Below, one piece after another: positions 1 to 64,000 of a DNA stretch of 64,000 nt. The stretch lies in IMG/VR virus record IMGVR_UViG_3300031551_000001, positions 1 to 64,000 of that record; one strand, written 5' to 3'. Source of the stretch: a virus. The notes under the pieces are model-generated. The model worked only from the letters and a program-made list of their open reading frames with translations. It did not search any database and was not told the origin of the DNA. The position numbers and the translations under genes are program-made. Numbering within the stretch: position 1 is the first letter of the stretch; each line of letters opens with the position of its first letter.

Positions 1-138
1 TTCAGTTTTTCATCTAAATATTGAAGTATTCCGGCCAGTTGATACTTTGTATATACATTTCCATCAAATATTACTTCATCGAATATGCTACGCCATTTAA
101 TCTTTGACATTTTCTTTTTCAGGCGATTATAATCCTTT

Positions 139-837
139 TCAGTTATCGTTATCATTATTTAAAAATTCATACAGTTTATTGATTTCTGTTTTAGTTATGG
201 TTTCTCCGCTGACAACCATTTGGGTTATTTCAAAATCTTTTAAATCTTTGATGAGTTTTAAAAGCCTTTTTAAGGAATAATCTTTACAGCCTATTTTTAC
301 TTGTGGACCATTTATTTCTACTTTATGCCCACAAATTCTTAAAGATTCATCTTTAATAATCTCTGCCCATTTACCGTTCAAATAAACCGTTCCCCCACAA
401 CCATCAGTTAATTGATCAACACCTATATAATATTTAAGTTTTTCCTTAATTTCAAACACAGGAGCCTCAGTATAGCAACCAATATATTTTACCCCAATTT
501 TGTACCCCCTCCTATCAGCTTCCTTAATAAGATAATCTTCAATTTCTTTTTCTGTAAGTTTTCTTGTTATGTCACGCAAATCACAATAATATTCACTATA
601 ATCTGTGTGAATCTCCTCATCACTAAGGTAATGAGTAGTTGAAGAGGCCACAATCTCCTTATCGCAAATTTTTTCTATTCTGAAAATAAACGATTTATGT
701 TTACCAATTTCATTTTCTCCACCCAACACCCAATCTCCGGGTTTATATCCAGAATCTTCATTTAGTTTTTCCTCAAGTTCGGTTATCCTTTTGTTGAACT
801 CTTCCTTCAGTTTGTTTATTTTTTCTTGTGTTTTCAT
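139..837 (-). CDS. hypothetical phage protein
   Basis: 232-aa ORF co-oriented with the leftward early cluster; no recognised motif. Confidence 0.7.
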   Translation of the reverse strand: MKTQEKINKLKEEFNKRITELEEKLNEDSGYKPGDWVLGGENEIGKHKSFIFRIEKICDKEIVASSTTHYLSDEEIHTDYSEYYCDLRDITRKLTEKEIEDYLIKEADRRGYKIGVKYIGCYTEAPVFEIKEKLKYYIGVDQLTDGCGGTVYLNGKWAEIIKDESLRICGHKVEINGPQVKIGCKDYSLKRLLKLIKDLKDFEITQMVVSGETITKTEINKLYEFLNNDNDN

Positions 838-1173
838 ATTGTTGTTAATTATTATTGCTTATCAAATAGGAAATGTCAGGGTTTTGATCTGTATATGACT
901 ATTTTGAAAATGATGTAGTATAAAAGAATCCAGGAAATAAACCATAATAATATTTCAACACCCTTCCAGGGTATAATTACAGAATACAACCACCCAAATC
1001 CATACAAACCACTTACAGCAATCAGCGCCATTACTATTTTAAATAGTAAATCTTTTGTTTTTTTAGTTAATTTTAATGTTTTCATTTTATTTTTCAATTT
1101 TAAATTAGTACTCAATATATCGAAATCGAATTATATCATTTCATATCGTATCATTTTATCCATTGTTGGCATA

Positions 1174-2106
1174 TTATAATTTATTTTTATTAAATCCATT
1201 AATTGAAGATGGGGCATCGGTTTTTATCGAAGGTTTAATATATCGTTTATTTATTATGTTTTTAATAGTATTAAGAGCTTCATTATAGTCATATTTTAGA
1301 ACATATACTGAAAGAATAAGTTCTTTTAAATGATCAATCGTGAAACCTTCGGTATCTTTTATCCATTTATTGATATTATCAATTTCCCCAACAAAATTTT
1401 CAATATAATATTTTCTAACTTCAGGAGACGGAGATGATATTTCATATCGCCTATCGAAACGAGAGGGTCTATTAGATATTCTTTCGCTTAATTTTTCCGG
1501 GTAATTAGTGGTAGCTATTGTTATAACATTACTCATTCTTGAATTTCCGTCAAGTATATTTACAAGCATTGTTTCAATTCTCTTTTCTAATATTAAACCG
1601 TCTATATCTTCGAATACAATAATTATTTTTCTTTTCTTTTCAATACTTTTTAATCTATATTGAATTAAATTAAAATATCTTAAAGTTTCTTCAGAATTTA
1701 TATTAATAATAATTCCTTGATATTTTTCGGTGATTTCATAAGAAACGAGTTCTATGATACTTGTTTTTCCATTACCGGGAGGACCATATAAAAGAACCCC
1801 CCTTTTGTACAAAAACTCATATTTATTATAAAGAAGTTCATTAGCCCAGAATGATTTTATGTCTTTTAAAATATAATCTATAACCGGGTCTGGTAATATT
1901 AAAAGTTTCTCATGTTCAATAATTACTTTTTCAAAACCCACCTTCCCGGTTGTTGGGTCATAATAAGGTATATAACTTCCAGAAGGAAGAAACATTACCG
2001 TTTTCCCTTGTGGGAGAAATTTATTTCCATCAACAGACCATTGTACATCTGATGAAGAATAACCATTCTCTTCTTTTTTACTCGTATTTTCAATTGATTT
2101 TGACAT
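1174..2106 (-). CDS. AAA+ ATPase (BCS1-like phage family)
   Basis: Walker A GPPGNGKT, Walker B IIVFEDID, sensor TTN, arginine-finger region RPSRFDRR. Confidence 0.9.
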   Translation of the reverse strand: MSKSIENTSKKEENGYSSSDVQWSVDGNKFLPQGKTVMFLPSGSYIPYYDPTTGKVGFEKVIIEHEKLLILPDPVIDYILKDIKSFWANELLYNKYEFLYKRGVLLYGPPGNGKTSIIELVSYEITEKYQGIIININSEETLRYFNLIQYRLKSIEKKRKIIIVFEDIDGLILEKRIETMLVNILDGNSRMSNVITIATTNYPEKLSERISNRPSRFDRRYEISSPSPEVRKYYIENFVGEIDNINKWIKDTEGFTIDHLKELILSVYVLKYDYNEALNTIKNIINKRYIKPSIKTDAPSSINGFNKNKL

Positions 2107-2661
2107 TATTTAAAGTTTATTTTTCTAAATACAAATTACCGGAAAAAGCAATTTCTATAAATTCTTCCCATCCGTATTTAGATGAGAATTGTGTGCGCCA
2201 TAGGCCATGAAGGAAAGAGAGGTTTCTCTTTGTCCACCAATCCTTTTTATGCTTATAATATCTTTCTTTCAGCATATTAACCCTCAACATCTTCTTTTGC
2301 TTGCGTTTAATGAATTCACTATCCTCATGACAGTTAAATTCCACCAACAACCTGAATATTGCCCACATAGCGATCATCCAGGATATTCCACAAAAAATAA
2401 ATAAGTAATTTGGTTGTGTCATAGAATTTAAAAGTTTGAAATTATTGTTTCTTTAATTTTATTGCATTTTTTGCATTTATAAATAATAATATACTTAGAA
2501 ATTCCGAAAGATGCTGGCATGCTTTCAGCCTTGCCCTTATTTTCCATAAATAATTCAAGTTGGCTTTTGAGGTAGTGGTCTTTTATTATTTCATAATCAT
2601 GTCTACAAAAAAAGTTCATAACGTTCGGTTTTAAATTATTGTTAATTTCAATTTAAAGCAT

Positions 2662-3012
2662 AGGACTTCTATAGGTGATATCAGAGTGGTGTCACATTCA
2701 ATAGATTAATAGTCTATTCAGTCTTCTTTGTCGTCCTTATAGGCGTAATAAGGTCTTTTCCTGTTTAACTTTCGCTATCACCTACCAGTCATCAAGTCCT
2801 CAGATGTTGCTGGATTTTCTTTGGAAAAGAAACAATTACAGACGTTTATACTCCGCTTTTGTTTTATCTTCGATAAATCAAGAAGTCTGGTGCAGATTAT
2901 AGAACCAGCTATGTTGGTAGATAAACAATCTAACAATGAAGCCAGGAAAGTAACCAACATAGACTGGTCTATTCTTTTATGTACTTTTTGAGTCATTATT
3001 AAATTATTTATC
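2662..3012 (-). ncRNA. candidate ~350-nt structured non-coding RNA
   Basis: Follows promoter TATATTTG (3018-3025). Several long stems, including 2662-2668/2794-2800, 2672-2680/2776-2784 and an imperfect ~20-bp stem 2899-2918/2953-2972. The overlapping 80-aa ORF looks spurious. Confidence 0.5.
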
Positions 3013-3070
3013 TGACGCAAATATACAAAAAGTTTTTTAACCTGTTTTCAAAGAACTATCTCAGTAGTTT

Positions 3071-3094
3071 AAATTACTTATATAAAGTAGTTAG
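3071..3094 (-). repeat. dispersed 24-bp gene-end site, copy A (CTAACTACTTTATATAAGTAATTT)
   Basis: Overlaps the stop codon of ORF 3091..3393; five further copies in the window. Confidence 0.8.
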
Positions 3095-3393
3095 TAGCTA
3101 GTAAAGAAAAGACTTTCTGGTACTTTAAATTCTTTTCTTTCATCAGTCATAGCGTTTATTACTATAAGCTTGCCTTTTATCTTCTTTACATAATCTTCAA
3201 TGGCTTGTTCTGGACTTTTGCCGGTTCCATAGTCTCCGATAAGCATAATGCCCTCTTTAAGCTCTGCATCTTCAATTTTTGCAATCCATCTACCTTTCTG
3301 GTTTGCATATCTTCGCAATTCTAAATTACTATCAATTGTGTCTAAAAAGGCAAACAGATTAATGCTATGTGTATTTGAAGTTTCGTTTTTCAT
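3091..3393 (-). CDS. hypothetical protein (cassette-like)
   Basis: 100-aa ORF ending in the dispersed site. Confidence 0.7.
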   Translation of the reverse strand: MKNETSNTHSINLFAFLDTIDSNLELRRYANQKGRWIAKIEDAELKEGIMLIGDYGTGKSPEQAIEDYVKKIKGKLIVINAMTDERKEFKVPESLFFTSY

Positions 3394-3435
3394 TTTCAGT
3401 AATTTTTAAATTAGTATATATGGTGTTAATAGACG

Positions 3436-3503
3436 CTCAGATGCACGATCTTTTTAAAGTTGATATAATATACCACTCAAAAATATCGTGTCTCTGAGGG
3501 CTC
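3436..3503. repeat. ATCGTG-family element with 20-bp imperfect inverted arms (candidate strong gyrase site)
   Basis: Arms 3436-3455 and 3479-3498 (3 mismatches); related to 10121-10166 and 11437-11482. Confidence 0.45.
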
Positions 3504-3506
3504 ATT

Positions 3507-3983
3507 TTAGTTATCGCTTGCAGTTATAGTGTTCATATCAGATAAATGTTTACCTTCCCATATTTGCCATCTATTGGTCATGCACAATTTTTTTAAATCT
3601 GATCTTACTTTTTGTTTATATTTTAAAAGCTCACGGGCAATTACATATTGTTCTCTGGCTTTATTATACTCATGAACATCATAAACACTAGCGTTATTAA
3701 AATTACACCATTTATTGGTCATGTTTATTTTTAGTTTACCTACATCATCCATCAATTGTTTTATTTCATGTTTTAATAGTTTCTTATAAGCTATTAAATC
3801 TCTTCTAACTTTTAACCACTTGTTTACACCTCTGGCAAGCATGGAAATTCTTACAATATTAATTTGTTCTTCCGTAAACCCCTCATTTTTAAGGTCATTA
3901 ATAATAAGTTCAGGATGATTTTGCTTATAGTTCCAAATATTAATTGGTGTGACTTTAAAAATATTTTCATTTTTCATCTTCAA
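3507..3983 (-). CDS. hypothetical protein
   Basis: 158-aa ORF, helical/coiled-coil character. Confidence 0.65.
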   Translation of the reverse strand: MKMKNENIFKVTPINIWNYKQNHPELIINDLKNEGFTEEQINIVRISMLARGVNKWLKVRRDLIAYKKLLKHEIKQLMDDVGKLKINMTNKWCNFNNASVYDVHEYNKAREQYVIARELLKYKQKVRSDLKKLCMTNRWQIWEGKHLSDMNTITASDN

Positions 3984-4038
3984 TCATTTTTAGTTTAATA
4001 AGCGAGTGCCCATAAAACAGAGCACTCACCAATATTGT

Positions 4039-4275
4039 TTATTGGGTTCTCCATATTCTTACCCCGTCATTTGTTGTGCGACAAGTAAAAACATGCCCGT
4101 TAGCATTTTGTTTAGCCCACCTGCTTGCGGCGTTACCTACCCTTGCCAATACTTGCTTTGTAGGTTCACCGGCAATGAAAGAATCTCCCACCTTCATTTC
4201 TCCAAAAGGATATTTTGACATATACCTTTCGAACTTTGAAGGAATTTTTACTCCTTTTTCAATTTTGAATTCCAT
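4039..4275 (-). CDS. small conserved phage protein (IEKGVKIP...KYPFxxMxVGDSF family)
   Basis: Recognisable motifs; start moved to MEFKIEK. Confidence 0.75.
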   Translation of the reverse strand: MEFKIEKGVKIPSKFERYMSKYPFGEMKVGDSFIAGEPTKQVLARVGNAASRWAKQNANGHVFTCRTTNDGVRIWRTQ

Positions 4276-5192
4276 TTTAATCGTTTTTAAGTTAATAATA
4301 GTATCATATTTGATATTTGTACTTTTCATGTAATTTTAAAATCTTATCAATAAGGGAGGGGAATTGATCCATTTCTATACCAGAGTAGAATGGGTCGCTA
4401 ATTGGTTGATCGTATTCGAATAAAAGAGCTATGAGTTCATCCTTTAGGCTTGCTGGTTTTTCAGGTTCCGTAGTCTCGATTCGTGCGCCTATATATTCAG
4501 CAGCCTTCATAATCGAGTTTGTTAATCTGTTAAGATCTTCTTTTGTTGTCATTTAATTTAAATTTACAGAACAAAGTAAAGAAACATTTTGAGTTTCCAC
4601 AAATATTTGAGCATTCGTATTAAAAACATGACATTTCACTCCTGTCGGCAAGAACCACACTTCACCCTCGGACACAATATCAAAAGATTTTGTTTTCATT
4701 TGTTAAATTTTATCGTATACTTTCACTTTGAAATTTCCTATTTTACGAATATTGGTTTCTTTAAGACCGTATTTCCGGCAAGTGGAAATGATGGCTTTCT
4801 CTGTTGAGTTGTTGCGTCTTATTTCTTTAATGCAACGATATACTTTTGCTGTGTGGGGTTTTAGGGACATTCTTTAAATGATTTAATTGTTGATCCGATT
4901 CTCACTTGGCGAAACCAGTATTTCCCCTCCAGTTACGGGAGAATAGTATTTCCCATTAATTTTTAAGGCTACCTTGTAGCCCGTGAATTCTTTTAAATTA
5001 CAAGTTCCTGTTATTGTACACATGATTATAAATTTATTATTTCAAATGAATGATAGTTTTTAATATAATTATGCCTATCAAAAGATGAATGTGTCACATG
5101 AAGTACAAGATCTCTGATGTTCCCGTCAAATTTTTCTGATGGGCTGAGTACCATTTTAGTATTCTTATCCGAATCAAGGTATATTATTATTT

Positions 5193-5705
5193 TCATTTTA
5201 ATAATGTTAGTCCGTAATCAAAGATTTTTATTAGTAATTTTTGTTTTTCAACATGATTAGCAACAGCAGCAGCAGCATAAGTAGCGGCAGTATAAGGAGC
5301 AGCCTCGGCAGCACAAGCAGAATAAGCAGCAGCAGTATTAGAGTAAGTAATATAAGTAATATAAGCAGCATCATTAGCGGCAGCAATAATGTTGTTATTT
5401 TTTTGAGAACCATATTTTAAGCATTTCTCAGCTGCTTCAATTGCTTTTCTTGGTCGCAAATCATCAGGATATTTTTTCTCATAAATAGATAAAACCTGTT
5501 TTGCCGCAAAAACAGCATATCTTATTTTATCTTTATGAGTCATTAATCTCACAATTAACCAATTCCCCCAATCCAAATGTTCTTTGGTTTTAATAAAATG
5601 ATTGATAATATCAATTGGGTTTTTCAGGGGTTGATTTTTGAACCATTGGATCGCTTCCTCACAAGCTCTTTGTTTTTTAAGCCAATTTACTGTTAATGTT
5701 TTCAT
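5193..5705 (-). CDS. Imm5-like domain protein with Ala-rich tract
   Basis: FAAKQVLSIYE..YPDDLRPRKAIEAA motif followed by Ala/Tyr repeats. Confidence 0.7.
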   Translation of the reverse strand: MKTLTVNWLKKQRACEEAIQWFKNQPLKNPIDIINHFIKTKEHLDWGNWLIVRLMTHKDKIRYAVFAAKQVLSIYEKKYPDDLRPRKAIEAAEKCLKYGSQKNNNIIAAANDAAYITYITYSNTAAAYSACAAEAAPYTAATYAAAAVANHVEKQKLLIKIFDYGLTLLK

Positions 5706-6014
5706 TATATTAAAATTAAGAATTAAACAATATTATAAAATGTTTTTGTAATAAACAAATATTAGTTAACTTTTTTTGACCTGACATTCCTATTTGTTGG
5801 CCTCATCTCCTTATATCCTGCATAGAGAACAATAAATATAAGTATTAGAGTGAATAGTATCATTTTATACAAAATTTGTGTTTAAACCTTTATAAGATCT
5901 TTTAAGGACCAGGTTAATTTCCTGTTTGCTTAACAAAAGGGAGAGGTCAGTTTTCTCGCAGATGTATAATTGTCCGTGTTTTTCTATAGTGTACGTCATG
6001 GCGTTATTATAGAT

Positions 6015-9000
6015 TTATTCTGTGGCTTTTTTGATTGTTTCTTTAGCTTCTCTTATCATTGAGCTTTCATATTCTAATTTCAGATTGTCAGCAAATTTGA
6101 TAAATCTTTGTAATGCCCTTAACAATTCATTCCTTTGTTCCAGTAATTGGCGGGGAGTTAGATTAGTTTGATTAAATATTGCAATAGATTCAGTTTCAAT
6201 ATTTTCAATCCCACTATCTTTAAAAGTTGTTTCTTCCCATTTTTGCGGATAGAATTTACCGGAAAGTTTATCAAATCTTGTTTCTTCTATTCCGTGTAAT
6301 GGACATTTCATTGTTTCGTATTGGTGGATTCCTTTACTTGCACCACAATAAAAACATACATCTGTTTCGATTTGTGTTTTCATATTCCATATTTTAAGGT
6401 TATCATTATTCTAACAGAGAAATAAATCAATGCAGCTATACAAATAGCCGCGCATAGATAGTCATATTTAGTCCAGATTTTCATTATATTTTTATAAATT
6501 TACATGAAATTAAATCATAATAAGGAATAGAAATCTCAGAATTCGGTATGTTTTCCCCTTGCCAATAGTAACCATCTGTTTTTTTTATAAGGTTTGTTTT
6601 GTGGTTGGTTTTAGAAGAAAAAACAAAACATAAAATGTTTCCAAATCTTCGTTCTGAATATTTATATATTCTATGAACTGATTTTTTAGAATTAATATGT
6701 TTCACAAAGTAATGTGAACCAGTTTGTAAAACTGTTCCATCATTTAATACGTGGTTATTCATAATATTAAAGTTTTAGTTAATAATGTATTGTGCCAGCA
6801 AACAGAAACGATCTGTTACCCCTTATTATTTTGGGGTTGCCTTCATGCTGGCTGAAGATTACCGATATTTATCCCAATTATGTTCTTCTCTCCATTCTTT
6901 TTTATCTAAATCAATAACATAGAGATGTTCAATATCTCCATGTAACCCTGTAGTTGGTTCATAAGCACCACATTTCCAGTCTTTAGGAGATTCTATTGTG
7001 TCTGTGTCTTTCAGGTAACCTTGATCGGTCGCATACTTAGGTATTGTATCATACTCCATAGTGCCTAAAAGAATTAACCAACCGGAAGATTGAGGGATAT
7101 TATTACGAATAATATCCTTCTTAAGCCAACTCACAAATAAATCAAGGGTTGGTTTTACCCCTTCGGGGTATCCATCAGAATGGCGATAAAAATAAAGTTT
7201 TTTTGGTATAGCAAATTCCTTTGATTCGATAATAATATTAGCTCTTGTACTCATAGCATTATAATTTAAGTTAATAATTTACCAACCAATAGGTATAAAA
7301 ATACATAAGATCGTAGTAATCGCAATAGCAAGCGTAAAGACGATAGCTGCTAAAATGTTAGTTTGTTTTTGTAAGGGTGTTTTCATAATAAATCAAATTA
7401 ATGTTTTTAAATATTCAACAACTTTCTCATGTAAAATAACCAGTCTAACACAAGACCTATTATGAATATTATGGCCAGCATAAACATGAAATGATTTTTC
7501 AATAATCATTTTATTTAAAACTTTGTACAAATCAAACGGATTACTGGCTTTTAATTTATTTACAATTTCTTTATATTGACATTTAAAATCGTAATAATAA
7601 GGAGACATATTTTTATTTTTATCACTCATTATCGTTGATGAGTTTATAATAAAACAATTAGGGTGCATACTAATTCGTTTAATTTTCGAATTATCAGGGA
7701 GTTTTCTTATTTTACTATTAATTTTTCTTTTAATAGTTAATAACTCCCATTGTAAATAAAGTATACGATTTTCTACTTGCATGATTTAAAATTTAATAGA
7801 AGTTAATTGTTTCACATTTAATTCTTGCATTGGTGTTCCACATTCCGGGAACCCTTCTTTACATTTATTGAATTTTTCACCACTACCACAAGCACAAAGA
7901 TCAATTCCCCAATTATTAACACAATAATTGCAGTTATCCCAATTATTTTCTTCAGGAACTTTCATGGTAGGGAAATATTTTTTAAATAATTTAACAGGCA
8001 TAGAGTTTTGGACTTCCTCTCCTTTTTCATTTTGATAAAATATAGTAATTGCCCCGCAACTACATTTAAAAATATTAATTTGTGTTTTCATTGTATTGTA
8101 GAATTACATCATTTTTGATACACATCCTTGATAAGTATAATTAGTATGTAATGCTTCGTTTTCTTCTACTTCGAAAACAGCAACATTATTAGTGTCTTCC
8201 TGAAAATGTTTGTAGTACCATGCCTGTTCTGCATTGTCTGCTTGCATATCAATGCCTTCAGGGTCAAAGTTTGTAGCTTTCCACATACGGATAAATTCGT
8301 CTTTGACCTCTTCCAGATTTTCACTTGCAAAAACTTCTTTAGCTATTTGCTGTCCATTTTTGTAAGTTCCAATTTTGTAAATTGTTTGTGGTTTCATAAT
8401 AATATAGTGTTAATATGTGTTTATCCTTCTGTTAAATATTTAATAATTAATTTTTCTGCTATATCCATAGTAACGTTAATATCTTCAGGAGAATATAATA
8501 GCTTATCAAAGAATATTAAATCATTCTCAATTCCCCATTGTAAAAATTTTTCAATTATAAATCCTTCTGGTTCATGTTTTTGAATACATTCAATAATAAA
8601 TGAATTATGCATACATGACACTTTTGACATTTCTTTATATGTTTCCAGCGCGTGCTCTCTTAATTCTTTTAATTTTGTTGTTTTCATTTTATGCGAATAT
8701 AATTTTAATAATTCCAATATTCAATATAAGCTGTTTTGTTGTAATTAATTAAGCCTTTTGCATGCTTTTCATGTTGTACATTCCATAGATATTTAAAAGG
8801 AATATTCAGAGATTCACAAACTCCATAAATAGCATTTTCCGCCCCTCTATGATAATCTTTATTAGAATGTTCCAGCCTCACATAATAAGCCAACCAACTT
8901 AAAGCAATAAACTGCTCATTTGTTAGTGTGTTTTTATAGTCAATTTCCTTTTTCATAATATTAGATTTTAATTATTTGTTATTTTTTTTTTAACTCACCT

Positions 9001-9387
9001 GCTCTTTTATATAATTGACTGGAAATTATAGACAATTCATTTTTAATTTTATAAGACTCTGTACAATCACTTCCAATCAATTCGTTAATTACCGTGCTGG
9101 CAATTTGTAATGCCTCTATTTTAGCTTGTCTTTTATTCATGATTTTTATAAATAGTCCCGTGTTTGACAAAATGTTCAGAAAATGAATTAATCATTTTAG
9201 TTTTTAATTCTTTTAATGTAGGTGCAAATATTTTCTTTTTTTTATCGAATTGTTCACAAACACACACCCATTTATTATTTGTTGATTTGACAACCGACAT
9301 TAAATGAGGAGCCCAAAATTCATTATCATCATTTACAAATGTTGGCGTATAAACATTTAAGTAAATATGTTCTAATTTTATTTTCAT
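6015..9387 (-). other. cluster of small early hypothetical ORFs (6015-6383, 6484-6762, 6859-7254, 7393-7782, 7786-8091, 8104-8397, 8421-8717, 8705-8956, 8979-9170, 9133-9387)
   Basis: Tightly packed co-oriented 60-130 aa ORFs with A-rich leaders; 6859-7254 carries the common phage MSTR..YxHxDGYP motif. Confidence 0.7.
6794..6852 (-). ncRNA. intergenic tRNA-mimic-like three-way structure
   Basis: 7-bp stem GCCAGCA/TGCTGGC stacked on a 5-bp stem with 7-nt loop (AACAG-ATCGTTT-CTGTT), plus an ACCCC/GGGGT arm. Confidence 0.45.
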
Positions 9388-9426
9388 TGTATTAGATTTT
9401 AGTAAAACATTCCTTTTTCTACTGCC

Positions 9427-9491
9427 AAAACCCCTAAACCTGGGGGAGTAGGGGCAACCCTGCCATTACTTACGACAGGATGAAGGCAGGG
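9427..9491 (-). terminator. anti-leader hairpin (9458-9491) followed by intrinsic terminator-like hairpin (9427-9454)
   Basis: CCCTGCC/GGCAGGG stem with 20-nt loop, then CCCCTA/TAGGGG stem followed by TTTT. Confidence 0.6.
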
Positions 9492-9493
9492 AT

Positions 9494-9709
9494 TTATGTT
9501 AATATTTCAATATCTTTCAAGGTTTCAACAACATACTTAAGATTTTTTGTAAAATTTCTCTTCTTAAGCCATTCCCATAATGCGTCATGTTCAAAATCAG
9601 CAATAAACCGCCATAATTGAATAAATTTTGTTTGATTTGTTTGGTTATCTAAAGCACAGGATAATACGTGTTTAAATTCCATGTTTCTAAGTGATTTATA
9701 AGTTTTCAT
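9494..9709 (-). CDS. hypothetical early protein (71 aa)
   Basis: Start moved to MKTYKSL, downstream of the hammerhead. Confidence 0.7.
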   Translation of the reverse strand: MKTYKSLRNMEFKHVLSCALDNQTNQTKFIQLWRFIADFEHDALWEWLKKRNFTKNLKYVVETLKDIEILT

Positions 9710-9727
9710 TGTCGTAAGCGTTAGTTT

Positions 9728-9777
9728 GACATAGACCCCTTCCGGGGTTTCGACCATTCAGGCCTCGTCAGTATGCC
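9728..9777 (-). ncRNA. type I hammerhead ribozyme
   Basis: Minus strand GGCATA-CTGACGA-GGCC-TGAAT-GGTC-GAAA-CCCC-GGAA-GGGG-TC-TATGTC: complete CUGAnGA/GAAA/GUC core with stems I-III; predicted cut between 9734 and 9733. Confidence 0.92.
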
Positions 9778-9782
9778 TGCAA

Positions 9783-9971
9783 TTATTTTAATTCAACATA
9801 TAACCAAAATCCACCAAAGAAGACCATAGTTAAAGTAATACCATAAAATATAGGTAATATAATTTCAGAAGGGATGAAGGTTAAGGCAGGAGCTATTAAT
9901 ATCATTAATATAAATAATATTCCGCTTATAGCCCCCAGATATCCTGTTAATTTAATTAATTTTGCTTTCAT
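9783..9971 (-). CDS. small two-helix membrane protein
   Basis: 62 aa, two hydrophobic segments; first gene after the promoter at 10008-10015. Confidence 0.75.
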   Translation of the reverse strand: MKAKLIKLTGYLGAISGILFILMILIAPALTFIPSEIILPIFYGITLTMVFFGGFWLYVELK

Positions 9972-10007
9972 TTGTCGTAAGTATTAAGTGAGTAATGAAT
10001 CAATAAT

Positions 10008-10015
10008 CAAATATA
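10008..10015 (-). promoter_or_regulatory. Bacteroidota primary-sigma -7 box TATATTTG
   Basis: Matches TAnnTTTG. Same box on the minus strand at 3018, 10692, 14216, 14603, 15784, 17359, 34148 and on the plus strand at 34306, 36282, 41705, 44703, 47976, 51738, each upstream of a gene or structured region. Confidence 0.8.
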
Positions 10016-10120
10016 CAACAATGAACCCCCAAAAGTCAAGTAAAAAGTGAATTATTTTGAGATCGTTCGTTAGAATGGCTAAAAATGGCCTTTATGTGCA
10101 TTTTGGGTGTTTTTGGGCTG

Positions 10121-10166
10121 AGTGAGGGTTTTGTATTACTCGGTACGAGATCGTGCAACAGAGGGC
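10121..10166. repeat. ATCGTG-family element (candidate strong gyrase site)
   Basis: Ungapped alignment with 11437-11482, about 29/46 identical including GAGATCGTGC. Confidence 0.45.
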
Positions 10167-10356
10167 TTTAAAATGAGCTTATTTTGATATATTCACCTTC
10201 ATAATGAGTAAGTGAGCCTAAATTTCACATTTTAGATATAATAAGAAAAGCCAGATAATTAGTCTGGCTTTAATGTTCTTCGTAATCCTCTTTCTTTTGA
10301 GTATACGCCGTAGATTTAGTTTTCCGGATCTCGGCTTTGTAGTTCATATCAGCGGT

Positions 10357-10596
10357 TTATAATTTTGCGAATTCTTTTTGCATTTCATAAAGTTCGGCGG
10401 TCATTTGATCTAATATTTCAGTTTTTATATCTTCATCATTTTTCAGATGAATATATGAATGTATTCCGGGATTTGTGTTGTCGTTAATCCCAAAGGTAAT
10501 ATGATAATTATCAGATTTCAATAAATTAATTTTCTGTGAAAGTTCTTTTATTGAATCTGAAAGACTAAGAGCTTTTGATAAATCTTTTTCAGTCAT
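10357..10596 (-). CDS. hypothetical protein
   Basis: 79-aa ORF downstream of promoter 10692-10699. Confidence 0.65.
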   Translation of the reverse strand: MTEKDLSKALSLSDSIKELSQKINLLKSDNYHITFGINDNTNPGIHSYIHLKNDEDIKTEILDQMTAELYEMQKEFAKL

Positions 10597-11319
10597 TGTT
10601 TTAATTTTAAGTTAAAATTATATCTATCTTATTTGATTTGTAAAAAGTATTGACGAACTAATCGAATTCATTATACTTTCAAAGAACATAACAAATATAA
10701 AACAAATATTTTAAACTACAAAATAATTAATATATTTTTTGTCCAGTTTTTACTGGTAAAAACAAGACATTCTATAAGAGTGTGTTTGCTACGAGTAAAA
10801 TTATCTAAGCGGACAAGTTATACTGACAGCAAACCAAGGAAAAAAGAACTCTAAAACATTCATTCTATAACTTACATTATAACAATGACTTACAACAGTA
10901 AAATCTTGACATCTCATTCTTGACGTGTACTACTAATACTATAACAAACACAACAATAATATATAAAGTTTTGAAGTGTAAAGTTGTGGTAAACCCCCGA
11001 AGGGGGTTGAATAGTGAGGATTAAAGAACCAGGAAAGGAGTGAAGGTGAAGTAAGGAGGAGTATGAAAAGAGTGGGTTGGGGAATGAGGGGAGGAAATGA
11101 ATAAAGAAAAGGTGGGGAATAAATAAGGGGTTTGGGGTGCTGATTTATGCAAATAATTTACTGTTCGTATTTTTACGAACAACTCCTTGCTTTTTACTTT
11201 TATTCTCCTTATATTTACCGAAACAAGCCAAGGTTTATACACGCAGAACAACCTAACGGTATACATCTTAACATATATAGATAACTCCATACTCTTATCC
11301 TGCTTGCGTTACAGAAGTT

Positions 11320-11347
11320 TAGTCTGATAACTTGTATTATGTTAAAT
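11320..11347 (+). other. dif-like XerC/XerD recombination site
   Basis: TAGTCTGATAA-CTTGTA-TTATGTTAAAT: 11-6-11 layout, XerD arm identical to E. coli dif. Confidence 0.85.
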
Positions 11348-11436
11348 AGACCAGCTCAAAACACACCCAACACAGGACCACCAACACCATACAGCACATT
11401 ATATCAAAACAAAGCCTCACACAGTTTTACCCCTCA

Positions 11437-11482
11437 AGTGATACCTCTATACCACTCACCTTGAGATCGTGCGTCAGCGGTC
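11437..11482. repeat. ATCGTG-family element (candidate strong gyrase site)
   Basis: Shares TATACCACTCA and ATCGTG with 3436-3503 and spacing with 10121-10166. Confidence 0.45.
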
Positions 11483-11800
11483 TCATAACAGCCATATTCA
11501 CTATTAATTTTGATAGGTCTGTTGCCTTTGATTAGGACAGCATAATAAGGATGAAATGTTATGATCCTGTGTGACCTTTTGGTGTATTATGATGTTTGCG
11601 GTTATGCAGATCTCATTAATGTACCTGGGTGTGCGAATGTGCCGGATCGACGGGGGGTGGTTAGCAAAATTGGGCTTTCCCGGTGGGGTGATACCCCCGT
11701 ATAATTACATATTATTTGGAAGCTCTACCCCTCCCACCAATACTCCATCACTTAGACCACCAATTCCCCTCCTTCCCCACCCTTTTCTTTGTACACATTT

Positions 11801-11824
11801 GAGTTATTAATACAAAGTAGTTAG
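11801..11824 (-). repeat. dispersed 24-bp gene-end site, copy B (CTAACTACTTTGTATTAATAACTC)
   Basis: 17 nt after the stop of ORF 11842..12123. Confidence 0.7.
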
Positions 11825-11841
11825 CGTCATTTACTAACGCA

Positions 11842-12123
11842 CTATTTAAACCGAAAATGTTTATTCCAAATTTCCTCATCCATATCATCATTCCATCCTT
11901 GTATTGATTTTTCGTGCCTAAATTCAGCTTCCTCGTCTCCAATTTCATAAGGCAGTACATTTCTACGCTCTTCAAATTCTAAATCTTCCTGATCACATCC
12001 GAAGCATAAATCATTTTCTTTGGACAGGTATTTTGTTTGCACTCCACACCTAATACATTCACCTTCATATAAATGAAAATTTGGGTCAACTTTCTTTGCT
12101 TTTTGTCTTTCTTTATTTGTCAT
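11842..12123 (-). CDS. hypothetical protein with CxxC..CxxC
   Basis: Start moved to MTNKERQ, coupled to the stop of the upstream gene. Confidence 0.65.
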   Translation of the reverse strand: MTNKERQKAKKVDPNFHLYEGECIRCGVQTKYLSKENDLCFGCDQEDLEFEERRNVLPYEIGDEEAEFRHEKSIQGWNDDMDEEIWNKHFRFK

Positions 12124-12719
12124 AATAATTTCCCCCATTGATTTGCTATTGCTTCTGCAATTCCGGGGAAAGTCCTCGATCTTACTTTCCATCTATCTAG
12201 GCTTGGTGTGGCATAATATACCATTGACCATTCTTTGTATTCATCAGTTCCTTTTTCGGGAGGATTTAATTTATTCGTTGGTAAAAGTTCAGGAATACCC
12301 CTCAACCATAAACAGGTAGCTTTGAAATAAGGATCACCAAACCACCAGGGTTGGATAACTTGGTCTTGTTCGCGTGTAATTCTTTGTTTAGTATGTTTGT
12401 GCTGAATAGGATTTTCTGAATAACCGGGACGCGGATCATTTATTGTTAAATTAAATATACTAGTTGCTTCTTCTAATTCATCCCATCTTCCCTCTTTTTC
12501 ATATAACCATCTGACGCCACAATTAGCCATAACCCTGCATTCATAATGAAATCCTATAAAATCCCATGTGTCTTGTATTACTGATCTGAAATCAGCTTTA
12601 ATATGCTTTCCTGGGATTTCAGTATCTAAAAAATCACAAGACCATGCATTATGTCCTCTTTTTTTAAATTCCTCACGAATACGACCTGAAAATTCACATG
12701 CTATTAATACTTTTGCCAT
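12120..12719 (-). CDS. phage DNA cytosine methyltransferase-like protein
   Basis: VLIACEFSG..AWSCD, ENP, QPWWFGD..KATCLWL, RSRTFPGIAEAIANQWG family signature. Confidence 0.75.
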   Translation of the reverse strand: MAKVLIACEFSGRIREEFKKRGHNAWSCDFLDTEIPGKHIKADFRSVIQDTWDFIGFHYECRVMANCGVRWLYEKEGRWDELEEATSIFNLTINDPRPGYSENPIQHKHTKQRITREQDQVIQPWWFGDPYFKATCLWLRGIPELLPTNKLNPPEKGTDEYKEWSMVYYATPSLDRWKVRSRTFPGIAEAIANQWGKLL

Positions 12720-12786
12720 TATAATATTAGGTTTGTTGCTTTTTATATTGTTTTTTGTATATTATTAGAAATAGGAGTTAGTTTTA

Positions 12787-12837
12787 TTTTGCCAGTCAAA
12801 TGGAATATGTTATGAATTCTTAATGTAAAGTAGTTAG
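12787..12837 (-). repeat. dispersed gene-end site, copy C, within a 51-bp direct repeat
   Basis: 45/51 identical to 13102-13152; core CTAACTACTTTACATTAAGAATTC at 12814-12837. Confidence 0.85.
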
Positions 12838-12845
12838 GCGTAATG

Positions 12846-13070
12846 CTACGGATTACATTCTTCTTCATCTATCCAAAATGTTTTATCATCAAACTTTGCA
12901 ATCTTGGCAGTTCCTACTGTACTAAATTGGTATTCAACAGAAAATGACCTCATAGGGCAAACAACGTCAGGATCTTTACATCTAACATTTTCTTGGTAAA
13001 AATCCCAAACCCTTTCTATTTGTTTATCTGTCATTTTCATTTCCTGTATAAAATATTCTTTATTTGTCAT
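12846..13070 (-). CDS. hypothetical protein (cassette-like)
   Basis: 74-aa ORF between repeat copies D and C. Confidence 0.7.
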   Translation of the reverse strand: MTNKEYFIQEMKMTDKQIERVWDFYQENVRCKDPDVVCPMRSFSVEYQFSTVGTAKIAKFDDKTFWIDEEECNP

Positions 13071-13101
13071 AATTATATTCTATTTATATTGTTCTTTTTT
13101 G

Positions 13102-13152
13102 TTTTGCTTGTCAAGTGGGATATGTTATGAATTGTTTATGTAAAGTAGTTAG
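13102..13152 (-). repeat. dispersed gene-end site, copy D, within a 51-bp direct repeat
   Basis: Core CTAACTACTTTACATAAACAATTC at 13129-13152 overlaps the last codons of ORF 13136..13507. Confidence 0.85.
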
Positions 13153-13507
13153 TTATATTATCTATTTTACTAATTATATGTAGTTCTCTATCTTTTAATT
13201 TCTTTTCATCAAAAAATCTAATTGCTTTTCTGAATGCTTTTCGTTCTGTGTCCTCATCAATGATTAGAATTTCATTTGTATCAACATCCTGTATTGTGAA
13301 CCGATAACGTTTGCTAAAATCAAATATAGCATAATTTGAGGGTTTTGAGATAAATTCTTTCCCGCGCTCTACTTCTATTATGGCAATTATTTCAATGCTT
13401 TCATTTTTTTCGTTTTGCCAAAAATTATCTTCTGCCCCTCCTGGGGTTATAGCCTGTATTATTTTACTATATTTTGTTGTAAATACTTCATAAGTTTTAG
13501 CCATCAC
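13136..13507 (-). CDS. hypothetical protein (cassette-like)
   Basis: 123-aa ORF. Confidence 0.7.
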   Translation of the reverse strand: MMAKTYEVFTTKYSKIIQAITPGGAEDNFWQNEKNESIEIIAIIEVERGKEFISKPSNYAIFDFSKRYRFTIQDVDTNEILIIDEDTERKAFRKAIRFFDEKKLKDRELHIISKIDNITNYFT

Positions 13508-13904
13508 ACAATATTTTAAGTTATATAATCAATGTAAAATGCTTTTTCCTAAATATGCCTTAAATGTAAAATATATTTTACTTTATTTGCTTTTTGTCTT
13601 TTTTCGTATATGCACAATAGCGTTATATATGTTATCGTGCAAATTAGCGTTATTATATTGATGTTCAATATATCAGGAATAAAGCATATTTCAGAATATA
13701 TCATAAAAAGTGCATATTTCTAATTCATTACAAATGGATGATAAATTCTCTCCCCCTTACAAACAGATGACTTACAAACACAATTGTATTTTTCACAATG
13801 CATACAATTGTCTTCTCCCCGAACAGCAACACCATTTCTCACACATTCCTTATATTGATCTCTGAACGATTTATACATAAATATTCAAATTTTTCTCTAT
13901 TCAA

Positions 13905-14192
13905 TCAAGCAATTTCCATTAATTTATTTAAAATACAATCAGCTTGAGTATTTAACTCACGAATACGATCAAGTAAAATGGAAAGACGATCTTTAAAGAA
14001 GTTTGGTTCTTGTTTTTTCTCCGTGTCTTCGTTAAGCTTGTTCCAGCTTTGCCTTTCACCACTAATTCTAAAAATTCTGTTTTCTATAGAATCATTTTTT
14101 GCTTTTATTTCATCCAATAATGAATTGCTTGTTGTTAAGAATTCATTCAAAATAGTTTTTCTTTTTGCTTCGCTTTCTGATATTGTTGCCAT
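13905..14192 (-). CDS. small coiled-coil hypothetical protein
   Basis: 95 aa, own promoter box at 14216-14223. Confidence 0.7.
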   Translation of the reverse strand: MATISESEAKRKTILNEFLTTSNSLLDEIKAKNDSIENRIFRISGERQSWNKLNEDTEKKQEPNFFKDRLSILLDRIRELNTQADCILNKLMEIA

Positions 14193-14259
14193 TGTTTTAA
14201 AATTTAATTATTAAACAAATTTAAACCAAATAAACAATAAATACAAATAAAAAACAGGG

Positions 14260-14400
14260 TTATTCCCCCTGTTTCTTCAATTTTTCATACTGTTCGAATG
14301 AAATTTTGCCTCTTGCGTAGAGGCTGGTGGCTTGATCTACTCCTCTTTTGTTTCGACCGTGTTTTTTATCTCCACCTTTTTTCCTTTGTACATTTTTCAC
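14260..14400 (-). CDS. 46-aa basic peptide (MKNVQRKKGGDKKHGRNKRG...)
   Basis: Translated by hand from a GTG start; stop lies in the loop of the terminator hairpin at 14251-14274. Confidence 0.6.
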   Translation of the reverse strand: MKNVQRKKGGDKKHGRNKRGVDQATSLYARGKISFEQYEKLKKQGE

Positions 14401-14458
14401 GACATTGAATGTTGATTACTATGTCATGATTACCTCCTTTTTAAAGATTAATAAAAAA

Positions 14459-14597
14459 GTGTTCGTTATGGTTCTTTTGACGCTTTGGCGGCTCTATTTA
14501 CTAAGGCATGAAGCCTTAGCGACCATCGGAATAGACCAGAACACCCGACTGACTATTGCCAGCCTACCTCCGCATAAAACCCAGTTTTTACACGGAT
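14459..14597 (-). ncRNA. structured 5' leader or ncRNA
   Basis: Directly after promoter 14603-14610: hairpins 14570-14595 and 14547-14564, then a multibranch domain closed by GTGTTC/GAACAC (14459-14544). Confidence 0.6.
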
Positions 14598-14641
14598 CAA
14601 TACAAAGATATATATTTTTATTAAAAGCAAATAGTGATTTT

Positions 14642-14665
14642 GAATTGTTTATGTAAAGTAATTAG
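14642..14665 (-). repeat. dispersed gene-end site, copy E (CTAATTACTTTACATAAACAATTC)
   Basis: Overlaps the stop of ORF 14662..15048. Confidence 0.85.
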
Positions 14666-15048
14666 CACCCAGTGAAAAGCACATGCACAGTTTCTGTATG
14701 GCAAAATGCAGAACATCTTCCACAGGTCTTACATAAATTACCATTTGTAGCTCTTTCGTAATGATGCCATTCGCTCGGATTATCGTATTGCCAACCGCAT
14801 TTCAAATCACATACTAATATCTCTTTATTAACTATTTCAGGGTTTTTTATTTCTTCTTCATCGTTACTTGTTGATTCATAATTAGCGTTTTGCCAATCAG
14901 CCCAATTATCTCTATGTGAACATATATCACACATTCCGGCCTCGCACCCATAACACTCAGAATTAATATCATCAACGGGTGCTAACACCGTATTATAACT
15001 CATTTGGGTTTCGGTGTTGTTTTGTTTATTTGTCTCTATTTCCATCAC
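14662..15048 (-). CDS. Cys-rich hypothetical protein (cassette-like)
   Basis: 128 aa; N-terminal part reads through GTTAGCACCC, complementary to GGGTGCTAA at the gene end. Confidence 0.7.
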   Translation of the reverse strand: MMEIETNKQNNTETQMSYNTVLAPVDDINSECYGCEAGMCDICSHRDNWADWQNANYESTSNDEEEIKNPEIVNKEILVCDLKCGWQYDNPSEWHHYERATNGNLCKTCGRCSAFCHTETVHVLFTGC

Positions 15049-15084
15049 ACAATATTTTAAGTTAATTTAATATAGTTATAGTGT

Positions 15085-15348
15085 TTAAGCTGTTAAGCAA
15101 GCGCCCTGTAAAGCATACCGAATAGCATCGTGCATAGTGTTAAAATCTCCCCATGTGTTTACATCCATAAAACCACTATCTGCTATACGCACTTCAATGT
15201 CATATCTAGTTAAATTGTTGTGTTTCGGCTTGCCGTGTCCATGTTCACTTGTTATATATATATCATGCCCTTTATAAGTGGCGTGAAATGTAGTTTTGGT
15301 ATATTCATGAATCATTCGTTTTTGAATTATCGCTTCTGCTATTTTCAT
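15085..15348 (-). CDS. hypothetical protein
   Basis: 87-aa ORF. Confidence 0.7.
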   Translation of the reverse strand: MKIAEAIIQKRMIHEYTKTTFHATYKGHDIYITSEHGHGKPKHNNLTRYDIEVRIADSGFMDVNTWGDFNTMHDAIRYALQGACLTA

Positions 15349-15547
15349 TTTATTTTAAGTTAATTTAATTCTGAGTTGTTTGCAGTAAGAAAACCACAAA
15401 CCATTTTCAATCATTTAAATTATTTATAAACCAACTCAATCGAACTCCTATATATTCTAATATTCTGGAAATAAATAAAAATAAGTTAGCTATAAATTTT
15501 AACGGATATATTAATATTTTTTTCATGTTTTTAATTCTTAAAAGAAT

Positions 15548-15755
15548 GTATGCGGGCAAGATTCGAACTTGCACGTGAGTTTGACAGTCAAAACCATGTT
15601 GAAAAAACTTACACACCCATCCTCATAATAGTTCATTTTCTATTACTAACCTGTATTAGAAGATTCCTCCTCTTGGAGTATACCGACATCTCAGTCTACT
15701 TTGTGTCTTTCCACAGCCAGCGTTTAACCACTATTTGTACTTCCGCCACCGCATA
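15548..15755 (-). ncRNA. tRNA-like RNA with ~140-nt insertion in place of the anticodon/variable arms
   Basis: Acceptor TATGCGG/CCGCATA, class-II-like D arm TGGCGGAA...GGTTAAACGC, T arm GCAAG-TTCGAAT-CTTGC; promoter 15784-15791 and boxA-like GTTCTTTGA leader; no encoded CCA. Confidence 0.75.
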
Positions 15756-15861
15756 CATTCAAAGAACAACTAGATTCATTATTCAAATTTACAAAACTTT
15801 TTTAAATAAACAATAGTTTTTGTAAAAAATATTATTTATTTTTACATAAAAAATAATAATC

Positions 15862-16035
15862 ATGCCTGATGAACAGAAATTAAAACCATGCCCTTTTTGT
15901 GGCGGGACTAATCTTTACACATTAAAAGATTACAATGATAAGGAAATATGTGTTATGTGTGAAGATTGTGAGGCTGAAGGGCCTAATTGTTTTGGCCAGA
16001 AAACGGCATTAGAACTCTGGAACAAAAGGAAATGA
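15862..16035 (+). CDS. Lar-family restriction alleviation protein
   Basis: Translated by hand: LKPCPFCGG...VMCEDCEAEGP...ALELWNKR. Confidence 0.8.
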   Translation: MPDEQKLKPCPFCGGTNLYTLKDYNDKEICVMCEDCEAEGPNCFGQKTALELWNKRK

Positions 16036-16475
16036 AACGGAGATTAAACATACGAGAACTAAGAATAGGAAATTATATAAAAGATTTTGATGGGTATATA
16101 GATAAAATACAATCTATAATAAATCCAAATGAGGATAATTTACATTGGTTAAGTTTTATTGAAAACACAGACAAAAAACCGATTGTATTTTTAGATAACT
16201 TTGTCGGTCCTTTACACATAAATATGATAGATCCTGTTTTATTAAAAGAAGAATGGTTATTAAAATTTGGGTTTAATAAATTCAGGGAATATAAAATATA
16301 TAGTCGGGAAAATAATAAGTGGTGGTATCAAATCGAAAAACACCCATCCTATAAAAGCGGATATGTTTTTTTTATTGATATAAAAGGGGTTAATGCTCCA
16401 CCAAGTATTCGCATAAAATATGTTCATCAACTCCAAAATCTATATTTTTCTCTCACTGGTAGGGAATTAAGTTAA
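16032..16475 (+). CDS. conserved Bacteroidota phage protein (ELRIGN...LKEEWLLKFGF...YVHQLQNLYF)
   Basis: Family motifs; ATG overlaps the upstream stop. Confidence 0.75.
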   Translation: MKRRLNIRELRIGNYIKDFDGYIDKIQSIINPNEDNLHWLSFIENTDKKPIVFLDNFVGPLHINMIDPVLLKEEWLLKFGFNKFREYKIYSRENNKWWYQIEKHPSYKSGYVFFIDIKGVNAPPSIRIKYVHQLQNLYFSLTGRELS

Positions 16476-16600
16476 TTTATATATGAAACAACACTCTATC
16501 TTTAAACGCATTCCAAAAACAAAGAAAAACAGAAAAGGAATACACTCAAAAACAAAAACAAGCAAAAACAAACATTCTAAATTATACAAAAAACTTTATC

Positions 16601-16789
16601 ATGGACAAGGACAATAAATTCAAAACAGGAGACTTGGTAAGACTAAAGTCTGGAGGATCTATAATGACCGTTGGTGATGTAAGCGGGGAAGATATTACTT
16701 GTACTTGGTTCATACACGGAGAATGCAGAATGTGGAAATTCAAAGAAGACCAGCTTGTTGAAATTACCGAAATAACATCCAAATTCTAA
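16601..16789 (+). CDS. YodC/DUF2158-like small protein
   Basis: FKTGDLVRLKSGGSIMTV...CTWF. Confidence 0.8.
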   Translation: MDKDNKFKTGDLVRLKSGGSIMTVGDVSGEDITCTWFIHGECRMWKFKEDQLVEITEITSKF

Positions 16790-16791
16790 AC

Positions 16792-16827
16792 AAAAAAAAT
16801 CCGCATATCCTGCGGATTTTATTTTTT
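16792..16827. terminator. bidirectional intrinsic terminator
   Basis: A-run, AAAATCCGCA/TGCGGATTTT stem, T-run, between convergent genes. Confidence 0.85.
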
Positions 16828-16840
16828 ATCTTCAAAGCAA

Positions 16841-17326
16841 TTAAATTCCAGATTCGGAATAACTGTAAGAAGTAGATTCTCTCCTGTTTATTTCGTTAAT
16901 CGTGTGAGCCACGTCAAGGACAAGAATGTTAAATGCCCCTTCGTCTACCCATACTTTAGCACTTAAACCATCTGCGTTATCATAAGCCAAAACAAAAGAA
17001 TCTACATTTATGTATTCTACCCTGTTGACTATGTTTTTCATTCTGAACTTGTGGCCTCTTGTATTTACATACAGAGGAATAACCGGTTCGTTGGCTTCTT
17101 CTCTGAGTAACCATTCAAATTCTGCTACTGTATGTGCGATCTTGTACGTAGTGTGTTGTGGGTTTTCTCGTCTGTCTCTCCGTAAATCATAGGTAACTAC
17201 GGTGTAATTTGTGTCTACCGGATGTGCGTGGAAGTTACGCACGTTGTTGTTGTTAATGAGAAGTTGTTTTTCAAACTCCTGCCCGTCTCTCTCGACTACA
17301 TTAACAAGGACTAATGCTGAGTTCAT
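16841..17326 (-). CDS. hypothetical protein with internal duplication, possibly structural
   Basis: Two repeats ending IAHTVAE and VAHTINE; own promoter (17359-17366) and terminator. Confidence 0.7.
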   Translation of the reverse strand: MNSALVLVNVVERDGQEFEKQLLINNNNVRNFHAHPVDTNYTVVTYDLRRDRRENPQHTTYKIAHTVAEFEWLLREEANEPVIPLYVNTRGHKFRMKNIVNRVEYINVDSFVLAYDNADGLSAKVWVDEGAFNILVLDVAHTINEINRRESTSYSYSESGI

Positions 17327-17389
17327 ATCTTTATAGATGTTTTTGGTTAATACTTCTACAAAGATAAAAACTTAAAAATTAAGTGGTTT

Positions 17390-18019
17390 TCATATACACG
17401 AAAGAATAATTTCTTTACATAATTCAACTGGTATTCTTCCCCTATCAAGAGATGACATTTTAGCTTGAACTCCAGTTTTTGAACCACGTGGTGCTGGTGT
17501 ATGATGGCAATTTTTATTTCCGTTATGACATTCGGGTCTAGGAATCCAAGTTTTTGAATTAGTAAAAATATCTGTAGGTTTAGCTCTCGTGTCCCCATAT
17601 TGACAATACCATACTGTATATCTATTAAATTTTTGTATAAATGGCATTTTACGATACATTCCTCTTGGATTTTCTATAAAAAATACCATATTAGGATTTA
17701 TTTTTAACCATTTTTTAATTAAACTAATAAAATGGATATTAACCAAATCACATTTTTTAGCATATTCAGATTTTGGATTTATTCCGTTTCTATGCGCTCT
17801 TAAACCAGCTATAGAATATGTTGTACAATCTGGAGATGCCCATATTAAATCTGGGATAAAGGGAATATCTGATATTTTTAATTTTTCAATATCTTTTACA
17901 AGATTTATTTTTGGTAATGATTCCCAGTCTACAGAAAAAACATTCATCCCATAAGAATCTGCCACATTCCCAATTGATCTATTTCCAGCGAATAATTCAA
18001 GTATATTTTTTATTTCCAT
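17390..18019 (-). CDS. C5-cytosine DNA methyltransferase
   Basis: Motif I ILELFAG, motif IV WASPDC, motif VI FIENPRG. Confidence 0.85.
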   Translation of the reverse strand: MEIKNILELFAGNRSIGNVADSYGMNVFSVDWESLPKINLVKDIEKLKISDIPFIPDLIWASPDCTTYSIAGLRAHRNGINPKSEYAKKCDLVNIHFISLIKKWLKINPNMVFFIENPRGMYRKMPFIQKFNRYTVWYCQYGDTRAKPTDIFTNSKTWIPRPECHNGNKNCHHTPAPRGSKTGVQAKMSSLDRGRIPVELCKEIILSCI

Positions 18020-20898
18020 TGTTCTATATATTCTAATAATTGTTCTTTATTCATCTTAACAGACTTCTCGTATTCTTCTACATTTTTTTGATAATGAGGA
18101 TGAAATTTAGAGCTGTTAACACCCTGATAATGCCATAAATGGTATAGCTTACCAGGAATAGTATGTATGATGTATCCTAACTCTTTGAAGCGGTGGTAAA
18201 GTTCTATGTCCTCAAGCCCCCACGACATGAAAAGTTCATTTTCCCCTCCGGCCTCTAAATACTTTAACCTGTTAAAGAGTATCATTCCTCCCAGGCTCTT
18301 AACTGACGACTGCCCAGATCTAAAACTAAAATCCTTCTTCATCATGGTAGAATCATTTTTATCCATCTTTACAAATTCATCGAATGGATATACTACGTCT
18401 GCTTTGTTTATAGATATGGTTTCTATGGCGTCTTCCAGTTGCTGTTCAGGAATTATAACGTCAGCGTCACATACTACTATTATGTCGCTTCCAGAAGCTT
18501 TAGCCATTTCATTTAACATTTTAGTCCTGTGAAAATCAGGTATGTCAAACTCCATATAAGTACATTTGTCTTTTAGATATTCGAAATATCCTTTTCCCCT
18601 TTGTAACTGTTCTCCAATAATTATATCTGAGTATGCCGTAGACTCCAAATAGTTTATTACCGTGTCTAAATTCTTCTTTCGCATAGCACCATCATAGAAC
18701 AGTGGTATAAGGAATGTAACAGATACATCTGATAAGTCTTTGTATTCTGTGTTGCATGTTACATACTCCCTTATTTCTGCTGAAGAGTATAGATTGTATT
18801 TTACTTTTAAGTTAGTCAGTATGCTTTGATCGTGCCTATGATCTATGAACCCTTTGTGGAATTCAGGATTTGGTTGGTCCATTAATATCTCACCACCATT
18901 ATATGCACACCATTCAAGCCATTCTGTCATTATCCACATTGTCCTTTCAGACTTCTTACACACAATTATACCAGCCTCCATCTGTGGTTGGTCAAAGTAT
19001 TTCTTCTCCATGCAATCCATCTTCTCAAAACACAACTTCTTAGTGTATGTAATGTTTGGATGACATCCATCAGTCAGGAGTATATCTAATCCCTGCATTT
19101 TTTGCAGTAAAAAGTCCCTGTAATCTCCGCTTATTATATCCCCACTATCCATGTAAAGTAATATGTCACCATCATCCATGGTGTTAAGTGTAGCTATGAT
19201 GAAGTAAGGCTTCCACAGCCAGTATCCACCACCCCTTTTCTTATTCAATATTGAAGCATACTTCTTGTAAAACTCTGAGGCAGTGAGGTGTGATCTTGTA
19301 ATTTGATATGTTTTATCAACCATGCCCGAAGTAGTTACCCTGTTTATGAGTTTATCTTGTTGTGGTTTATAATTATCGTCTGCATAGCAAAGGAACACTA
19401 CTTTACGCTTTTCAAACTTAACCCTGTCTTGCAGTTGTTTTTTACTTAGTGTTTTTATGTGTTTTAGTTCTTGCTTCCCCTGTTGGAAAAAAGGATTGAA
19501 TATTGTGCTTATTGATGTGCAGTGGTGATTGAGATGATATAATCCTCCTTTTGTTCTTCCTACTTTATACCCTAATCTTCTAAATCTATCATACCTTTCT
19601 GCATCTTCTGGAGCATACGCTATAAACATTTCGTTCTCTCCACCTGCAGATATAAATGATTTCTTGTTGTACCCAATGGCTCCACCCACGCTTTTATCAT
19701 CTTTACCAACAAAGTCTATCCCGGATAACACCCCCACATCCCCACACTTAACCATATCAATATATTTTCTATTCCTGGCATATACTCCGTCTCCTACTCT
19801 TAAGAAGGCTCCATTGTAAGGATAAACAAAGTCATACCCATTTCTTAGCATTTTAACCATTTCGTACAGGTCAAAAGGAGATGTCAGAACATCAGCGTCC
19901 CAGTTAACAATGTATGGTGTGTTGGCTAAACTTGTCATTCTGTTTAACATCTTTGTCCTATGGAACTCCTTGTACGGAAATCTTACGTACTTGTCTCCAT
20001 AGTCTTTGAATTTACGGGTATGCTGTTCTCCTATGATTATGTTAGTGTCGAAGCATTTCCTTAAAAAGTTAATAGATATTTTAAGGTTCTCACGCCTGTC
20101 CATATGGTCGTATCGTACAGGAATAATGAATGTTGTATCTTTCAGATCTGTTTTATAATCATCATGGCATATCCATTCCGGTTCCCAGAAGTCTTTTTCG
20201 TTATGTGTTTTGGCTAGTGGACCTGAGAATATCTTTGGAGGTCTGATGCATTTCTTACTGTTAGCCAGGAAAGCACCCCACCAAGAGAAACTGCTATTAG
20301 CCAATATATGATTCTCACACCCAGCCATAATAGCTATATCTTGCATTGGCGTTCTTTCTTCTATTATGTATTGTTTCCCCTTAAAGTGAATCTTAGCATA
20401 TTCTACATCGTCTGTGCAAATGTAAAACTTGTATTTGGGATCGTTAAAGTATTTTACTATGGCTGATAGGTAGTATTCTGGGGGGAGGTTTATGTAGTTT
20501 GGATTGTTTATGTAGTCTCCTCTCCTTATGTGAATAGCAACAGTGTTGTCTCCAAGATAATCTGCAGACTTGGGCTTAAACCATTTGCGTATATCTTCTT
20601 TAATATTTTCCCAATACTTATATGATTGAAAAGTTCCAGTTAAATTAACCACACCTACATTAATATTATCTAATAAGGCAGGGTCATAATGAAAATATTT
20701 TTCTATTATTTCTACATCAGGAGTTACGTCTTTGTAAAATTCTTCTGGTAAATTTAATTGATATCTATATTTCCAATCTGTTATAATGGCTGGTTTGGAT
20801 TTATATTTATAAGCTTGGCCAATAACACATGCGGCCTCTAGCATATTGTTAGCCAATCGACCATATGTATTTAATTTTTTGAATGTGATATATTCCAT
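18010..20898 (-). CDS. multidomain glycosyltransferase (GT11-like + GT2/GT7-like + GYWLWKP domain + GT2/GT7-like)
   Basis: GRLANNM, HIRRGDY, NSSFSWW (GT11); WDAD and GGENEMFIAYAPED; RGGGYWLWKP..YMDSG..HRHDQS; CDAD and GGENELFMSWGLED. Confidence 0.9.
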   Translation of the reverse strand: MEYITFKKLNTYGRLANNMLEAACVIGQAYKYKSKPAIITDWKYRYQLNLPEEFYKDVTPDVEIIEKYFHYDPALLDNINVGVVNLTGTFQSYKYWENIKEDIRKWFKPKSADYLGDNTVAIHIRRGDYINNPNYINLPPEYYLSAIVKYFNDPKYKFYICTDDVEYAKIHFKGKQYIIEERTPMQDIAIMAGCENHILANSSFSWWGAFLANSKKCIRPPKIFSGPLAKTHNEKDFWEPEWICHDDYKTDLKDTTFIIPVRYDHMDRRENLKISINFLRKCFDTNIIIGEQHTRKFKDYGDKYVRFPYKEFHRTKMLNRMTSLANTPYIVNWDADVLTSPFDLYEMVKMLRNGYDFVYPYNGAFLRVGDGVYARNRKYIDMVKCGDVGVLSGIDFVGKDDKSVGGAIGYNKKSFISAGGENEMFIAYAPEDAERYDRFRRLGYKVGRTKGGLYHLNHHCTSISTIFNPFFQQGKQELKHIKTLSKKQLQDRVKFEKRKVVFLCYADDNYKPQQDKLINRVTTSGMVDKTYQITRSHLTASEFYKKYASILNKKRGGGYWLWKPYFIIATLNTMDDGDILLYMDSGDIISGDYRDFLLQKMQGLDILLTDGCHPNITYTKKLCFEKMDCMEKKYFDQPQMEAGIIVCKKSERTMWIMTEWLEWCAYNGGEILMDQPNPEFHKGFIDHRHDQSILTNLKVKYNLYSSAEIREYVTCNTEYKDLSDVSVTFLIPLFYDGAMRKKNLDTVINYLESTAYSDIIIGEQLQRGKGYFEYLKDKCTYMEFDIPDFHRTKMLNEMAKASGSDIIVVCDADVIIPEQQLEDAIETISINKADVVYPFDEFVKMDKNDSTMMKKDFSFRSGQSSVKSLGGMILFNRLKYLEAGGENELFMSWGLEDIELYHRFKELGYIIHTIPGKLYHLWHYQGVNSSKFHPHYQKNVEEYEKSVKMNKEQLLEYIEQWK

Positions 20899-20919
20899 AA
20901 AATGTATAGTAGAATTATC

Positions 20920-21567
20920 CTAATCCAGTTTATTCTTAAAATATTTATGAGCTAAATGATAGTCAACATCATTAAACGCCACATCGCTGTATCCTGCCAT
21001 ATGATCTACTGGCCAAGGAATAAGTGCTAAACAATTAAATACAGGATGTACCTTCAAAGCATAGAACTCGTCAATCCCATAAGTGTATGTTGCGTTTTCA
21101 ATGATATAGTCATATAAATTATCGGCAATAATATAAGCATATGTGCCAGAAATTTGATTGGCTTTATAAACGTATGGATTGTCTGTGGGCGTTATGTCTT
21201 TGTCTGGAAATTCAAAATGTCCACCAAGATATAACATGTCAAAACCTCTGTCCACGGAATTCACTCTTTCTACGAAGTCCTCAGCTAACACTATATCATC
21301 CTCAAGAACAACAATATACTTGTATTGTTTTTCCTTAGCATGTTTGATGAGGCTTACATGAGACATTAAGCACCCTAATATTCCTTGTGCGTTACGTTCT
21401 CCATATTTCCTACTGTCTTCCGGTACTTCGAGGGTTCTACCATCTGTAGCTTCCCACCTGGTAAACGTTAGTCCAAGATTATCTAGTTTGGTTTTCATGT
21501 CGTTTAACCTATCTGTACGATGAGGAAGATTAACAACGAATATTGGTATGTCAGCTATTTTAATCAT
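20920..21567 (-). CDS. GT25-family glycosyltransferase
   Basis: VVNLPHRTDR, ATDG, GCLMSH, VLEDD, LYLG, GTYAY. Confidence 0.9.
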   Translation of the reverse strand: MIKIADIPIFVVNLPHRTDRLNDMKTKLDNLGLTFTRWEATDGRTLEVPEDSRKYGERNAQGILGCLMSHVSLIKHAKEKQYKYIVVLEDDIVLAEDFVERVNSVDRGFDMLYLGGHFEFPDKDITPTDNPYVYKANQISGTYAYIIADNLYDYIIENATYTYGIDEFYALKVHPVFNCLALIPWPVDHMAGYSDVAFNDVDYHLAHKYFKNKLD

Positions 21568-21688
21568 ATATGTGTGTTTTAAGGCTCATATGAGCGTTTG
21601 TGACAGCTTTAGATTCAAAGTTAAGGTTTTTGTTGTCTTTTATATTATATCGCCCTCAGCGTCCTCTGAGGAAGCCACAGGGTATAAA

Positions 21689-22411
21689 TTATCTTTGTTT
21701 GTTTGTGTCATATAACCATACATAATTAATATTAGGATAAAAAAAGTTCTTGCGTTCATACATAGACCTAAATCTTGCGTTATCAGTGACTAAACAATCT
21801 ACGTTAATGTGTTTGTTTCTTTTCAGGGCAGATGCTAATGAATGTCCACCAGAATTAAGACATATATACCTCTTGCATGAAGATATGTAATTACATAACT
21901 CATATATATTGTTTACCGTGATAGTATCATTTACGTATATTCTGTCACTGCATATCTTTTCTCCTACTATCTGCACTAAACCTCCCCCCCCCTGCTTATC
22001 CAAGTATTCTTGTAAAACATTCTCATCATAGTCTCCTTCTCTTTTACTTGTTTTACATGACATGTCTACGAGTGTGATATCGGATAGTTCTGGGCAAAGG
22101 ACAGGTTGATAATATATTATCGGATAATCATTTGTATAAGGTAAAAAATTTGCAATCTCCCAATTGCCAATAAAGGATCCACATACGTTCTTTGGTTCAC
22201 GTCCTATTATTTCTCCACAGTTTCCGGGTTTATCCATCTTACCTTTAACAAATGGACTTAACCCCCACACCAACTCATATACTTCATCACTGCATGGAGT
22301 CTCTGCACTTATGTACACATCGTATCCCTGTTGGTGGAATAATGATGGTAAAGTACTGTGCTGTAAGCTATCACCAAGTCCATCATGCCACGATCTAATT
22401 ATTTTGTCCAT
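21689..22411 (-). CDS. GT-B (GT9-like) glycosyltransferase
   Basis: N-terminal GLGD and C-terminal ICLNSGGHSLASAL, resembling GT9 DSGxxHLAxA. Confidence 0.6.
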   Translation of the reverse strand: MDKIIRSWHDGLGDSLQHSTLPSLFHQQGYDVYISAETPCSDEVYELVWGLSPFVKGKMDKPGNCGEIIGREPKNVCGSFIGNWEIANFLPYTNDYPIIYYQPVLCPELSDITLVDMSCKTSKREGDYDENVLQEYLDKQGGGGLVQIVGEKICSDRIYVNDTITVNNIYELCNYISSCKRYICLNSGGHSLASALKRNKHINVDCLVTDNARFRSMYERKNFFYPNINYVWLYDTNKQR

Positions 22412-22983
22412 ATCCCGTAGCTACATTGATGAGTATGAAAGTCATGTATCCCTTGTCCTGCCTCATAATATTGAACACAATCTCCGAAATGTCCTATAAA
22501 GAAGCCCATAGTAAATTCATGGTGATGAGCTTTATCTTTTCCGGCTTCTATTGGTTCAAAGAAACGAATTATTTTAGAAGCTTTTTTTGCCTTGTCAATA
22601 ATGATGTTAGGGTCTAACACGTGTTGAAGAACGTTCATTAACCACACCTCATCTACTTTAGGAAAGTCTATTTCTTCTGCTGGTTTTGTTAATAGAGTGA
22701 ATCCGGCTTTATCACATGTGTTTCGTAGTAATGATGATGGCATGGGTTCTATTATGTAGCAGTTACCGTGGTTATGACAGTAATCTAAGGCAGAAAAATC
22801 TGCTGGTCCTATCTCTATTATGTCCTTCTCCTGCAGGTCTGGATTTATTTGTAGGTAGTGGAAGTAGTTTCTGTAAGAATTTTTGTAGTGTTTTCTTCCT
22901 TCTATCTCGTCAAAGATATGATGTCTACGTTCCTCTATTTGTCCTAATTCCCATTTACTTCTTTCTATCATTTTATTTCCCAT
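22399..22983 (-). CDS. class I SAM-dependent methyltransferase
   Basis: IIEIGP, IIEP, NVLQHVLDP. Confidence 0.75.
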   Translation of the reverse strand: MGNKMIERSKWELGQIEERRHHIFDEIEGRKHYKNSYRNYFHYLQINPDLQEKDIIEIGPADFSALDYCHNHGNCYIIEPMPSSLLRNTCDKAGFTLLTKPAEEIDFPKVDEVWLMNVLQHVLDPNIIIDKAKKASKIIRFFEPIEAGKDKAHHHEFTMGFFIGHFGDCVQYYEAGQGIHDFHTHQCSYGIWTK

Positions 22984-23056
22984 TTATGATAAGCGTGTTC
23001 TTTTATTTGCCCTTCCTCCCATTGGCTTATGGGGACATCCTTAAATTCATTTTGTT

Positions 23057-23674
23057 TCATTTCTTTCTTTTTCTTAGCCATTTTGCAAGTGGATATGCGG
23101 GGTTGCAATCTGCATGATTATAATTATCACTAAAATATTCAGCAAACTCAATCATGTCCTTTTTATTAAATTGAGGTTTATTCTCTTTTATATATTGTTC
23201 AGCTTTTTCTTTTGATGAGAATATTTTATAATTATTAGAATAACGTGGCAATCTTGAAAAAAATACACTTTGCATTATATCATTATCAATATTATTTGTA
23301 TCTAAACAATAGAAAACTTGTCCATCACAAAGTTCTTTACCATCTTCTGTCTTTAAAGTTGGTTGTTTTTCTATTAATCTCGGGCCATAATCATTACCGC
23401 CGACTAACATGAAATTAATCGATTTAGTAAAATCTTTCCATTCCTTTTCTTCTAATTCGAATTTATCCTCTTCTATCTTTTCAAACCATGATGGATGTTG
23501 GTTTAATAATAATTTTATTTTGAATTTATCATCTTCCAATATACAATATCTTCTATATTTTTTATCTATAAATGGATTGTCAATTACTATATCTAAATTA
23601 TCTTTAAAGGTAATTATTGCAAATTCTTGTATACCATACCAATCAAGATTATCTGTGATTACTTTATATTTCAT
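23057..23674 (-). CDS. hypothetical phage protein
   Basis: 205-aa ORF, TEDGKEL motif. Confidence 0.65.
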   Translation of the reverse strand: MKYKVITDNLDWYGIQEFAIITFKDNLDIVIDNPFIDKKYRRYCILEDDKFKIKLLLNQHPSWFEKIEEDKFELEEKEWKDFTKSINFMLVGGNDYGPRLIEKQPTLKTEDGKELCDGQVFYCLDTNNIDNDIMQSVFFSRLPRYSNNYKIFSSKEKAEQYIKENKPQFNKKDMIEFAEYFSDNYNHADCNPAYPLAKWLRKRKK

Positions 23675-23964
23675 TGTTTATTATTTTTAATAAAAAAGAC
23701 AAATTATTTTTATAAAGATATTTAATTCGTTGTTCTCTTTTTTCTAATTCTTCTTCTGAAATTTGTTTTTCTCTTCCATCGAGATAATCATATCCATTAT
23801 AATAATTGTATAAACCATAATCATTACAAACACTACCATTCCTAATTTTAAAATGCCCAATAATTTGTCCTTCTTTATATTTTAGTGGATGTTCTAATTT
23901 GTAATTTAATTCTTTTAACTTTTCATTTTCATTTTCTAATTTTGCGTTTTTTTCATGAAGACGA

Positions 23965-24699
23965 TCAATAAGCCTTGTTTCTTCTGTTGCTTTTTTCATT
24001 ATTTTTAAGATTTAATATTTCGTTTCCGTTTATAAAGTTGCAATGATGAAATCCAAAATGTTTATTCACGTCAAAATAGAAGGGTTCTCTGTAATCATCC
24101 CCAAATTCACTACATCTGTTTTCGTAAGAAAATCTGTATGCGAGGTCTAATGGTGGAAATTTTATTTGATATTCCATACATTTTTCATAATTTATTGCCG
24201 TCAGAAAGATGTCTTCCCCCAAATACCCACATGTAATGAATTGATTGGAATATTCAAGGAACTTTCTACTTCTCAGAGAAAACCCCCCGTTGCCTATTCT
24301 GTTTTTAGAAATTGCTTTTCGTATAATATCTCGTTTATCTGGTGACTGATCTTGTATCCACTCTTCATCATCCGGCCAAGGGGCTCCAATATAATCATAC
24401 TTCAAAAACTCATCTGTCCACATATCTGGGTTCACAACATATCCATCTGACTGGATGACAAGCACATAATCATTATCTATATACTCTATTAAGTTAAGCA
24501 TAAAATTGTTGTACATCAGGACAGAGGAGAGGTGCGGAATCGCTATCTTTTCCACCCCCTCATATACTCTGTCTGTGCTTGATAAAAGAACAATCCTCCC
24601 AAAATTTATATCTTTTGATGAATATCTGAGTGCTGCTACAGCATCATCTGGACAATCGCAATTTACAGCTACAAGGGCTATTTTATCTTCCCTTTTCAT
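23965..24699 (-). CDS. DUF5672-like GT-A-fold protein
   Basis: IQSDG, FLKYDYIGAPW, IGNGGFSLRSRK, GED, FGFH. Confidence 0.85.
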   Translation of the reverse strand: MKREDKIALVAVNCDCPDDAVAALRYSSKDINFGRIVLLSSTDRVYEGVEKIAIPHLSSVLMYNNFMLNLIEYIDNDYVLVIQSDGYVVNPDMWTDEFLKYDYIGAPWPDDEEWIQDQSPDKRDIIRKAISKNRIGNGGFSLRSRKFLEYSNQFITCGYLGEDIFLTAINYEKCMEYQIKFPPLDLAYRFSYENRCSEFGDDYREPFYFDVNKHFGFHHCNFINGNEILNLKNNEKSNRRNKAY

Positions 24700-25378
24700 C
24701 TGGGTACAAATTTTTAACCAAATCACTTTGCCAAAATTCTTTAGTATCTATATTTATTAAGGTTAATTTCCCTTCCCATCCAGCACCTTGATCAATATTC
24801 CATAAATTACGAATATGTACAGGACTTAAATCACTTTTAGTTCTTGATGTTGTTGTGTGACCAATATAAATTTCATCATAATCTTTTACCTCAAAAATAG
24901 GAGAAAATAGATAAGACCAAAATAAATCTCTGTCCCATGTTAAATCATATATAGATTGCTTAGAAATATCCTTCACTAAAGAAAAACCTCCATGAACAAA
25001 CAATTTATTATCTTTTGTTATATAATAAGGTTTCGCATTCTCAAGAAATTTCTCATGTTTTTGTTCATAATTTGAATCTTGTACTCTATAATAAGCATTT
25101 AAAGTGGCTTCTCCTCCTTGGGACGTCCATATTCTTGGTTTATTATAAGTTTTGAAATAATCCAGCAACCACCGATCATGATTTCCTAAAATATAAATTA
25201 GATTTTTAAACTTCATAAGTTCTTCAAAACATTCAGGAACTTGGCTCCATCCATCAGCTACATCCCCCAAGCTTATTAATAAATCATTATCGTAATCTAT
25301 CCCTGATTTTTCAATAACCTGCATTAGCGCTTTATATGCACCATGAATATCTCCCAAACAAAATCTTTTTATTTCCAT
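24683..25378 (-). CDS. calcineurin-like metallophosphoesterase (lambda NinI-like)
   Basis: GDIHG, GDVAD, GNHD, FVHGG, GHT. Confidence 0.9.
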   Translation of the reverse strand: MEIKRFCLGDIHGAYKALMQVIEKSGIDYDNDLLISLGDVADGWSQVPECFEELMKFKNLIYILGNHDRWLLDYFKTYNKPRIWTSQGGEATLNAYYRVQDSNYEQKHEKFLENAKPYYITKDNKLFVHGGFSLVKDISKQSIYDLTWDRDLFWSYLFSPIFEVKDYDEIYIGHTTTSRTKSDLSPVHIRNLWNIDQGAGWEGKLTLINIDTKEFWQSDLVKNLYPDEKGR

Positions 25379-26355
25379 ATTGTAGGTAAATTTTTATATA
25401 CCTCTATGTTCGTAAATTCTTTCGATTCTTCAATTTCCTGAGTATTTGCCCATTCAACCATTTTGTTAATTCCGTCCCATATCTGTGTTTTATTTATAGA
25501 AGGAAAATGCTTCTTGATCTTATCAATAGAACAATATGCATTATGCACTTCATTTCTTGCTTTAACATGCATTATTTGTTGATGAGACCCCATAGCACGC
25601 TTTACCATTTCTGCTATATCGTTTACAGAATATGTCTTTTCTGCTCCTATGTTAAAAGTTTTATTATACATTTCAGGTTTAAAAGCAGATTGAGCTATTT
25701 TAGGGGCTATGTCCCCTATAAATGAAAATGCTCTTGTCTGAGTGCCGTCTCCGAACACGGTCAATGGCTTATCAGAAAGAATTTGATTAATAAAAATACC
25801 AAGAACATTTCTATATTTATCGTTGAGTCGTTGTCTTGGCCCGTAAATATTGTATGGGCGAAAGATAATGTAATCAAGACCAAACATTTTATTGGCTGCT
25901 ATTATATCAAGTTCTGTGGCATATTTAGCTATACCGTATGGGTCTATGGGTTGTGGTTGTGTTTCTTCTGTAAACGGTGGTTCTGCATCTCCATAACAAG
26001 CTATTGAACTAAAAAAGATAAGTTTTGCTTCATGTTTTATGCATTCATTGATAATATTCATAGAACCTACTACATTGTTGGTATAATTGAAATTGCGTAT
26101 AAAATGAGAGAGCCCTTCGGCAGCATAAGCAGCCAAATGAAATACATATTCGAATTTATAGTCTACGAACATCCAGCTCATTTGCCTTTTGTCATTGACT
26201 GTCATCTGGTAAAAATGAGACTTCCTGTTTATATTGTTCGTGCTTCCCCCGCTTAAATTATCCACGACATAAACATCATGTTTGAGATTTATGAGTTCGT
26301 CAACTATATGAGAACCAATAAACCCTAAACCTCCGGTTACAAGTATATTACTCAT
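25369..26355 (-). CDS. NAD-dependent nucleotide-sugar epimerase/dehydratase
   Basis: TGGLGFIG, HLAA, catalytic YGIAK, NIYGP. Confidence 0.93.
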   Translation of the reverse strand: MSNILVTGGLGFIGSHIVDELINLKHDVYVVDNLSGGSTNNINRKSHFYQMTVNDKRQMSWMFVDYKFEYVFHLAAYAAEGLSHFIRNFNYTNNVVGSMNIINECIKHEAKLIFFSSIACYGDAEPPFTEETQPQPIDPYGIAKYATELDIIAANKMFGLDYIIFRPYNIYGPRQRLNDKYRNVLGIFINQILSDKPLTVFGDGTQTRAFSFIGDIAPKIAQSAFKPEMYNKTFNIGAEKTYSVNDIAEMVKRAMGSHQQIMHVKARNEVHNAYCSIDKIKKHFPSINKTQIWDGINKMVEWANTQEIEESKEFTNIEVYKNLPTIWK

Positions 26356-26525
26356 TTTCTAATTATTTTAGGTTTATAAACCAAGAATAATTTATCACAA
26401 TAAACACACCTAGAATAAATACAACCACTCCACACATCCATTTCCCATGTAAGTTTTGGTTTGTGAAAACCAAATAAACATTTAATCTTTCTAAACATTT
26501 TGGTTTTAAATCATCAATACCACTA

Positions 26526-26708
26526 TCAATATTTTTTAATGTCTTCATGAATAGTTTCATCTATGCTCTCTAAATATTCATCATATAAACCCTCACTTAA
26601 ACCTTCGCTAAAAAGAGCAAAACCAACATCCAAAATATTCAATACCCGATCTTTATTGAGATGTTTTTCGGTGAACTGCTTCATTATATAGTAGCTATTC
26701 CAATGCAT
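26526..26708 (-). pseudogene. N-terminal fragment of a class I methyltransferase fused to an unrelated tail
   Basis: MHWNSY..M..F...LNILDVG stops resembling the fold right after motif I. Confidence 0.5.
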
Positions 26709-27108
26709 TTTTTCTTAATAATTCTAAATTTTCGTAAATATTTCCAATTATTTCAATATCTTTAATCGAATATAATTCTGTAAAATTAAATTCATTTCCA
26801 TATAACGTATCGTTAGGTTTTCCCCTAAATGCCCCATTTTTGAAAATAATACTCCATACAGAATTTACCATTTTAGAAGCGTCATTCTGAACAATATCAC
26901 CTTCATAAATCTCTTTGCCTTGACGATCATGTAATCCAGTAAATTGCATTAAAATTGCATGTTTATTAGTAGGATAATTTTTATTTGGAGTTTCTTTTAT
27001 TGGCCATATTCTTAAAAAAGACTCATCTGGCATTTGCATAATAGTTTGTACAAATACCATTCTTTTTTCATTTATTAGCCATGCCCTGAATTTAATTTCT
27101 CTATTCAT
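26695..27108 (-). CDS. YopX-family protein
   Basis: MNREIKFRAW, LMQFTGLHD..GKEIYEGDI, IIGNIYEN. Confidence 0.92.
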   Translation of the reverse strand: MNREIKFRAWLINEKRMVFVQTIMQMPDESFLRIWPIKETPNKNYPTNKHAILMQFTGLHDRQGKEIYEGDIVQNDASKMVNSVWSIIFKNGAFRGKPNDTLYGNEFNFTELYSIKDIEIIGNIYENLELLRKNALE

Positions 27109-27907
27109 ATCTTGATTTTTTTTTAAAGTTTTTCACAATCCATGTTTTTAAAGGATAATCAGGCTTGCCCCAATACAAACCTGTATCGTTAAAATTCAAC
27201 CATGTTTTCCCGGCTATAGCAACCTCTATATCCTTATAGGTGTCCTGTTTAAAACACGTGGTTCTGTTCTCATAAAAACCCTCGAACCCAACTTTATAAT
27301 CATTCTCCTCCACCAATGGTTTTCCTGAATACTCATCAGGATAAAGATTAAAATATAGTGTGGCAAGAGAATATGGCCGTGCCTGTTCCCAAAACTTATA
27401 TTCATTGAACATTTGTTTCAATAAGTCTTTCTTATAAATTAAAGGGAGATGATGTTCAAAGCTGTATTTTGCTTTATGGAGAATATATGCTTGGTTAGTG
27501 GTTTTCCCATTATGAGAAGACTGGTTTACTTTAAATAGTTTATTTGTATAGTGTAGCCAAGGTACGTTCTTTATCCCCGTTTTATCTATTTGTTTAAGAA
27601 GAATAATATCATCATATATATAACAAAACTCTTTTGGGCATTGTTCTGAATTGACGTATGTATAAACCTTATTCAAAACATCAAAATAATTTTCAAACGG
27701 CCTGTGTCCGTTGTTGATTTTTAATAACCTTTCAGGATAAAATCTTTCTATTTGTTCTGAATATCCTTTGTACCATTCAGGGGTAGTGGTTGAATAAAGA
27801 ACTACATCAAATTCATCCATAAAATTAGCCTGTAAGGATCTGAGCATATATTTAAGCTCATTATTCCCCCACAGACTATTAATTCCTAATGGAACAAAAA
27901 ATATCAT
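27101..27907 (-). CDS. Stealth-CR2-like/GT-A-like protein
   Basis: NELKYMLRSL resembles ELRYSLRS; YDD, HLP, LNFND. Confidence 0.5.
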   Translation of the reverse strand: MIFFVPLGINSLWGNNELKYMLRSLQANFMDEFDVVLYSTTTPEWYKGYSEQIERFYPERLLKINNGHRPFENYFDVLNKVYTYVNSEQCPKEFCYIYDDIILLKQIDKTGIKNVPWLHYTNKLFKVNQSSHNGKTTNQAYILHKAKYSFEHHLPLIYKKDLLKQMFNEYKFWEQARPYSLATLYFNLYPDEYSGKPLVEENDYKVGFEGFYENRTTCFKQDTYKDIEVAIAGKTWLNFNDTGLYWGKPDYPLKTWIVKNFKKKSRYE

Positions 27908-28386
27908 ATCAAATTGAATATAACTATTATAAGCATCCCACAAAGTCCAACTCCAAAAACTAATATTGTTTCTATGATTACGATTATTTTAAAAATATCG
28001 CATCCTTTTAAGTAATAAGATTTGTCATTAAAAATCTGATCAAATACGAACATTTTTAGAAATCCTGTGCCAATCAGAGATATAAGTGACACGATTAAAA
28101 TAAGTTTGAATATTTCGAACATAGCTTTAAAATTTAAGGTTCCAAAGTTAATAATTACTCCATCATTGCCTTTCCCAATGACAAGAGTGTAAACATAAAA
28201 GAATTGTACTCCAAACTACCAACAATTATCACACACGGTATATATAGCGGTAAATACAGAGTATACACTAAAAGTATAATGATAAAACCTATAAATCTAA
28301 TAATTAAATTCATTATTATTAGTATCATTGTTGTCAGGTTTAACCTGACTTATTTACTATGATAAATAAATATATTTCTACACAAT

Positions 28387-28944
28387 CTAAATAGCGTTGG
28401 TAATTTGTTTTGTCGTTGGAGTCCACATGTCTTGTTTCCCACCTTTATGTTCATCTACCCATTTTTTCAGATAATTACAAACACCATTAAACCAATCTAC
28501 CTGAGATTTAGTAGTTACTTTCATTGAAGCATATTTACCTGCTCTAGCATCTTTCATGTATTCTTTAATTTCCCCGGTAAGTCTTACTCTTGGAAGATAT
28601 AACCAATAAGGCTCTAAACATATAGATAATTTATCTGCTGCACAAAGTTTAGAGGGATTAACATTGTCTTTTTTTGCATAAAATCTTGAGTGATATTTAG
28701 ACAAATTAGCCCATCTTTCCCCAAATACAGACATAATTTTCGCACCAAATTCCACGTGAGATTCTCCTTCTTCTCCATCCATATTTGGCTTACCAACATA
28801 ACCCAAATCATGCACAAAAAACAATAGCCATAATCTTGGATCAAAAGGAAATCCATAGAGTTTCCACCAAGCTATAAACACAAACACAGGATGAATAAAA
28901 AAACAATGAGCACCAAACAACACTGATTTAGTTCCTACTTTCAT
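28387..28944 (-). CDS. HD-like conserved phage protein
   Basis: HP, VHDLGY, H, YHSRFY, ADKL. Confidence 0.6.
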   Translation of the reverse strand: MKVGTKSVLFGAHCFFIHPVFVFIAWWKLYGFPFDPRLWLLFFVHDLGYVGKPNMDGEEGESHVEFGAKIMSVFGERWANLSKYHSRFYAKKDNVNPSKLCAADKLSICLEPYWLYLPRVRLTGEIKEYMKDARAGKYASMKVTTKSQVDWFNGVCNYLKKWVDEHKGGKQDMWTPTTKQITNAI

Positions 28945-29037
28945 AATTAATATTGTTAGTGTTAGATTTTAATTTATTGTTATTATCCCATGATAAATAA
29001 AGATGTTGAAGATATATTATGCGATTGATTGTTTCCA

Positions 29038-29304
29038 TTATATATAGTTTGTCAATAAATTAAGTATGTCGTGTATCATCTGTTCTTCCTCCCTGACCTC
29101 CGCTTTAATCATATAAAGATAAAATTTAACATAAGACACTTTAAGCCCTTTTGCTATAGACTCTACCATTTTAAGTGTTGGAATTCGGGTGTTCGTTTCA
29201 ATTAAGCACAGATAAGATTTCCCAATACCAGCTCTTCTCGCCAGTGTTTTTTGGCTAATTTTTTGTGCTCTTCTGAGGTCTCTTATAGCCGTTCCGATTT
29301 CCAT
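29038..29304 (-). CDS. XRE-family HTH regulator
   Basis: IRDLRRAQKISQKTLARRAGIGKSYLCLIE..PTL. Confidence 0.9.
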   Translation of the reverse strand: MEIGTAIRDLRRAQKISQKTLARRAGIGKSYLCLIETNTRIPTLKMVESIAKGLKVSYVKFYLYMIKAEVREEEQMIHDILNLLTNYI

Positions 29305-29614
29305 TTCCGTTTCTTAAAAGAACAGTTAGCTTATCAAAAGATATGTTTGGGATGCCTATAATACTTTAGAAGCTTCCACCGTAAAGTTATGCAGGACAAC
29401 AGACGGATCAATGTTCTGCCTGTTTAATTCCTGCAAATCATCCTCACTCCAACACCCAAGCTCAAATTTGGTGGCCGGAGGTCCGCCCTTAAAATATTCA
29501 GCGGGTAAAGGACGGCTTATTAAGTAAGCCTTTACTAAACAATCCCTTAATGTTCCTATGTCTATATGTTTCTTTTTTGCCTTCATGGGCAAAAGTGTTA
29601 GTAACAATGCAAAT

Positions 29615-29968
29615 TTAGTAATAATAATTTTGATTAAATGTTGTGTCTGGATAAAAAGAAATGGTATCTACCGCAATAATCTTCCACACAGAATCTGGCA
29701 TTACAAAAAGAGAATCATATAATTCATGAAAAGAAGTATCTACCTCAATACTATCAAGAATAACATTCTCTACATCATTTTCAAATGATGCTCTTTCAAT
29801 AAATGCCAAGGCATCATTTTTATTAGTAAATATTGCTTCGTGATTACATTCATTTATTGTATATGTATCATAATTCCATTTAATTATTCTATCAAATTCA
29901 TCGAGTTCACAAAACGGAATTCCTTGATGTGTTATAACTAAACACCACGTTACTATATATTTCCACAT
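29615..29968 (-). CDS. small protein rich in D-S/T-x sequons
   Basis: Short hydrophobic N-terminus; DSI, DSL, DSV, DTI, DTT in the last ~47 aa. Confidence 0.65.
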   Translation of the reverse strand: MWKYIVTWCLVITHQGIPFCELDEFDRIIKWNYDTYTINECNHEAIFTNKNDALAFIERASFENDVENVILDSIEVDTSFHELYDSLFVMPDSVWKIIAVDTISFYPDTTFNQNYYY

Positions 29969-29969
29969 A

Positions 29970-30236
29970 TCAAACTCCTTTCTTCCCAAAATATGGTCTC
30001 CAAAAAGGCATGTCCCTGGGCGGTATCATTATGGTCTTTTTGTTTCTCATGTCGTGTGCCGGACGGGGGTTTCTGTGTTTTATAATAAATCTTCCGAATC
30101 TGGAAATATGTACTTCAATTTTATTCTCAAGATTCTTTTTGATCTCACCAAAGGTAACATTGACAATAAGGTCTACCGTTTCTTTGTCAACTCCGGTTTG
30201 TTTTGCTACGTTTTTTACTAATTTTAATGTGTTCAT
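29970..30236 (-). CDS. HU/IHF-family DNA-binding protein
   Basis: LVKNVAKQTG, VHISRFGRF, RNPR..D......IPPR..P.WRP. Confidence 0.9.
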   Translation of the reverse strand: MNTLKLVKNVAKQTGVDKETVDLIVNVTFGEIKKNLENKIEVHISRFGRFIIKHRNPRPAHDMRNKKTIMIPPRDMPFWRPYFGKKGV

Positions 30237-30246
30237 ATCGTTAATT

Positions 30247-30666
30247 TCATCTGATTAATACTCTTCCTATGTCGCCCCAAGGCCTATAATATTGATTGTT
30301 GAATATTCTACTTGTAAGTTCTCTTTTGAGGGATTGATTTCTTTTTTGAGATGGAAACTGAAAAAGAAAATCTTTTTCTATATTACTCACTTTCCTGTTA
30401 AAATCTTTTTCTGTGTCTGATAAATTTTTATATGTTTTTAACCCGTTTATAATAGCTGCGTGATCTCTCTTATTAAAAATACGAGCTATATTGATTTTTG
30501 AGACATTAAGGTGATTAAATAAATTATGCCAAATAACAAATCTTCCAATAGGGATATTCCCTTCCCTTGATTTTGAAAACAACTCATCCTTTGTTACATC
30601 AAAATCCTCGCACACACGATTAATTAACCACACCAGCCTTCTTTTATTTGCAAAAGATAAATTCAC
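30247..30666 (-). CDS. stand-alone DnaA C-terminal (domain IV)-like HTH protein
   Basis: VCEDFDVTKDELFSKSR..IPIGR, IARIFNKRDHAAIING. Confidence 0.8.
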   Translation of the reverse strand: MNLSFANKRRLVWLINRVCEDFDVTKDELFSKSREGNIPIGRFVIWHNLFNHLNVSKINIARIFNKRDHAAIINGLKTYKNLSDTEKDFNRKVSNIEKDFLFQFPSQKRNQSLKRELTSRIFNNQYYRPWGDIGRVLIR

Positions 30667-31199
30667 AATTTTATTATTTGTACCTGTCCTCTTACAGCTT
30701 GTTTAAATGCTTTACTTACGTTAATGGCTCTTATAAGGTCTGTTCCGTTAAGTGGTATTTTTCCAGACAAAAGGGAAGATGTCATGAGACTCCCAATAGC
30801 CTCTGCGTGGCCTACTCCTATTGAAGCGTATGGAAGCTCACAAGACAAGACAGTAAAATTATTATCAATCTCAAAAATCTTTTTGCCTGTGTTTATTAAT
30901 ATATTCCACAATCCATCAAGCGTAGATACCACATCATTATCCCTTAAATGATCAATAAAATTAGTATACACAGAATCTTCATCAATCAAATCTTTTGCGA
31001 TAGGATTAAATGATGTTTCATTGATCATTTTTCTTAGTTCGTGGATTATTATTGTTTTACCGGCAACACCAATTAAGATGTCTTTGTGTTGGAATATCTT
31101 CTTGTAATTTGTTCTGTAAACATTATCGCCATCATAATAATATGAATCAGAAGCCATCCACGACCCCTTACTCGATATAATTGTTGCTACTGCGCTCAT
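30663..31199 (-). CDS. HslV/proteasome-like Ntn-fold protein
   Basis: MSAVA..MASDS..KKIF..IGVAG..YASIGVG..AIGSL. Confidence 0.7.
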   Translation of the reverse strand: MSAVATIISSKGSWMASDSYYYDGDNVYRTNYKKIFQHKDILIGVAGKTIIIHELRKMINETSFNPIAKDLIDEDSVYTNFIDHLRDNDVVSTLDGLWNILINTGKKIFEIDNNFTVLSCELPYASIGVGHAEAIGSLMTSSLLSGKIPLNGTDLIRAINVSKAFKQAVRGQVQIIKL

Positions 31200-32094
31200 T
31201 TTTTATTATTTTATTAATATTTTCTGCACTTATTCTAAATCCAGCAGCCCCCTTATGACCACCACCCCCTAGGCTTTTAGCTATAATAGAACAATCAGCT
31301 TTTCCATTATCATTATATAAACTAAAATTATATGTTCCATTTGCATAATGGAAACAAGCCGCCCCATCATATCCGTCTTTATGATAATTTATGCCAAAAT
31401 TTATGGGATTAAAACGTTCTTTATTTACACAAATAAATTTCCTAACAGTGGTAATATTATTTTCTATTAATTCTACAAATTCTATAGGAAATCCATTTTT
31501 ATATGATTGCTTCGCCTCTGTACATAAGTATTTATAAATTTCTTTTCCAGATGAAATCATTCTATCAGTTAAAAATGATTCTTTTATACTTTTTTCAAGC
31601 CATTTATAACATTCGTCAACATTACTTATGTTAGCTCGGGCAGCATATTGAAATTCTAATACCTTTTGTTCTTCATTGGTTCCTTTGTGCCTAAAGCAAT
31701 CATATCTACCGAGTAAACGAACAAATTCTGGCATTGGTTCTTTAGGGAAACAATAATCCCAAGTAAGTTCACATGCGGCAAATTTATTGTCTAGATAATT
31801 AATACAAAAAGATTCTCCATCTCCAATAAATTTCTTATAATCATCAATAGCTGATTTATGGTGATCAATCCATATAAATTGCCATCCAGATCCTTTTGCA
31901 TATTTTTCCATTATCTCAATTGGAAATGAAACGTCAACCATAACAATTTTTTCGTTTTCAGGAATATTAGGAAATTCATCTCCATAATTCCATCCAAACA
32001 ATTTAAGATCAATTTCTTTTTCTTTACACCATTTTTTTACGATAGCAGCGCTACACCAACCATCTAAATCTATTGAATGATAAATACAATACAT
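31168..32094 (-). CDS. DHH/DHHA1 phosphoesterase
   Basis: YHSIDLDG, MVDVSF, WIDHH, GGGGHKGAAG. Confidence 0.92.
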   Translation of the reverse strand: MYCIYHSIDLDGWCSAAIVKKWCKEKEIDLKLFGWNYGDEFPNIPENEKIVMVDVSFPIEIMEKYAKGSGWQFIWIDHHKSAIDDYKKFIGDGESFCINYLDNKFAACELTWDYCFPKEPMPEFVRLLGRYDCFRHKGTNEEQKVLEFQYAARANISNVDECYKWLEKSIKESFLTDRMISSGKEIYKYLCTEAKQSYKNGFPIEFVELIENNITTVRKFICVNKERFNPINFGINYHKDGYDGAACFHYANGTYNFSLYNDNGKADCSIIAKSLGGGGHKGAAGFRISAENINKIIKNERSSNNYIE

Positions 32095-32575
32095 AATTTT
32101 AATGTTTTATGAGTGCTTAATTAAGAATGTTCCAATTTCAAGACATTGTTCTTTGGGAATTGTAATTTGAATAACAACATCTCCATTATCATTTTCTATC
32201 CAACTGGCCTTGTCAAGAGTAAAAGTGTGTCCTTCTTTTGAAGTTCCTTTAAGAATATTCTTTTCAATTTCTCTTTCTGTTTCTTCTATTATATCCTCAG
32301 TAGATTGGCCGTCAGAAGGAATGTCACTGTATAGTGGTTCTTTGATATTCGATGTAAATGGCGGAGGGTTGACGCTTTCTTTTGTCGGCTCAACAGGCGA
32401 TAATTTACCTGCCTTTTTAAGTTTACTTCCAATTTTTAATAAGTCTTTCATATAAAGTTTCCGTTAGTTTCAAAAACAAAGTACTGAAATATATTTTTAA
32501 TAAACAAATATTTTTGATGAAAAATTAATAAAATAGTTGTGCAAATATTTTTTCATGTGAATATTTTTTCATAAT

Positions 32576-32632
32576 ATTGTCAACGGACGAATATAAATTG
32601 TCGTTTTAATGTAATTTATACCTTGTTAGCTG
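32576..32632 (+). other. attC-like imperfect hairpin upstream of the methyltransferase
   Basis: GTCAAC-GGACGAA-TATAAATTG...TAATTTATA-CCTT-GTTAGCTG. Confidence 0.65.
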
Positions 32633-33723
32633 ACTGGTGTGGATAATTTAGTACAAACTTTAATAAAAGAACGAATGATAGTAAAAGAAAAAAAAGGAGG
32701 GTGTTTTTTTGACTTAATACAAGGAGATTGTTCTATTGAAAACGAATATATAAAAGATGGTAGTGTTGACCTTATTTTAACTGATTTGCCTTATGGTACT
32801 GTAAAGGGTATGGGTGGAGATATGGCGAAATATAAACACCTAAGTAATGCAAGTTGGGACGTTGTTATACCTACCGAAAAGATAATGCAGATTGCAAACA
32901 GAATACTTAGGAAAAACGGCAAAATGGTATTGACCGCAAACCAACCGTTTACAACTGAGCTAATAAGTAAGCAGATACCTAACTTGCCACATTGCTATAA
33001 TATGTATTGGGATAAAATGCACTTTGCAAATTGTTTGGTTGCAAACAAAGCTCCAGTAAGCTACATGGAGGATATTTTGGTTTTTAGTAAAGATTATGAC
33101 TTTGAAAACTTGCACCCACTTAGAGAATACTTTAGTAATGTACTTTCTTTTATTGGGCTTAAAAAGAAAACCATAATTGAAACAATAGGGCAAAGGGCAG
33201 ACCATGTATTTAGGGTGAAAAGTTCGCAATTTGAATTATGCAAAAAAGAAACATATTTGGCTTTGATTGCTGAATATAGGATTAACAATATGGATGACTT
33301 TTTAAATTATACGGAACTTGAAAACATAAACGAAAAATACACAAGCACTTTTAATCTATGGGAAGGAAACAAACACAAAAGCAATATACTTAAATACAAA
33401 AAGGATTATGATGGGCTCCATCCAACACAAAAGCCTGTATTATTGCTTGAAGATTTGATTAAGACTTTTAGCAATAAAAACGACTTAGTTGTTGATTTGA
33501 CAATGGGAAGCGGAAGTACTGGTGTAGCTTGTAAGAATACCAAACGTAACTTTATAGGAATTGAAAAAGACGAGAAGTATTTTGATATAGCAGTAAACCG
33601 AATTAAAATTATTGAACCAAAACCCCAACAACTTTGAAAAAGTTGAAGCGGGCTGGCTTTTTTCTTTTACGGATGAACCATATAACCTTGATTAAGTGAA
33701 CGAATGTAGTGCTTGCAGCTAAC
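32585..33723 (+). mobile_element. putative integron-type gene cassette carrying a DNA methyltransferase
   Basis: Bounded by AAC at both junctions; GTTAGCTG (32625-32632) is complementary to CAGCTAAC (33716-33723); opposite strand to the resident genes. Confidence 0.6.
32639..33637 (+). CDS. N4/N6 DNA methyltransferase (beta class)
   Basis: LILTDLPY (DPPY variant), HPTQKP, DLTMGSGSTG, IGIEKD. Confidence 0.92.
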   Translation: MDNLVQTLIKERMIVKEKKGGCFFDLIQGDCSIENEYIKDGSVDLILTDLPYGTVKGMGGDMAKYKHLSNASWDVVIPTEKIMQIANRILRKNGKMVLTANQPFTTELISKQIPNLPHCYNMYWDKMHFANCLVANKAPVSYMEDILVFSKDYDFENLHPLREYFSNVLSFIGLKKKTIIETIGQRADHVFRVKSSQFELCKKETYLALIAEYRINNMDDFLNYTELENINEKYTSTFNLWEGNKHKSNILKYKKDYDGLHPTQKPVLLLEDLIKTFSNKNDLVVDLTMGSGSTGVACKNTKRNFIGIEKDEKYFDIAVNRIKIIEPKPQQL

Positions 33724-33742
33724 TACTTTATATAAACAATTC
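33719..33742 (+). repeat. dispersed gene-end site, copy F (CTAACTACTTTATATAAACAATTC)
   Basis: 81 nt after the methyltransferase stop; strand follows the gene. Confidence 0.85.
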
Positions 33743-34198
33743 AAAATTTTAATCTTATAACTTTTACTGTCATTAGCGGTATGTAAAATTTTTTTACTAA
33801 CTGAATTTTCTCATAATTTTTAGGCATAACTCCAATTTAAAAGAAAAGTTTGCCAACAAGAAAGAAGGATGTTTTGCATCCTTTTCGAATGTTGTGCCAA
33901 ATTTATGTGCGAAGCTTATAAATTTAAGTTGTGGTATAAATAAAGAACTTTAAAAAGAAAGAAATTAAAAATAAAGAAAGAAAAATTTTACCTGATCGAA
34001 CAAATGTAAGTCTATGAACGTTTCAAACCCAAAAAGGGAATCAATAAAAAACCGACTGAGTGCGCTGGTAGCTAAACACACAATCGGTTTATTGAAAAAA
34101 AATATCTTATTGCTACCAGCCCCGGTTAAATATTTAAAGAACTGGCACAAATATACAAAATATTTTTAATTGCTTTTTTCGAATAAAATTTTTTTCAT

Positions 34199-35447
34199 AA
34201 ATATTTCGGCAAAGAAGCCCATTGATGCCGAAGGCTCGATGGGAGGAATTGCCGCCCCGTAATTAAATTGTTTTCAAATATAAGAAAATATATTAAATAA
34301 TTTGCTATCTTTGTGATATGAAATTGACATTGAAAATAAAACTTTTGCCCACTGACGAACAGACTAACTTGCTTCTCGAAACGATGAAGGAAGCTAATGC
34401 TGTTTGTAATGCCATATCTGATGTTGCTTGGCAAGAAAGGATTTTCAATAATTTTAAACTCCATCACAAAGTTTACCATTCTTACAAGGCTACGTTTAAA
34501 CTTTCTTCTCAAATGCTTATCAGGCAAATAGCTAAAGTTGCTGATGCTTATAAGCTGGATAAGAAAACTAAACGTACTTTTAATCCACTTGGCGGTATCG
34601 CCTACGATAGTAGGATAATGACTTACAAGCCTGACAATGTGATTTCTTTGTGGTGTATTGGTGGCAGACAAAAGATTGATTTTGTTTGCCACAACCCTGC
34701 TTATATTCCTTACATCAAAGGGGAAGCTGATTTGGTTTACAAGAAAGGTAAGCTTTACTTGTTTCAAACTGTTGATGTACCCGAAGAAGATGTTGAGGAC
34801 GTAGAAAGCTTCGTGGGTGTGGATTTTGGTTTGGTTTCGATTGCCACACTTAGTAATGGAAAAGAATTTAACTCTAAAATACTTCAAGAATATCGAGAAA
34901 AAAGACAAAAAGTAAGAAGCTCCGTTCAAAGCAAACGCACAAGAGGAAGTAAAAAACTCTTGAAAAGGCTTTCTGGCAGAGAACGTACACACGCTTCTAT
35001 CACTAACCATACGATTGCGAAACAAATTGTTCAAATTGCAAAAGAAGAAAACAAAGGAATTGCTTTGGAAGATTTGAAAGGCATCAGATTTTCTTCTTTG
35101 AAAAAAGGCAAAAAGTTTAGAACAAAAGTTGGAAAGTGGTCTTTTAATCAGTTGCGTCAATACATTTCCTACAAAGCTATTCTTAATGGTGTTCCTGTTG
35201 TTTTGGTTAATCCAAGATACACAAGCAAAACTTGTAATAACTGCCACCACATAGGAAATAGAAAAGGAAAAGTATTTGAATGCAACAACTGCGGAAACAG
35301 TATGGATGCCGATGTTAACGCATCGCTCAATATTGCTACGCTGGGGGCAATCGTAAATTTGCCTGAAAAGTCGGATATGTATAGCTGCGCTTTGCATTAT
35401 TCAGATTTAAAGCCCACCCCATCGCTTTGCGTGGGTGGGTAGTTTAC
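34199..35447 (+). mobile_element. TnpB-only IS200/IS605 (IS1341-like) element
   Basis: Left hairpin AAGCCCA..TGGG with GAAG at +16..+19 after TCAT; right hairpin AAAG-CCCACCC..GGGTGGG, then TTAC; no tnpA. Confidence 0.8.
34318..35442 (+). CDS. tnpB: RNA-guided endonuclease TnpB
   Basis: RuvC triad VGVDFG / ALEDL / DADVNA, YTSKTC, zinc finger CNNC..CNNC. Confidence 0.95.
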   Translation: MKLTLKIKLLPTDEQTNLLLETMKEANAVCNAISDVAWQERIFNNFKLHHKVYHSYKATFKLSSQMLIRQIAKVADAYKLDKKTKRTFNPLGGIAYDSRIMTYKPDNVISLWCIGGRQKIDFVCHNPAYIPYIKGEADLVYKKGKLYLFQTVDVPEEDVEDVESFVGVDFGLVSIATLSNGKEFNSKILQEYREKRQKVRSSVQSKRTRGSKKLLKRLSGRERTHASITNHTIAKQIVQIAKEENKGIALEDLKGIRFSSLKKGKKFRTKVGKWSFNQLRQYISYKAILNGVPVVLVNPRYTSKTCNNCHHIGNRKGKVFECNNCGNSMDADVNASLNIATLGAIVNLPEKSDMYSCALHYSDLKPTPSLCVGG

Positions 35448-35948
35448 CGGATAACTTTTCAACAACTCTTTCTTTTTATTGTAAAATATACTAAAATCAG
35501 TATTTGGCCACTCTTTTTTATAATTTTCTCTTCCTTTTTCTGTTCCCTGGTCAATAAGAGTGTGTTCAATCGGGACCAATTGCATTATATTATCCGGGTT
35601 ATATCTGAATAAGGGATATTGTTTTTTGGGAAGAATATGTGCAAACATATTCAGAAATAAATTGTGATTTACTTTAGTTAAATCTCTTCCACTTATTTCA
35701 GATCTGTGAGGACGATTTTTCCATATCCACCTAAACATATTCAGCTCAGATTTGAATCCCCACTGAAACACATCAAAGTCATATTTATTTTTTGACAAGC
35801 ATTTGTTTCTTTCTTTGATGGATTTCTTCTTTATTGTTCGTACAATATCACTTCTCAGGAATTGATGTATTTTACAATATCCTTTCCCTGTATTTTTATC
35901 TGTTCCGAAAACGTTGTAATTACAATTCTGGGCACTACAAATTCTCAT
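35397..35948 (-). CDS. NinG/HNH-like protein with C-terminus altered by the IS
   Basis: C..C..YC..H, SEISG, FAHILPKKQYP..NI..L...EH; last 16 aa are encoded by the IS right end. Confidence 0.65.
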   Translation of the reverse strand: MRICSAQNCNYNVFGTDKNTGKGYCKIHQFLRSDIVRTIKKKSIKERNKCLSKNKYDFDVFQWGFKSELNMFRWIWKNRPHRSEISGRDLTKVNHNLFLNMFAHILPKKQYPLFRYNPDNIMQLVPIEHTLIDQGTEKGRENYKKEWPNTDFSIFYNKKKELLKSYPVNYPPTQSDGVGFKSE

Positions 35949-37692
35949 TTTCTTTTTTCTTCTGATGTCTAACCCTGTATTCTTTACGCTTGTAGGCATC
36001 AGCACCACTAAGCAAATAGTTGTTAATATCGGAAATTGTATCCATAAATCTTTTCTTATGCCTGTTTTTTTTATATGAATTTGTTTTTTTTACCGAACAC
36101 CTCTCCAAATGAGTTCCCTTGTCTATTCCTTGTAAATAGATTGTTTTGTAAATTTCCAACCTACTTTCTCTTGACAGGGGTTGAAGCAAAAATGATTTAT
36201 CTATTTCTTCAAAATCTATAATCATGGTATAAAGATAAAAAAAATAATTGAGAAAAAATTGTTTTTTATTAAAAATTTACATAAGTTTGTCAAGAAAATT
36301 TGTGGTGTTTAATATATAAATAATTAAAGTATTGGAAGCTAACGAATTAAAGGAAGAATCGCAGAAATTTATTATTTATCTGTATAAGCACTTCATAAAA
36401 ATACGAAATATTATTGAAAATATACGTAATCGTAAAGATATGATAGATGCGGATGACTGTGATGTGATTGAGCCATTACACGAACACTTCCTAGAAGAAA
36501 GGCGCATGGCTGATGACTAACGGAAGCTGAAACTCCCCTTCGGGGGAGCTTCTTTTTAAAATTAAAGAGATGGAGAGAGAAAATATTCTTAAAAGTGATG
36601 AATACTGGGATGAAAAGATTGAATTGGATTTTTATGGTTTTATGGGGAAAGAACTAAAAAAATAATTAAAATCTGATATATTGAAAATGAAAAATGAACT
36701 CATTAAAATATTAGAAAAAAAAATGGAAGCACCAATGACTTATTTTATGAAAAAAGTTTTAGCTAACCCTATCGCAAAAAATATTTTTTTTAAAAAAATA
36801 CAGAGTGATGAGAAAAATTTAACGATATCAAAGAATAATAATCAAATGAAGGTATTTGCTTTTTTATATAATGATTGTATTTACGAGAGCGCAGAAGCAA
36901 CAGTCAGCTTGCATTTAACAAGAAAAGGGGCGCAGTCAGCACTTCGCAAACATAAAGCAAAAAAGAAAAAAGAATGGAAAGAAATTTATTCAGGTGATTT
37001 TGAAGCAACATCACCATTCGGAACTCATGAATGGTGGGGTGTATGTGAAATGGAAATATTAAATCCTTAAAATTATGGAAAGATTTATTGTTAAATATTG
37101 CAATGGAAAAATAAGACAACAAAAAGGAATTAATGCAACTTATCAATATCTTATTGGTATAGGCGTTATAGCCTATGTAATAGATACGAAAACAGGTGAG
37201 ATTATGTATGGTGATAAAGACGAAGCCTTACATACTGAAAAAATTTCGATTTATGAAGATTCGGATATGATAGTACCTAAAATTTAATGACATGAAAGAA
37301 TATAAATATAATCCAACACGCTTTATTAGATTCATAAACAAATTCACAAAAGATTTCGTTGACATTCCTTTTGTCGGGGGGACTTTCACTACAGATAGAA
37401 GAAGGATGGCAAAATTAGCACATTATTATGCTGGGTGGAATATATTCAGTAATAAAAAAGAAAAACCTAAATTTCATTTTTATGTTTTATGGAATAAAGG
37501 AGATGAGGATGTTACCATTGGAGGAATATATTTTGGTAAACCATTAAGAGATGGATCAAATATATTGACTTATGGTGTGAATTTAGATACGAATGAAATT
37601 ATAACAGACGATGTATTTAACAATGGATTAAAAAAAATAGGCATTATTTATGATGATTTTTTCAAATTACTTGAAATAAAAAATATGGCATA

Positions 37693-38403
37693 ATGGACAG
37701 AGAACTTTTTATTGACATTGAAACCATCCCTGCCGGGGAATATCCGAAAATTGAACTACCCCCCAGACCCAAGTTATGGGACGTAAAGGTTGGCAACCGA
37801 AAAGCTGCACTTGCAGAACAATATAGGAAACAACAATATCCGGTTCTCATCCAAAAATGGAATGAACTCAAAGAACAAATTGCCATAAAGGTTGACGAGG
37901 GATATAGAAAACAAGCCCTCGACTCTCATTTTAACAGGATAGTATGTATAGGATATGCATTTGATGATGATAAGCCGGATGCATTAACCGGAACGGAGGA
38001 AGAGATCATTAAATCTTTTCAGGAATTAATAGACAAGAAAGAAAGTAAAAAATATTCTGTTGATATTATTGGACACAACATTCAGGAATTTGATCTTCTA
38101 AACATCTACCACAAAGCGATAAAGTATAACCTTTCCTCCCTGACCAGATTTTTAAGGGGATTTACAGATTATCAGGGTAAAGAACACATAAAAGATGTAA
38201 TGAAGATTTGGGGTTTTTTGAATTACAAGTATTATGTTGCACAGAACGTCATAGCAGAATATCTTGGGGTTCCTTACAGTAAGGATATGGATGGATCAAG
38301 GGTTTTGGATGCATGGAATGACGGGAAGTATCAGGAAATTTATGATTATTGTAAAAAAGATATAGAAACTGTAAGAGGAAATTATCGTAAAATTAATATT
38401 TAA
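37693..38403 (+). CDS. DEDD 3'-5' exonuclease (PolB-exonuclease-like)
   Basis: FIDIETIP, GHNIQEFD, YCKKD. Confidence 0.85.
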   Translation: MDRELFIDIETIPAGEYPKIELPPRPKLWDVKVGNRKAALAEQYRKQQYPVLIQKWNELKEQIAIKVDEGYRKQALDSHFNRIVCIGYAFDDDKPDALTGTEEEIIKSFQELIDKKESKKYSVDIIGHNIQEFDLLNIYHKAIKYNLSSLTRFLRGFTDYQGKEHIKDVMKIWGFLNYKYYVAQNVIAEYLGVPYSKDMDGSRVLDAWNDGKYQEIYDYCKKDIETVRGNYRKINI

Positions 38404-38649
38404 AGACATGAATGGAATAAAATTTTTTTCTGATAAAATTGATGAATTAAGAAGAAGGGGTGATTATTGTAAATATCAATTTATAGAATTACCAAAAGAT
38501 AAGTATAGAAAAATTGAGTTATTTGTAGAGTCTAATATGTTGAATCATGATTTAAAGGAGGGGTTAGAAACAAATTTATTATTAAAAGAGCTTGGTGTCA
38601 TACTTAAGTGTAAATATAATGGGTTTATTTTCTTGATAAAATTAATTTA

Positions 38650-38985
38650 GTGAATTCACGTAACAAAGGACATACATACGAAAGACAAATACGAAAAGAA
38701 CTTCGTAAATATTATTATACAGATTGTGAAACATCAAGGTATTCATCAAGATATACTGATGATATCGAGCATCGCGATTTCACAAAAACAGGATTTCTTG
38801 GGATACAGGCGAAGGCTCTTGAGCGCACACCGCCATATCATGACATTCTATCTGAAATGCCAGATGATGATAAATACAATGTAATTTTCCATAAAAGAAA
38901 TTACAAAGGAGAAGTCGTGGTAATGAAAAAAGAAGATTTTTATGAGTTACTCGACATAATGTTAGCACATGGAGTAAAAATTTAA
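38650..38985 (+). CDS. PD-(D/E)XK Holliday junction resolvase-like protein
   Basis: SRNKGHTYERQIRKEL, D, IQAK. Confidence 0.8.
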   Translation: MNSRNKGHTYERQIRKELRKYYYTDCETSRYSSRYTDDIEHRDFTKTGFLGIQAKALERTPPYHDILSEMPDDDKYNVIFHKRNYKGEVVVMKKEDFYELLDIMLAHGVKI

Positions 38986-39280
38986 TTATGAGCGCAGATA
39001 ATGGAATATATATTGCAAAGTTCCCGGATGGTTATAGGATAACCTGCGCACAGGCTATTGAAAATGTAGATTATTTTCCAGAAGGTTCAAAGAAAAGGAA
39101 AAAAGAACTTAAATCATATTTTGGCGAAAGTGAAATTTATAAAACAGAGCAAGACGCTTTTAATGCTGCTCTTGAATTGTCTGCAAAGATGGAGGAAGAT
39201 GAAGAGGAAAATGGTATGGGATTTTTTGTATTAGAATATGGAATTTGTTATATTGGAGAATATGAGTTGTTTTTATAAAT

Positions 39281-39778
39281 ATGGGTACATTTGTAGCGTA
39301 TAAAGGAGAGCGAGAATCATATTTAGGATGTTGTGTATCTTATATGGATGATGGTCTTTCGCTTGAAATAGAAAACGTACCCATCATTCGCATAAAAGAT
39401 AAATTACTCATTGGCATTATAAATTCGCAACTATTCCACCAATATCTCCTTGTTGATGCCTTAAACTTTCCCCAATATACTTTCCAATCAATACTTGAAT
39501 CCTTAAGGACAATACCGGAAGAAAAAGAATTTGAAAATATAGAACTTCTTATTGTAACAATAGACGGGAATTTTTTACATTGGAAAGGCGGGGTTCTTTA
39601 CCATGTAAAAAACAACTGGATTGCAATAGGGGACGGAAAAGATTATATAATGGGCGCATTATTCGGGATGAAAAGCATGAGTATTCCAGACAAATCCAAG
39701 CTGGAAATAGCTTTAGACAGTGTAAGGGAGTACAGTAAATATACATCCAAAACAATAAAAATAGAGTCGATTGGATAA
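39281..39778 (+). CDS. second, divergent HslV/Ntn-fold protein
   Basis: MGTFVAYK start; WIAIGDGKDYIMGALFG resembles AIGSG..A.GA. Confidence 0.55.
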   Translation: MGTFVAYKGERESYLGCCVSYMDDGLSLEIENVPIIRIKDKLLIGIINSQLFHQYLLVDALNFPQYTFQSILESLRTIPEEKEFENIELLIVTIDGNFLHWKGGVLYHVKNNWIAIGDGKDYIMGALFGMKSMSIPDKSKLEIALDSVREYSKYTSKTIKIESIG

Positions 39779-40634
39779 AGACAGAATAATACAAGCCAGA
39801 AATAGCGACATTACCTCTTATTTGGCAACCAAAGGGCTAAAACCAAAAAGTAAAGGATCGTATTGGATGTATATATCTCCACTACCAAACAGACCATCAA
39901 GAGACACAACAGCTTCTCTTGCGGTAAGCAGAAAATTAAATAAATGGAAGGACTTCGGGAACGATGATAATAAATGGAGAGACGTTATAGATTTGGTAAG
40001 AGAGATTGAGGGTTGCGAATTTGGCAGGGCATTAGATATTCTTCTTGGAGAACAGAAAAGTAATGTTCGTATTTTTACGAAAGACACTGCTCCTGACAAG
40101 GAAAATATACTTATTGTAGAAAGAGGGGAAGTCAAGGATGATGATCTAATAAAATATATTGAAAAAAGATGTGTTGATGTGGAAATTGCAAAGAAATATT
40201 GTAAGCAGATTCATGTACAATTTCCAAACTCTAAGAATGGTAAAACTTATAGATTGATCGGTTTCAAGAATAATCTTGGAGGATATGAATTGAGAAATGG
40301 ATTTTTTAAGATAAGCACACGCCCTAAGTGGTTCACGTTGATCGGAGATTATGGTGATAGGTATGTATTCGAGGGATTTTTTGATTTTTTATCATATCTT
40401 ACAATTAATAAGACGAACACTCCTTTTGGTGTTGCTATTATTCTAAACACCCTAACCATGTTTCCTAATGTTTATAAGTATCTGTCCACCGAAGGGAAAA
40501 ATAATTTATATTTAGATAATGATGAAGCAGCGGACAGGGCAATAAAAAAGCTTGATGATGTAGGGATTAAGTATATAGATCACAGAAATAAATATGCTCA
40601 GCATAACGATATAAACGAATACTTGAAATCATGA
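39771..40634 (+). CDS. DNA primase-like TOPRIM protein (Bacteroidota type)
   Basis: SPL..T.S..V...NKWKDFG, IGFKNNLGGYELRN, FEGFFDFLS, LYLDND, NDINEYL. Confidence 0.88.
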   Translation: MDKDRIIQARNSDITSYLATKGLKPKSKGSYWMYISPLPNRPSRDTTASLAVSRKLNKWKDFGNDDNKWRDVIDLVREIEGCEFGRALDILLGEQKSNVRIFTKDTAPDKENILIVERGEVKDDDLIKYIEKRCVDVEIAKKYCKQIHVQFPNSKNGKTYRLIGFKNNLGGYELRNGFFKISTRPKWFTLIGDYGDRYVFEGFFDFLSYLTINKTNTPFGVAIILNTLTMFPNVYKYLSTEGKNNLYLDNDEAADRAIKKLDDVGIKYIDHRNKYAQHNDINEYLKS

Positions 40635-40893
40635 GAAGAACGCTTGTTGTTGATATGAATTTTCCTGATATTATTTTTACATTATTGGTTGGGGAAGATA
40701 ACAGGGTGTTCCACGTGGAACCAAAATTTGATGAACTGCTTCATGCGGATATTTTTCATATTTATGACCAGCACAAAGACGAAGCCACATTCTCTGAGTC
40801 CATCATCTCATTTGATGAGAAAGAAGGTTTAAAGAAAATGACAGAGAAGAATGCTGAATTAAATAAACTTATTGATGAATTTGCTTTGGAATT

Positions 40894-41655
40894 ATGAAAG
40901 GGTTTAGTAAGAAAGGAAAGAAAAATGAGTTTGAGTTGCTAACACCAATTCGAATAAATTTAGATAAATTTAAGATTGGTCCTAAAACTAATAAAGTTTT
41001 AATAGAGGTATTTCCTGAAGATGTAAGAAAAACTGTTGGGGGAATTATAACTTATGGATTAGAATCATATAACTGGGCTGGTTTTGCTACAAGGAGAGGG
41101 ATTGTTATTCAGGCATGTTCTAATATAACCATAGCTGAAGACGATAGAAGCTCTCAAATTTGGGAGTGTGATGTAGAGGTTGGGGAGGGAGATACTGTAT
41201 ATGTAAATCATTTTGATGCATGGAACAGCTATATTTTTACAGATGATAATAAACGAATAATGAGACTTGTTCCTTACAATGCCATACAGTTGGCAATACG
41301 TGGTAACGAGGTAATTATGTGTAACGGCTACGTACTTTATGAGCAGATAGAAGAAAATGACACGTTTATTATTGCCGGGAAAGAAGTAAAGCGGGTTGGT
41401 AAAAAATATATAGAAAATGAAGGGGTGGTAAAGTATGCGGGAAGTTTAAATCGAAAATATCGAATACCTGGTGATAAAAAAGATTTAAAACGTACAGATT
41501 ATGGTACGGAGGAATTAAAAACGGGAGACAGGTTTTTAATTGAAGATCCACGAAAAACATGGGATTTGGAATCTTATGCGTTTGCAATATTTGACAATAG
41601 AAAAATGTACAAAATCGTTCAGAGGTGGAACATATCGGCGATCTACCCAAGCTAG
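40894..41655 (+). CDS. GroES-like co-chaperonin (two-domain phage type)
   Basis: P..NKVLI, KTVGGII, GIV, VGEGDTV; second GVVKYAG..LKTGD repeat; lies upstream of terminase. Confidence 0.65.
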   Translation: MKGFSKKGKKNEFELLTPIRINLDKFKIGPKTNKVLIEVFPEDVRKTVGGIITYGLESYNWAGFATRRGIVIQACSNITIAEDDRSSQIWECDVEVGEGDTVYVNHFDAWNSYIFTDDNKRIMRLVPYNAIQLAIRGNEVIMCNGYVLYEQIEENDTFIIAGKEVKRVGKKYIENEGVVKYAGSLNRKYRIPGDKKDLKRTDYGTEELKTGDRFLIEDPRKTWDLESYAFAIFDNRKMYKIVQRWNISAIYPS

Positions 41656-41678
41656 TAGTTCTTTTAGTTTTCGTTTTG

Positions 41679-41705
41679 AGCAGAGGCATGTCCTCTGCTT
41701 TTTTT
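41679..41705 (+). terminator. intrinsic terminator
   Basis: AGCAGAGG-CATGT-CCTCTGCT followed by T-run. Confidence 0.85.
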
Positions 41706-41728
41706 ATCTTTGCGAAAACTAACGGATT

Positions 41729-42406
41729 ATGGAAGCAGCAAAATTTACCGCAGATGATTTTCGTGATCAGAGATTTAATGTTTTAGCCAATACAGGCAAA
41801 TCGGTATTACAATCATTTCCTGAACTTAAAAAATATAAAGAATTTTCTATTAAGAGGTCAGATGTGGGCGTAGACCCGGATAAATTAATGAAGTATGCTT
41901 TTCTTATGTATTCAGAGAACATACTTTTCAAAACCATCCCAGACTTGCTCAGGAGAAAAAAACAAGCAGCCCTTCTTGCAGGCTTCGAAATACTCGCCAA
42001 AGGAAAGAAATTCCCAAAAAATGTAGAAGAGATATTTTATTGCAGACCACAACCAACATCACTTCTTTTTGTCAGGGTAATTCTACTTAACAGAAGCCCA
42101 ATGTTTGAACAGTATTGTGTGTATGAACAGGCAAGAGCAATAGAAATGGAAAAACTTCTTCGTTCTGATGTTGGCGTGAAGGAGGTGGGAGAAATCAGAA
42201 AAAATATAGAGTCTTTTACAGACGACATGTCAAAACTTAGAGAAAGGTTGTTTTTAGGAGATGATAGCTCTTCTTTGTTAGATGGCTTATATTACGAACT
42301 TGATAATTTTCAATTAGGCATAAGGCCGGAGGAAATAGCTGAAGCTAAATTAAAAGGAACTTTAAAACAAACATTACCAGACCCATACAACTTGAATAAT
42401 GGATAA
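41729..42406 (+). CDS. putative terminase small subunit
   Basis: Immediately upstream of and overlapping the large subunit; helical, coiled-coil C-terminus; positional call. Confidence 0.5.
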   Translation: MEAAKFTADDFRDQRFNVLANTGKSVLQSFPELKKYKEFSIKRSDVGVDPDKLMKYAFLMYSENILFKTIPDLLRRKKQAALLAGFEILAKGKKFPKNVEEIFYCRPQPTSLLFVRVILLNRSPMFEQYCVYEQARAIEMEKLLRSDVGVKEVGEIRKNIESFTDDMSKLRERLFLGDDSSSLLDGLYYELDNFQLGIRPEEIAEAKLKGTLKQTLPDPYNLNNG

Positions 42407-44693
42407 AGCGGAGGCAATAAGGCATAATAGGGGGAAGGTTGATAAGTGGATTCTTGATGGATATTCAAACGCGGATAAATTTATTTATTATAATGTTGAT
42501 GATCCTGATTTACAAAAATTCAAGATAGCATTACCGGAACCGCCAGATTGGAAACTAATAGATAATTATGGTCTACCGGCAAAAGACCAATATTTCCAAT
42601 ACGAGACATACCCTGAAAAGCTGAAGTATGCAGAACGTTCCGTTAGAGAAATGATGAAAAGAAACAGGAGGAAAAATGAATCCCCATTTCTTTTTGAAAG
42701 GAAGATTTATGATGCTTTATGGAAAGAAATAGAAGATAAACCAGATGAGTATATTTCTGAAATTGATTGGATTAGAAGACAGTGGTATTTTAGGGAATTT
42801 GGAAAATGGGTGTTTATTCATGGCAGGCCAACATTTTTAGACGGGTGGCATTTTTTTTATTTGAATTATTGGCGTTTAGAACAGTTAAAAACAAACGAAG
42901 GGAAACCCACATATTGGGAAAGGGATAGGAAATGGTTTCATGCTGTTAGATATTGTTATACAACTACATTAAGCCCGGAGTATAATTCAGACGGAAGTTT
43001 AATATTATATCCAGATGGCACACCTAAGATGAAGGATATGGGTGCAAGAACTGTTTATGGCCCAAATTTTTTAAAAGGCAGAAGGGTTGGAGATAGTAGC
43101 AAGGGAGAGGATGTAGACGCATGCGAAGTCACAAGTAATTTTGAATTTTATAATGGAATTCAGGGGAATAAAGAAAGTACAGCAAGTGGAATATATGAAG
43201 AAAAGTTTTTACTGGGATTTAAGAAAATGCCATTTTTCTTTAGGCCAATGATGGCCAGCTTTAATTTGGTTAGTGAGGCAAGGTTCACATCCCCTGATTT
43301 TATTGGCGGTTTAAATAGTAAAACAGATTATGCTACTACAGCAAAGAGACATTATTATGATTCAAAGAAAATTAATATATTAAATGTTGATGAACTTGGG
43401 AAAACAGAAGGGGAGAGTGTAGACCAGAGACATGATGTACATAAGCGATGCGTTGCTCTCGGTGGAGAAATAGAGGGATTAATTCTGTGCAAGAGTACTG
43501 TGGATGAAATGGAACTGGTATCTGCGAAGGAATTTCAAAAACTTACACGAGCATCTCACTTCCAAGATAGAATGACTAATGGCCAGACAAGATCTGGTTT
43601 AATAAACTTTTATTTTCCTATCTGGGAATCTTATCAGGGTTTTATAGGTCCTTACGGTGAACCCATCATTGACAGCCCTAAAGATTATCAAATTCCTTAT
43701 ATGTCCAGAATTATTAAAAATAAGGAAGAGAAGATAATGGGTTGTAGGGAATATCTTGAAAAAGAGGAGGCAGACATAAGGGCTAGTGGTGACTTGGTGA
43801 GACTTGCGGGCTGGAAGAGGATGACGCCTAAAAGTTTTAGGGATTGTTTTGCTAATACGGGAAGAAACCAGATTTTTAATTCTGATCTTTTAAACGCAAG
43901 GCTTAATTATCTTGAATTTGAAGCTGATGATAAGATAAGACCAGGAGACATTGTTCCTGTTTCCGGTTTTGGTGGTCCTGTTAAATTTGTAGATAATCCT
44001 AATGGAAGATTTAAAATAAGCTGGCTTCCTTCTGAAGAGCGACAAAGCTTGATTATAGAAGATCAGGGTATAAAAAGACCAGTTTATAAAACTTCCTTCA
44101 TAGCATCCGCAGATGCTTATAGGTTAGAAAAAACAGATGGATATAGGGTTTCTGATGGGGGCGGTGCGGTGTATTATAAACATGATCCGAACAGAGACCC
44201 ATCAACAAAACCAGTATCAGAATATGAAACAGCCCGTTTTGTTTGCACATACGTTTATAGACCCCCAACAAGAGATGAATATGCCAGAGACATGCTTAAT
44301 ATGTGCATTTTATATGGGTCCATGATGTACCCTGAAATGAATGTTTCAATTGTAGCAGATAAGTTTATCGAATGGGGCTTTTCCGGTTATCTTTTGTATG
44401 ATGTTGATATAGCTACCGGGAAAATAAAGAACAATCCTGGGTGGACTACCGCAGGCCCAACCGTTAAGGCAAAAATTTTTAATATTATGAGAGACTGGGT
44501 GAATCTTCATTCTACACGTTGCGAACATCCTGAAGTTATCAGAGAGCTTCTGGATATTGAAGGCCCGGATGATATGAAAAACAGGGATTTATTTGTTGCT
44601 ATGGCTGGTTGTTTAATGGGGCAGGAAAGCATGTATGTTGATATTATGAGAACGTTTGAGGATGAAAAAATAGATGTGACAAAGTGGATATAA
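42399..44693 (+). CDS. terL: terminase large subunit
   Basis: 764 aa; HFFYLNY, Walker A-like KGRRVGDS, Walker B LNVDELGK, nuclease ADAY, EMN, D-motif RDLFVA. Confidence 0.9.
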   Translation: MDKAEAIRHNRGKVDKWILDGYSNADKFIYYNVDDPDLQKFKIALPEPPDWKLIDNYGLPAKDQYFQYETYPEKLKYAERSVREMMKRNRRKNESPFLFERKIYDALWKEIEDKPDEYISEIDWIRRQWYFREFGKWVFIHGRPTFLDGWHFFYLNYWRLEQLKTNEGKPTYWERDRKWFHAVRYCYTTTLSPEYNSDGSLILYPDGTPKMKDMGARTVYGPNFLKGRRVGDSSKGEDVDACEVTSNFEFYNGIQGNKESTASGIYEEKFLLGFKKMPFFFRPMMASFNLVSEARFTSPDFIGGLNSKTDYATTAKRHYYDSKKINILNVDELGKTEGESVDQRHDVHKRCVALGGEIEGLILCKSTVDEMELVSAKEFQKLTRASHFQDRMTNGQTRSGLINFYFPIWESYQGFIGPYGEPIIDSPKDYQIPYMSRIIKNKEEKIMGCREYLEKEEADIRASGDLVRLAGWKRMTPKSFRDCFANTGRNQIFNSDLLNARLNYLEFEADDKIRPGDIVPVSGFGGPVKFVDNPNGRFKISWLPSEERQSLIIEDQGIKRPVYKTSFIASADAYRLEKTDGYRVSDGGGAVYYKHDPNRDPSTKPVSEYETARFVCTYVYRPPTRDEYARDMLNMCILYGSMMYPEMNVSIVADKFIEWGFSGYLLYDVDIATGKIKNNPGWTTAGPTVKAKIFNIMRDWVNLHSTRCEHPEVIRELLDIEGPDDMKNRDLFVAMAGCLMGQESMYVDIMRTFEDEKIDVTKWI

Positions 44694-44725
44694 AATTATC
44701 CGTAAATTTGTAAAAATTTTAAAAC

Positions 44726-47194
44726 ATGCCTTCAATAATTGCTAAGTTATACGAAGACGCGGGGACAAAAAAAGAATACAAAAAAACAGGAAAGTATACC
44801 CTCCCTCTTTACGAAACAATAGACCCAAAGAAAAAAGACACAACAGAATATTGCCGGGACATTACTCGTGCAGCATTTTCTATGCTTATACAGGATAAAA
44901 ATTTTCTTCCTGGTACAGCCTATAGTTATATGCAAACGTTGCGTGATTATGGTAATGGCAACCAAAATGAGTCAAAGTACATTAATATGTTCCTTAATGG
45001 AGCACCCTCTACTTCATCAACCCCCACATCTTCTTCTTCTGATGTGGATGGTGTATGGACAAGCACCGCTAAAGCAAAGAGAAAAGCATTAGAAAATATT
45101 AATACTAAAATAGTAAGTGTTGCTACAAATTTAATGAACGCTATACAGGGGATATTTTCTGTATATGATGAGAATTGTTATGTGAATTCCGTAGATAATT
45201 CTTCCATTGAAGAAGAAGAAAGGAAAATGTATGATATATTGTTTGATGTAAAAAATATTGATTTTTTAAAATCAATAAAAAATCAATACGGCATGGATTT
45301 GAGTGGGGGCAGCCAAATGCCGTCTGATGTTACATTAGAGGAATTGGAGATTTATAAAGATATGGGGGGATTTCGTGGGGAGCATGCTATCGCTGTGGAA
45401 GAGCTTATTAAATATACAGAGTTAATGAGCGATTGGGATTCTATGAAAAAAAGATATGTGAATGATATTGTTAAACTCAATATGATTTCTGGTTTGAGCG
45501 AGTATGATTTGGAGACGTGTGAGGAAAGGTGGAAATATTGTGATCCGGGGAACGTTACTATGCAATATTCTATGGATGGTGGCTTTAAGGACGCAGAATA
45601 TGGTGGTTATTTTGAACTTGTTAAAGTAAGCAAGTTGGTTCAAATGGGATTCCCTTCTAAGGAAATTATTAAATCAGCCAAAAAGTATGCAGGTATGTAT
45701 AATAATATCGCATCTCTTGATTGGGGGAGGTATACTGGGCCATCATCTTATGACAATTCTCTTCTTGATATGCAAGTACCTGTTTATCATCATTTTTGGA
45801 AGGATTGTAATATAGATAGAAAATTAAAGATAAAAGATGGGTATGGTCGGGAAATAAATCATCGAATAGATTTTGGAAAGGAAATAAAACCCATTAGTGA
45901 TTATAGAGCAAAAAAGGGAGTAGAACAATCTGAAATAAAGACCAGAAAAAGGATTGTTTATCAATGTTCTTGGGTAGTTGGCACTGATATGGTTTACAAT
46001 TATGGACCACGACCCAATCAATCCAGAGAAAGCAAAAAAGAACCAATGTTGCCTATTTTTGTTAGGCGAGGGATAAATGATGATCCAACAATGATGTTTG
46101 GATCAATCATAGAAAGTATTATTCCCTATCTTGATAATTTACAAATGGCATGGTTAAAATATCAGGATGCGCTTATTAAATCACATCCGGGTGGATGGGC
46201 ACTAAACTTAAGGTTGCTTAGAAACTTAACTGTTGGCGGAGAGGAAATGTCCGAACTTGAAGCATTTAATATGTTTTATCATACCGGCAGACTTCCTTAT
46301 CAGGACATACCCCTTGGAGAAAGGTATCGTGGAGGAGAAGTATTCCCTATTAAACAGATTGAAGGTAATTTAGGCGCATTGATGGCTGTAACAGCAGAAG
46401 AAATACACAGAAACCTGCAATTCATAGAAAAAGCTACCGGAATAAATCCGGCTCCTCTAGGACAAACACCGCAAGAAGATCAAACAGCCACAGCCACAAG
46501 AATAGCAACAGCAGGAACAAATAATGTTTTAAGACCTTTATTCGATGATATTTTTTCTTTAAAAGAAAAGTTGGCAGATTGTTCTTCTAAAAGAATCCAA
46601 CTTCTTATTCGTAATAATCCGGCCTCTAGAGACGCTTATGATAGGATTATAGGGGGGAGAAAAGTGGAGATGTTAAGGCAGATGGAAAGAAATGGAGCCG
46701 AATATGGGATGTATTTAGAAACCAGGGCTACCGATAAGGAAATACAATCGCTTATGTCGGCAGCAGAAGAAGCATTATCACCGGGAAGGGATGGAAAAAT
46801 ACAAATCAATCTTTCTCAATGGATGTATATATTTGAACAGATACGTTCTGGTGGTAATATTAAAAAGTTATCAAGAGATTTGAGTTTTATGATTCGCAGA
46901 AACGAAGAAATGCAAGCCCAGATAGCAGACAGAAACGTCCAGGCTCAAGCAGGGAGACAGGCAAAACAAGAAAATCTTAAAGCACAGCAAGACCTTATTT
47001 TAAAACAAGCAGATGCTGTTAAGCAAAAAGATGTAGATAACAATAAAGCAAAAAATGAAGCTAAGTTAGAACAATTGAAATCTAACTTGAAATATAAAGA
47101 GAATTTAATGAACACCAAAAAAGAGTTATTAAATGCCATTTCCAACAGACGATACGACAGACAGACTTCTGGAACAGGAGTTGCAGCAAGTTAA
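44726..47194 (+). CDS. portal protein
   Basis: 822 aa directly after terL; ATGIN..LGQ motif and C-terminal coiled-coil barrel. Confidence 0.85.
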   Translation: MPSIIAKLYEDAGTKKEYKKTGKYTLPLYETIDPKKKDTTEYCRDITRAAFSMLIQDKNFLPGTAYSYMQTLRDYGNGNQNESKYINMFLNGAPSTSSTPTSSSSDVDGVWTSTAKAKRKALENINTKIVSVATNLMNAIQGIFSVYDENCYVNSVDNSSIEEEERKMYDILFDVKNIDFLKSIKNQYGMDLSGGSQMPSDVTLEELEIYKDMGGFRGEHAIAVEELIKYTELMSDWDSMKKRYVNDIVKLNMISGLSEYDLETCEERWKYCDPGNVTMQYSMDGGFKDAEYGGYFELVKVSKLVQMGFPSKEIIKSAKKYAGMYNNIASLDWGRYTGPSSYDNSLLDMQVPVYHHFWKDCNIDRKLKIKDGYGREINHRIDFGKEIKPISDYRAKKGVEQSEIKTRKRIVYQCSWVVGTDMVYNYGPRPNQSRESKKEPMLPIFVRRGINDDPTMMFGSIIESIIPYLDNLQMAWLKYQDALIKSHPGGWALNLRLLRNLTVGGEEMSELEAFNMFYHTGRLPYQDIPLGERYRGGEVFPIKQIEGNLGALMAVTAEEIHRNLQFIEKATGINPAPLGQTPQEDQTATATRIATAGTNNVLRPLFDDIFSLKEKLADCSSKRIQLLIRNNPASRDAYDRIIGGRKVEMLRQMERNGAEYGMYLETRATDKEIQSLMSAAEEALSPGRDGKIQINLSQWMYIFEQIRSGGNIKKLSRDLSFMIRRNEEMQAQIADRNVQAQAGRQAKQENLKAQQDLILKQADAVKQKDVDNNKAKNEAKLEQLKSNLKYKENLMNTKKELLNAISNRRYDRQTSGTGVAAS

Positions 47195-47888
47195 TCAAGC
47201 TTTAATAGACGCTACAGACGCAGAAGCTATTATGGCTAAACAAGGCAAAACCCTTATGGATTTTGATTTGGCTACGGAGACAATTAATGTTGGTCGAACA
47301 AAAGCAGCGATGAGAGCAGCAGATAATAAGGTAATTTCTATGCAGAGAGCTTCTCGCATAAGTGGTCAGATACCTGTACGCGAAGGAGAATTTGAGGAAA
47401 GAACAGATGTTCCTAAAAATGAAGAACAGGATGAGTATAAGCTGGCCAGAGAGAGAGTTATGTCTGCACAGGACATTTTAACTCCTGCTTTGTTTAAAAA
47501 ACACCCGGAATCAAAGGGTTTATATGAGTCAATTATAAATAGCGACATAATAGACAGGCAGAAATATTTTGAAGATTTGCCGGATTATTATCTAACATCG
47601 GATGAAGCAGCAAAGGCTATGGGCGGAGGTAAAGAGGGGAAGGAAAAATATATGCAATACACTAAAGATATTGGGTTAACCAGCACTTATTTGAACGAGC
47701 AATTTCCTACGTTATATGAGATAGGGGGAGAAAAGGAAACAGACGCGAATCAAATGCTAAAATACGGCTTAAGAAGTGCATCTCTCACAAGGTATAACAC
47801 AGACCAGCCAAGAACACTTGAGAATATTCGTAAAGAACAGGAAAAGGTTAGAAACTATTTGACAACTAAAGGTTATAGGAAAAAGTAA
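47133..47888 (+). CDS. hypothetical protein in head module
   Basis: 251-aa ORF. Confidence 0.6.
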   Translation: MPFPTDDTTDRLLEQELQQVNQALIDATDAEAIMAKQGKTLMDFDLATETINVGRTKAAMRAADNKVISMQRASRISGQIPVREGEFEERTDVPKNEEQDEYKLARERVMSAQDILTPALFKKHPESKGLYESIINSDIIDRQKYFEDLPDYYLTSDEAAKAMGGGKEGKEKYMQYTKDIGLTSTYLNEQFPTLYEIGGEKETDANQMLKYGLRSASLTRYNTDQPRTLENIRKEQEKVRNYLTTKGYRKK

Positions 47889-48004
47889 GTTGTTCAATTC
47901 CTTATTTATTTGTTTGTTATAAACGTAATTTTTATTGAATAAAGATTAGCGAAAGGGCATTTTTTTTCTTCTACTTATCTTTGTACCAGAAAAAACTAAC
48001 GATT

Positions 48005-49066
48005 ATGTCAGAAACGGAAAATACACAAGAAACTTCTGTGGAAAACACAGAACAAGAAACCGAAGAGACTCAGGAAACCCAATATGATTTAGAAGGGTTT
48101 AACAAGCACTTCGGAAGTGATTTTAAAGATGAAGGTTCTTTGAGAGAATTTTTAAATAGTCCTTCGAAATACGAAGAACAACTCAGCCAAAAAGACACTG
48201 AGTTACAGTCTGCTTTAGAGAGAGCCCAAAAATATGACTACTTTATCGAACACGCAGACCCTAAGAAGCTATATGGTGATGAAGATACAATGCGTTTCGT
48301 ATCGTTGAAACAAAAATTTCCTGATAAGGATTTGTCTCTTATATCACAGGTAGTAAGTCCCAATTTCGAAAAGATGTCTAATGTAGACAAGTTGGTACTC
48401 GCAGATAAGTTTGAGGTCATTGATCCATCACTTTCTGATGAGGACAGAAGGAGGGGAATATTAAGGTCGCTGAGAATTGATGCCGATGATATATCGGAAC
48501 TTACAAAAGAAGATCAATATGTCATATCAAGAGAGGTTGCTAAACACAATGAACTCTTCAAGAGCATAAGAGATCACAAACCTGAAGAGGGAGCTTATAA
48601 TCTTGCAGATGAAATTGAAAAAAACAAGCAGACAAAATCTCAACAATTGGAGGACAGAAAGAAAAAATGGGAACCGATAGCTAAATCCTTGTTGAAGAAT
48701 TTCGAATCTACCAAGGTTTACGATAAAGATGAAAAAGGAAATGATGTTGAAGTCTTTTCATATTCTGTGGATGATACTTTCAGGGAGAAGTTCGCTGAAA
48801 AGTTTCTGGAAGATTTGGTCAATTCAGGGCTTGAACCTACAAAGGAGAACGCCCAACAAGCAATGGCTTATATTGACCAGCAATTCAGAACCTCTTATTT
48901 TGATAAGATAGTTCGTGAAGCGCAGAAAGCAGCAAGAACGAAAGTAGAGGATGAAACTCACAAAGAGATTCATAACGACAGAGAGCAGAACACAACCCAG
49001 AGAGAGGCTGGTGGTGAAATTCCGAAGTCAATAAGGGAAAAATTCGGTGTCCAGAGAAATAAGTAA
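48005..49066 (+). CDS. putative scaffolding protein
   Basis: Acidic N-terminus, helical, directly upstream of the capsid gene; start moved to MSETEN. Confidence 0.6.
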   Translation: MSETENTQETSVENTEQETEETQETQYDLEGFNKHFGSDFKDEGSLREFLNSPSKYEEQLSQKDTELQSALERAQKYDYFIEHADPKKLYGDEDTMRFVSLKQKFPDKDLSLISQVVSPNFEKMSNVDKLVLADKFEVIDPSLSDEDRRRGILRSLRIDADDISELTKEDQYVISREVAKHNELFKSIRDHKPEEGAYNLADEIEKNKQTKSQQLEDRKKKWEPIAKSLLKNFESTKVYDKDEKGNDVEVFSYSVDDTFREKFAEKFLEDLVNSGLEPTKENAQQAMAYIDQQFRTSYFDKIVREAQKAARTKVEDETHKEIHNDREQNTTQREAGGEIPKSIREKFGVQRNK

Positions 49067-49088
49067 TAACTAAAAAACATTTTAAACA

Positions 49089-50498
49089 ATGGCAGCTCAA
49101 ACATATCCAACATCCGCATCTAAAGTTGGACAATATAATTTCGGTGAGTGGGTTTCAATATTTGATACCCGCCTCGATGAAGGTTATACGGAAGAAATTA
49201 ATCGTTATGGTTTAGGAAGTCACTACATGGACTTTCTGGAACTTGCAGATTATAAAACCAATTTAACCACAAGAAGTCCCAAGGTCTTTGAAAGGCTTGA
49301 ATGGGAAACTGCTGTAACGGTGGGAAGTGAAATCGCAGACGGGATTGCCGGGGCAGATATTAGCTTTACTGTTGCTGCTGCTGATGTTGATGCATCAGGT
49401 AATTTACCGGTAATGGAAGGAGAGGGGTTGGTTGTTCCTGCTTCTAAACAAACTCCTGCTGAAGACAGAATTTATGTCATTTCAGACATTACTGGTACTA
49501 CCGTAACGGCATCACCGCTTTCAGCAGACGGGACTACTGTAACCGCCTCGCAGATAAGCGAAGCTATTCCTGTTGGTACAGTTTTGAAAGTGCATGGTAT
49601 GTACAAAGGTCCAGGGACAGGACAACCTCCGGGACACAATACTTATCGTGCTACCCGCACATACTACACTTCAATTCCAAAGACTTCAATGAATTACGAA
49701 GGTGGAATTAATGCCATCAAATGGCGTGAAATTCCTACTGAAAGTGGGATTAATCAAGTATGGATAGAAGGACAGGAATTAGCAGAAAACTTCCACTCCA
49801 AGAGAATAGACGACATGATATTTCTTGGGGAATTAAACGACAACGCAGCTTTGACTGAAACTTCTCAATGGGGAGGTACAAATGCCCGCAGATCATCTCA
49901 GGGGTTATGGAACTGGGGTGGAGATGCAGGGCAAGATTTGACTTATGATGTGACATGGGAAACTTCTAATCTTTATGATTACAAGGATTTGATCATATCA
50001 CAGAACGTAGTTTCGAGAGAAGTTGAATTTCTGTATGGAACAGATCTTGGAAGAATGATCGAAGAAGCCAATTTAGATTGGATTCGTGAATTTTCCGGTG
50101 GATCAGATTTATTCAGAACAGCCAATGAAATTGGAGTTGACATTAAGTTCTTCAAAGGAAATGGTTTCTTATTCAAATTCCAGGAAATTAAATCTTTTGC
50201 CAACCCACTTCGTTGGGGCAACAAAGAATATAATTTCACCAAGTACGGGATAATGCTCCCGAACCAAATGGAATCTGTGGAAATCGAAGGAAGGACAGAA
50301 CGTCACGCCAATATTGCACTTGGTTATCTGAATAACAATGGTGAAGACAGAACCCGTATTGTACGTGTTCTTGATGGAATGAGTGGGAGAATGGGAATCG
50401 CTGTTGATCAGTATGATGGTTCAAACCTGTATATGCTGACTGAATTTGCACCGCTTATTTTCCGTCCTAATCAGATTGTTCGTGTATTACCACAATAA
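49089..50498 (+). CDS. major capsid protein
   Basis: 469 aa, position after scaffold, followed by a strong terminator; IDDMIFLGE..SQGL and terminal EFAP..RPN pattern of crAss-like capsid proteins. Confidence 0.8.
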   Translation: MAAQTYPTSASKVGQYNFGEWVSIFDTRLDEGYTEEINRYGLGSHYMDFLELADYKTNLTTRSPKVFERLEWETAVTVGSEIADGIAGADISFTVAAADVDASGNLPVMEGEGLVVPASKQTPAEDRIYVISDITGTTVTASPLSADGTTVTASQISEAIPVGTVLKVHGMYKGPGTGQPPGHNTYRATRTYYTSIPKTSMNYEGGINAIKWREIPTESGINQVWIEGQELAENFHSKRIDDMIFLGELNDNAALTETSQWGGTNARRSSQGLWNWGGDAGQDLTYDVTWETSNLYDYKDLIISQNVVSREVEFLYGTDLGRMIEEANLDWIREFSGGSDLFRTANEIGVDIKFFKGNGFLFKFQEIKSFANPLRWGNKEYNFTKYGIMLPNQMESVEIEGRTERHANIALGYLNNNGEDRTRIVRVLDGMSGRMGIAVDQYDGSNLYMLTEFAPLIFRPNQIVRVLPQ

Positions 50499-50504
50499 TA
50501 ACAC

Positions 50505-50532
50505 AGGGAGGGTTAATTCCCTCCCTATTTTT
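50505..50532 (+). terminator. intrinsic terminator
   Basis: AGGGAGGG-TTAATT-CCCTCCCT followed by ATTTTT. Confidence 0.85.
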
Positions 50533-50551
50533 AACTTAAAAACTAACGGAG

Positions 50552-51646
50552 ATGTTCATAGTAAACGGAGAAATCCTTTCAAAAACAAAGACACCTGAAT
50601 TATATAAATGGTATGATGAGAAAATAAGCACTATTAAGAGCTTAGAAAAAGATACATTTATATTTTCAGCGCACAAAAGGCCACATTACGAAACAGATGA
50701 TAGTGGTCGTAAGAGATTAATCAGACAATTCAAGGCATTGCCGTCCTCTTCCACTATTTGGAATGAAGAAATGAAGGAACATCAAACATGGATATTTGCT
50801 CCAAGCGTAAATTCCATTACAAATTTAGATGGGATTTCTGTTGTAAAAAACAAACGTCCCATTGTAATAGGAGGAACAACGCTTTTCAGTAAGAAGCATG
50901 ATATAGATATTATTTTCTTTTTACGATATATTTCAGAGGGTGTAAAGAATGGAAAAGCATTCGAAGTTGATATTGAAAATGACAATATAGAAGAAGCCAA
51001 GAAAAACAAGATGGCTGCTAAAGCCCAGTATTTGCTTTATGATGACGATTCTCCGATTCATCCGAATAATTTCGGGTCAGAAAAAGCAATACGTGATTTG
51101 GGTATAGCTTGGGGTGTTGTGGATGCAATGAAAATACATGTTGATGAAGTAAGAAATAAACTTTGGGAAAAAATTCTTAAGGCTGAAAAAACAAGAGATT
51201 TTTCAAGGAGAGGATTTTCTGCTTTTATTGATAAGGTGAATGATACTAAAGAAGCCGCAAAGAGAGCTCTTATATTAAGGGCAATAAATCTTGGTGTACT
51301 TACTTATGAAGACGGATCATGGTCATTACAGGCAGAAAATACAACCACAAATATATGCAGTGTATCACCGCAAATGGAAGGAGAAAAAGAGGAAGTTGTC
51401 ATTGGATATATACTTGAAAATATTCATTATTTAAGCCTTGTTGAGAAGTCGGTGGAAACGGCATCAGAAAAACAGAAAGAAAAACCAAAGCAGGCAAAAA
51501 CCGACACAGTTTCTTTTGACAGGATTAAAGCTATAGACCAATGTATAGAGGAACTTGGTTGGAAGAAGGGGGATTTATGGAAGAAAAAGAATGAAGAAAT
51601 AGAAAACATTCTTAAAAATCAGATAAAGCCTGCTGGCAGTGAATAA
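50552..51646 (+). CDS. hypothetical protein downstream of the capsid gene
   Basis: 364-aa ORF. Confidence 0.65.
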   Translation: MFIVNGEILSKTKTPELYKWYDEKISTIKSLEKDTFIFSAHKRPHYETDDSGRKRLIRQFKALPSSSTIWNEEMKEHQTWIFAPSVNSITNLDGISVVKNKRPIVIGGTTLFSKKHDIDIIFFLRYISEGVKNGKAFEVDIENDNIEEAKKNKMAAKAQYLLYDDDSPIHPNNFGSEKAIRDLGIAWGVVDAMKIHVDEVRNKLWEKILKAEKTRDFSRRGFSAFIDKVNDTKEAAKRALILRAINLGVLTYEDGSWSLQAENTTTNICSVSPQMEGEKEEVVIGYILENIHYLSLVEKSVETASEKQKEKPKQAKTDTVSFDRIKAIDQCIEELGWKKGDLWKKKNEEIENILKNQIKPAGSE

Positions 51647-51678
51647 GAGTTTCCGTTTCCGTTAGTTCTCATAGTGCG

Positions 51679-51708
51679 CCCTTCACAGTTTATTCTGTGA
51701 GGGGTTTT
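51679..51708 (+). terminator. intrinsic terminator preceded by an anti-leader tract
   Basis: CCCTTCACAG/CTGTGAGGGG stem followed by TTTT. Confidence 0.75.
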
Positions 51709-51760
51709 GTGTGAAAGAGCAGATTTCAAAAGATTAGTAAATTTGTAGAAATTTAAACAA

Positions 51761-52606
51761 ATGACACTTTACGAAGCCCTTGATAATTTTGAAGATCAGT
51801 ATTTGGAGGCGGTTGAAAGCGGAAGTCTTAGAGAAATAGCAGCACTTGAATCAGACTGGATAAAAATTGATAATGAATATACTCTTTATAGGCTTGCTTT
51901 AATAGGGGGAGATGGAACATCCGCACAGGAACATTTAGATGTAATAGAATCAATTCTTTCTTCAAATGATTTAACTGTTGACGAAGGCAGTTTAGCCCCC
52001 GTTTCTATTGGTCTTAATCTTACTCCAGACAACATCAGCATTCAATGCGACGCCTCCGGTGTACCAAAGGATGGAGCCTATGATTATGCTATCGGAACTT
52101 GTTATGTATTTGTTGGAACAGCAGATGATACGGAAAATTGGACATTTACCATTAATTCAGTAACAAATTGTACAGCGGCAATTCAAAATGATGATGAAGT
52201 AAAAGTTAATAGTATAACTGATGAGTCTGGGAATGTTGTTGTGAAGGGAACAAGAACGGGATATAGTAATGTTTATCTTACACTTCGGGTATTTAAAATA
52301 AGAGATGGTCTTGCTAATTATAATCTGGATAAAGAAGCAGATAAAGACGCTGCTTTTACTAAAACATTTAGCGCAGGAGAAAAACTGGAGGCTATAGATT
52401 TTGAATATGTTAGCGGGACTCCATACATTAAAGTTGGATTGACTTTAGGAGGTACACAGGTTAGTCTTGCTGAATTGGCAGTACCTACAGACGATTATTT
52501 ATCTCTGACTGTTAACAAGATATTTTCTGCGGAAACTATTGTTTATGTAACTATAACCGGCGGGGTTGTAAATGTGAATTGGGATTACAGAACTTTATAT
52601 TTTTAG
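51761..52606 (+). CDS. putative virion structural protein
   Basis: Acidic, beta-rich C-terminal two thirds; lies in the tail module. Confidence 0.55.
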   Translation: MTLYEALDNFEDQYLEAVESGSLREIAALESDWIKIDNEYTLYRLALIGGDGTSAQEHLDVIESILSSNDLTVDEGSLAPVSIGLNLTPDNISIQCDASGVPKDGAYDYAIGTCYVFVGTADDTENWTFTINSVTNCTAAIQNDDEVKVNSITDESGNVVVKGTRTGYSNVYLTLRVFKIRDGLANYNLDKEADKDAAFTKTFSAGEKLEAIDFEYVSGTPYIKVGLTLGGTQVSLAELAVPTDDYLSLTVNKIFSAETIVYVTITGGVVNVNWDYRTLYF

Positions 52607-52609
52607 ATC

Positions 52610-54055
52610 ATGAAACGAATTATTATATTTTTATCATTGTTTTTGTTGGTAATTTCTTGTAAGGCACAAAGCCCCGGCATATTCACATTTGTTATTGTGA
52701 GGGATTCTGCTGAAATACCAACTGTAAGTATAGAAACCCTTCTTAGTATAACTGGTTGGACTAAAGTAACTGAAGATTTTGTACAAGATGGTGATACTTT
52801 GGAAAATCTTGTTGATAGTATTGATATTGTGACAATGATAGGAAATATTGGTGGGGATGTATTTTTTACCGATACAGTGTCAATTATTGCCACAAAAGCG
52901 GACACCATTTCTAAGATAGCGACAAAATATGATATTGATTCATTATATTCTTCTCTTTTAATTTATGCTAGGGATAGTGATTGGGTCTCTACTACGCATG
53001 ATACTATATTTTTTGATGATGATGGAGATTATTTTATTACTATGGGAGAGAGCGTAAATACACTTTATTTTTATTTTGATGGTGAAACGGTAACTATGTC
53101 TGATGCTTCTGGCGATTATAGTGGTACAATGATAGAATCTGATTATATATTGATAAATGATTCAATTTGTAATCGAACGGAAGGGCCTGAAGAAATGAAT
53201 TGTGTTAGTATTGATGATCTTTATACTGTAGTTTCTTCTGGTGGTAGTGGCTCTGTTGATTTTTCAGGTATACCGGACGGAAGAGTTATTTTCGCAAAAG
53301 AAGATACGGCATCATATAGTTCAAATTTTAATTTTTATGATAGTACATTACATTTATCTGTTGATACTGAACAGGAAGATACTGCTTTATTTATAGAAAA
53401 TAATGGTTCCGGGGGTATGGATGTTGGAATATCAATTCTCAACACCGGCTCAAAAGGGGTTTATATTAGTCAAACCGCAGGTGTTGGAGTTGGATTAGAT
53501 ATGGATATTGCTGATGGGACAAGTGCGATTGATATAGATTTAATGGGACAAAATGTTTATGGGGTAAGGGTTAATGCACAAAAAACAGGAGAGGCATTTA
53601 TAACGCAAGATGATGGAGATGATGTTTTTGTAATTGATTCTTCCGGTGGTGTTCACATGGAAGATTCGTTATGGTTAAATGTTTTAGAGGATGCACAACA
53701 TGATGAACAATGGTTAGGATTAAGCCACACAAATGCAGTATTTGCTGATTCACTTACTGACGCTGGGTTTGGACTTGCAGATGAATTGCTTCCAATTGAT
53801 GAATATTTAAATAATTTTCAGTATAATGAAAAAACGGGGTTTAATGAGCTTTTATGGAAATACTGGAATGGTAAAGAATATATCTCTGAATATTCTATTA
53901 AAGGAAGGCCAAGTGTCACTATTCAAAAACTTCAATGGGGTATAGAACATTCGTTTCGATATATACAACAATTAGAAGATGAAAATATGCGAATGAAAGC
54001 AAGAATATATGATATAGAAGAACGATTAAAAACATTAGAATTTAAATTAGAATGA
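52610..54055 (+). CDS. signal-peptide-bearing fibre-like protein with dense O-glycosylation sequons
   Basis: MKRIIIFLSLFLLVISCKA|Q; 13 D-(S/T)-(A/I/L/V/T) sites; C-terminal coiled coil YIQQLEDENMRMKARI..LE resembling a tail-fibre chaperone end. Confidence 0.7.
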   Translation: MKRIIIFLSLFLLVISCKAQSPGIFTFVIVRDSAEIPTVSIETLLSITGWTKVTEDFVQDGDTLENLVDSIDIVTMIGNIGGDVFFTDTVSIIATKADTISKIATKYDIDSLYSSLLIYARDSDWVSTTHDTIFFDDDGDYFITMGESVNTLYFYFDGETVTMSDASGDYSGTMIESDYILINDSICNRTEGPEEMNCVSIDDLYTVVSSGGSGSVDFSGIPDGRVIFAKEDTASYSSNFNFYDSTLHLSVDTEQEDTALFIENNGSGGMDVGISILNTGSKGVYISQTAGVGVGLDMDIADGTSAIDIDLMGQNVYGVRVNAQKTGEAFITQDDGDDVFVIDSSGGVHMEDSLWLNVLEDAQHDEQWLGLSHTNAVFADSLTDAGFGLADELLPIDEYLNNFQYNEKTGFNELLWKYWNGKEYISEYSIKGRPSVTIQKLQWGIEHSFRYIQQLEDENMRMKARIYDIEERLKTLEFKLE

Positions 54056-56337
54056 TAAAATATTATATTATATTGACATTTTTGGTCTTGACAAATTTTG
54101 TCAATGCACAATTAACGGCAGGTCTTACTGCTTATTGGGGGTTAGATGAAGAATCCGGGACTATTGTTGATTCTGTAGGTTCAAATGATGGTACTGTTAC
54201 GGGGGCTACCTATGAAGCAACAGGGAAACTAAATACATGCCTTTCTTTTGATGGTAATGGAGATTATATTACATTTCCTGATGTAGCAGATTTACAGGGT
54301 TATGGAGATGATTTCGGAATGGGTGCATGGATATATCCCACACAATACTCAGGGGATGATTACAGGTATATTTTTGGTGGAGAAGAATATGCTTTTGGTA
54401 TGGCAATAAATGCTATTTCTGAGGCACTTGTAATGAGGGTTATAGGCGCGTATTCATCTCCGTCAAGTTCATTTACTATTCCTTTAAATCAATGGTCTTT
54501 TGTATATTGTCAGATTGATTATTCTGAAACAACGAATGATGTTAGTTTTTATTGTAATGGTACTATGAATACGGTTACATTTAATCATGATGCAACTAGC
54601 GGTTCATCTACTAATTTAATAGGGTGTAGAGAAGTTGGTCATGATTATTTTATAGGTAGAATTGACGATTCTTTTATTACTAAAACTTTAAAAACAGAAG
54701 CACAATTAGATTCTATTTATAATTTAGGTGCTGGTAAAATATATCCTTGGGATTTTAGTGAAGGAACGGGGTTGGAATCTGGTTTTATTAGAAGTGAAAT
54801 AGCACAATCTATGTGGAGAATTGAAGTTCAGAAAATTGCATTTCGTATTCCTTATGAGTCAGAAGGCGAAGAAGAAGAAACAGAAATATCAACTTATCAC
54901 ATGGACGGTACTTGTCCCGAAAGTACACATCGTTGGGATGATTATGATTGTGCAGAAAATGATTTTGATAATCTTTCGTCAAGTTTGGCAATATCAGACA
55001 CGAACGATTTTGCAGAAGTAATTTATATTGATCCTGACGCTCCTCCTGAAGGAGATGGTACTTATGGGTCTCCTTATGATTCATGGGAAGATATAGGAAC
55101 AGGAACAAATAATTATGCTTATGTACAAAAGCGAGGAACTACTTGTGAAATTACAAGCACATTCGCCCCTACCGCTAACGGATTTATGATGGGGGCTTAT
55201 GGAGAAGGAGAGCGACCAATTATTCATAAAACAAATGCAGGAGATATTATTGATATTGATTACAAAGTGTGTATTCGAGATCTCTCTATAAGAGGTTATG
55301 CTGCTGTTGCGGATGCGGGGGAATTAATATTTTTTCATGGTGCTGCTGACGAATCATTTGTATACAATTGTGAATTAAGTTATGCTTATATTGGTCTTTT
55401 TTTATGGGCAGATAAATGCAGATTGATTAATAATGAAATATCCTATATGTATTTGGATGGAATATGGACAGGAGAAGCTTCTTATATTGAAATATCTCAT
55501 AATAATATACATCACATTAATAGAGCCTACGATACAAATCCTTCTGAAAGTGTTGCCGGAGGAGACGGAATTCAATTTGCTTATAATTGGTCGCAAGGGT
55601 GGATACACGATAATATAATAGACAGGTCAACGGAAGGAAATAAATTTTGTCTAGCTATAATCCCTGATGTAACAAAACGACCTTATAACCAAAAGTTTAT
55701 TATTGAATTTAATTCATTCACGGGCCCTCCTTATGATGAAGGAGGAGGGGCCTCCGTTATGCTAGATAGTGCTAAAAATTCAATCATCCAATATAATCAT
55801 TTTAAAGGAGTAGAAGGTACAGGCTCTAATGGGCGTGGAATATGGCTTGAATATGCATATAATGATACTTTGATGGGAAATACTTTTGAAGGTTATTGGA
55901 TAGGTATACAAGGTGCTACACCAAATATGAATATTATTTTAAACAACAATACATTTTATGATAATGATGGATATATTGCTGTTAATATTGATGGAAAATT
56001 TTATAATAATATATTTTCTGTTCCTACCGGAGCAAGTTCTTTTTCAAACATTAATTTAGACGATGAAAGTAATAATCTTTTTACAATAACTGTTCCTGTT
56101 GGATGGAGTGGGTCATTTCATGGGAATCCTCATTATGTAGATTCTTTAAACAGTGATTTCACATTGCAAAGTAATTCAGATGCTATTGATGCGGGGATAG
56201 AGCTTGATTACTATAATTATGATATTACAAAAAAAGAAATAACCGGAGATACAGATTGCGGAGCTTATGAACATAATTTATGGTGGCTTATTATGCTTTT
56301 ACCGTTCTTATTTTTCAATTATAAAAGAAAAAGATAA
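54052..56337 (+). CDS. LamG-like plus right-handed beta-helix protein with signal peptide and C-terminal hydrophobic tail
   Basis: MIKYYIILTFLVLTNFVNA|Q; AYWGLDE..G..SFDGNGDYI (LamG); parallel beta-helix repeats; DFTLQSNSDAIDAG..DCGAYE; LWWLIMLLPFLFFNYKRKR. Confidence 0.8.
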   Translation: MIKYYIILTFLVLTNFVNAQLTAGLTAYWGLDEESGTIVDSVGSNDGTVTGATYEATGKLNTCLSFDGNGDYITFPDVADLQGYGDDFGMGAWIYPTQYSGDDYRYIFGGEEYAFGMAINAISEALVMRVIGAYSSPSSSFTIPLNQWSFVYCQIDYSETTNDVSFYCNGTMNTVTFNHDATSGSSTNLIGCREVGHDYFIGRIDDSFITKTLKTEAQLDSIYNLGAGKIYPWDFSEGTGLESGFIRSEIAQSMWRIEVQKIAFRIPYESEGEEEETEISTYHMDGTCPESTHRWDDYDCAENDFDNLSSSLAISDTNDFAEVIYIDPDAPPEGDGTYGSPYDSWEDIGTGTNNYAYVQKRGTTCEITSTFAPTANGFMMGAYGEGERPIIHKTNAGDIIDIDYKVCIRDLSIRGYAAVADAGELIFFHGAADESFVYNCELSYAYIGLFLWADKCRLINNEISYMYLDGIWTGEASYIEISHNNIHHINRAYDTNPSESVAGGDGIQFAYNWSQGWIHDNIIDRSTEGNKFCLAIIPDVTKRPYNQKFIIEFNSFTGPPYDEGGGASVMLDSAKNSIIQYNHFKGVEGTGSNGRGIWLEYAYNDTLMGNTFEGYWIGIQGATPNMNIILNNNTFYDNDGYIAVNIDGKFYNNIFSVPTGASSFSNINLDDESNNLFTITVPVGWSGSFHGNPHYVDSLNSDFTLQSNSDAIDAGIELDYYNYDITKKEITGDTDCGAYEHNLWWLIMLLPFLFFNYKRKR

Positions 56338-56342
56338 AAATT

Positions 56343-57098
56343 ATGAACAATGGTGATATATTTGGATTTGTAAACGCTGTTTTAAGAAAGGAAAAAGAGG
56401 GATCTGTTTTAACTCCTGCACAGTTTAATCTTTTTCTTAAAACTTCTATGTGGGAGAAAATCAATTCAAATTTTAAGAGATTTGAAGAATCTCAGATTAT
56501 CACAGATTCGTTGGGTGAATTAAGGGTTGACGCAGAAACCCTTGCTATTGACGCGGACGGAGAGGGAGATTTGAGTGGGCTTAGTGAAACTTATTTGCAT
56601 GTAATACCAAATCCAACTTATATATATTCCGGTTCTGTAAGGGAAATTGATATTGTAACAGCGGGGGAATATGCTCATTATTCTGCGAGTGCATCAATGG
56701 CTCCAGATGCAACATGGCCTATTGCTAAAATAGTAGGGGATACAATATATGTTAATCCGCTTGTAAGCGTTAATATATCTTTTTCTTATTTTAAGGAACC
56801 GGATGAATCTTATTATGATTATTACGTAGACGCAAATGATGAGCAGGTTTATCTGGAGGTGGGGGCATCACACACTCTTTTGGCCGGAGAGGAATATGTC
56901 GATAAGGATGATGGTACGGTAAGGGGCGAAGATTATGAAATTACGGCAGAAATAAATCATTCTGTAGAATTACCATTTCCAGACAATGAAAGAATAGATG
57001 TAGCGTATAAGATTTTGCAAAAAATGGGTATTCCTGTTGACAAGATAGTTGCCACTGAATATGGTTCGTTCAGAGAACAAAAAGAAGAAATGTTATGA
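56343..57098 (+). CDS. putative tail ring/adaptor protein
   Basis: N..LRKE..G..LTPAQFN N-terminus typical of crAss-like ring proteins. Confidence 0.7.
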   Translation: MNNGDIFGFVNAVLRKEKEGSVLTPAQFNLFLKTSMWEKINSNFKRFEESQIITDSLGELRVDAETLAIDADGEGDLSGLSETYLHVIPNPTYIYSGSVREIDIVTAGEYAHYSASASMAPDATWPIAKIVGDTIYVNPLVSVNISFSYFKEPDESYYDYYVDANDEQVYLEVGASHTLLAGEEYVDKDDGTVRGEDYEITAEINHSVELPFPDNERIDVAYKILQKMGIPVDKIVATEYGSFREQKEEML

Positions 57099-57700
57099 CA
57101 AGAGAAAGTTATATAGAAATGTTGAGAGATAGAATCAAAAGACTTGATTCTTCCGCTAGAGTTCGCCCACAATTGATAAATGCAGCTCTTGATGCCGTAT
57201 GGCAGAATATGGCATTTGAAAACATGGGATCTCTTGGTTCGGATGTAAATTTTTGTACCAAGCTATACGAAGCTGTTGATGTTGAGGAAGGCGCGGATGG
57301 AACGTATTATTCAGAGTTACCAAATGCTATAATTAATTTACCAAGGGCAGCAAGCGGTGTTGGAAGAATTAATCAGGTTAATAGCAGGGATTATGATTTT
57401 TCTCCTGTTACGGAAAGAAATTTCAGGCTTCTTACTTCTCTTGATGTATATGATATAGGTAATAAAATTTATTATTATGTTACTAAGGATTATGTTTATT
57501 ATGGTGAATCTATGACGGCAGCAATAGCGGGAGTGGGCGTGGACATGAGACTTGTAATACCATTTAAAGATTATGATTTGGATGAGAATATACCAATTCC
57601 TTCTGGACAGGCAGAGAGATTTCTTGGTGATGCGATGAATTTTTTAATGGGCACTACTCCTATTAATCAAAATAACACAAATAAAGAAACAGCACCATGA
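57095..57700 (+). CDS. putative tail ring protein
   Basis: Position and size; YSELP..I.LP, D.NIPIP motifs. Confidence 0.6.
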   Translation: MTRESYIEMLRDRIKRLDSSARVRPQLINAALDAVWQNMAFENMGSLGSDVNFCTKLYEAVDVEEGADGTYYSELPNAIINLPRAASGVGRINQVNSRDYDFSPVTERNFRLLTSLDVYDIGNKIYYYVTKDYVYYGESMTAAIAGVGVDMRLVIPFKDYDLDENIPIPSGQAERFLGDAMNFLMGTTPINQNNTNKETAP

Positions 57701-58413
57701 GTAAGACAAGTGCATTAATAACTATAAACGATATTACTGAAGGCATCATGGCGATGACGGACGTTCCTGAAGAATATGGGTTTCGTGTTGAGCAATTGGT
57801 AATTAATGCTGTTAAAGAGCTTAATTTACTTGTTCTTGATGAAGGAAGGGTAGTTGAAAAGAAAACAATGGACAGCAATTATCTTCTTGCTATGCCAAGT
57901 GATCTTGTACGCCTTAATGGAGCATGTATACCTGTTAATGGAGAATTATGGCCGCTTACCGTAGAGAGAAAGATAGTACCCACCACCTCATTGACAGATG
58001 GGGCAGTGACGCTTGATAGCGATGACGGAGAAGGGGTAGATTTAGTAAAAGAAGGAACCGGGTTTGCATCGAGAGGTGGAGTTAACTTACATGGATATGT
58101 ATTCCCTGATTATGCAAAAAGAAGATTTGTATTTAGAAATGTGAATAGATCGGAAGTTCTTTTGGATTATAAAACGAGTGGAATTGAATTAACAGGAATC
58201 ACATACATACCAACTCATGCAAAATCTGCCATTAATGCTTATGTTCGTCTTTATCTTGAAATGAATAAATTAAAACCAAATTTTGAAATTGTATATGGTT
58301 TCCGTGATGAATATGAAAGACAAAAAGATATTTGCAGGGGAGTAAAATTTAATATGTATGAATTTCTGGATGCTATGTATAGAACAATGATACCAACTAT
58401 CGGAAGATTATGA
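57697..58413 (+). CDS. putative tail ring protein
   Basis: MPSDLV, VLLDY..G, IP..A..AI.AY pattern. Confidence 0.6.
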   Translation: MSKTSALITINDITEGIMAMTDVPEEYGFRVEQLVINAVKELNLLVLDEGRVVEKKTMDSNYLLAMPSDLVRLNGACIPVNGELWPLTVERKIVPTTSLTDGAVTLDSDDGEGVDLVKEGTGFASRGGVNLHGYVFPDYAKRRFVFRNVNRSEVLLDYKTSGIELTGITYIPTHAKSAINAYVRLYLEMNKLKPNFEIVYGFRDEYERQKDICRGVKFNMYEFLDAMYRTMIPTIGRL

Positions 58414-61400
58414 ATGATTTCAGGGATGTAATAAATTTTATTGAAGGTGGTCTTAATTATGATGACGACCTTATTGTTATACCTCCGGGACAAAGCAGAA
58501 ACATGAGAAATATTGTTTCTACTGATGACTCTAATTTTAATGTAAAAACAAACCTTAAAGGAAACACATTAAGAAGCACTGCTGTTGGGGGTGGTGCATT
58601 TACTTATCCTGCCGGAGTGTTAAAGGTTATAGGATTTGTAGAAGATAAGGAAGATAAGGCGGGAATATTTTTTGTTTATTCAAGCACAGGCAAACATAGT
58701 ATTATCAAATATTATTCAGATGTTAACCAACTTGAGTATATTGTCAATGGCGCCACTTATGGTTCCTTATTGAATTTTGCTTCCGATTCTTTTATAGATG
58801 CTGTAATAATAGGTAATGAAGATGATAAACAACTTGTTTGGGTTGATGGGAATAATAACGAACCAAGGTCTTGTCTTATTGATAGTGATATTTATGTTTC
58901 TTCAGATGTTTTAAGTTATTACAGAAAACCTCTTCTTTCAGAGGTAAACGTTATATATATTGATACAAATCTTAATAAGAACAACCTTAAAGGAAAGCTT
59001 TTCCAATTTGCTATAAGAAAAAAATTTCTGATAGACAATTCATTTTCTGTATTAAGTCCTTATACTAAAATTCCTATTCCTCAGAATGATGAGAATCCAA
59101 GCGGAAGATTTACTACAATAGCTAAAAATAATGTTATAGCCGTATCTTTCGTTGATCCGGGGGAGTTAAATGTAGAATATGAATTATGTTACAGAATTAT
59201 TGATATAGGTTTGGGGGCTCCGAGTGATTGGTATATTTCAGGTGTTAAAATGCAGCATAGTGGTATTAATGCTTATTTTAATTTTACAAATGATGAGACA
59301 GGAGTTTTACTAGAAAGTACTGAGTCGGACAGGGTTTATGATTATGTGCCGGATTATGCAAATCATGTAGCAACCATAGATTCTAATCAGGTTGTATTTG
59401 GGGGAGTTACTGAGGGATATGACAACATGGACCTAGATGATGTAGATGTTACTTTAACGGGTAGTGTGGTTACATTGACAACATCTATAGTCACAACCAT
59501 AACAAAGAGCACTACAATAGCCCACAGTGCACCCCGTGAAAGATTTTATGTAACCAAAGATACAGATGATGATTATTATTATTTGGTTGTTGTAAGTGGC
59601 GGGGCACAGGGTGTTTTCAGTTATGCAAACACCGAAGGGGTAACGGATGATGATGTGAGATATTATCTCATTGCTCAAATAGGTAATCTAGCAAATGTAA
59701 GCACCATGGGTTCTGCTGATGATTATATAGACGTGACAAATACAACGGGTTCTGATTTATTGGTTAGTTTATTTGTAATTAAGGCAGGAGTAAAACAGCC
59801 ATCCTTTAAATTAGGCTCTAAACAATTTTTCGGAATCCAATATTTAAGAAATGGGAAACCATTTTATGTAACGGGGAACACAGATTATGACTCAACAAAC
59901 AATCCATTCGTATTTGACGTTCCAGAGGGAACAGGTGTTGGTTATTCCAATAGATTCAACAATTTTTACTATAGAATTAAATGGGAAATTAATCATAGTC
60001 CACCTGAATTAGCTACTCATTGGCAATGGGTATATCTTGGAAATAATATTGATTATCATGAAGTTTATCTGGTAAGTAAGGAAGATGATGTAACTCATGA
60101 GGGAGATTTCACTCTTTTATCTAAAAGCATGATTTCTAATTTTAAATTAGCTTATGGAGATGATATAAATTATGGATTTGATATACAAAAGGGAGATAGA
60201 ATAAGATTTTCTGGTTTTTTTGCTAATGGTGATTATGTACATATCCCGCAAGTAGAAATGTTTCAGGACAGCGTATTTGATTACGAGGTATTGGCCGTTG
60301 ATGACGATTATATCAAAATTCAGAATATAGAAAGAGAATCATTTTTTGATTCAAATGATTTCTTTTATGTACAGGCTTACAGATTTAAGGGAATAAGCGA
60401 AACAGCAGGAATTTATCAGGCAATTTCACCGGTATATGAAATTTATACTTCTGGGGTAAACCGGTATCACAGAGGAGATGATAATGATCAAACAGCGATT
60501 CATGCGGCGGATGGATATTTTAATTCTTATTTTGGAAATTGTTTTAAACAATATACGGTATTTGTAAATGAAAGTAATGCTGATGAATATACCTCGCTTA
60601 AATCAGCGTTTGGGTGGATGGAAAATCACAATGCATCTCTTTTATATGACTCCAATATTCAGTCTTTCGGGAAGACCAATATATTGAATGAATTTGCGGA
60701 AAGAAGAACGTGGAATAAAATAAGGTGGGGAGGCATGTATCTTGATGAATCTGGCATAAATTATATGAGAAGTTTTGGTTATATAGACGAAAAACCTCTA
60801 GATGATCGAAACGGTCAGATTACAAAACTTGAACAACTGGGAGATACATTGAAAGCATATCAGGAAAGAAAAACAACATCTTTTTATCTGAAAGCAAAAT
60901 CATCTGTTAATCCTGATGGTTCATTAACTTATGTATTTAGTAACGATGTAATGTCTGACGGAAGACAAAGCATAACTGATTATGGCTGTACTCATTTTTC
61001 CAGCTATGTAAAGAATGTGAGAGGAGCATATTTTTTTGATATTATTAATGCAGTAGTAATAAAAGACACTCAGGGTGGGTTAGTCCCAATATCAGATATA
61101 AAAATGCATACTTATTTCAAGGATAAGGCAAGGGCAATTTTAGAATATGGTATATCTGATGTAGATATACTTGGCGGATGGGATGAAGATTTGGATATAT
61201 ATTTTATTACTTTCAGGGTTCCGGGGGACTCTCAGAGTTCCATTAATGAAACAATAGGATTTTTTGAGAGTAAAGACAGGTGGGAATGTTTTTGTGATTT
61301 TATACCCGAATATTATGGAAAGATTTCAGGTTTTACGGCACTTGCTTTTCATGAGGGCACATTATATACCCAGAACACAAATTCCACAAGAAATAATTTC

Positions 61401-61775
61401 TTCGGAGTACAATATGGTTCTATAATTGATGTAATAGCAAAAGGAAATCCGTCTGTGGTGAAAACATGGGAATCTATATCCATTATTTCAAGTGGGCAGT
61501 GGTCACCGTCTACTAATGGAGATATAGAAATCACAATTCCGTCTCTTATGCAATCAAGGTTGGTTGCTGGCAAGTTCAAGCAGCAGGAAGGAATATACAA
61601 ATCGGAGTTCCTGAGAAACGCTTTAGATGGAAATAGTAACTTTGTAAGAAATAGACTTCAGACGGGTCATGTTTTGAGGGGGAATGTAGTAAGGATTAGA
61701 TTACGCAATTCGGACACTTCTGAAGCTAATATAAGAATGGTAATAATTAACAGTAAAGTAAGCGATAATGGCTAA
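58410..61775 (+). CDS. tail stabilization (muzzle/nozzle) protein
   Basis: 1121 aa, beta-propeller-like; GGLNYDDD start, NNFFG.QY, FKQQEG, LRG end. Confidence 0.8.
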   Translation: MNDFRDVINFIEGGLNYDDDLIVIPPGQSRNMRNIVSTDDSNFNVKTNLKGNTLRSTAVGGGAFTYPAGVLKVIGFVEDKEDKAGIFFVYSSTGKHSIIKYYSDVNQLEYIVNGATYGSLLNFASDSFIDAVIIGNEDDKQLVWVDGNNNEPRSCLIDSDIYVSSDVLSYYRKPLLSEVNVIYIDTNLNKNNLKGKLFQFAIRKKFLIDNSFSVLSPYTKIPIPQNDENPSGRFTTIAKNNVIAVSFVDPGELNVEYELCYRIIDIGLGAPSDWYISGVKMQHSGINAYFNFTNDETGVLLESTESDRVYDYVPDYANHVATIDSNQVVFGGVTEGYDNMDLDDVDVTLTGSVVTLTTSIVTTITKSTTIAHSAPRERFYVTKDTDDDYYYLVVVSGGAQGVFSYANTEGVTDDDVRYYLIAQIGNLANVSTMGSADDYIDVTNTTGSDLLVSLFVIKAGVKQPSFKLGSKQFFGIQYLRNGKPFYVTGNTDYDSTNNPFVFDVPEGTGVGYSNRFNNFYYRIKWEINHSPPELATHWQWVYLGNNIDYHEVYLVSKEDDVTHEGDFTLLSKSMISNFKLAYGDDINYGFDIQKGDRIRFSGFFANGDYVHIPQVEMFQDSVFDYEVLAVDDDYIKIQNIERESFFDSNDFFYVQAYRFKGISETAGIYQAISPVYEIYTSGVNRYHRGDDNDQTAIHAADGYFNSYFGNCFKQYTVFVNESNADEYTSLKSAFGWMENHNASLLYDSNIQSFGKTNILNEFAERRTWNKIRWGGMYLDESGINYMRSFGYIDEKPLDDRNGQITKLEQLGDTLKAYQERKTTSFYLKAKSSVNPDGSLTYVFSNDVMSDGRQSITDYGCTHFSSYVKNVRGAYFFDIINAVVIKDTQGGLVPISDIKMHTYFKDKARAILEYGISDVDILGGWDEDLDIYFITFRVPGDSQSSINETIGFFESKDRWECFCDFIPEYYGKISGFTALAFHEGTLYTQNTNSTRNNFFGVQYGSIIDVIAKGNPSVVKTWESISIISSGQWSPSTNGDIEITIPSLMQSRLVAGKFKQQEGIYKSEFLRNALDGNSNFVRNRLQTGHVLRGNVVRIRLRNSDTSEANIRMVIINSKVSDNG

Positions 61776-62667
61776 AGAAAGAAGTGATACTGGCAGCATA
61801 GGAGGAGGTTTCAGGTCATTTCTGGGATCAATGCCGTGGTCGGCAATTATCCAGATGATTAATCAGGAGGGGGAAGCATCCAGGGGAAGAAGAGAAGCTT
61901 ATGATCCCTCTACAGGACAATTTTATGATAGTAATCGCGTAGAAACAGGGTATGGGCTTGGTGCTACATTCGCACCACATAAGGCTTTATCAGACCCAGA
62001 TGTAGCACCTATAGATAAATGGATGACAGGAATATTGGGATTAGGGGCACTTTCTTATTTTACCGGCGGAGGGAAAAGGTATCGTGAAAGAAAAGAGGCA
62101 AGACTGAAAGAACAGACAGAAAAAGCACATGAAATATTCAGAAACGCTCCTAAGTATGAAATACCGCAGGAAGCTCTGGATATTTTAGAAATGTCACAAG
62201 AAGGAGCACAAAAAGCTCGCGGATATACTGAGAAGGCTCTTGGTCTTGCAAGGGAAGCAACAGAAAGCGAAATGCCGGGCATGGGTATAATAAAAGAAGA
62301 CATTCTTTCCTCAGGAGCAAATGTGGCCAGTAATATTTCTAGGAGTGGAAATATTAATGATTTAACTGAAGTACACAGAGCAACTACAAGTTCTCTTCAG
62401 AAATTACACTCACAGAATGTAGCTTATAAAGACAGAGCGAGTAAAGATTTACAGAGCACAATGATGGGGGCAGCACAGAATGAGGTAGCTGCCGCGAATC
62501 TACAGATAAAGGGGTTGAGTAGCATGGTTGATCAAAAAGAGCAAGCTTTTCAAATCAATTACTTAGACCCCAGATATAACGAGTTGCAATATGATTTGAT
62601 ACAACTTGGTAATCAGATGGCGTTGTCCAATTCAAGTGGTGGTTTTTTAAGTGGAATGTTTAATTAA
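61768..62667 (+). CDS. putative ejected cargo/pilot protein
   Basis: Gly-rich hydrophobic segments, Ala/Gln-rich helices, follows the muzzle gene. Confidence 0.55.
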   Translation: MAKERSDTGSIGGGFRSFLGSMPWSAIIQMINQEGEASRGRREAYDPSTGQFYDSNRVETGYGLGATFAPHKALSDPDVAPIDKWMTGILGLGALSYFTGGGKRYRERKEARLKEQTEKAHEIFRNAPKYEIPQEALDILEMSQEGAQKARGYTEKALGLAREATESEMPGMGIIKEDILSSGANVASNISRSGNINDLTEVHRATTSSLQKLHSQNVAYKDRASKDLQSTMMGAAQNEVAAANLQIKGLSSMVDQKEQAFQINYLDPRYNELQYDLIQLGNQMALSNSSGGFLSGMFN

Positions 62668-62677
62668 ATAAAATGTT

Positions 62678-63346
62678 ATGAGAGCAAGTGCACCCGAAGG
62701 ATATGAGAGGAATCCTCTTTCTTATATGGTTCCTATTGAAAAGGAAAAAGAATCTAATAGAATGTTTGAATCAGGAGAAGGATTCCACTTTAAACTTTCT
62801 GATACGATTAATCCTTATAAGTACAGAATTCCACAGGAGGCTTTAGATATAATGAGTACTTATGAAGAATCAGCAGATTATCTCAGGGATACTTCTCAGG
62901 AAATGACTGATATAGCTAATTATAATAGAAATTTAGCAGAAGTTCGGGGAATGGGTGGATTGGGTGCGGATATATCTCAGGCAGAATCAAATGTGATGGG
63001 GAGGGCTGTTTCTGTTGGCGGTGCATCCACATCTTCTATGGGAATAGCAAGTGAGTTGAGAAGTCAAAGTATAAGTTCTATGAGAGATGCAGCCATACAA
63101 GCACAAGCATCAAGACAACAAAAAGAAGAAGAATATAAAAACACTGTATTAAGTCAAGGGGGGGCAGAAATAGCTGCTTCTGAAATGGAAATTAAAGGAA
63201 AACAAGAAATGTTAAGGCAGAGAGAACAGGAATTTCAGATTAATGTTCTTGATCCTTATTATTTTAAACAACAAAAGGAATTAATTGAATTAAGTAAACA
63301 ACCGGAAAGCGGGGGTCTTAGTTTTTTAAATCCTAAAAACTGGTAA
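62678..63346 (+). CDS. paralog of the upstream cargo protein
   Basis: Shares Y.IPQEALDI and EQ.FQIN.LDP.Y with 61768..62667. Confidence 0.65.
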   Translation: MRASAPEGYERNPLSYMVPIEKEKESNRMFESGEGFHFKLSDTINPYKYRIPQEALDIMSTYEESADYLRDTSQEMTDIANYNRNLAEVRGMGGLGADISQAESNVMGRAVSVGGASTSSMGIASELRSQSISSMRDAAIQAQASRQQKEEEYKNTVLSQGGAEIAASEMEIKGKQEMLRQREQEFQINVLDPYYFKQQKELIELSKQPESGGLSFLNPKNW

Positions 63347-63350
63347 TAAT

Positions 63351-64000
63351 ATGCCCGTACGAACACCAAAATTGGATTTTTCTTTTTTAGATCAACGAAG
63401 TTTGATCTATCAGGATCGCATTAACAGGAGTCGTCTGTTGGGTGATATAGCGCAGGGTGTTATAGGCGCTGTTCAGGAAGGAGCTAGGTATAAAAGAGCA
63501 CAAGAAATAAAAAGTCAAGCTGAGTTAGCAGAAGCAATGGCCTTTGATACTAATATTACCGGAGATCATATTATTGACACAAAACTCACTCAATGGTATA
63601 ACGATTATTTAAAAGAACCAGGAACAGCTCTCTTGTATGATAAAAAGGGGAAAATAACTGGTGTAGATAAAATTGCTTTAAAAACAAAACAAAAAGAGTT
63701 TATGCGAATAGCTAATTTCTGGAAGAATGAATTTTTAGCTGATGTAAATAATGCAAAAAAAACCTCTTTTTCTTCACAGAATCAGGGTTTATATGATTAT
63801 GATGGAGATGAAATACAAAGAGTTTATGATGATTTAATGAATGATAGATTGAATTTGGCTGATGGCCCGGCTTATTATAATAAAATTTATGCAGATAAAT
63901 ATGATACAGGACAGTATTTTGTCAGCATGAGGCCAATTGACCCTTCTGTGACAGTAGAAAAAATATTAGCTGAATTTCAGAAAGCAACAAAAAGACCTAT
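63351..64000 (+). CDS. partial ORF, putative cargo protein
   Basis: ATG at 63351 (MPVRTPKLDFSF...); appears open to the window edge. Confidence 0.55.
   Translation, partial: MPVRTPKLDFSFLDQRSLIYQDRINRSRLLGDIAQGVIGAVQEGARYKRAQEIKSQAELAEAMAFDTNITGDHIIDTKLTQWYNDYLKEPGTALLYDKKGKITGVDKIALKTKQKEFMRIANFWKNEFLADVNNAKKTSFSSQNQGLYDYDGDEIQRVYDDLMNDRLNLADGPAYYNKIYADKYDTGQYFVSMRPIDPSVTVEKILAEFQKATKRP

Follow-up and report, generated by a model that had tools for sequence, protein, structure and literature searches.

According to passages of the original descriptions, each promoter-early stem-loop (PeSL) cassette of T4-type phages begins where the upstream gene has its stop codon, and PeSLs flank ORFans and give rise to insertions and deletions through recombination (Arbiol et al., 2010, PMC2839356; Comeau et al., 2014, PMC4122927). 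The halovirus HF2 has promoters within its 29- and 58-bp intergenic repeats, as stated in part of the account of that virus (Russ et al., 2021, PMC8707807). Integrase-free attC clusters, which include methyltransferase cassettes and a Polaribacter phage, are among the findings reported for virulent phages (Qi et al., 2023, PMC9892861). In this work, we analyzed a repeated motif in the 81,885-bp (81.9-kb) genome of an uncultured salt-marsh phage (G000). A preliminary description, made from a window comprising the first 64,000 nucleotides of this record, had read the motif as an integron-like capture site. That interpretation is partly supported: as it predicted, relatives differ in the gene modules that meet at the motif, but the integron-like mechanism is not supported. 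In our view, the motif is probably a PeSL-like signal of intergenic punctuation and additionally provides short homology for module shuffling, rather than being an integron-like capture site.

Copies of the motif at gene ends

The motif is G-free, 24–28 bases long, and has the form (C)TAACTACTTTAYAT-WARN-AAYTC-AWAA. Its copies are named here by either end (3071/3094, 11801/11824, 12814/12837, 13129/13152, 14642/14665, and 75430/75453). All six copies reported from the window are present, with none expected by chance. Five of these were recovered as a 24-mer with zero to three mismatches (3071, 12814, 13129, and 14642 on the minus strand, and 33719 on the plus strand), compared with no match in 100 shuffles, and the sixth (11801–11824, minus strand) has a 15-base core with one mismatch. 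When all 81,885 bp of the genome were scanned with a weight matrix, the six copies scored 31–38, and two weaker copies were found beyond the window, at 75430–75453 (score 20.4) and 78688–78711 (score 24.9), both on the minus strand. The same matrix gave at most one match above 12 in five shuffled genomes, with a top score of 14.8. All eight copies point the same way as the genes around them, and this repeat (family D2) is the sole dispersed repeat family of its kind in 36.5 kb.

For the minus-strand copies at 3071–3094 (CTAACTACTTTATATAAGTAATTT) and 14642–14665 (CTAATTACTTTACATAAACAATTC), the TAA at motif positions 2–4 ends the preceding ORF, which encodes 100 aa (3091–3393) and 128 aa (14662–15048), respectively. 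The exact consensus is found at 13129–13152 (minus strand), where the TAA of positions 15–17 terminates the 123-aa ORF upstream. The copy at 12814–12837 (CTAACTACTTTACATTAAGAATTC, minus strand) lies 8 nt past the stop of a 74-aa ORF and belongs to the right member (12782–12837) of a 56-nt direct repeat; the left member (13097–13152), which is 88% identical, holds the copy at 13129–13152. The copy at 11801–11824 (CTAACTACTTTGTATTAATAACTC, minus strand) lies 17 nt past the stop of ORF 11842–12192 and is followed by ~510 nt that have no ORF of at least 35 codons, are G-rich, and are conserved in relatives. The only plus-strand copy (33719–33742) lies 81 nt past a methyltransferase gene and has no gene behind it; no ORF was found between this copy and a hairpin at ~33866.

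A junction survey of 25 motif instances from G000 and its relatives extends this pattern. The stop codon of the upstream ORF is the TAA of motif positions 2–4 at 10 junctions, the TAA of positions 15–17 at two (one gene), and 3–17 nt before the motif at nine, such that the ORF end is inside the motif or at most 17 nt away at 21 of the 25. Distances of 26, 39, and 81 nt were found at three others, and no upstream ORF was found at the remaining one. The motif had been said to lie at or just after the 3′ end of an unrelated small gene and to follow the strand of that gene, which holds, except that the gene at the distance of 81 nt encodes a 332-aa methyltransferase and is not small. The next ORF starts 2–94 nt past the motif at 16 junctions, and at five junctions the next ATG is just 2–13 nt past it. 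The upstream flanks are all different from one another, in agreement with the abrupt onset of conservation at CTAAC noted previously.

The host-type promoter consensus of Bacteroidota is TTTG at −33 and TAnnTTTG at −7. The motif itself lacks this pattern, as its TACTTTAY agrees at six of eight positions and no TTG box is found upstream. Promoter-like patterns are found 11–19 nt past three G000 copies (3094, 13152, and 14665), and copy 12837 is followed by a TTTGAC box only. These are TTTG-N23-TATATTTG (3018–3052, minus strand), which begins 19 nt after copy 3094; TTTG-N17-TATCTTTG (14603–14631, minus strand), which begins 11 nt after copy 14665 and is followed by a 46-aa ORF (14260–14400) and then an intrinsic terminator (14249–14277); and a TTGACA-N20-TATAAA leader (13083–13114, minus strand) after copy 13152. 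The piece at 13073–13122 is also present without the motif in the relative L029, and position 13122 is a recurrent breakpoint. The two putative promoters directly past a motif copy have the apparent layout of a composite regulatory cassette. This arm also has ordinary hairpin terminators and promoter-like patterns of the host type as separate elements. The hairpin GGATGTTTTGCATCC (33864–33886) has T-runs on both strands, is located inside a 98-bp block (33816–33913) that is 97% conserved in the relative G001, and likely acts as a bidirectional terminator at the end of the unit behind copy 33719. A search for sigma factors (PF04542) gave no match. The lack of a match to T7-type RNA polymerase (PF00940) is a weak negative because the control also matched nowhere.

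Module exchange among salt-marsh relatives

Relatives from the same marshes have differently filled alleles, in which homology begins at the first motif bases. In G001, the segment 32589–33718, with the DNA methyltransferase gene (phrog_67; 32639–33637, plus strand) upstream of copy 33719, is swapped for 425 nt with an unrelated 108-aa gene, and homology returns at the motif. L029 lacks the 74-aa gene (12846–13070, minus strand) that lies between copies 13152 and 12837 in G000, and has a single chimeric copy there. The 128-aa gene (14662–15048, minus strand) is present or absent among strains, and in contigs of other salt-marsh runs, 14665 is joined to 15053 (in a contig of run X4) and 13150 to 15039. 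Furthermore, one upstream gene can be followed by different downstream modules (L033-336 versus L041-442), and one downstream leader can follow different upstream genes (L012, L041, and G001; also 14665, L030-2486, L036, and L042).

At least four recombinants (L029, L032-6371, L033-336, and L029-2165) show linkage breaks that range from motif position 13 to 14 nt past the motif. L029 has the 13152-type upstream sequence and motif, followed by 12837-type sequence from ~10–14 nt past the motif, and L032-6371 is the reciprocal form, with 12837-type motif letters and 13152-type downstream sequence. L033-336 has T at position 13 and the upstream flank of L041, yet its downstream leader is otherwise paired with C13. 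L029-2165 and G000-11824 have the same downstream sequence but differ in five motif letters. The empty and differently filled alleles anticipated from the window were found, with homology starting at the motif, but the crossovers were not at the AAC where they had been expected. Breakpoints are enriched at the 5′ edge of the motif (6 of 78 homology breakpoints versus ~0.34 expected), and the other 72 are located away from any motif copy. By itself, the pentamer CTAAC/GTTAG is no hot spot, being near 3 of these 72 non-motif breakpoints versus ~1.9 of 78 random places.

Behind the reading of the motif as a PeSL-like signal stand direct observations of the repeat, its orientation, its gene-end anchoring, the re-assorted flanks, and crossovers at several positions. 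The signal would be portable within this phage lineage and would sit between the stop codon of a small-gene module and the next leader, oriented along transcription. The same sequence is present at many junctions and therefore offers homology for general recombination; the general recombination machinery would use the motif repeats as 24–56 bp of homology, and exchange within this homology would delete, insert, and re-pair modules. The molecular role of the motif can be suggested only tentatively. It may be a promoter that is read with a phage factor and has its start site inside the motif. A second and slightly weaker possibility is an RNA 3′-end or processing site, with an upstream stem protecting the new 3′ end. 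An orientation-dependent protein roadblock or operator appears unlikely, and a motif with no role beyond homology appears more unlikely still. A pure terminator is unlikely because of the five junctions at which an ATG follows so closely. Counting against the PeSL-like reading are the lack of the host-type pattern in the motif, the lack of a sigma factor match, the missing gene behind copy 33719, the weak folding of most copies, and the anchored helix described below.

A helix at motif position 5 and alternative readings

A helix of 10–13 bp that closes exactly at motif position 5 was found in 4 of 22 contexts (4–5 for long-range helices in general), and short local hairpins are found at the motif in a few others. 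The helix end is confined to positions 4–6 and was found nowhere else. Variation in letters 1, 2, and 4 of the motif is matched by compensating changes in the helix partner; two stems are lengthened by G-U pairs possible on the sense strand only, and the CTAAT of copy 14665 would make a G-U pair. These helices are long-range, with loops of 55–155 nt that hold coding sequence, and have perfect stems without extra-helical bases. Their outermost bases are GTT on the 5′ side and AAC on the 3′ side, and in linear form they enclose the 3′ portion of the gene before the motif. Strong folds were found for L012 (z = −6.1), G001 (z = −5.9), and copy 75453 (z = −3.4), but for six of the eight G000 sites the fold was not stronger than that of shuffled sequences (z from +1.4 to −0.5). 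The helix is a real feature that singles out the boundary between AAC and TAC, and plain homologous recombination does not predict it.

Among the alternatives, punctuation at the RNA level survives best, although we regard it as having a rather small chance of being correct. The G-free tract would be cut by an endoribonuclease or would be where transcription ends, the helix would be a protective 3′-terminal stem, and the downstream message would start inside the motif. The confined helix end, the compensated letters with their sense-strand G-U pairs, and the three strong folds all agree with this reading, and an ATG at 2–13 nt past the motif fits cleavage, not termination. A hammerhead-like core, recognized by eye only, is located between two small genes in the same arm; the phage may therefore already cut early transcripts, which also favors this alternative. 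However, the helix is limited to a minority of the contexts, and no match to an Rfam family was found. RNA punctuation also overlaps, and is compatible, with the PeSL-like reading. It is improbable, but conceivable, that the AAC/TAC boundary is a precise cut or join point. This point would be either a new phage transcript-punctuation site, in which the variable helix ending at position 5, together with the G-free tract, would be recognized by a nuclease or would stop a polymerase, or a recombination site for an enzyme that reads a folded strand whose geometry is mirror-inverted relative to attC.

A stoperator-like operator is doubtful. In this case, a phage DNA-binding protein comparable to the L5-type repressor would bind the asymmetric site and block or modulate the elongating RNA polymerase at gene ends. 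The asymmetry of the sites, their placement at stop codons in short spaces between genes, and the orientation of all eight copies along transcription agree with part of a published account of stoperators in cluster A mycobacteriophages, which are likewise numerous per genome (PMC9283540). In that account, however, stoperators are 13-bp sites of a temperate phage, and the immunity repressor that binds them is known. The sites here are 24–28 bp long, and neither a candidate repressor nor a lysogeny module was found: the genome shows no indication of lysogeny, such as an integrase, and the small ORFs beside the copies have no Pfam match. In addition, no copy lies over an obvious early promoter, and such a model offers no place for the anchored helix.

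The attC consensus is RYYYAAC...GTTRRRY. The mechanism proposed initially treated the motif as half of an attI-like site, at which circular cassettes with an attC-like hairpin would be inserted at the AAC, in reverse-integron geometry, by a tyrosine recombinase acting in trans. We consider this very improbable. Several features do resemble integron cassettes and the phage attC clusters cited above, as far as these are described (PMC9892861): the sites are at the 3′ ends of genes, a methyltransferase is among the variable genes, the differently filled alleles begin at the first motif bases, and GTT/AAC inverted repeats of 10–13 bp end at position 5 at some copies. The two complementary box pairs quoted in the preliminary description (GTTAGCTG at 32625 with CAGCTAAC at 33716, and GTTAGCACCC at 14977, minus strand, with GGGTGCTAAT at 14661) both exist, but taken alone they are within chance, as the best 10-mer matches in the 1.5 kb upstream were 8/10 and 9/10, which random anchors reach in 51 and 11% of cases, respectively. 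The stronger version of this pairing, namely, the helix to position 5, is significant at other copies. Against the mechanism, the lack of an integrase noted for the window extends to the entire 81,885-bp genome (PF00589, no match at E ≤ 1; the control matched in 14 of 14 genomes). The expected occurrence in Bacteroidota integrons was not supported: a degenerate 22-mer gave only five single matches in 596 Gb of prokaryote genomes (185,579 species; flanks not inspected for IntI), one in a Flavobacterium and four in Clostridia, Bacilli, or a MAG. The four or more recombinants cross over 3′ of position 13 at varying positions, with no fixed point at G/TT or AAC, and neither the pentamer nor the 72 breakpoints elsewhere point to site-specific exchange. 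The helix is missing from 18 of the 22 contexts, has the mirror-image polarity of attC, lacks extra-helical bases, and encloses the 3′ part of a gene. Its left partner is away from the left boundary of the module, and the G001 loop of 128 nt in linear form would reach ~276 nt in a circle. Moreover, the conserved part here is a single-stranded G-free tract, and that of attC is a hairpin.

That the motif is a target or an end of the IS200/IS605 elements (TnpA/TnpB) of this phage is extremely improbable and is contradicted by the junction sequences: two such elements, a full one located outside the window and one with TnpB only that lies ~575 nt past copy 33719, are mobile between relatives, but their ends are hairpins of other sequence that finish in GGGTAGTTYAC, their filled and empty sites indicate insertion at unrelated AT-rich targets (one within a small ORF), and no motif copy is found at any IS boundary.

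Comparison with HF2 repeats and PeSLs

The PeSL-like reading can be compared with two of the systems introduced above. Like the HF2 repeats, the motif is a short repeated intergenic sequence that heads transcription units. In the portion of the HF2 account that deals with these repeats, however, they are proven promoters of an archaeal virus with conserved, unshuffled positions (PMC8707807).

The differences from PeSLs, as far as the cited descriptions cover them, concern size, number, and structure. The motif is 24–28 bp compared with ~100 bp for a PeSL, and there are eight copies per genome compared with ~50. It lacks a recognizable host promoter consensus, where a PeSL has a strong early promoter of host type, and its promoter activity, like the mini-circles that exchange between neighboring copies would produce, is putative. 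A PeSL has a stem-loop terminator, but most copies of the motif have no evident stem-loop, and the helix, if any, is long-range and ends at position 5. The phage is also unrelated to the T4-type phages, and its TerL shares 24% identity with the TerL of Flavobacterium podoviruses. In other respects, the motif matches the PeSLs in these descriptions (PMC2839356; PMC4122927): both are repeated intergenic cassettes that start from the upstream stop codon in variable regions of small genes (ORFans), close relatives differ at the cassettes by gene deletion, insertion, or replacement, a gene between two copies corresponds to one chimeric copy in a relative, and the exchange is by homologous recombination.

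Phage genome, relatives, and the gene-end motif

The virus record (G000; 81,885 bp) has overlapping ends, and the window corresponds to its first 64 kb. The record is labeled as linear and 90% complete, and positions 1-200 and 81686-81885 form a mutual repeat with few mismatches. We therefore regard the genome as probably complete, with either circular permutation or terminal redundancy. Leftward genes start at ~32.4 kb and rightward genes at 32.6 kb, and the GC skew changes sign at the same divergence point. The rightward arm encodes the large terminase, the portal, and large virion proteins. Searching the phage collection at near identity gave no match and no close cultured relative, and the terminase shares only 24% identity with its counterparts in Flavobacterium, Cellulophaga, Tenacibaculum, and Maribacter phages. 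These distant matches, together with the promoter-like TTG-N17-22-TAnnTTTG patterns found before small genes (hereafter host-type, which we take to be the Bacteroidota promoter consensus), point to a probable Bacteroidota host. All 24 DNA runs that hold window positions 10800-15200 are salt-marsh DNA metagenome contigs. We consider this virus likely to be a Bacteroidota-infecting, podovirus-type phage from salt marshes.

Among the viral contigs, an exact scan for the 24-base motif found no match and a degenerate 22-mer scan found only G001 (35.9 kb; 90-99% identity in the aligned parts), which is the sole relative in this set. Among the metagenome contigs, the degenerate scan found 32, of which eight share an additional 359-6187 nt of homology with G000 and in three the similarity to G000 or to one another is limited to the motif plus a short leader. 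The other 21 are unrelated single-copy matches that were excluded before all junction counts, resulting in a junction set of 25 instances with 22 distinct upstream contexts. Nine of the excluded contigs (L013, L015, L022, L027, L034, L035, L038, L039, and L043), which are not part of this phage, have one copy each and share a longer conserved block that terminates in CATCAAACTACTTTACATAAA.

The six motif copies reported in the preliminary description were all recovered (named by their 5' ends: 3094, 11824, 12837, 13152, and 14665 on the minus strand and 33719 on the plus strand), and shuffled sequences produced no match. When the entire genome was scanned with a weight matrix, two weaker copies were added outside the window (75430-75453 and 78688-78711). 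All eight are oriented with the local gene direction, and no other dispersed repeat family of this kind occurs within the first 36.5 kb. The conserved stretch is actually ~28 nt long without any G and consists of a highly constant block, (C)TAACTACTTTAYAT, followed by four variable letters, AAYTC, and AWAA.

The earlier statement that these sites lie at or just after gene 3' ends agrees with the junction set, in which the upstream stop codon is inside the motif or within 17 nt of it in 21/25 cases. The stop is the TAA of motif positions 2-4 in 10 junctions and the TAA of positions 15-17 in two (one gene), whereas it precedes the motif by 3-17 nt in nine and by 26-81 nt in three; no upstream ORF was found in the remaining one. 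Conservation begins abruptly at CTAAC, as had also been described, because different coding sequences stop there. The next ORF starts 2, 3, 13, 13, 26, 26, 26, 28, 36, 52, 58, 67, 74, 82, 94, and 94 nt after the motif in 16 junctions and is farther away or past the contig end in the other nine. In the tightest junctions, the motif makes up the whole intergenic space.

Module exchange at the motif and elsewhere

Differently filled alleles had been predicted at the motif, and relatives do vary there. In G001, the segment 32589-33718, which includes a methyltransferase gene, is swapped for 425 nt bearing an unrelated 108-aa gene, and homology resumes at the motif. Contig L029 lacks the 74-aa gene found between copies 13152 and 12837 in G000, L033 and L041 have the same upstream gene with different downstream modules, and L012, L041, and G001 have a common downstream leader behind different genes. 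Furthermore, L032 contains three consecutive single-gene units with motif copies between them at 5730, 6052, and 6371. Contigs of four other salt-marsh runs (X3-X6; parts of the compared stretch had no contig cover) connect 14665 to 15053 and 13150 to 15039, and others have loose ends at 11823 and 14660. Comparison of the relatives with G000 yielded 78 homology breakpoints, of which six are within 10 nt of a motif copy, compared with ~0.34 expected, and all six are at the 5' edge of the motif. These patterns support the motif as a junction for module exchange.

The positions of crossovers can be traced in individual recombinants. L029 has the upstream flank and motif letters of the 13152 type, followed by 12837-type sequence from 10-14 nt past the motif, and the L032 copy at 6371 is the reciprocal recombinant. 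The L033 copy at 336 has a T at position 13 with its own upstream flank, yet is followed by a leader that is elsewhere paired with C13. Also, the L029 copy at 2165 and copy 11824 share the downstream sequence and differ in five motif letters. Linkage is thus broken in varied ways, so the crossovers occurred at several places within the common 24-56 nt and not at the AAC. The evidence argues against site-specific exchange and points to homologous exchange between short repeats; general exchange of this kind between motif copies would shuffle small accessory genes.

The remaining 72/78 breakpoints are away from any motif copy. These include a mid-gene breakpoint between L030 and L032 and clean one-gene indels bounded by start codons on both sides (28314-29038). 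The pentamers CTAAC/GTTAG were rejected as general breakpoints (3/72 outside motif copies, compared with ~1.9/78 expected). No tyrosine recombinase was found in the whole G000 genome. Across 596 Gb of species genomes, the motif occurs five times, counting presence only, with one occurrence each in four genomes outside Bacteroidota and one Flavobacterium. As a separate observation, the glycosylation and nucleotide-sugar gene region (18010-32094), which has no motif copy, is a mosaic relative to G001 with many breakpoints, including a replacement between 23369 and 24613.

Two IS200/IS605 elements were also found, and a relation of the motif to them was rejected from the junction sequences. The first is a TnpB-only element (33913-35449, plus strand; tnpB at 34318-35442, with Cas12f1-like TNB and OrfB_IS605 domains) with a right-end hairpin that terminates in GGGTAGTTTAC. 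G001 has a 90%-identical tnpB at a different location, between the window-equivalents of 23050 and 23061, and two further right-end-like pieces, so this element is mobile within the lineage. The second is a complete element outside the window (G000 72744-74885; L008 8744-10885) with hairpin ends, TnpA (Y1_Tnp; 72800-73336, minus strand), and TnpB (73619-74887, plus strand). It is absent from L023 and L041, and the empty site indicates insertion inside a small ORF starting with MKYDEY. A 98-bp block at 33816-33913, between converging transcription units, has a hairpin with T-runs on both strands and is 97% conserved in G001 despite differing flanks.

The position-5 helix and possible roles of the motif

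The two inverted box pairs noted earlier are present but, taken alone, are within chance. In 4/22 contexts (copy 75453, G001, L012, and the L033 copy at 336, which equals the L041 copy at 442), a box located 77-176 nt upstream is complementary to the 12 nt that end at motif position 5, with a score of at least 11/12, which random anchors reach in 0.57% of cases. The 3' arm terminates at positions 4-6 and nowhere else, the variant first letters ATAAC, CCAAC, and CTATC are matched by compensating partner letters, and two helices are lengthened by G-U pairs on the sense strand. Folds are far more stable than shuffles in L012 (z -6.1), G001 (z -5.9), and copy 75453 (z -3.4), and are not at the other six G000 sites. 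GTT is outermost at the 5' side and AAC at the 3' side. In linear DNA, the end of the upstream gene lies inside the helix, and no circle is needed. This helix is real in a subset of junctions, and we could not explain it by recombination; the best fit would be an RNA structure whose closing point coincides with the start of the G-free tract. Together with the compensating changes, the helix may reflect an undescribed form of RNA-end formation in phages whose hosts lack Shine-Dalgarno-led translation, and is the one point that we judge worth an experiment. In L012 (oriented; 130-214), we observed an apparently non-coding, 82-nt three-way-junction fold with a 13-bp closing helix that ends at position 5; no further copy of this element occurs in the sequences compared, and it has no Rfam match.

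Three candidate roles remain for the motif: a promoter at which a modified polymerase would initiate within the motif, a site of RNA cleavage or 3'-end formation, and an orientation-dependent protein site. In the same arm, host-type promoter-like patterns and hairpin-plus-T terminators occur separately from the motif. Two promoter patterns are 11 and 19 nt past a motif copy, and a third promoter-like leader, after copy 13152, is also present without the motif in L029. Hence, these units do not have the motif as their host promoter. The compact unit after copy 14665 (14216-14631, minus strand) contains two promoter patterns, the first of host type at 14603-14631 and the second at 14216-14247, with a very basic 46-aa ORF (14260-14400) and an intrinsic terminator (14249-14277) between them. 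The motif occupies the slot taken by this terminator. A plain terminator role nevertheless appears unlikely, because in five junctions (one of them from a separate analysis and not the junction tally) the next ATG follows the motif by just 2-13 nt.

For the polymerase-dependent promoter, no sigma factor (PF04542) was found in the genome, and the DFDxD motif is absent from all six frames. The phage polymerase family PF00940 was not found either, and its control also matched nowhere, so this blank is weak. The 466-aa ORF at 63351-64751 contains a DYDGD, but an alignment of 13 homologues showed that it is not conserved, and it is therefore not a catalytic motif. For the virion-module proteins of 466, 1121, and 1630 aa, PDB, Pfam, and PHROG gave no match, and a protein atlas search for a polymerase or factor gave only a weak lead (a crAss cargo family in 26% of the members of the rank-15 row; score 0.90). 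No described motif of this kind was found in the literature searched on Bacteroidota phages; the crAss-like middle-promoter motifs listed with the phi14:2 study could bear on the promoter reading (10.1101/2020.03.07.982082).

Regarding RNA roles, Rfam searches found no family at the gathering score in the window or at E ≤ 1 in 9000-15200, and the best match in five relatives' loci (E = 0.096) was below the family cut-off; no tRNA was found either. A hammerhead-like core was recognized by eye at 9728-9777 (minus strand) between two small genes (CTGACGAG, stem, CGAAAC, stem, GTC; no Rfam match at E ≤ 1). The motif as a trans-acting arm of this core was rejected because the core has its own arms, and an antisense partner was rejected since only 10-13-base runs occur elsewhere in the genome on either strand. 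Other features include a G-rich stretch after copy 11824 (~11383-11800, minus strand) with no ORF of at least 35 codons, 89-93% conservation in L029 and L032, and no Rfam match, and seven tandem, GCAGCA-rich 15-nt coding units (5250-5389, minus strand) inside the ORF at 5193-5705.

Comparison with known systems

The integron reading had a precedent, because attC clusters without an integrase are described in virulent phages (PMC9892861). Despite that precedent, the motif lacks the defining features of integrons, and the polarity of its helix is the mirror image of attC geometry. Given this polarity, the varied crossovers, the lack of a tyrosine recombinase, and the breakpoints elsewhere, the integron mechanism is not supported. 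What was observed is confirmed, and its interpretation holds for a module-exchange junction and fails for integron-like capture. As the natural recombinants show, conservation that begins sharply at a stop codon can mimic a site-specific "landing pad" without being one, and integron-like readings of such motifs need checks of crossover position, of a recombinase, and of hairpin polarity.

Among other systems, stoperators have the same geometry as the motif but require a repressor (PMC9283540), and none was found here. A second parallel, besides the PeSLs below, is provided by the intergenic repeats of halovirus HF2 (PMC8707807). The nearest known system is the promoter-early stem-loop (PeSL) cassettes of T4-type phages. 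These repeated intergenic units begin at the stop codon of the preceding gene and border ORFans, and recombination between them leads to indels and replacements, in some cases with a flanked gene giving way to a single chimeric cassette (PMC2839356; PMC4122927). This salt-marsh phage joins others in which small accessory genes are reshuffled at a repeated regulatory linker. Its motif behaves like PeSLs in its start at a stop codon and in the associated indels and replacements, but is shorter, carries no consensus for a host promoter, and in most copies has no stem-loop, and we therefore class it as a PeSL variant rather than a member.

What the first reader, a model, noticed from the sequence alone, without database searches (positions are those of the whole stretch)
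9427..10015. Early operon with a hammerhead ribozyme and a built-in antisense hairpin against its own start codons
Seen, in transcript order: promoter (10008), 62-aa membrane peptide, complete hammerhead (9728-9777), 71-aa ORF, hairpin (9458-9491), terminator. Both genes share the leader CTTACGACA just before the ATG. The hairpin's 5' arm and loop read UGCCUUCAUCCUGUCGUAAGUA. This pairs with UACUUACGACAAAUGAAAGCA of the first gene (11 contiguous pairs plus the AUG region) and with CUUACGACA-AUGAA of the second. Inference: a self-limiting timer or a type I toxin-antitoxin-like module. The genes would be translated until the 3' end is made, and ribozyme cleavage would convert cis repression of the membrane peptide into trans repression.
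Basis: partly seen in the sequence, partly recalled or inferred. Interest (0 to 1): 0.72.

Follow-up and report, generated by a model that had tools for sequence, protein, structure and literature searches.

The report
Phage ribozyme operon with self-pairing ends
A small two-gene unit of a bacterial virus holds a genuine self-cutting RNA and ends in a hairpin whose loop mirrors the sequence just before its own start codons; this match changes in step in other viruses, so the message probably folds back on itself to control its own translation.

Summary
The hammerhead (9780..9722, minus strand) is real. A model built from 83 other viral hammerheads scores it 68.6 bits (E 4e-17), and it is the only hit in the 81.9-kb genome. 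It is an ordinary member of the known kind of phage intergenic hammerheads.

The shared leader has a plain origin. Gene 1 plus the hammerhead is a 263-bp indel bounded by the direct repeat CTTACGACA(A). It is absent from a near-identical contig (L005).

The anti-leader hairpin is the interesting part. By itself it is weak: 11 of 269 start regions in this genome have an 11-nt complement downstream. But I found six distinct cassettes in five phage records with the same plan: leader, small gene(s), hairpin 1, hairpin 2, then UUUUGGCAGU. In each, the hairpin-1 loop matches its own leader. The matches are kept through compensatory substitutions, paired deletions, two U·G wobbles and one wholly different 11-mer.

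Best reading (0.58): an RNA fold-back between the 3' hairpin loop and the leader, carried on a mobile cassette. Neither RNA data nor cleavage data exist. The type I toxin-antitoxin idea is not supported. This scan has noted similar anti-leader features on other Bacteroidota phage DNA.

The parts
10008..10039 (-). Promoter-like site: TTGACT (10039..10034), 18 nt, TATATT (10015..10010). TATATTTG (10015..10008) fits the Bacteroidota -7 motif TAnnTTTG, which I recall from memory and did not test.
   Evidence: 10 of 12 matches. Conserved in L005; a weakly similar one stands in L149. The transcription start is not known.
9973..9983 (-). Leader motif 1, UACUUACGACA, 1 nt before the AUG of gene 1. It is the pairing partner of the hairpin-1 loop (11 pairs).
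   Evidence: (-18.4 kcal/mol, the best of 269 sense start regions).
9783..9971 (-). Gene 1: 62-aa protein with two hydrophobic segments. An orphan. Together with the hammerhead it forms an indel relative to L005.
   Evidence: No relative found. Absent in L005.
9722..9780 (-). Type I hammerhead ribozyme with stem I open. Core and stems lie at 9777..9728. The predicted cut is after C9734, leaving a 5'-OH on U9733.
   Evidence: (68.6 bits, E 4e-17). Cleavage was not tested.
9710..9719 (-). Leader motif 2, (G)CUUACGACA, directly before the AUG of gene 2. 9 Watson-Crick pairs plus one G.U with the loop. It is the right-hand copy of the direct repeat that bounds the indel.
   Evidence: -14.8 kcal/mol.
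9494..9709 (-). Gene 2: 71-aa soluble protein of unknown function.
   Evidence: relatives at 99% and 73% identity; no solid family.
9458..9491 (-). Hairpin 1: 7-bp stem CCCUGCC/GGCAGGG with a 20-nt loop. The anti-leader UGUCGUAAGUA lies at 9477..9467.
   Evidence: The stem is kept with changes in relatives. The loop covaries with the leader. No variant letters were listed inside it in 4 metagenome runs, while hairpin 2 varies.
9415..9454 (-). Hairpin 2 (9454..9431), UUUU (9430..9427) and the conserved tail GGCAGUAGAAAA (9426..9415). Possibly a weak terminator or a processing signal.
   Evidence: Not called a terminator.

Best explanation
This is a small, horizontally mobile expression cassette of phages that probably infect Bacteroidota.

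Layout: a host-type promoter makes an RNA whose leader (UACUUACGACA, ending 0-2 nt before the AUG) is complementary to the loop of a stable hairpin placed 1-3 nt after the last stop codon. A second GC-rich hairpin and a conserved UUUUGGCAGU tail follow.

Proposed action: once the 3' end is made, the loop pairs with the leader. The helix is 11-13 bp, probably stacked on the hairpin stem. It covers the ribosome landing site of an mRNA that has no Shine-Dalgarno sequence. Translation is then shut off or limited to nascent RNA, or the two ends protect each other from decay.

The window's version: a second module has been inserted at the leader. This module is an orphan membrane-protein gene plus a type I hammerhead with its own copy of the leader. 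The hammerhead cuts after C9734 and separates the two cistrons. The 3' product (gene 2) keeps the lock in cis. The 5' product (gene 1) can meet it only in trans or before cleavage.

Shown: the sequence features, family membership of the hammerhead, the indel, and covariation of leader and loop.
Inferred: cleavage in vivo, the pairing in RNA, and its effect.
For: Hammerhead:
- One descriptor hit in the genome, against 2 in 300 simulated genomes.
Stem I, which was not in the pattern, has at least 4 pairs in 137 of 139.
- In the alignment of 83 of them, 99.1% of cells are paired, and 6 of 6 stem I pairs and 3 of 4 stem II pairs change on both sides.
- Model R1 scores the window at 68.6 bits.

Indel:
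- L005 has the same promoter and leader running straight into gene 2.
- The same form appears in run X3.

Lock:
- Six distinct cassettes share the plan.
- Leader/loop pairs: a, b UACUUACGACA/UGUCGUAAGUA; c AAACUUACGAC/GUCGUAAGUUU (U>A matched by A>U); d UAAAACUUACGAC/GUCGUGGGUUUUA (two U.G, which pair only in the sense strand); e AAAACUUCGCA/UGCGAAGUUUU (two A lost in the leader, two U lost in the loop); f AUUUGCAGGUC/GACCUGCAAAU (unrelated sequence).
- Cognate duplexes are -14.7 to -18.1 kcal/mol. The e and f loops against foreign leaders give +0.1 to -9.0, apart from the e loop with the f leader at -13.1.
- G000 and G001 share only 2 of G000's ORFs of 60 aa or more, yet both carry the cassette. 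In each genome the 9-mer occurs only in the leader(s) and the loop.
- No tyrosine recombinase in G000 or G001.
- RNAfold puts the leader:loop helix at probability 0.99 (window, full length), 0.92 (L005), 0.56 (L149) and 0.60 (3' cleavage product).
- In 5 of 6 loops the anti-leader sits next to the 3' arm (0-2 nt) behind a 5-8 nt linker.

Precedents:
- icaR (PMC3868564, abstract).
- hok tac/fbi (PMC9841398, passages).
- Bacteroidia ribosomes ignore SD sequences (PMC9976891, start of the abstract in the listing).
Against: - No RNA run holds the locus. Neither transcript ends, cleavage nor pairing have been seen.
- There are only six cassettes, and four of them have related leaders.
- The wobble evidence for RNA rather than DNA rests on one cassette (d), plus one terminal G.U in the window.
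- Among loci with this leader at a plausible gene start, 6 lack any lock (L150, L151, L178, L180, L183, L184) and 4 have one.
- A broad screen of 1.56 Mb of phage loci showed no general excess: 101 hairpins scoring 10 or more, against 101 in the reversed-loop control.
- The loop has three equally good chance partners elsewhere in the genome, at -19.1 to -19.6 kcal/mol.
- An 11-bp helix inside a closed 16-21 nt loop is sterically demanding.
- Long-range fold predictions are unreliable.
- In G004 the next gene follows hairpin 2 with no visible promoter, so hairpin 2 may not end the RNA.
- Rfam does not recognise the hammerhead at its thresholds.
Confidence: 0.58

Rival explanations
1. The 3' end (hairpin 1 plus hairpin 2) is released or separately made as a small RNA of about 70 nt. 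It acts in trans on all RNAs that carry the leader: sister transcripts, the cleaved gene-1 RNA, or the same cassette in a co-infecting phage. It would not work as an intramolecular fold-back.
For: - The architecture (seed in a loop, then a GC hairpin and a U run) resembles 3'-end-derived small RNAs. This resemblance is recalled, not tested.
- In metagenome contigs the hairpin region 9445-9502 has 5-7 times the depth of its neighbours and is joined to other upstream genes.
- After hammerhead cleavage, gene 1 can be reached only in trans.
- A promoter-like TTGAAA-16-AATATT lies at 9528..9501, just upstream (9 of 12, chance level).
Against: - Each loop matches the leader of its own cassette, which is what cis action needs.
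- No RNA data.
- The internal promoter-like site is no better than shuffled sequence gives: 13 sites found against 11.4 expected.
Confidence: 0.17
2. The inverted copies act in DNA, not RNA. They would be recombination or folded single-strand sites (attC-like, or the ends of a small mobile element) that move the cassette. Complementarity would be a by-product of how cassettes are made.
For: - The cassette is clearly mobile. It stands in unrelated phages, carries different cargo, and shows indels bounded by the leader repeat.
- PeSL cassettes of T4-type phages shuffle genes and form mini-circles (PMC2839356, abstract).
Against: - Conservation runs beyond both repeats (promoter side; hairpin 2 and the tail), so the repeats are internal and not element ends.
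- No tyrosine recombinase in G000 (90% complete) or G001 (complete).
- Cassette d keeps pairing only through U.G wobbles on the sense strand, which breaks the DNA inverted repeat.
- The paired leader segment always ends 0-2 nt from the AUG.
Confidence: 0.12
3. A DNA- or RNA-binding protein recognises the 11-mer as an operator-like site in either orientation. The hairpin would be only a terminator-type structure that happens to hold one copy.
For: Three copies of one exact 9-mer within 520 bp and nowhere else in 81.9 kb.
Against: - The two complete phages share only two proteins: one Imm5-like, the other unassigned.
- Cassettes e and f have different 11-mers, each matched by its own loop. That would need a new protein specificity each time.
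- An RNA-binding protein would not bind both a sequence and its complement.
Confidence: 0.05
4. The complementarity has no function: a chance match in the window, carried along with homologous flanks in the relatives.
For: - An 11-nt complement downstream of a start is found for 11 of 269 starts in this genome.
- There is no general excess in the broad screen.
- Cassettes a to d have related leaders and loops.
Against: - Cassettes e and f sit in homologous 3' flanks but have different loops, each with a perfect 11-mer to its own leader.
- By my own rough estimate, each such match has a chance of about 1e-5 (number of registers times 4^-11); this figure comes from no call.
- The paired deletions in e relative to c, and the wobbles in d, are not expected from hitch-hiking.
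Confidence: 0.05

Closest known systems
Intergenic hammerhead ribozymes of phages and prophages (Perreault et al. 2011, PMC3088659; passages read)
   Same: The conserved core and three stems. The position between genes on the sense strand of a phage operon. Relatives with several hammerheads in successive gaps: L061 has three, and L054, L060 and L079 have four each. The paper proposes that long phage transcripts are cut into gene-length mRNAs.
   Different: Rfam 15 reaches its gathering score neither for this one nor for any match in the 7 related loci tested. Here the ribozyme travels with a leader copy as an insertable module and sits inside a cassette with a 3' lock.
icaR mRNA of Staphylococcus aureus: the 3'-UTR pairs with the Shine-Dalgarno region of the same mRNA (PMC3868564, abstract read). 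A related case is B. subtilis hbs 5'/3'-UTR (PMC5737220; search listing only).
   Same: A short 3'-UTR motif complementary to the translation start region of its own mRNA. The proposed outcome is blocked initiation and/or altered decay.
   Different: There is no SD here; the target is the -1 to -13 leader of an SD-less mRNA. The anti-leader is displayed in a hairpin loop a few nt after the stop codon. It is a family of mobile phage cassettes, each with its own matched pair. Nothing has been tested experimentally.
hok mRNA tac/fbi fold-back of the hok/sok type I toxin-antitoxin system (PMC9841398, passages read)
   Same: Pairing of the 5' and 3' ends keeps the full-length mRNA closed and untranslated. 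In the window the first cistron is a small hydrophobic protein.
   Different: No separate antisense RNA gene was seen. The lock goes with soluble cargo in the relatives. It pairs directly with the start region rather than acting through a relay of boxes. No 3' trimming is known.
PeSL (promoter-early stem-loop) cassettes of T4-type phages (PMC2839356, abstract read; PMC4122927, listing only)
   Same: Conserved promoter and stem-loop flanks around variable small orphan genes. Indels between close relatives are bounded by the flanks. The flanks are shared between otherwise different phages.
   Different: There is no sequence relation. PeSLs are described as promoter plus terminator, with no complementarity to the leader and no ribozymes.

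Membership tests
Hammerhead ribozyme, type I | Conserved core CUGANGA, GAAA and a cleavage triplet NUH in the right order | tested here: met
   CUGACGA 9771..9765, GAAA 9751..9748, GUC 9736..9734. The same core appears in the Rfam RAGATH-1-hammerhead consensus line and in all 83 aligned relatives.
Hammerhead ribozyme, type I | Three helices around the core; stems II and III closed by loops, stem I open | tested here: met
   Stems of 6, 4 and 5 pairs. RNAfold predicts stems II and III.
Hammerhead ribozyme, type I | Helices supported by covariation in relatives | tested here: met
   A3: stem I 6 of 6 and stem II 3 of 4 pairs change on both sides; 99.1% of cells are paired, against 30-44% when the partner is slid. 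Stem III was fixed by the search pattern, so it says nothing.
Hammerhead ribozyme, type I | Reaches the curated score of an Rfam hammerhead family | tested here: not met
   No match at gathering scores. The best is RF03152 at 18.2 bits against 56.3. My own model R1 gives 68.6 bits. R1 was built from sequences found with a pattern taken from this very hammerhead.
Hammerhead ribozyme, type I | Self-cleavage | not testable with these tools
   No RNA runs.
Intramolecular 5'/3'-UTR pairing (icaR type) | 3'-UTR segment complementary to the translation start region of the same transcript | tested here: met
   11 pairs to gene 1 and 10 to gene 2. That both lie on one transcript is inferred from the promoter and hairpin positions only.
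Intramolecular 5'/3'-UTR pairing (icaR type) | Complementarity conserved or covarying in relatives | tested here: met
   Six cassettes with matched changes.
Intramolecular 5'/3'-UTR pairing (icaR type) | Effect on initiation complex formation or RNase cleavage | not testable with these tools
   Needs toeprinting or reporters.
Type I toxin-antitoxin system | Small hydrophobic toxic protein linked to the antisense element across relatives | tested here: not met
   Gene 1 is hydrophobic but has no relative. It is absent from L005 and from the other five cassettes, whose cargo is different.
Type I toxin-antitoxin system | Separately transcribed antisense RNA antitoxin | tested here: inconclusive
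   Only chance-level promoter-like sites. No RNA data.
PeSL-like mobile regulatory cassette | Conserved regulatory flanks around variable genes, with indels bounded by them | tested here: met
PeSL-like mobile regulatory cassette | Sequence relation to T4-type PeSLs, or mini-circles | not tested
   No PeSL sequence was at hand. Circles cannot be seen in contigs.
Integron attC-type cassette site | A tyrosine recombinase (integrase) in the element | tested here: not met
   PF00589: none in G000, G001, G004 or G006; one in G005. The search rang in 14 of 14 control genomes.

The most novel reading that the evidence does not exclude
Phages of Bacteroidota, whose hosts do not use Shine-Dalgarno sequences, carry a class of mobile 'self-addressed' gene cassettes. 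Each brings its own leader and a matching anti-leader displayed in a 3' hairpin loop. Every newly acquired accessory gene would therefore arrive with a built-in, cassette-specific translational lock: a pulse of translation from nascent RNA, then closure. Self-cleaving ribozymes inserted between cistrons would decide which cistron keeps the lock in cis. This would be a general RNA-only way of dosing early or accessory genes. It would also be a ready-made set of orthogonal cis-repressors for Bacteroidota.
Probability: 0.35. Interest if true: 0.8.

Novelty: new variant of a known kind. Interest (0 to 1): 0.66.

Why it matters
How translation is controlled in Bacteroidota and their phages is poorly known, because the usual handle, the Shine-Dalgarno sequence, is not used there. 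A family of natural cassettes in which a 3' hairpin loop and the leader change together gives a directly testable RNA mechanism: six matched pairs are ready for swap and compensation experiments.

The finding also links two things that are usually treated apart. One is the modular shuffling of small phage genes. The other is post-transcriptional control, including the still unexplained role of the many hammerheads in phage operons.

The hammerhead by itself is ordinary. The hammerhead collection made here does show that a large class of short viral type I hammerheads escapes Rfam's thresholds.

Tried and rejected
- DNA search of the phage collection with the 901-bp region: no match.
- Protein-guided search of viral contigs: gene 2 gave only L004, which I judged spurious (41% over residues 16-49, read). 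Gene 1 gave none.
- Stem-only patterns for hairpin 1 in viral contigs gave only unrelated coding hits plus L149. The loop 17-mer gave L149 and one chance hit, L156.
- The last leader 17-mer gave 8 new loci, none with a lock.
- Model R2 of the 3' cassette was run on 100 of the 185 loci held plus the window (991 kb; L081-L148 and L155-L166 were not searched). It found no further lock. It found only plain hairpin-plus-UUUUGGCAGU units in L178 and L176, and hits I judged spurious in L061 and L185. One further weak hit, L173 at E 1, was not inspected.
- Broad screen of any hairpin against any ATG: observed equals control.
- No RNA holder was listed among the sequencing runs. The four DNA runs laid were contigs, so no RNA ends or cleavage could be seen.
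- Rfam at E up to 1 gave nothing for the GC-rich element between the two genes of L153.
- The G001 hammerhead-like element gave contradictory results: no match, 27.5 bits. I make no claim for it.
- Transposon with terminal inverted repeats: rejected, because conservation runs past both repeats.
- tRNA scan: none.
- Papers: my searches found no description of phage cassettes with matched leader and 3' loop. One search found nothing at all. Supplements were closed and may hold hammerhead lists that include this class.
Full report
WHAT IS THERE

The window is the first 64 kb of an 81,885-bp virus record, about 30% G+C. Genes up to about 32 kb run on the minus strand. Their leaders are A/T-rich with no Shine-Dalgarno sequence, and many start ATGAAA. 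That fits a phage of Bacteroidota.

In transcript order the flagged region reads:
- promoter-like TTGACT-18-TATATT, 10039..10010;
- leader UACUUACGACA, 9983..9973;
- gene 1, 62 aa, 9971..9783;
- hammerhead, 9777..9728;
- leader (G)CUUACGACA, 9719..9710;
- gene 2, 71 aa, 9709..9494;
- hairpin 1, 9491..9458;
- hairpin 2, 9454..9431, then UUUU and GGCAGUAGAAAA.

A terminator-like hairpin at 10271..10247 closes the gene upstream.

THE HAMMERHEAD

The core (CUGACGA, GAAA, GUC) and stems of 6, 4 and 5 pairs are all present. My descriptor finds this one site in the genome, against 2 hits in 300 first-order Markov genomes.

Rfam does not help. There is no match at gathering scores in the window. At E up to 10 the only hammerhead-type match is RAGATH-1-hammerhead, at 18.2 bits against a cut-off of 56.3.

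I therefore searched viral contigs with a pattern taken from the core, the first stem II pair and stem III. Stem I was not in the pattern, yet it has at least 4 pairs in 137 of 139 and exactly 6 in 90 of 139.

I aligned 83 of the 139. I dropped duplicates, those with a core longer than 40 nt, and those at locus ends. In that alignment 99.1% of 1245 cells pair. All 6 stem I pairs and 3 of 4 stem II pairs change on both sides. When the partner is slid, only 30-44% pair.

The model built from them (R1, which does not include the window) scores 9780..9722 at 68.6 bits, E 4e-17. This is the only match in the genome. The circularity should be noted: the pattern came from this hammerhead, so stem III and the core match by construction. 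Stems I and II and the tail do not.

L061 has three such ribozymes in successive intergenic gaps. One has the same stem I and the same tail, AAACUAA. Rfam also misses all of them in the 7 loci tested.

This is the known kind described by Perreault et al. 2011, who saw hammerheads flanking genes in prophages and proposed that they cut long phage transcripts (PMC3088659, passages). Cleavage itself is untested here.

WHY BOTH GENES SHARE THE LEADER

L005 is a 1400-bp metagenome contig with gene 2 at 99% identity. It has the same promoter and then UACUUACGACA-AUG of gene 2 directly. Gene 1 and the hammerhead are missing. The difference is a 263-bp indel bounded by the direct repeat CTTACGACA(A).

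Contigs of four salt-marsh DNA runs show three things:
- the L005 form, in X3;
- a form, in X3, X7 and X10, in which the hammerhead follows gene 2, the loop of hairpin 1 is lost, and the G.U of stem I becomes A-U;
- the hammerhead-plus-leader module in front of two other genes (loose ends at 9706 and 9702).

The hairpin region 9445-9502 has 5-7 times the depth of its neighbours in X3 and X7, and it is joined at 9494 to other upstream sequence. No variant letters are listed inside hairpin 1, while hairpin 2 varies. These are contigs, so they show presence only.

The picture is a mosaic of modules that recombine at the leader, like the PeSL cassettes of T4-type phages (PMC2839356, abstract). The duplicated leader therefore needs no regulatory explanation.

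THE ANTI-LEADER HAIRPIN

Taken alone, it is weak. The 9-mer is unique to this locus, and gene 1's start region is the best of 269 sense targets of the loop (-18.4 kcal/mol). But three unrelated sites reach -19. And 11 of 269 start regions have an 11-nt complement within 1.5 kb downstream, against 5 of 269 upstream. L005 is too close to the window to inform.

The comparison with other phages changes this. A 17-mer of leader plus start found 7 viral loci. In L149, the locus from complete phage G001 (66,445 bp), the same leader precedes a different 82-aa gene. Three nt after its stop lies CCUGCCG-CCAAUCCUGUCGUAAGUAAU-CGGCAGG. Hairpin 2 and UUGGCAGUAAAAGAC follow.

G001 shares only 2 of G000's ORFs of 60 aa or more. 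In G001 the 9-mer occurs only in that leader and that loop.

I then screened 16,460 ATG-to-stop candidates in 1.5 Mb. Complements of 11 nt or more numbered 18, against 8 with shuffled tails. A hairpin-restricted screen followed. Both brought out further cassettes of the same architecture, which I read directly:
- a: window and L005
- b: G001
- c: G005, the same sequence as L154 and L155
- d: L153
- e and f: two neighbouring cassettes in G004 (L152)

The leader/loop pairs are:
- a, b: UACUUACGACA / UGUCGUAAGUA
- c: AAACUUACGAC / GUCGUAAGUUU. A U>A change in the leader is matched by A>U in the loop.
- d: UAAAACUUACGAC / GUCGUGGGUUUUA. 13 pairs, two of them U.G.
- e: AAAACUUCGCA / UGCGAAGUUUU. 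This is c with two A deleted from the leader and the two facing U deleted from the loop.
- f: AUUUGCAGGUC / GACCUGCAAAU. An unrelated sequence.

Cognate duplexes are -14.7 to -18.1 kcal/mol. The e and f loops give +0.1 to -9.0 with foreign leaders, apart from the e loop with the f leader at -13.1.

The flanks are homologous. The stems of hairpins 1 and 2 pair in 95.8% of 72 cells, with 3 of 12 pairs changed on both sides. In every case the paired leader segment ends 0-2 nt before the AUG. In 5 of 6 loops the anti-leader abuts the 3' arm behind a 5-8 nt linker. That geometry would let the new helix stack on the stem.

RNA OR DNA?

Four points favour RNA on the sense strand:
- the U.G pairs of cassette d, and the terminal G.U of gene 2 in the window, would be A.C mismatches on the other strand, and they break the DNA inverted repeat;
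- the position at the start codon;
- conservation that runs beyond both repeats;
- the absence of a tyrosine recombinase in G000 and G001.

Only two proteins are shared by the two complete phages: one Imm5-like, the other unassigned. RNAfold places the leader:loop helix in or near the minimum-energy fold, with probability 0.99, 0.92, 0.56 and 0.60.

Against this reading:
- the wobble evidence is one cassette;
- there are no RNA data;
- six loci have the leader at a plausible gene start without a lock;
- a broad screen shows no general excess;
- model R2 found no more locks in the 100 sources searched.

MECHANISM

Most likely (0.58) the cassette RNA folds back. The hairpin-1 loop pairs with the leader and covers the landing site of a ribosome that depends on an open leader. 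This would restrict translation to nascent RNA or change decay.

The precedents are icaR (PMC3868564, abstract) and the hok tac/fbi fold-back (PMC9841398, passages).

In the window the inserted hammerhead module splits the RNA. Gene 2 keeps the lock in cis (10 pairs). Gene 1 pairs with it only before cleavage or in trans (11 + 5 pairs). In G004 the same layout (gene A, hammerhead, gene B, lock) has a lock matched to gene B: -15.1 against -9.0 kcal/mol. In L153 an unassigned GC-rich element sits where the hammerhead would be.

The rivals are a trans-acting 3' fragment (0.17), DNA-level cassette sites (0.12), a protein operator (0.05) and no function (0.05). The type I toxin-antitoxin reading is not supported: the lock goes with soluble cargo, and gene 1 is an orphan.

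NOVELTY

The hammerhead is a new member of a known kind. 5'/3' pairing within one bacterial mRNA is also known.

What I did not find in print is a family of mobile phage cassettes, each with its own covarying leader/3'-loop pair, in SD-less hosts and combined with ribozymes.

This scan has noted similar anti-leader features on other Bacteroidota phage DNA (e1-5884473, e1-5644734, e1-6093398). Those are unchecked AI notes and I do not count them as evidence. No look-alike of this hairpin was on record.

Noticed in passing
L061:6309-7272: Three hammerheads (R1 scores 43.9, 48.6 and 69.3 bits) lie in a 1-kb stretch. The two read directly each follow a stop codon and are followed by CAAACUAAAAA..AUG.
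   Followed up: partly
L153:4530-4620: A GC-rich structured element of about 60 nt lies between two small genes, exactly where the hammerhead sits in the window and in G004. There is no Rfam match at E up to 1. It might be another self-cleaving RNA.
   Followed up: partly
L152:966-1024 (= G004:C1:3710-3768): This hammerhead scores 68.5 bits with R1 but reads CGAGAC where the family has CGAAAC, a core change.
   Followed up: no
L168:966-1082 (G001): A hammerhead-like element with an insert of about 50 nt between stem II and GAAA, roughly 500 nt after the lock cassette. It scored 27.5 bits but gave no match.
   Followed up: partly
window 50552-51730 (+): A 364-aa gene has the leader AACUAACGGA-g-AUG, and its exact 10-nt complement UCCGUUAGUU lies 11 nt after the stop, before a terminator hairpin. 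At this length the screen shows 19 observed against 12 in the control, so it may be chance.
   Followed up: no
window 9415-9430; L178:3150-5680; L152; L149; L005: The tail UUUUGGC(A/G)GU(A/G)(A/G)AA after a GC-rich hairpin recurs between many small genes in several otherwise different phages, with or without hairpin 1. Its role is unknown; it could be a processing site or part of a promoter.
   Followed up: partly
L150, L151, L178, L180, L183, L184: The leader (A)AAACUUACGACA-AUG stands at plausible gene starts in further phages that have no anti-leader hairpin. The leader may therefore have a role of its own.
   Followed up: partly
window 5193-5705 (-): This 170-aa protein has an Imm5-like immunity domain (PF21805, 27.4 bits against a cut-off of 25). 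It is one of only two proteins shared with the otherwise unrelated phage G001 (56% identity; 73% at the DNA level).
   Followed up: partly
L005:404-660: L005 has an extra 67-aa gene after hairpin 2 that the window lacks. Both it and the next gene start behind ..CUAAUACA-AUGAAAA. This is another leader that serves as a module junction.
   Followed up: no
window 10600-11850: A stretch of about 1.2 kb with only short, overlapping ORFs and a higher G+C (0.345) than its surroundings.
   Followed up: no
L006-L125 (viral contigs): A large class of short type I hammerheads has a 6-bp stem I, a 5-nt stem II loop (consensus UGAAU) and a CAA(C) tail. Arrays of 3-4 per contig occur in L038, L054, L060 and L079. 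None in the 7 loci tested reaches Rfam's gathering scores.
   Followed up: partly

Follow-up and report, generated by a model that had tools for sequence, protein, structure and literature searches.

Two described systems come closest to the locus examined here. In integrons, the crossover takes place at the G|TT of GTTRRRY, and the attC site, an imperfect palindrome of the form R''-L''...L'-R', lies 3' of its cassette gene. In T4-type phages, cassettes are shuffled as modules around the PeSL, which combines a strong promoter with a stem-loop terminator, and a mini-circle that carries the gene together with a hybrid motif is the predicted by-product (Arbiol et al. 2010, PMC2839356).

Here we analysed a 64-kb stretch of DNA (the window), which is the first part of a virus record of 81,885 nt with 33% G+C that IMG/VR classed as linear and whose CheckV completeness was 90%. 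The window DNA was present in full in two salt-marsh metagenome runs; none of the 21 runs listed is recorded as RNA. Its genes run on the minus strand from 139 to 32451 and on the plus strand from 36332 on, and between the two blocks lie a plus-strand ORF (32639-33637), a plus-strand TnpB gene (34318-35442) and two minus-strand ORFs (35397-36225). The first of these ORFs encodes a DNA methyltransferase. It is antisense to both of its conserved flanking ORFs, 32107-32451(-) and 35397-36008(-), which confirmed the remark in an earlier sequence-only reading that this gene lies on the opposite strand to the resident genes. The same reading took the gene for an integron-like cassette captured by the phage. 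Our comparisons indicate that the locus is an accessory-gene slot with a PeSL-like flavour and not a new mechanism. An affinity of the phage to the crAss-like group was considered but found no support: nine structural ORFs gave no tblastn match at E<1e-5 against phi14:2 at 50-100 kb, and the only PHROG matches were to the large terminase and the portal. A search of 31500-37500 against Rfam gave nothing beyond a chance-level match (E 0.4), and a scan for sigma-70 promoters and terminators gave a result that was not above its shuffles.

A slot with at least three alternative cargos

We compared the window with an IMG/VR contig of 35.9 kb (record G001, here L083; the same contig also appears as L086 and L087), which matches it across 25.4-39.9 kb at 91-98% identity with mosaic gaps. 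The conserved left flank of the slot, 32452..32584, lies upstream of the resident 114-aa gene and ends in ATTGTCAAC; its aligned identity to L083 is 92.5%, and the alignment ends at 32588. At this place L083 reads ...ATTGTTAAC GGAC, followed by 434 nt of unrelated DNA and then by ...GCCAAC TACTTTATATAAGTAATTCAAAATTTT, and its identity to the window resumes exactly at 33724, at TACTTTATATAA after ...GCCAAC. The 434-nt cargo encodes a Cys-rich ORF of 108 aa that has no Pfam or PHROG family. The methyltransferase cargo module of the window, 32585..33723 on the plus strand (1,139 nt), is swapped as a unit in relatives, and the similarity between the starts and between the ends of the window and L083 cargos was not beyond that of shuffles (fractions 0.32 and 0.82).

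Two further arrangements were found. A contig of run X5 fits the window up to 32585 and from 32585/6 continues with 134 letters of other sequence. These letters are absent from the genome and from a set of 114 loci (1.15 Mb), 79 of which have a homologous methyltransferase and 26 a homolog of a different gene flanked by the motif. The proposal that 32585-33723 is a discrete segment held in the sense that it behaves as a replaceable unit, with a different cargo between the same flanks in L083 and divergence at 32585 in the X5 contig. In a third arrangement (L085, a 4.3-kb JGI contig, and record 26 of X5), all of 32528-34040 is replaced by ~320 other letters and the neighbouring TnpB element is missing as well; the left fit of L085 to the window reaches only to 32527. 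Collectively, these comparisons showed that the slot holds at least three alternative cargos.

The region around the slot is hyperplastic, with the methyltransferase module as one of its swappable units. L083, L085, X3, X4 and X5 all lack the DHH phosphoesterase gene of the window, and positions 36563-37291 are missing in X5; for X3-X5, the uncovered parts of the stretch were excluded from the evidence. In IMG/VR, scans for the 114-aa protein and for three flank patterns returned only one contig with the slot, L083/L087, in which the slot was filled, and a JGI scan returned the same contig (as L086) together with L085. Relatives sought through the neighbouring DHH gene (L001-L003) had only that gene in common with the window and were of no use for synteny, and no relative that is syntenic over the array of motifs described below was recovered when the 199-aa and 161-aa proteins served as queries. 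A loose end at 33718 in X1 was considered as a fourth cargo and rejected, as it was actually the genome's own motif copy at 14669(-), assigned to the wrong place. A loose end at 33720 in X5 was left uncounted because it was ambiguous in the same way.

To the right of the slot, a terminator-like hairpin at 33865..33883 falls within 33816-33913, a segment that shows 97% conservation between the window and L083. Further on, 34041..34198 on the minus strand is a conserved resident segment (87% with L085) that lies downstream of the gene for the 203-aa protein and contains a long hairpin and then a T-run on that strand. An element of the TnpB-only IS200/IS605 type with GC-rich subterminal hairpins follows at 34199..35447 on the plus strand. 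It is missing in X3, X4, X5 and L085, with empty joints from 34198 to 35448/9 in X3, X4 and X5 and an empty site in L085. Its gene matched PF07282 (E 6e-24) and the NCBIfam model guided_TnpB (168 bits against a cut-off of 100). As in TnpB-only IS200/IS605 elements, we found subterminal hairpins, no terminal inverted repeats, and precise presence or absence without target duplication. The element is separate from the methyltransferase module, lying 475 nt to its right and having different ends. At the corresponding place, L083 carries a GIY-YIG/NUMOD3 gene and a RepL-like gene. The phage genome also has a Y1_Tnp (TnpA) gene, at genome positions 72806-73168(-) (E 8.5e-36).

A dispersed motif at the right edge of the slot

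A self-search revealed that 33718-33747 recurs elsewhere in the genome. With a profile made from six copies (nhmmer), we found eight genome copies at E<0.01. The copy at the right boundary of the slot, GCAGCTAAC + TACTTTATATAAACAATTCAAAAT, occupies 33715..33748 on the plus strand (E 3.1e-8); the profile search placed the others on the minus strand, at 14635..14669, 13121..13153, 12806..12840, 11797..11825 and 3062..3098 in the window and, beyond it, at genome coordinates 75457 and 78712. The conserved part extends from (G)CTAAC through TACTTTAYATAAACAATTCA. All eight copies sit between same-strand ORFs, among small accessory genes. In seven of them the motif start falls in the interval from 17 nt upstream to 36 nt downstream of a same-strand ORF end, and the methyltransferase copy lies 78 nt from the ORF end; the next same-strand ORF follows 5-87 nt downstream in five of the eight. 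Bracketing of small ORFs occurs at 11.8-14.7 kb, by the copies at 13153, 12840 and 11825, the first two of which together bracket a 74-aa ORF.

In L083, too, the motif stands at this position. The motif belongs to the backbone and not to the cargo; among the 114 loci, it was found only in the L083 contig (L083, L086 and L087). We found no inverted repeat within the motif, either in the motif sequences or in the local fold, and no resemblance to the upstream regions of four phi14:2 middle genes. At the other edge of the slot, the last 9 nt of the left flank score as the 5' part of the motif, and in the window they are among the best-scoring 1.1% of all genome 9-mers; the L083 flank ends in TTGTTAAC, which is identical to the start of the 78712 copy and among the best-scoring 0.06%. 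Since the end of the left flank is motif-like, the rejoined site would resemble an ordinary motif copy, and this predicted likeness is the part of the cassette idea that survives.

These features bring the locus near to the PeSL as characterized in PMC2839356. In both cases a short conserved motif recurs at intergenic positions in a hyperplastic region rich in small, non-essential genes. In T4-type phages the motif delimits the gene insertions, deletions and replacements that separate close relatives; here such a boundary was seen at the one copy that is comparable with a relative (33715, right edge). Unlike the PeSL in that account, the motif of the window has no stem-loop and no recognisable sigma-70-like promoter hexamers, the left edge of the slot is a motif-like end of ~9 nt with no full copy, the phage is unrelated to T4, and circles were not seen among the contig joints. 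Because it has no stem-loop and its promoter role is only putative, we do not count the window motif as a PeSL member.

How the cargo may be exchanged

The cassette idea was built on short strings at the boundaries, all of which are present where they had been placed: ATTGTCAAC at 32576-32584, GGACGAA at 32585, TATAAATTG at 32592, TAATTTATA at 32612, GTTAGCTG at 32625, GCAGCTAAC at 33715-33723, TACTTTAT at 33724 and ATAAACAAT at 33732. The outer boxes match at 8/8 positions, as described. The inner stem, which had been given as 9 bp, is paired throughout, but only eight of its pairs are Watson-Crick and the ninth is G-T. This AT-rich imperfect hairpin (32592..32620, plus strand) is absent from the MFE fold of the integrated context (-4.5 kcal/mol). 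The circle junction, when joined by script, did fold as it had been drawn, with an outer and an inner stem of 8 bp each and an MFE of -8.4 kcal/mol with DNA parameters (z -1.8 on the plus strand and -2.3 on the minus strand). The inverted arms of the proposed 9-8-9 core can be read from the sequence, but they match at only six of nine positions. We also asked how often such features arise in this genome. When a shared AAC was sought at most 250 nt either side of an ORF of at least 100 aa, with the reverse complement of the terminal 8-mer in the first 60 nt, 10 of 2,140 pairs matched genome-wide, at six ORFs; with any shared trinucleotide, 510 of 133,492 pairs matched, at 76 ORFs. The surrounding 5 kb holds 246 inverted-repeat pairs of at least 10 nt. 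By themselves, the boxes, the hairpin and the core arms are not beyond chance; the boundaries themselves are, as the relatives show.

On an integron-like route, the module would be excised as a circle with an attC-like hairpin, and a tyrosine recombinase, perhaps encoded by the host, would insert it at a core after AAC. The module is indeed like an integron cassette in being a promoterless-looking single-gene unit at a fixed site, and its reverse-strand boundaries can be written G|TT. This geometry would fit crossovers in GTTAGCT and GTTGACA, and each of the two boundaries, G|TTAGCT and G|TTGACA, leaves the GTTRRRY consensus after GTTRR. Three cargos use one site, and the rejoined site resembles a motif copy; however, the 81,885-nt genome, which is 90% complete by CheckV, gave no match to PF00589 (Phage_integrase) or PF00239 (Resolvase) at E<=1, in a search whose controls were positive in 14/14 and 13/14 genomes, respectively, and the proposed tyrosine-recombinase core site is thus left without such a gene in the phage. 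Although an imperfect palindrome can fold across the circle junction of the window, with its two 8-bp stems, it lies 5' of the gene and not 3' as in integron cassettes. For the L083 cargo, the joined ends gave no fold of this kind (z -1.3 and -0.2), and its first 150 nt contain no reverse complement of its last 6 or 7 nt. Only two of the eight motif copies have their terminal 7- or 8-mer in inverted form at most 3 kb upstream, the cargo ends are unlike one another, and the outer-box rule matches six ORFs by chance, all of which argues against an attC-like site. The repeated motif, in contrast to attC, is non-palindromic and stays with the backbone rather than with the cargo.

The wider comparison points the same way. 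Methyltransferase homologs in 79 loci have no ends in common, the motif is absent from other contexts, and blastn similarity to the module, which had been expected to recur elsewhere with the same ends, is confined to 32709-33644, coding DNA only, among the matches listed (120 of 165). Neither the predicted joint from 32584 to 33724 nor the back-joint from 33723 to 32585 was among the 14 joints of the four runs, where contigs can miss rare forms, and no empty or circle joint was found in these runs or in the IMG/VR or JGI scan. With homologous segments bounded differently and neither junction recovered, the cassette-capture model fails on the terms that the sequence-only reading had set for it, allowing for rare forms that could escape contigs. 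Integron-like mobility of the module is not supported, and we judge it quite improbable.

A transposase of the phage itself could be considered in its place. The Y1 TnpA of the IS200/IS605 type would mobilise the cargo as single-stranded DNA and insert it 3' of YAAC without target duplication, by way of a left-end hairpin. The genome has the Y1_Tnp gene, YAAC stands at the end of the left flank and of both cargos, and in each of the three cargos a hairpin that starts 8-12 nt from the left boundary can be drawn by eye, but these hairpins are unlike, one being AT-rich with 9 bp and the others GC-rich with 5-6 bp. There is also no matching hairpin at the right end, the cargo termini are dissimilar, and the adjoining TnpB element has other ends (flank ...TTTCAT, end ...GTTTAC), so that this route seems highly improbable to us. 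The motif might also be the landing pad of a gene-capture system in which an enzyme unlike the tyrosine and serine recombinases inserts unrelated single-gene cargos after YTAAC. The enzyme could be the phage Y1 HUH protein or a host factor, the eight motif copies would correspond to eight captured genes, and the 'empty' site, once rejoined, would be an ordinary copy of the motif. Three unrelated cargos starting at most 4 nt apart would also fit a site-specific process; we nevertheless regard a landing pad as distinctly unlikely. Plain phage mosaicism, by illegitimate or microhomology recombination with selection sparing the resident promoter and the downstream signal, and with a motif that is purely regulatory, is a strong rival because the left breakpoints at 32527, 32585 and 32588 are not identical. 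These differences between haplotypes suggest that some events were plain mosaicism. The right breakpoints, 33723 and 34040, are also unequal, the cargos share no common terminal sequence, and there are many other indels in the region. Against this stand the right junction, which falls exactly at the 5' edge of the motif in both cargo-bearing haplotypes, the end of the left flank, which is motif-like in the same register, and the starts of the three cargos, which lie within 4 nt of one another. As an account of the whole slot, we find plain mosaicism rather unlikely.

We lean, by a little, towards a PeSL-like exchange, in which the methyltransferase, an orphan enzyme with a likely anti-restriction role, is one of at least three cargos in a motif-edged slot and would be exchanged by recombination in flank and motif. 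The slot is a fixed one in this 82-kb salt-marsh phage, with a resident minus-strand gene on either side. Its right edge is the ~30-nt motif (GCTAAC TACTTTAYATAAACAATTCA), of which the phage lineage has eight copies after the stops of small accessory genes, and its left edge is the short TGTYAAC, which resembles the 5' end of the motif. Co-infecting relatives would recombine in the conserved flanks and the motif, and the cargo would thereby be exchanged. Double-strand breaks made by the selfish nucleases next door (TnpB in the window and GIY-YIG/NUMOD3 in L083) may stimulate this exchange. The ~9 motif-like nt of the left edge are too short for ordinary homologous recombination, which counts against this explanation. 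If the motif truly guides cargo exchange, PeSL-style shuffling would also operate in a marine or salt-marsh phage lineage that is unrelated to the T4-type phages and uses another signal, and the slot would be a concrete site for how such phages acquire orphan methyltransferases and other genes related to defence. For now, the locus is a well-delimited case of accessory-gene turnover beside selfish nucleases, which serves annotation and population genomics.

The methyltransferase and its leader

The methyltransferase ORF opens at GTG 32639, and we place its coding sequence at 32675..33637 on the plus strand. It matched PF01555 (N6_N4_Mtase) over profile positions 1-220/221 (E 3.3e-31, 109.4 bits against a cut-off of 26.7) and phrog_67 (E 1.3e-62), and its closest solved relatives are DpnA, CcrM and M.MboIIA. 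Alignments with homologs mostly begin at residue 25-26 of the long ORF, and therefore ATG 32675 is the likely start. The protein contains DLPY at residues 37-40, HPTQKP, and TMGSGST near residue 275. Motif IV (DLPY) thus stands ahead of motif I (TMGSGST), which is the beta-class order. Like the known orphan beta-class N6-adenine enzymes (DpnA, CcrM and M.MboIIA), it has the PF01555 domain, the order from motif IV to motif I, HPTQKP and GSGST; its motif IV is DLPY, whereas that of the orphan beta-class N6-adenine methyltransferases is DPPY. DLPY was found in 72 of the 78 homologous loci examined and is the norm of the subfamily. Amino-acid identity to IMG/VR phage proteins reaches 80%, and nucleotide identity to the methylase genes of Polaribacter and Cellulophaga phages is 65-74%. 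The enzyme is an orphan beta-class DNA methyltransferase, probably of the N6-adenine type, and its role is likely to be the shielding of phage DNA from host restriction.

Finally, we scanned the 5' leader of the module with a promoter pattern (TTG-N20-TAnnTTTG) derived from the sequences that precede the four middle genes of phi14:2. The scan returned a candidate Bacteroidota-type promoter, TTG-18 nt-TAATTTAG, at 32623..32651 on the plus strand, which is a consensus match only, with one mismatch to TAnnTTTG, and which lies 23 nt upstream of ATG 32675. The module may carry its own host-type promoter. The candidate overlaps the box GTTAGCTG of the cassette idea, and it would offer a mundane reading of this leader.

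A TnpB element with a precise empty site

Right of the swappable gene slot that holds the methyltransferase module, window 34199-35447 is a precisely bounded TnpB-only IS200/IS605-type element. The empty site was recovered in relatives that lack the element, namely contigs of the metagenome runs X3, X4 and X5 and the 4.3-kb JGI contig L085, where it reads ...TTTTTTCAT|[C/T]GGATAAC.... We found that insertion of the element changed the 3' end of the adjoining resident 203-aa ORF, which lies on the minus strand. If the element works like known TnpB elements, its guide region would be the flank past its right end. An IS200/IS605 Y1 transposase (TnpA) gene lies outside the window (genome 72806-73168, minus strand; E 8.5e-36).

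In L083, an IMG/VR contig with other cargo in the slot, the place of TnpB is taken by a GIY-YIG/NUMOD3 homing-endonuclease-like gene (L083 4615-5358, minus strand) and a RepL-like gene (5806-6231, plus strand). Two short copies of the right-end hairpin sequence of the TnpB element were also detected in this contig (L083rc 6013-6057 and 9694-9733).

Hairpins and a non-coding stretch beside the slot

The long hairpin at window 34050-34125 showed compensatory changes, with GCTGGTAGC...GCTACCAGC in the window vs GGATGGCAC...GTGCCATCC in L085. On the minus strand, a T-run comes after a second stem there, AACCGA...TCGGTT. This hairpin region probably serves the 203-aa gene as its resident terminator.

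Between the copy of the dispersed ~30-nt motif that forms the right edge of the slot and a terminator-like hairpin (33865-33883), no ORF of at least 35 aa was found in window 33749-33913. Within this stretch, positions 33816-33913 showed 97% conservation with L083, and 33751-33813 was replaced by other sequence in one X4 contig. The stretch could be a small RNA.

Variable segments and the methyltransferase motif

A DHH-family phosphoesterase gene (window 31168-32094, minus strand) was missing from L083, L085 and contigs of X3, X4 and X5; the segment lost with it spans 31198-32108, leaving a joint of 31197 to 32109. Window 36563-37291, containing two small plus-strand ORFs, was absent from one X5 contig, and the joint holds nine letters of other sequence. 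In the methyltransferase itself, catalytic motif IV is DLPY, not DPPY (residues 37-40; window 32783-32794). Across 78 homologous loci, DLPY occurred in 72, DPPY in 4 and DLPF in 2.

Record ends and a motif array

The final 100 nt of the record (81786-81885) were found again at genome 175-274, and the final 200 nt had no second occurrence. The record carries a short repeat close to each of its ends, not a simple circular overlap.

Four copies of the dispersed motif form a minus-strand array at window 11797-14669. They bracket small ORFs of 74, 199 and 116 aa, among others, which belong to no known family. As read from this one genome, the arrangement resembles a cassette array.

Follow-up and report, generated by a model that had tools for sequence, protein, structure and literature searches.

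Predicted export and host O-glycosylation of tail-operon proteins in a Bacteroidota phage

Tailed-phage particles assemble in the cytoplasm, and maturation outside it is not a known route for making their parts. Two adjacent tail-operon genes with apparent host secretion signals raise the question of where their products mature and where they end up. They lie in a window of 64,000 nucleotides (positions 1 to 64,000 of IMG/VR record IMGVR_UViG_3300031551_000001). The first gene (52610–54055, plus strand) encodes P0001, a 481-aa fibre-like protein that is predicted to be exported and is rich in O-glycosylation sequons, as read from its N-terminus and sequon counts. The second (54052–56337, plus strand) encodes P0004, a 761-aa protein predicted from its translation and Pfam matches to be an exported LamG and right-handed beta-helix protein. 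Coordinates and lengths of both were re-derived. The genes overlap by 4 nt, and the pair starts 3 nt after the previous gene and ends 5 nt before the next. A genome scan around the pair found no intergenic terminator-like hairpin between 51761 and 61775, and the base composition of the pair is that of its neighbours. From this arrangement, both genes are read as members of a late tail operon of a Bacteroidota phage; the “capsid” and “ring” labels of the flanking genes come from synteny only.

The phage genome (81,885 bp, or 82 kb) is distant kin of the crAss-like phages and Pachyviridae. Terminase and portal were confirmed with PHROGs (phrog_6681, E 1e-35, and phrog_6547, E 2e-44), and both have homologues in Cellulophaga phage phi46:3 (portal, 23% identity, E 2e-23; terminase, 22% identity, E 2e-20). 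The C-domain of the muzzle protein gave a weak match to PF25729 (E 1.3e-4, below cut-off), and the MCP had zero matches in the phage collection. As read from these matches, the gene order terminase, portal, muzzle fits crAss-like or Pachyviridae-like podophages, at a distant relationship. A Bacteroidota host is supported by the distant portal and terminase kinship with Cellulophaga phages, by a type IX secretion (T9SS) sorting domain on a bacterial homologue with 61% identity, and by the residue that follows the predicted signal peptides.

That residue is Gln. In Bacteroidetes, Gln directly after the signal peptide (the Q-rule) is described as a signature of signal peptidase I substrates (PMC5837995; PMC10653852). 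The predicted N-termini are MKRIIIFLSLFLLVISCKA followed by Gln in the 481-aa protein and MIKYYIILTFLVLTNFVNA followed by Gln in the 761-aa protein. In both, a basic n-region leads into a hydrophobic core, positions -3 and -1 hold small residues, and +1 is Gln. The signal peptides are predicted from these features. In the 481-aa protein, residues 1–19 (52610–52666, plus strand) would be removed by type I cleavage at A19↓Q20, with an alternative lipoprotein cleavage at S16↓C17; in the 761-aa protein, residues 1–19 (54052–54108, plus strand) end in VNA↓Q. A preliminary description had assigned Sec-type signal peptides ending A↓Q to both genes, and re-reading of the translations bore this out. 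Among all ORFs listed for the 81,885-bp genome, they are the only two above 125 aa with such an N-terminus. The signal peptide of the 481-aa protein has an identical copy in P0002 and a similar one (-SCKAQ-) in P0003.

Signal peptides are found in 25 of 34 family members of the 481-aa protein, and most of the remaining nine look N-terminally truncated or begin with non-Met residues. Among the 25, 18 fit the strict pattern [AGSCTV]x[AGSC]Q and six more end in x-[GSA]-Q with L or I at -3; Gln follows directly in 24. This conservation across the family supports export, and both proteins are very probably exported by Sec, with cleavage by signal peptidase I predicted. A lipobox closes the h-region with the pattern [LVI][ASTVI][GAS]C. 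The VISC of the 481-aa protein fits this pattern, in agreement with the possible lipobox Cys proposed earlier, and the 761-aa protein has no lipobox. A lipobox-like Cys occurs in just 5 of the 25 members with signal peptides, so the lipobox is not a family trait.

O-glycosylation substrates in Bacteroidota are non-cytoplasmic and are modified at D-(S/T)-(L/I/V/T/A/S/M), which is also the third-position order in glycoproteomics; engineered sequons become glycosylated, and the modification functions across species (PMC12871550). The word “phage” is absent from the main text of that review. The 481-aa protein has 13 D-(S/T)-(A/I/L/V/M/T) sites (residues 32, 62, 69, 88, 98, 110, 131, 184, 232, 244, 257, 352, and 380) among 16 D-S/T dipeptides. 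Composition-preserving shuffles (2000 per protein) gave an expectation of 3.34 ± 1.81, and none of the 2000 reached 13. In the muzzle protein, three of 14 D-S/T dipeptides are sequons (4.7 expected). These counts reproduce the earlier ones exactly, and amino-acid composition, the alternative explanation of the sequon density, fails for the 481-aa protein. Among the 42 ORFs in the shuffle test, it alone fell at p < 0.05. Pooled, the genome's 73 other ORFs that reach 100 aa have 43 sequons against 48.6 expected. The 761-aa protein, which had also been proposed to be glycosylated, is at chance level and loses that argument (10 D-S/T dipeptides, five sequons, 3.05 expected, p 0.19).

The excess extends across the family of the 481-aa protein, which is unnamed, has 33 representatives, and has no Pfam match. 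These representatives contain 258 sequons against 75.0 expected (z 22). Control motifs stayed near expectation or fell below it, with 79 observed and 118.6 expected for D[ST][other], 27 and 46 for E[ST]h, 76 and 72 for N[ST]h, and 83 and 76.5 for the reversed motif. The non-homologous N-terminal parts of the family have 157 sequons against 58.2 expected, compared with 14 against 16.3 for D[ST][FYW]. At the third position V, L, I, A, and T are enriched and Y and W are depleted; F is at 1.4-fold, which is not significant. By these counts the excess is particular to this motif, and the amino acid behind D-S/T obeys the published glycoproteomic preferences. Sequence statistics thus support selection for the Bacteroidota O-glycosylation sequon, both in the 481-aa protein and across its family. 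In these respects the family agrees with cellular O-glycosylation substrates at the third position (PMC12871550), and it differs from them in being phage-encoded and in its density (up to 27 sequons per 1000 residues, 3.4 times chance family-wide). Two bacterial proteins with T9SS-type sorting domains are at chance (7 observed and 4.2 expected in P0005, 5 and 4.8 in its 1177-aa neighbour).

The gene pair recurs in the structural module of an unrelated phage with a Mu-like head (record G001), as a fibre with the family's C-terminal module followed by a beta-helix protein with a signal peptide. In this phage, the ten ORFs whose N-termini resemble signal peptides contain 44 sequons where 13.4 are expected (0 of 1000 shuffles), whereas its 48 remaining ORFs have 37 against 35.8 expected. 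No glycosyltransferase was found among its 57 ORFs. Together with the conservation of sequons and signal peptides in the family, this repeat makes export and host O-glycosylation well supported, and the 481-aa protein is probably glycosylated by its host. The window itself contains a glycosyltransferase and sugar-nucleotide island (18010–26355, minus strand), identified by domain matches and considered as context only. Its products include a 962-aa GT11+GT2+GT7C protein, a GT25 protein, a DUF5672 protein, a metallophosphatase, and an NAD-dependent epimerase/dehydratase, and none of its ORFs has a signal peptide. The preliminary description had the island remodel the glycan; no link to either protein was found, and the second phage shows the pattern with no such enzyme. 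A role for the island is therefore not supported, and the model does not need one. Phage-encoded glycosyltransferases glycosylate virions of mycobacteriophages by a cytoplasmic route. Mycobacteriophages share with the present phage a glycosyltransferase island and glycans on structural proteins, which in our case are predicted; they use their own enzymes, and the motif and signal peptides here point instead to the host periplasmic en-bloc system.

The C-terminal module, of about 120 aa, is the sole part common to the whole family; members also share Q-rule signal peptides, and they carry a coiled coil or, in its place, a C-terminal membrane anchor. In the 481-aa protein, the beta-rich module (approximately residues 335–433) and the terminal coiled-coil helix (434–480) span 53612–54052 on the plus strand. 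In 12 of the 34 family members the C-terminus is a full membrane anchor with basic residues. A monomer AlphaFold2 model gives helix 434–480 a pLDDT above 90, so the coiled coil of the preliminary description stood. Its “fibre-chaperone-like” character was not confirmed, since no S74 profile, motif, or PDB match was found. Peptidase S74 chaperones (K1F endosialidase, T5 pb1) resemble the module in being C-terminal, in occurring across otherwise unrelated fibres, and in ending in a helix. By sequence, the module is not recognisable as an S74 chaperone: PF13884 was detected in 0 of 33 members at E ≤ 0.01, including the 481-aa protein, and the catalytic SDxxxK is missing, with no “SD” dipeptide in residues 335–481. 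The module has no PDB sequence match. A fold search with VIA-align gave a best Z of 4.7, dominated by the long helix and obtained with a monomer model of a probably oligomeric domain, and the sole S74 lead was a language-model match (rank 7, score 0.86). Residues 19–215 fall below pLDDT 50 in the AlphaFold2 model, so “fibre” is a putative label. Foldseek found nothing at E ≤ 0.001, and its weak top rows are trimeric phage fibres (HylP, E 0.02; T4 gp34; reovirus sigma1).

Those weak rows would suit an ordinary cytoplasmic tail fibre and tailspike, with N-termini that are unused or export only a minor fraction and a sequon excess that is a habit of the fold. Cytoplasmic assembly of tailed phages is established, and two of the 13 sequons are at conserved module positions, where they could have a structural role (they are kept in 32 of 33 and 30 of 33 members and vary solely within the motif). 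We consider this explanation improbable. Only the exact sequon is in excess; with F/Y/W third, with E or N first, or in the reversed motif there is none. The excess also recurs in the family's non-homologous variable regions and separates the signal-peptide-like proteins of the second phage from its other ORFs, and the Gln after nearly every signal peptide in the family is the mark of signal peptidase I substrates.

Exported proteins resembling phage tail fibres are known in bacteria. The mosaic adhesive trimer (MAT) fibres of Bdellovibrio have a signal peptide and are displayed outside the cytoplasm; as in the 481-aa family, their tips vary and a folding module or cap sits at the C-terminus (Caulton et al., 2024; PMC10769870). 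Unlike the family, they are cellular and have their conserved domain at the N-terminus; an S74 domain with SDxxxK closes 13 of 21 of them (PMC10769870), and neither the domain nor the motif was found in the 481-aa module.

The assignment of the 761-aa protein as a LamG/beta-helix protein was confirmed. The LamG/concanavalin-like lectin domain (residues 67–217; 54250–54702, plus strand) matches PF13385 (E 4.2e-14, 53.4 bits) and has homologues in P0006 and P0007. The beta-helix region (residues 285–741; 54904–56274, plus strand) was delimited by profiles and by identity to P0005; PF13229 (35.6 bits) and PF05048 (33.6 bits) are, like PF13385, above gathering score. A weak cap resembling choice-of-anchor Q (NF041518) at residues 702–741 scores 14.3 bits, short of the cut-off of 25 (E 0.035). 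The AlphaFold2 model of this protein was too poor for use (pLDDT 34). Its C-terminal tail, HNLWWLIMLLPFLFFNYKRKR (56275–56334, plus strand), has the hydrophobic-plus-basic character described before, with a hydrophobic run of just 13 residues followed by KRKR; the terminus reads LWWLIMLLPFLFF-NY-KRKR and resembles an anchor in the membrane or a signal for sorting. Such C-terminal anchors (in 12 of 34 relatives of the 481-aa protein, and anchor-like here) would, unless cleaved, argue for the envelope rather than the virion.

Residues 285–740 are 61% identical to P0005, a bacterial protein of 1043 aa (contig locus L003) with a signal peptide ending HA↓Q, a choice-of-anchor Q cap (48.6 bits), and a T9SS sorting domain (PF18962, precomputed; TIGR04183, 22.9 bits against a cut-off of 23). 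P0005 has no LamG domain. Its first beta-helix is followed by a cadherin domain, a second beta-helix, and the T9SS type A sorting domain, in place of the hydrophobic run and KRKR of the phage protein. It is a bacterial surface protein, and its locus reads as polysaccharide synthesis when the translations are read by eye. Neither phage protein matches the T9SS sorting domain (TIGR04183/PF18962) that marks type IX secretion cargo.

A host secretion signal on both proteins and sequons at four times chance on one indicate that both probably mature outside the cytoplasm. In the model that we favour, at a probability of about 0.5, both proteins would cross the inner membrane through host Sec, and signal peptidase I would cut before Gln20; lipidation at Cys17 would be an alternative for the 481-aa protein. 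General O-glycosylation by the host would then load the 481-aa protein in the periplasm at up to 13 D-(S/T)-(A/I/L/V/M/T) sites. This protein would be fibre-like and probably oligomeric, organised or tethered by its new C-terminal module and coiled coil, the latter replaced by a membrane anchor in 12 of 34 relatives. The 761-aa protein would combine a LamG lectin and a beta-helix, may bind or cleave glycans, and may be held in the membrane by its short hydrophobic-basic tail. By analogy only, the pair would be gear for host-surface recognition and depolymerisation that meets the cytoplasmic particle at lysis. Presence on virions is a possibility that we rate somewhat short of even, and no tail site to which either protein could attach was identified.

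The nearest analogy is in Cellulophaga phages phi18:3 (Pachyviridae, KC821620; gp085–087) and phi46:3 (KC821622; gp079–083), podophages of about 72 kb that infect a flavobacterium and have a portal and a terminase distantly homologous to ours. Their large fibre- or pectate-lyase-type proteins also open with a Sec signal peptide and have Gln right after it (GYS↓Q, VSA↓Q, LNA↓Q), and GenBank annotates phi18:3 gp085–087 as “structural protein, experimental MS/MS proteomics”. They differ from the window's two proteins in having no detectable sequence similarity to them, in lacking a C-terminal coiled coil or anchor, and in gene position, which adjoins lysis genes upstream of the terminase rather than lying between capsid and tail genes. 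They are also sequon-poor (observed/expected 1/3.7, 1/3.1, and 1/3.0 for phi18:3 gp085–087; 3/15.6 pooled for phi46:3 gp079–083). As they include the only proteins with a signal peptide for which MS/MS places them in virions, this suggests that sequon-rich proteins may have a different fate.

One such fate, rather unlikely in our estimate, is that the two proteins are exported and glycosylated yet reside in the envelope and never enter the particle, held back by the coiled coil, a lipid, or the anchor at the C-terminus. They could then mask, trim, or destroy a polysaccharide receptor from within, giving superinfection exclusion, preventing re-adsorption to debris, or easing release. The sequon-poor virion proteins of Cellulophaga phages fit this possibility, as do the membrane anchors of relatives, the anchor-like tail of the 761-aa protein, and the bacterial surface protein from a polysaccharide-synthesis locus as closest beta-helix homologue. 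Phages of Porphyromonas gingivalis are also reported to encode proteins with Q-rule signal peptides, of unknown function and presumably host-modifying, which are taken, as the present pair may be, as an adaptation to host secretion (Matrishin et al., 2023; PMC10367356). The available portion of that study includes neither sequon analysis nor tail-operon fibre or enzyme proteins. Against residence in the envelope, the genes sit inside the tail operon with no promoter or terminator of their own and with the composition of their neighbours; no other fibre-like or receptor-binding candidate was recognised among the structural genes; and the pair recurs in the structural module of the second phage.

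If recognition gear does mature outside the cytoplasm and join the particle, a wider reading can be offered tentatively: Bacteroidota tailed phages may send receptor-binding fibres and depolymerases through host Sec. The fibres would use a dedicated C-terminal module, membrane-tethered in some relatives, to fold in the periplasm, and would gain a dense coat of host O-glycan before docking at lysis onto particles built in the cytoplasm. No published description of exported, sequon-rich phage fibre proteins was found in the literature searched. Such a route would add an extracytoplasmic step to tailed-phage assembly and place host-made glycans on host-recognition gear, with phages pushing sequon content up (the 481-aa family) or down (Cellulophaga phages).

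A role in lysis, as envelope-spanning proteins like unimolecular spanins with an outer-membrane lipid anchor and an inner-membrane anchor or coiled coil, is very improbable. Late expression would suit it, as would the lipobox-like Cys of five members, some of which (P0003, P0025) also have a C-terminal membrane anchor. However, this Cys is missing in most of the family, and the 481-aa protein has no C-terminal anchor and ends in a soluble coiled coil. Spanins differ in size and make-up from proteins of 159–977 aa with large variable beta-rich parts, as in this family. The genome also has its own lysis cassette, in which small membrane proteins and a 62-aa ORF resembling a lipoprotein accompany a CHAP endolysin at genome positions 71454–72556.

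A Gln at position +1 after the signal peptide (the Q-rule) is described as specific, in Bacteroidetes, to proteins cleaved by signal peptidase I (PMC5837995). The adjacent genes 52610-54055 (+) and 54052-56337 (+), which encode proteins of 481 and 761 aa, both specify N-termini in which one or two basic residues precede a hydrophobic core, and Gln comes directly after a small-x-small site. Cleavage is predicted at SCKA/Q in the 481-aa protein and at VNA/Q in the 761-aa protein, and no other ORF >125 aa in the genome begins in this way. The sequence VISC in the 481-aa protein also fits a lipobox. We consider both proteins likely to be exported (probability about 0.8). According to a 2025 review of glycoproteome studies, non-cytoplasmic proteins alone are modified by O-glycosylation, engineered motifs become glycosylated, and glycosylation works across species (PMC12871550). 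Should a Bacteroidota host export the two proteins, their glycosylation would follow from this established knowledge.

The O-glycosylation motif of Bacteroidota is D-(S/T)-(A/I/L/V/M/T), here called the sequon; expected numbers were obtained from composition-preserving shuffles. All counts in the preliminary description were reproduced. The 481-aa protein has 16 D-S/T dipeptides, 13 of which are sequons, compared to 3.3 ± 1.8 when its own residues were shuffled (0 of 2,000 shuffles reached 13). It alone had a sequon excess at p < 0.05 among 42 ORFs tested, and the remaining 73 genomic ORFs with 100 aa or more contain 43 sequons in total, against 48.6 expected. Amino acid composition, which the preliminary description had named as a possible source of the density, is therefore not its cause. 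The 761-aa protein, which had also been described as carrying such sites, has 5 sequons against 3.05 expected (p = 0.19); this is the chance level. O-glycosylation of the 481-aa protein by the host is probable on this evidence, though less assured than its export. In the early region, a 124-aa ORF (29615-29989, minus strand) has five sequons, or 40 per 1,000 residues, which is the highest density in the genome. It has a short hydrophobic N-terminal stretch behind an internal Met and may encode another small exported, glycosylated protein.

The 481-aa protein had no match in Pfam, PHROG, or NCBIfam. When 1.84 billion representatives were searched exhaustively with phmmer, 33 proteins of 159 to 977 aa were retrieved at E ≤ 1e-3, including 14 at E ≤ 1e-10, and nearly all matches were confined to residues ~345-477. 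The 33 members matched no Pfam family of note, and the ten that were looked up are unnamed or "hypothetical" and lie on metagenomic contigs of up to 69 kb. The AlphaFold2 model of the 481-aa protein is confident only at residues 330-481, where it has beta strands (319-427 in the model) and a helix (434-480) with pLDDT >90. Sequence searches of the PDB gave nothing meaningful, structural comparisons of the fold gave no informative match, an S74 domain was undetected in the C-terminal module, and the SDxxxK motif is absent. When a relative with 80% identity is included, 25 of 34 members have a signal-peptide-like start, and most of the remaining nine seem truncated. The cleavage site is a strict small-x-small-Gln in 18 of the 25, L/I-x-[GSA]-Gln in six, and neither in one. 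In 12 of the 34, the coiled coil is replaced by a full C-terminal hydrophobic helix with Lys/Arg behind it. The protein family and its C-terminal module, with 33 representatives and no Pfam match, are new.

The sequon excess is family-wide and motif-specific. The 33 representatives contain 258 sequons against 75.0 expected (z = 22). Control motifs were near or below expectation: 79 against 118.6 for D-[ST] followed by other residues, 27 against 46 for E-[ST]-h, 76 against 72 for N-[ST]-h, 83 against 76.5 for the reversed motif, 78 against 76 for [ST]-D-h, and 75 against 75 for D-x-[ST]-h. When the conserved last 150 residues were taken off, leaving mutually unrelated parts, 157 sequons remained against 58.2 expected, and D-[ST]-[FYW] occurred 14 times against 16.3. 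By residue after D-[ST], the observed/expected ratios were 4.8 for V, 4.6 for L, 3.5 for I, 2.7 for A, 2.2 for T, 1.5 for S, 1.4 for F (not significant), 0.9 for M, 0.4 for W, and 0.3 for Y. The glycoproteome review ranks the third position as L, I, V, T, A, S, M, with G, F, and C only occasional, and describes Asp as nearly obligatory (PMC12871550). This residue-level agreement with the glycoproteomic motif is a further new result. A generic structural habit of placing hydrophobic residues after Asp-Ser is an unlikely source of the excess; it would not favor Ala and Thr yet exclude Tyr and Trp. Of the two sequons within the conserved module, one is present in 32 and the other in 30 of the 33 members, and all of their variants (DSL, DSV, DSI, DTL, DST, DTI, and DSM) stay inside the motif.

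The phage contig is 81,885 bp, of which the window is the first 64 kb. Plus-strand structural genes start at ~42.4 kb with the terminase large subunit (phrog_6681, E = 1e-35), followed by the portal (phrog_6547, E = 2e-44) and a 469-aa putative major capsid protein. The latter was assigned by position and has 58 homologues, many of which lie on 67-80 kb contigs. Two further plus-strand genes separate it from the 481-aa/761-aa pair, after which come three small genes and a gene for a 1121-aa protein that weakly matches the crAss muzzle C-domain, also on the plus strand. Large cargo-like proteins and then a lysis cassette with a CHAP endolysin lie beyond the window. The portal (23% identity, E = 2e-23) and terminase (22% identity, E = 2e-20) have distant homologues in Cellulophaga phage phi46:3 (Pachyviridae). 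From 51761 to 61775, neighboring genes overlap or are at most 5 nt apart, and no terminator-like hairpin stands between genes, so the 481-aa and 761-aa genes are members of a tail operon rather than an inserted cassette. Their G+C content is also like that of their neighbors. Strong terminator-like hairpins at 50505-50526 and 51678-51705 (+), with stems of 8 and 11 bp, are located after the putative capsid gene and the one behind it, and they may set a highly expressed head unit apart from the tail operon starting at 51761.

Relatives of the window phage were sought by several routes. Neither the putative capsid protein nor the 481-aa protein matched the GenBank phage collection, where the sole match of the 761-aa protein was a Serratia phage pectin lyase (11% coverage). 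An alignment search of viral contigs with the capsid protein gave only a near-identical fragment ending ahead of the two genes. Searches of viral contigs with single proteins found nothing, and those with sub-family alignments gave nothing or weak irrelevant N-terminal matches. Further genomic contexts came neither from the first metagenome scan nor from two genome-contig scans. Contigs of four runs covered the window patchily, with low depth at 54276-54827 and 53356-53539. Salt marsh metagenome contigs of other runs join across 53291-53690 and 54116-54871, with one contig each and the sequence between not known. They fall in the middle of the 481-aa protein and in the LamG portion of the 761-aa protein. 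The joined contigs hint, faintly, at cassette exchange of the kind seen in the 80%-identical relative and in the bacterial homologue of the 761-aa protein.

The 761-aa protein consists of a signal peptide, a LamG lectin domain, an acidic linker, a right-handed beta-helix, a C-terminal cap, and a tail; its AlphaFold2 model has a pLDDT of 34. The cap weakly matches "choice-of-anchor Q" (14.3 bits, under cut-off). Over residues 285-740, it shares 61% identity with a bacterial protein of 1043 aa. This homologue starts with a signal peptide of its own (HA/Q) and matches choice-of-anchor Q strongly; it also contains cadherin, another beta-helix, and a T9SS type A sorting domain. By reading of translations, the contig of this homologue encodes oxidoreductases and glycosyltransferases, together with a polymerase-like membrane protein, an initiating sugar transferase, and another protein whose C-terminal end is of the T9SS type. 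This gene content indicates a surface-polysaccharide locus of a T9SS-bearing (Bacteroidota) bacterium. The bacterial origin of the beta-helix, in a protein that carries a T9SS sorting domain, is another new result. The phage protein retains the signal peptide of this lineage, with the distal part swapped for a short anchor-like tail, LWWLIMLLPFLFF-NY-KRKR. The hydrophobic run of the tail has 13 residues, which is short for a membrane helix, and the tail looks more like a sorting signal; it had no match to known sorting-signal models.

The window phage has a glycan island (18010-26355, minus strand). It encodes a 962-aa protein in which GT11 (fucosyltransferase family), GT2, and GT7C are fused, together with a GT25, a DUF5672 protein, a metallophosphatase, and an NAD-dependent epimerase/dehydratase. 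Signal peptides are absent from the island proteins, so the enzymes are presumably cytoplasmic; they could in principle act on undecaprenyl-linked glycans, and the candidate targets include the O-glycan, capsule, LPS, and virion. The earlier proposal that the island remodels the glycan found no support, as nothing ties it to the two proteins and the same pattern occurs in a phage lacking glycosyltransferases. That phage, G001, was the one other complete phage in which co-occurrence of signal peptides, sequons, and such islands was checked. Its complete IMG/VR genome of 52,427 bp encodes a Mu-like portal, Mu F, a Clp-type protease, tail proteins, a tape measure, and the 977-aa member of the new family. 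In G001, too, the fibre-like protein with the C-terminal module is followed by a beta-helix protein (754 aa) with a signal peptide. The latter has no sequence similarity to the 761-aa protein, so the gene pairs of the two phages are analogous, not orthologous. Among G001 ORFs of 100 aa or longer, the ten that start with a signal-peptide-like segment, one of them a LamG protein, together carry 44 sequons where 13.4 are expected (0 of 1,000 shuffles), and the other 48 have 37 against 35.8. No glycosyltransferase family was detected at E ≤ 1e-3 among 57 ORFs of G001, and PF00535 was absent in six frames. The trait is therefore independent of a phage glycosyltransferase island, and G001 is a new, independent replicate. 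At L008 6737-9944 and L010 2000-3746 (both minus strand), G001 also encodes small signal-peptide proteins. Five of them, one with LamG, stand in a row between its tail genes and lysis cassette, and two more, of 143 aa (lipoprotein-like) and 200 aa, have five and four sequons against ~0.5 expected.

The final location of the two proteins may be the virion or the host envelope. Favoring the virion, both genes lie inside the tail operon, and no other fibre- or spike-like gene was recognized among the structural genes. In Cellulophaga phage phi18:3, gp085, gp086, and gp087 have Q-rule signal peptides and are recorded in GenBank as "structural protein" by experimental MS/MS proteomics; relatives of their genes are annotated as pectate lyase. 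However, a third of the 481-aa family is membrane-anchored at the C-terminus. Incorporation into virions is a possibility that we hold at somewhat below even odds. One speculation that would reconcile anchors with a virion fate is that the C-terminal module self-cleaves after folding, as in S74 chaperones, although this module lacks a recognizable S74 domain and the SDxxxK motif. The Cellulophaga phage proteins are unrelated in sequence to those of the window and differ in sequon content. Five consecutive Q-rule signal-peptide proteins of phi46:3 (KC821622), gp079-083 (L012 5344-13946), have 3 sequons against 15.6 expected (0 of 2,000 shuffles as low), a depletion opposite in direction to the enrichment in the 481-aa family. 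This contrast is likewise new. Since exported phage fibres depart from chance in both directions, exposure to the glycosylation machinery is suggested; sequon-rich exported fibres might stay in the envelope. The stretch of phi18:3 covered was L013 7001-12693.

Signal peptides have been noted in phage-related proteins before. Matrishin et al. (2023; PMC10367356) report Q-rule signal-peptide proteins with unknown function in P. gingivalis phages, and Caulton et al. (2024; PMC10769870) describe exported phage-like fibres of Bdellovibrio. Absent signal peptides were taken by Benler et al. (2018) as a mark of phage rather than bacterial DGR targets. In the open-access literature searched, no description of Sec-exported or host-O-glycosylated tailed-phage fibres was found. 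If the proteins are exported and glycosylated, the phage would exploit both Sec with the Q-rule and the phylum-specific O-glycosylation of its host for tail-operon proteins. If they are also on particles, tailed-phage assembly would include an extracytoplasmic step, and host glycans would decorate the host-recognition gear of many Bacteroidota phages, relatives of crAss-like phages included. This would bear on host-range prediction, on bacterial and animal immune recognition of phage, and on production in surrogate hosts. Annotation pipelines that count a signal peptide against a structural role would then be wrong for this phylum.

Other features of the phage genome were also recorded. No tRNA genes were found in it. 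The early region encodes an Imm5-like putative immunity protein (5193-5705, minus strand) and an AAA ATPase (1174-2106, minus strand). The lysis cassette (L007 9454-10556, plus strand; genome 71454-72556) encodes a 52-aa membrane protein, a 98-aa protein, a 62-aa protein with a lipoprotein-like N-terminus, and the 145-aa CHAP endolysin. Outside the window, a 422-aa TnpB/IS605 OrfB-like protein (L007 11619-12887, plus strand; genome 73619-74887) matches OrfB_IS605, Cas12f1-like TNB, and HTH_OrfB_IS605.
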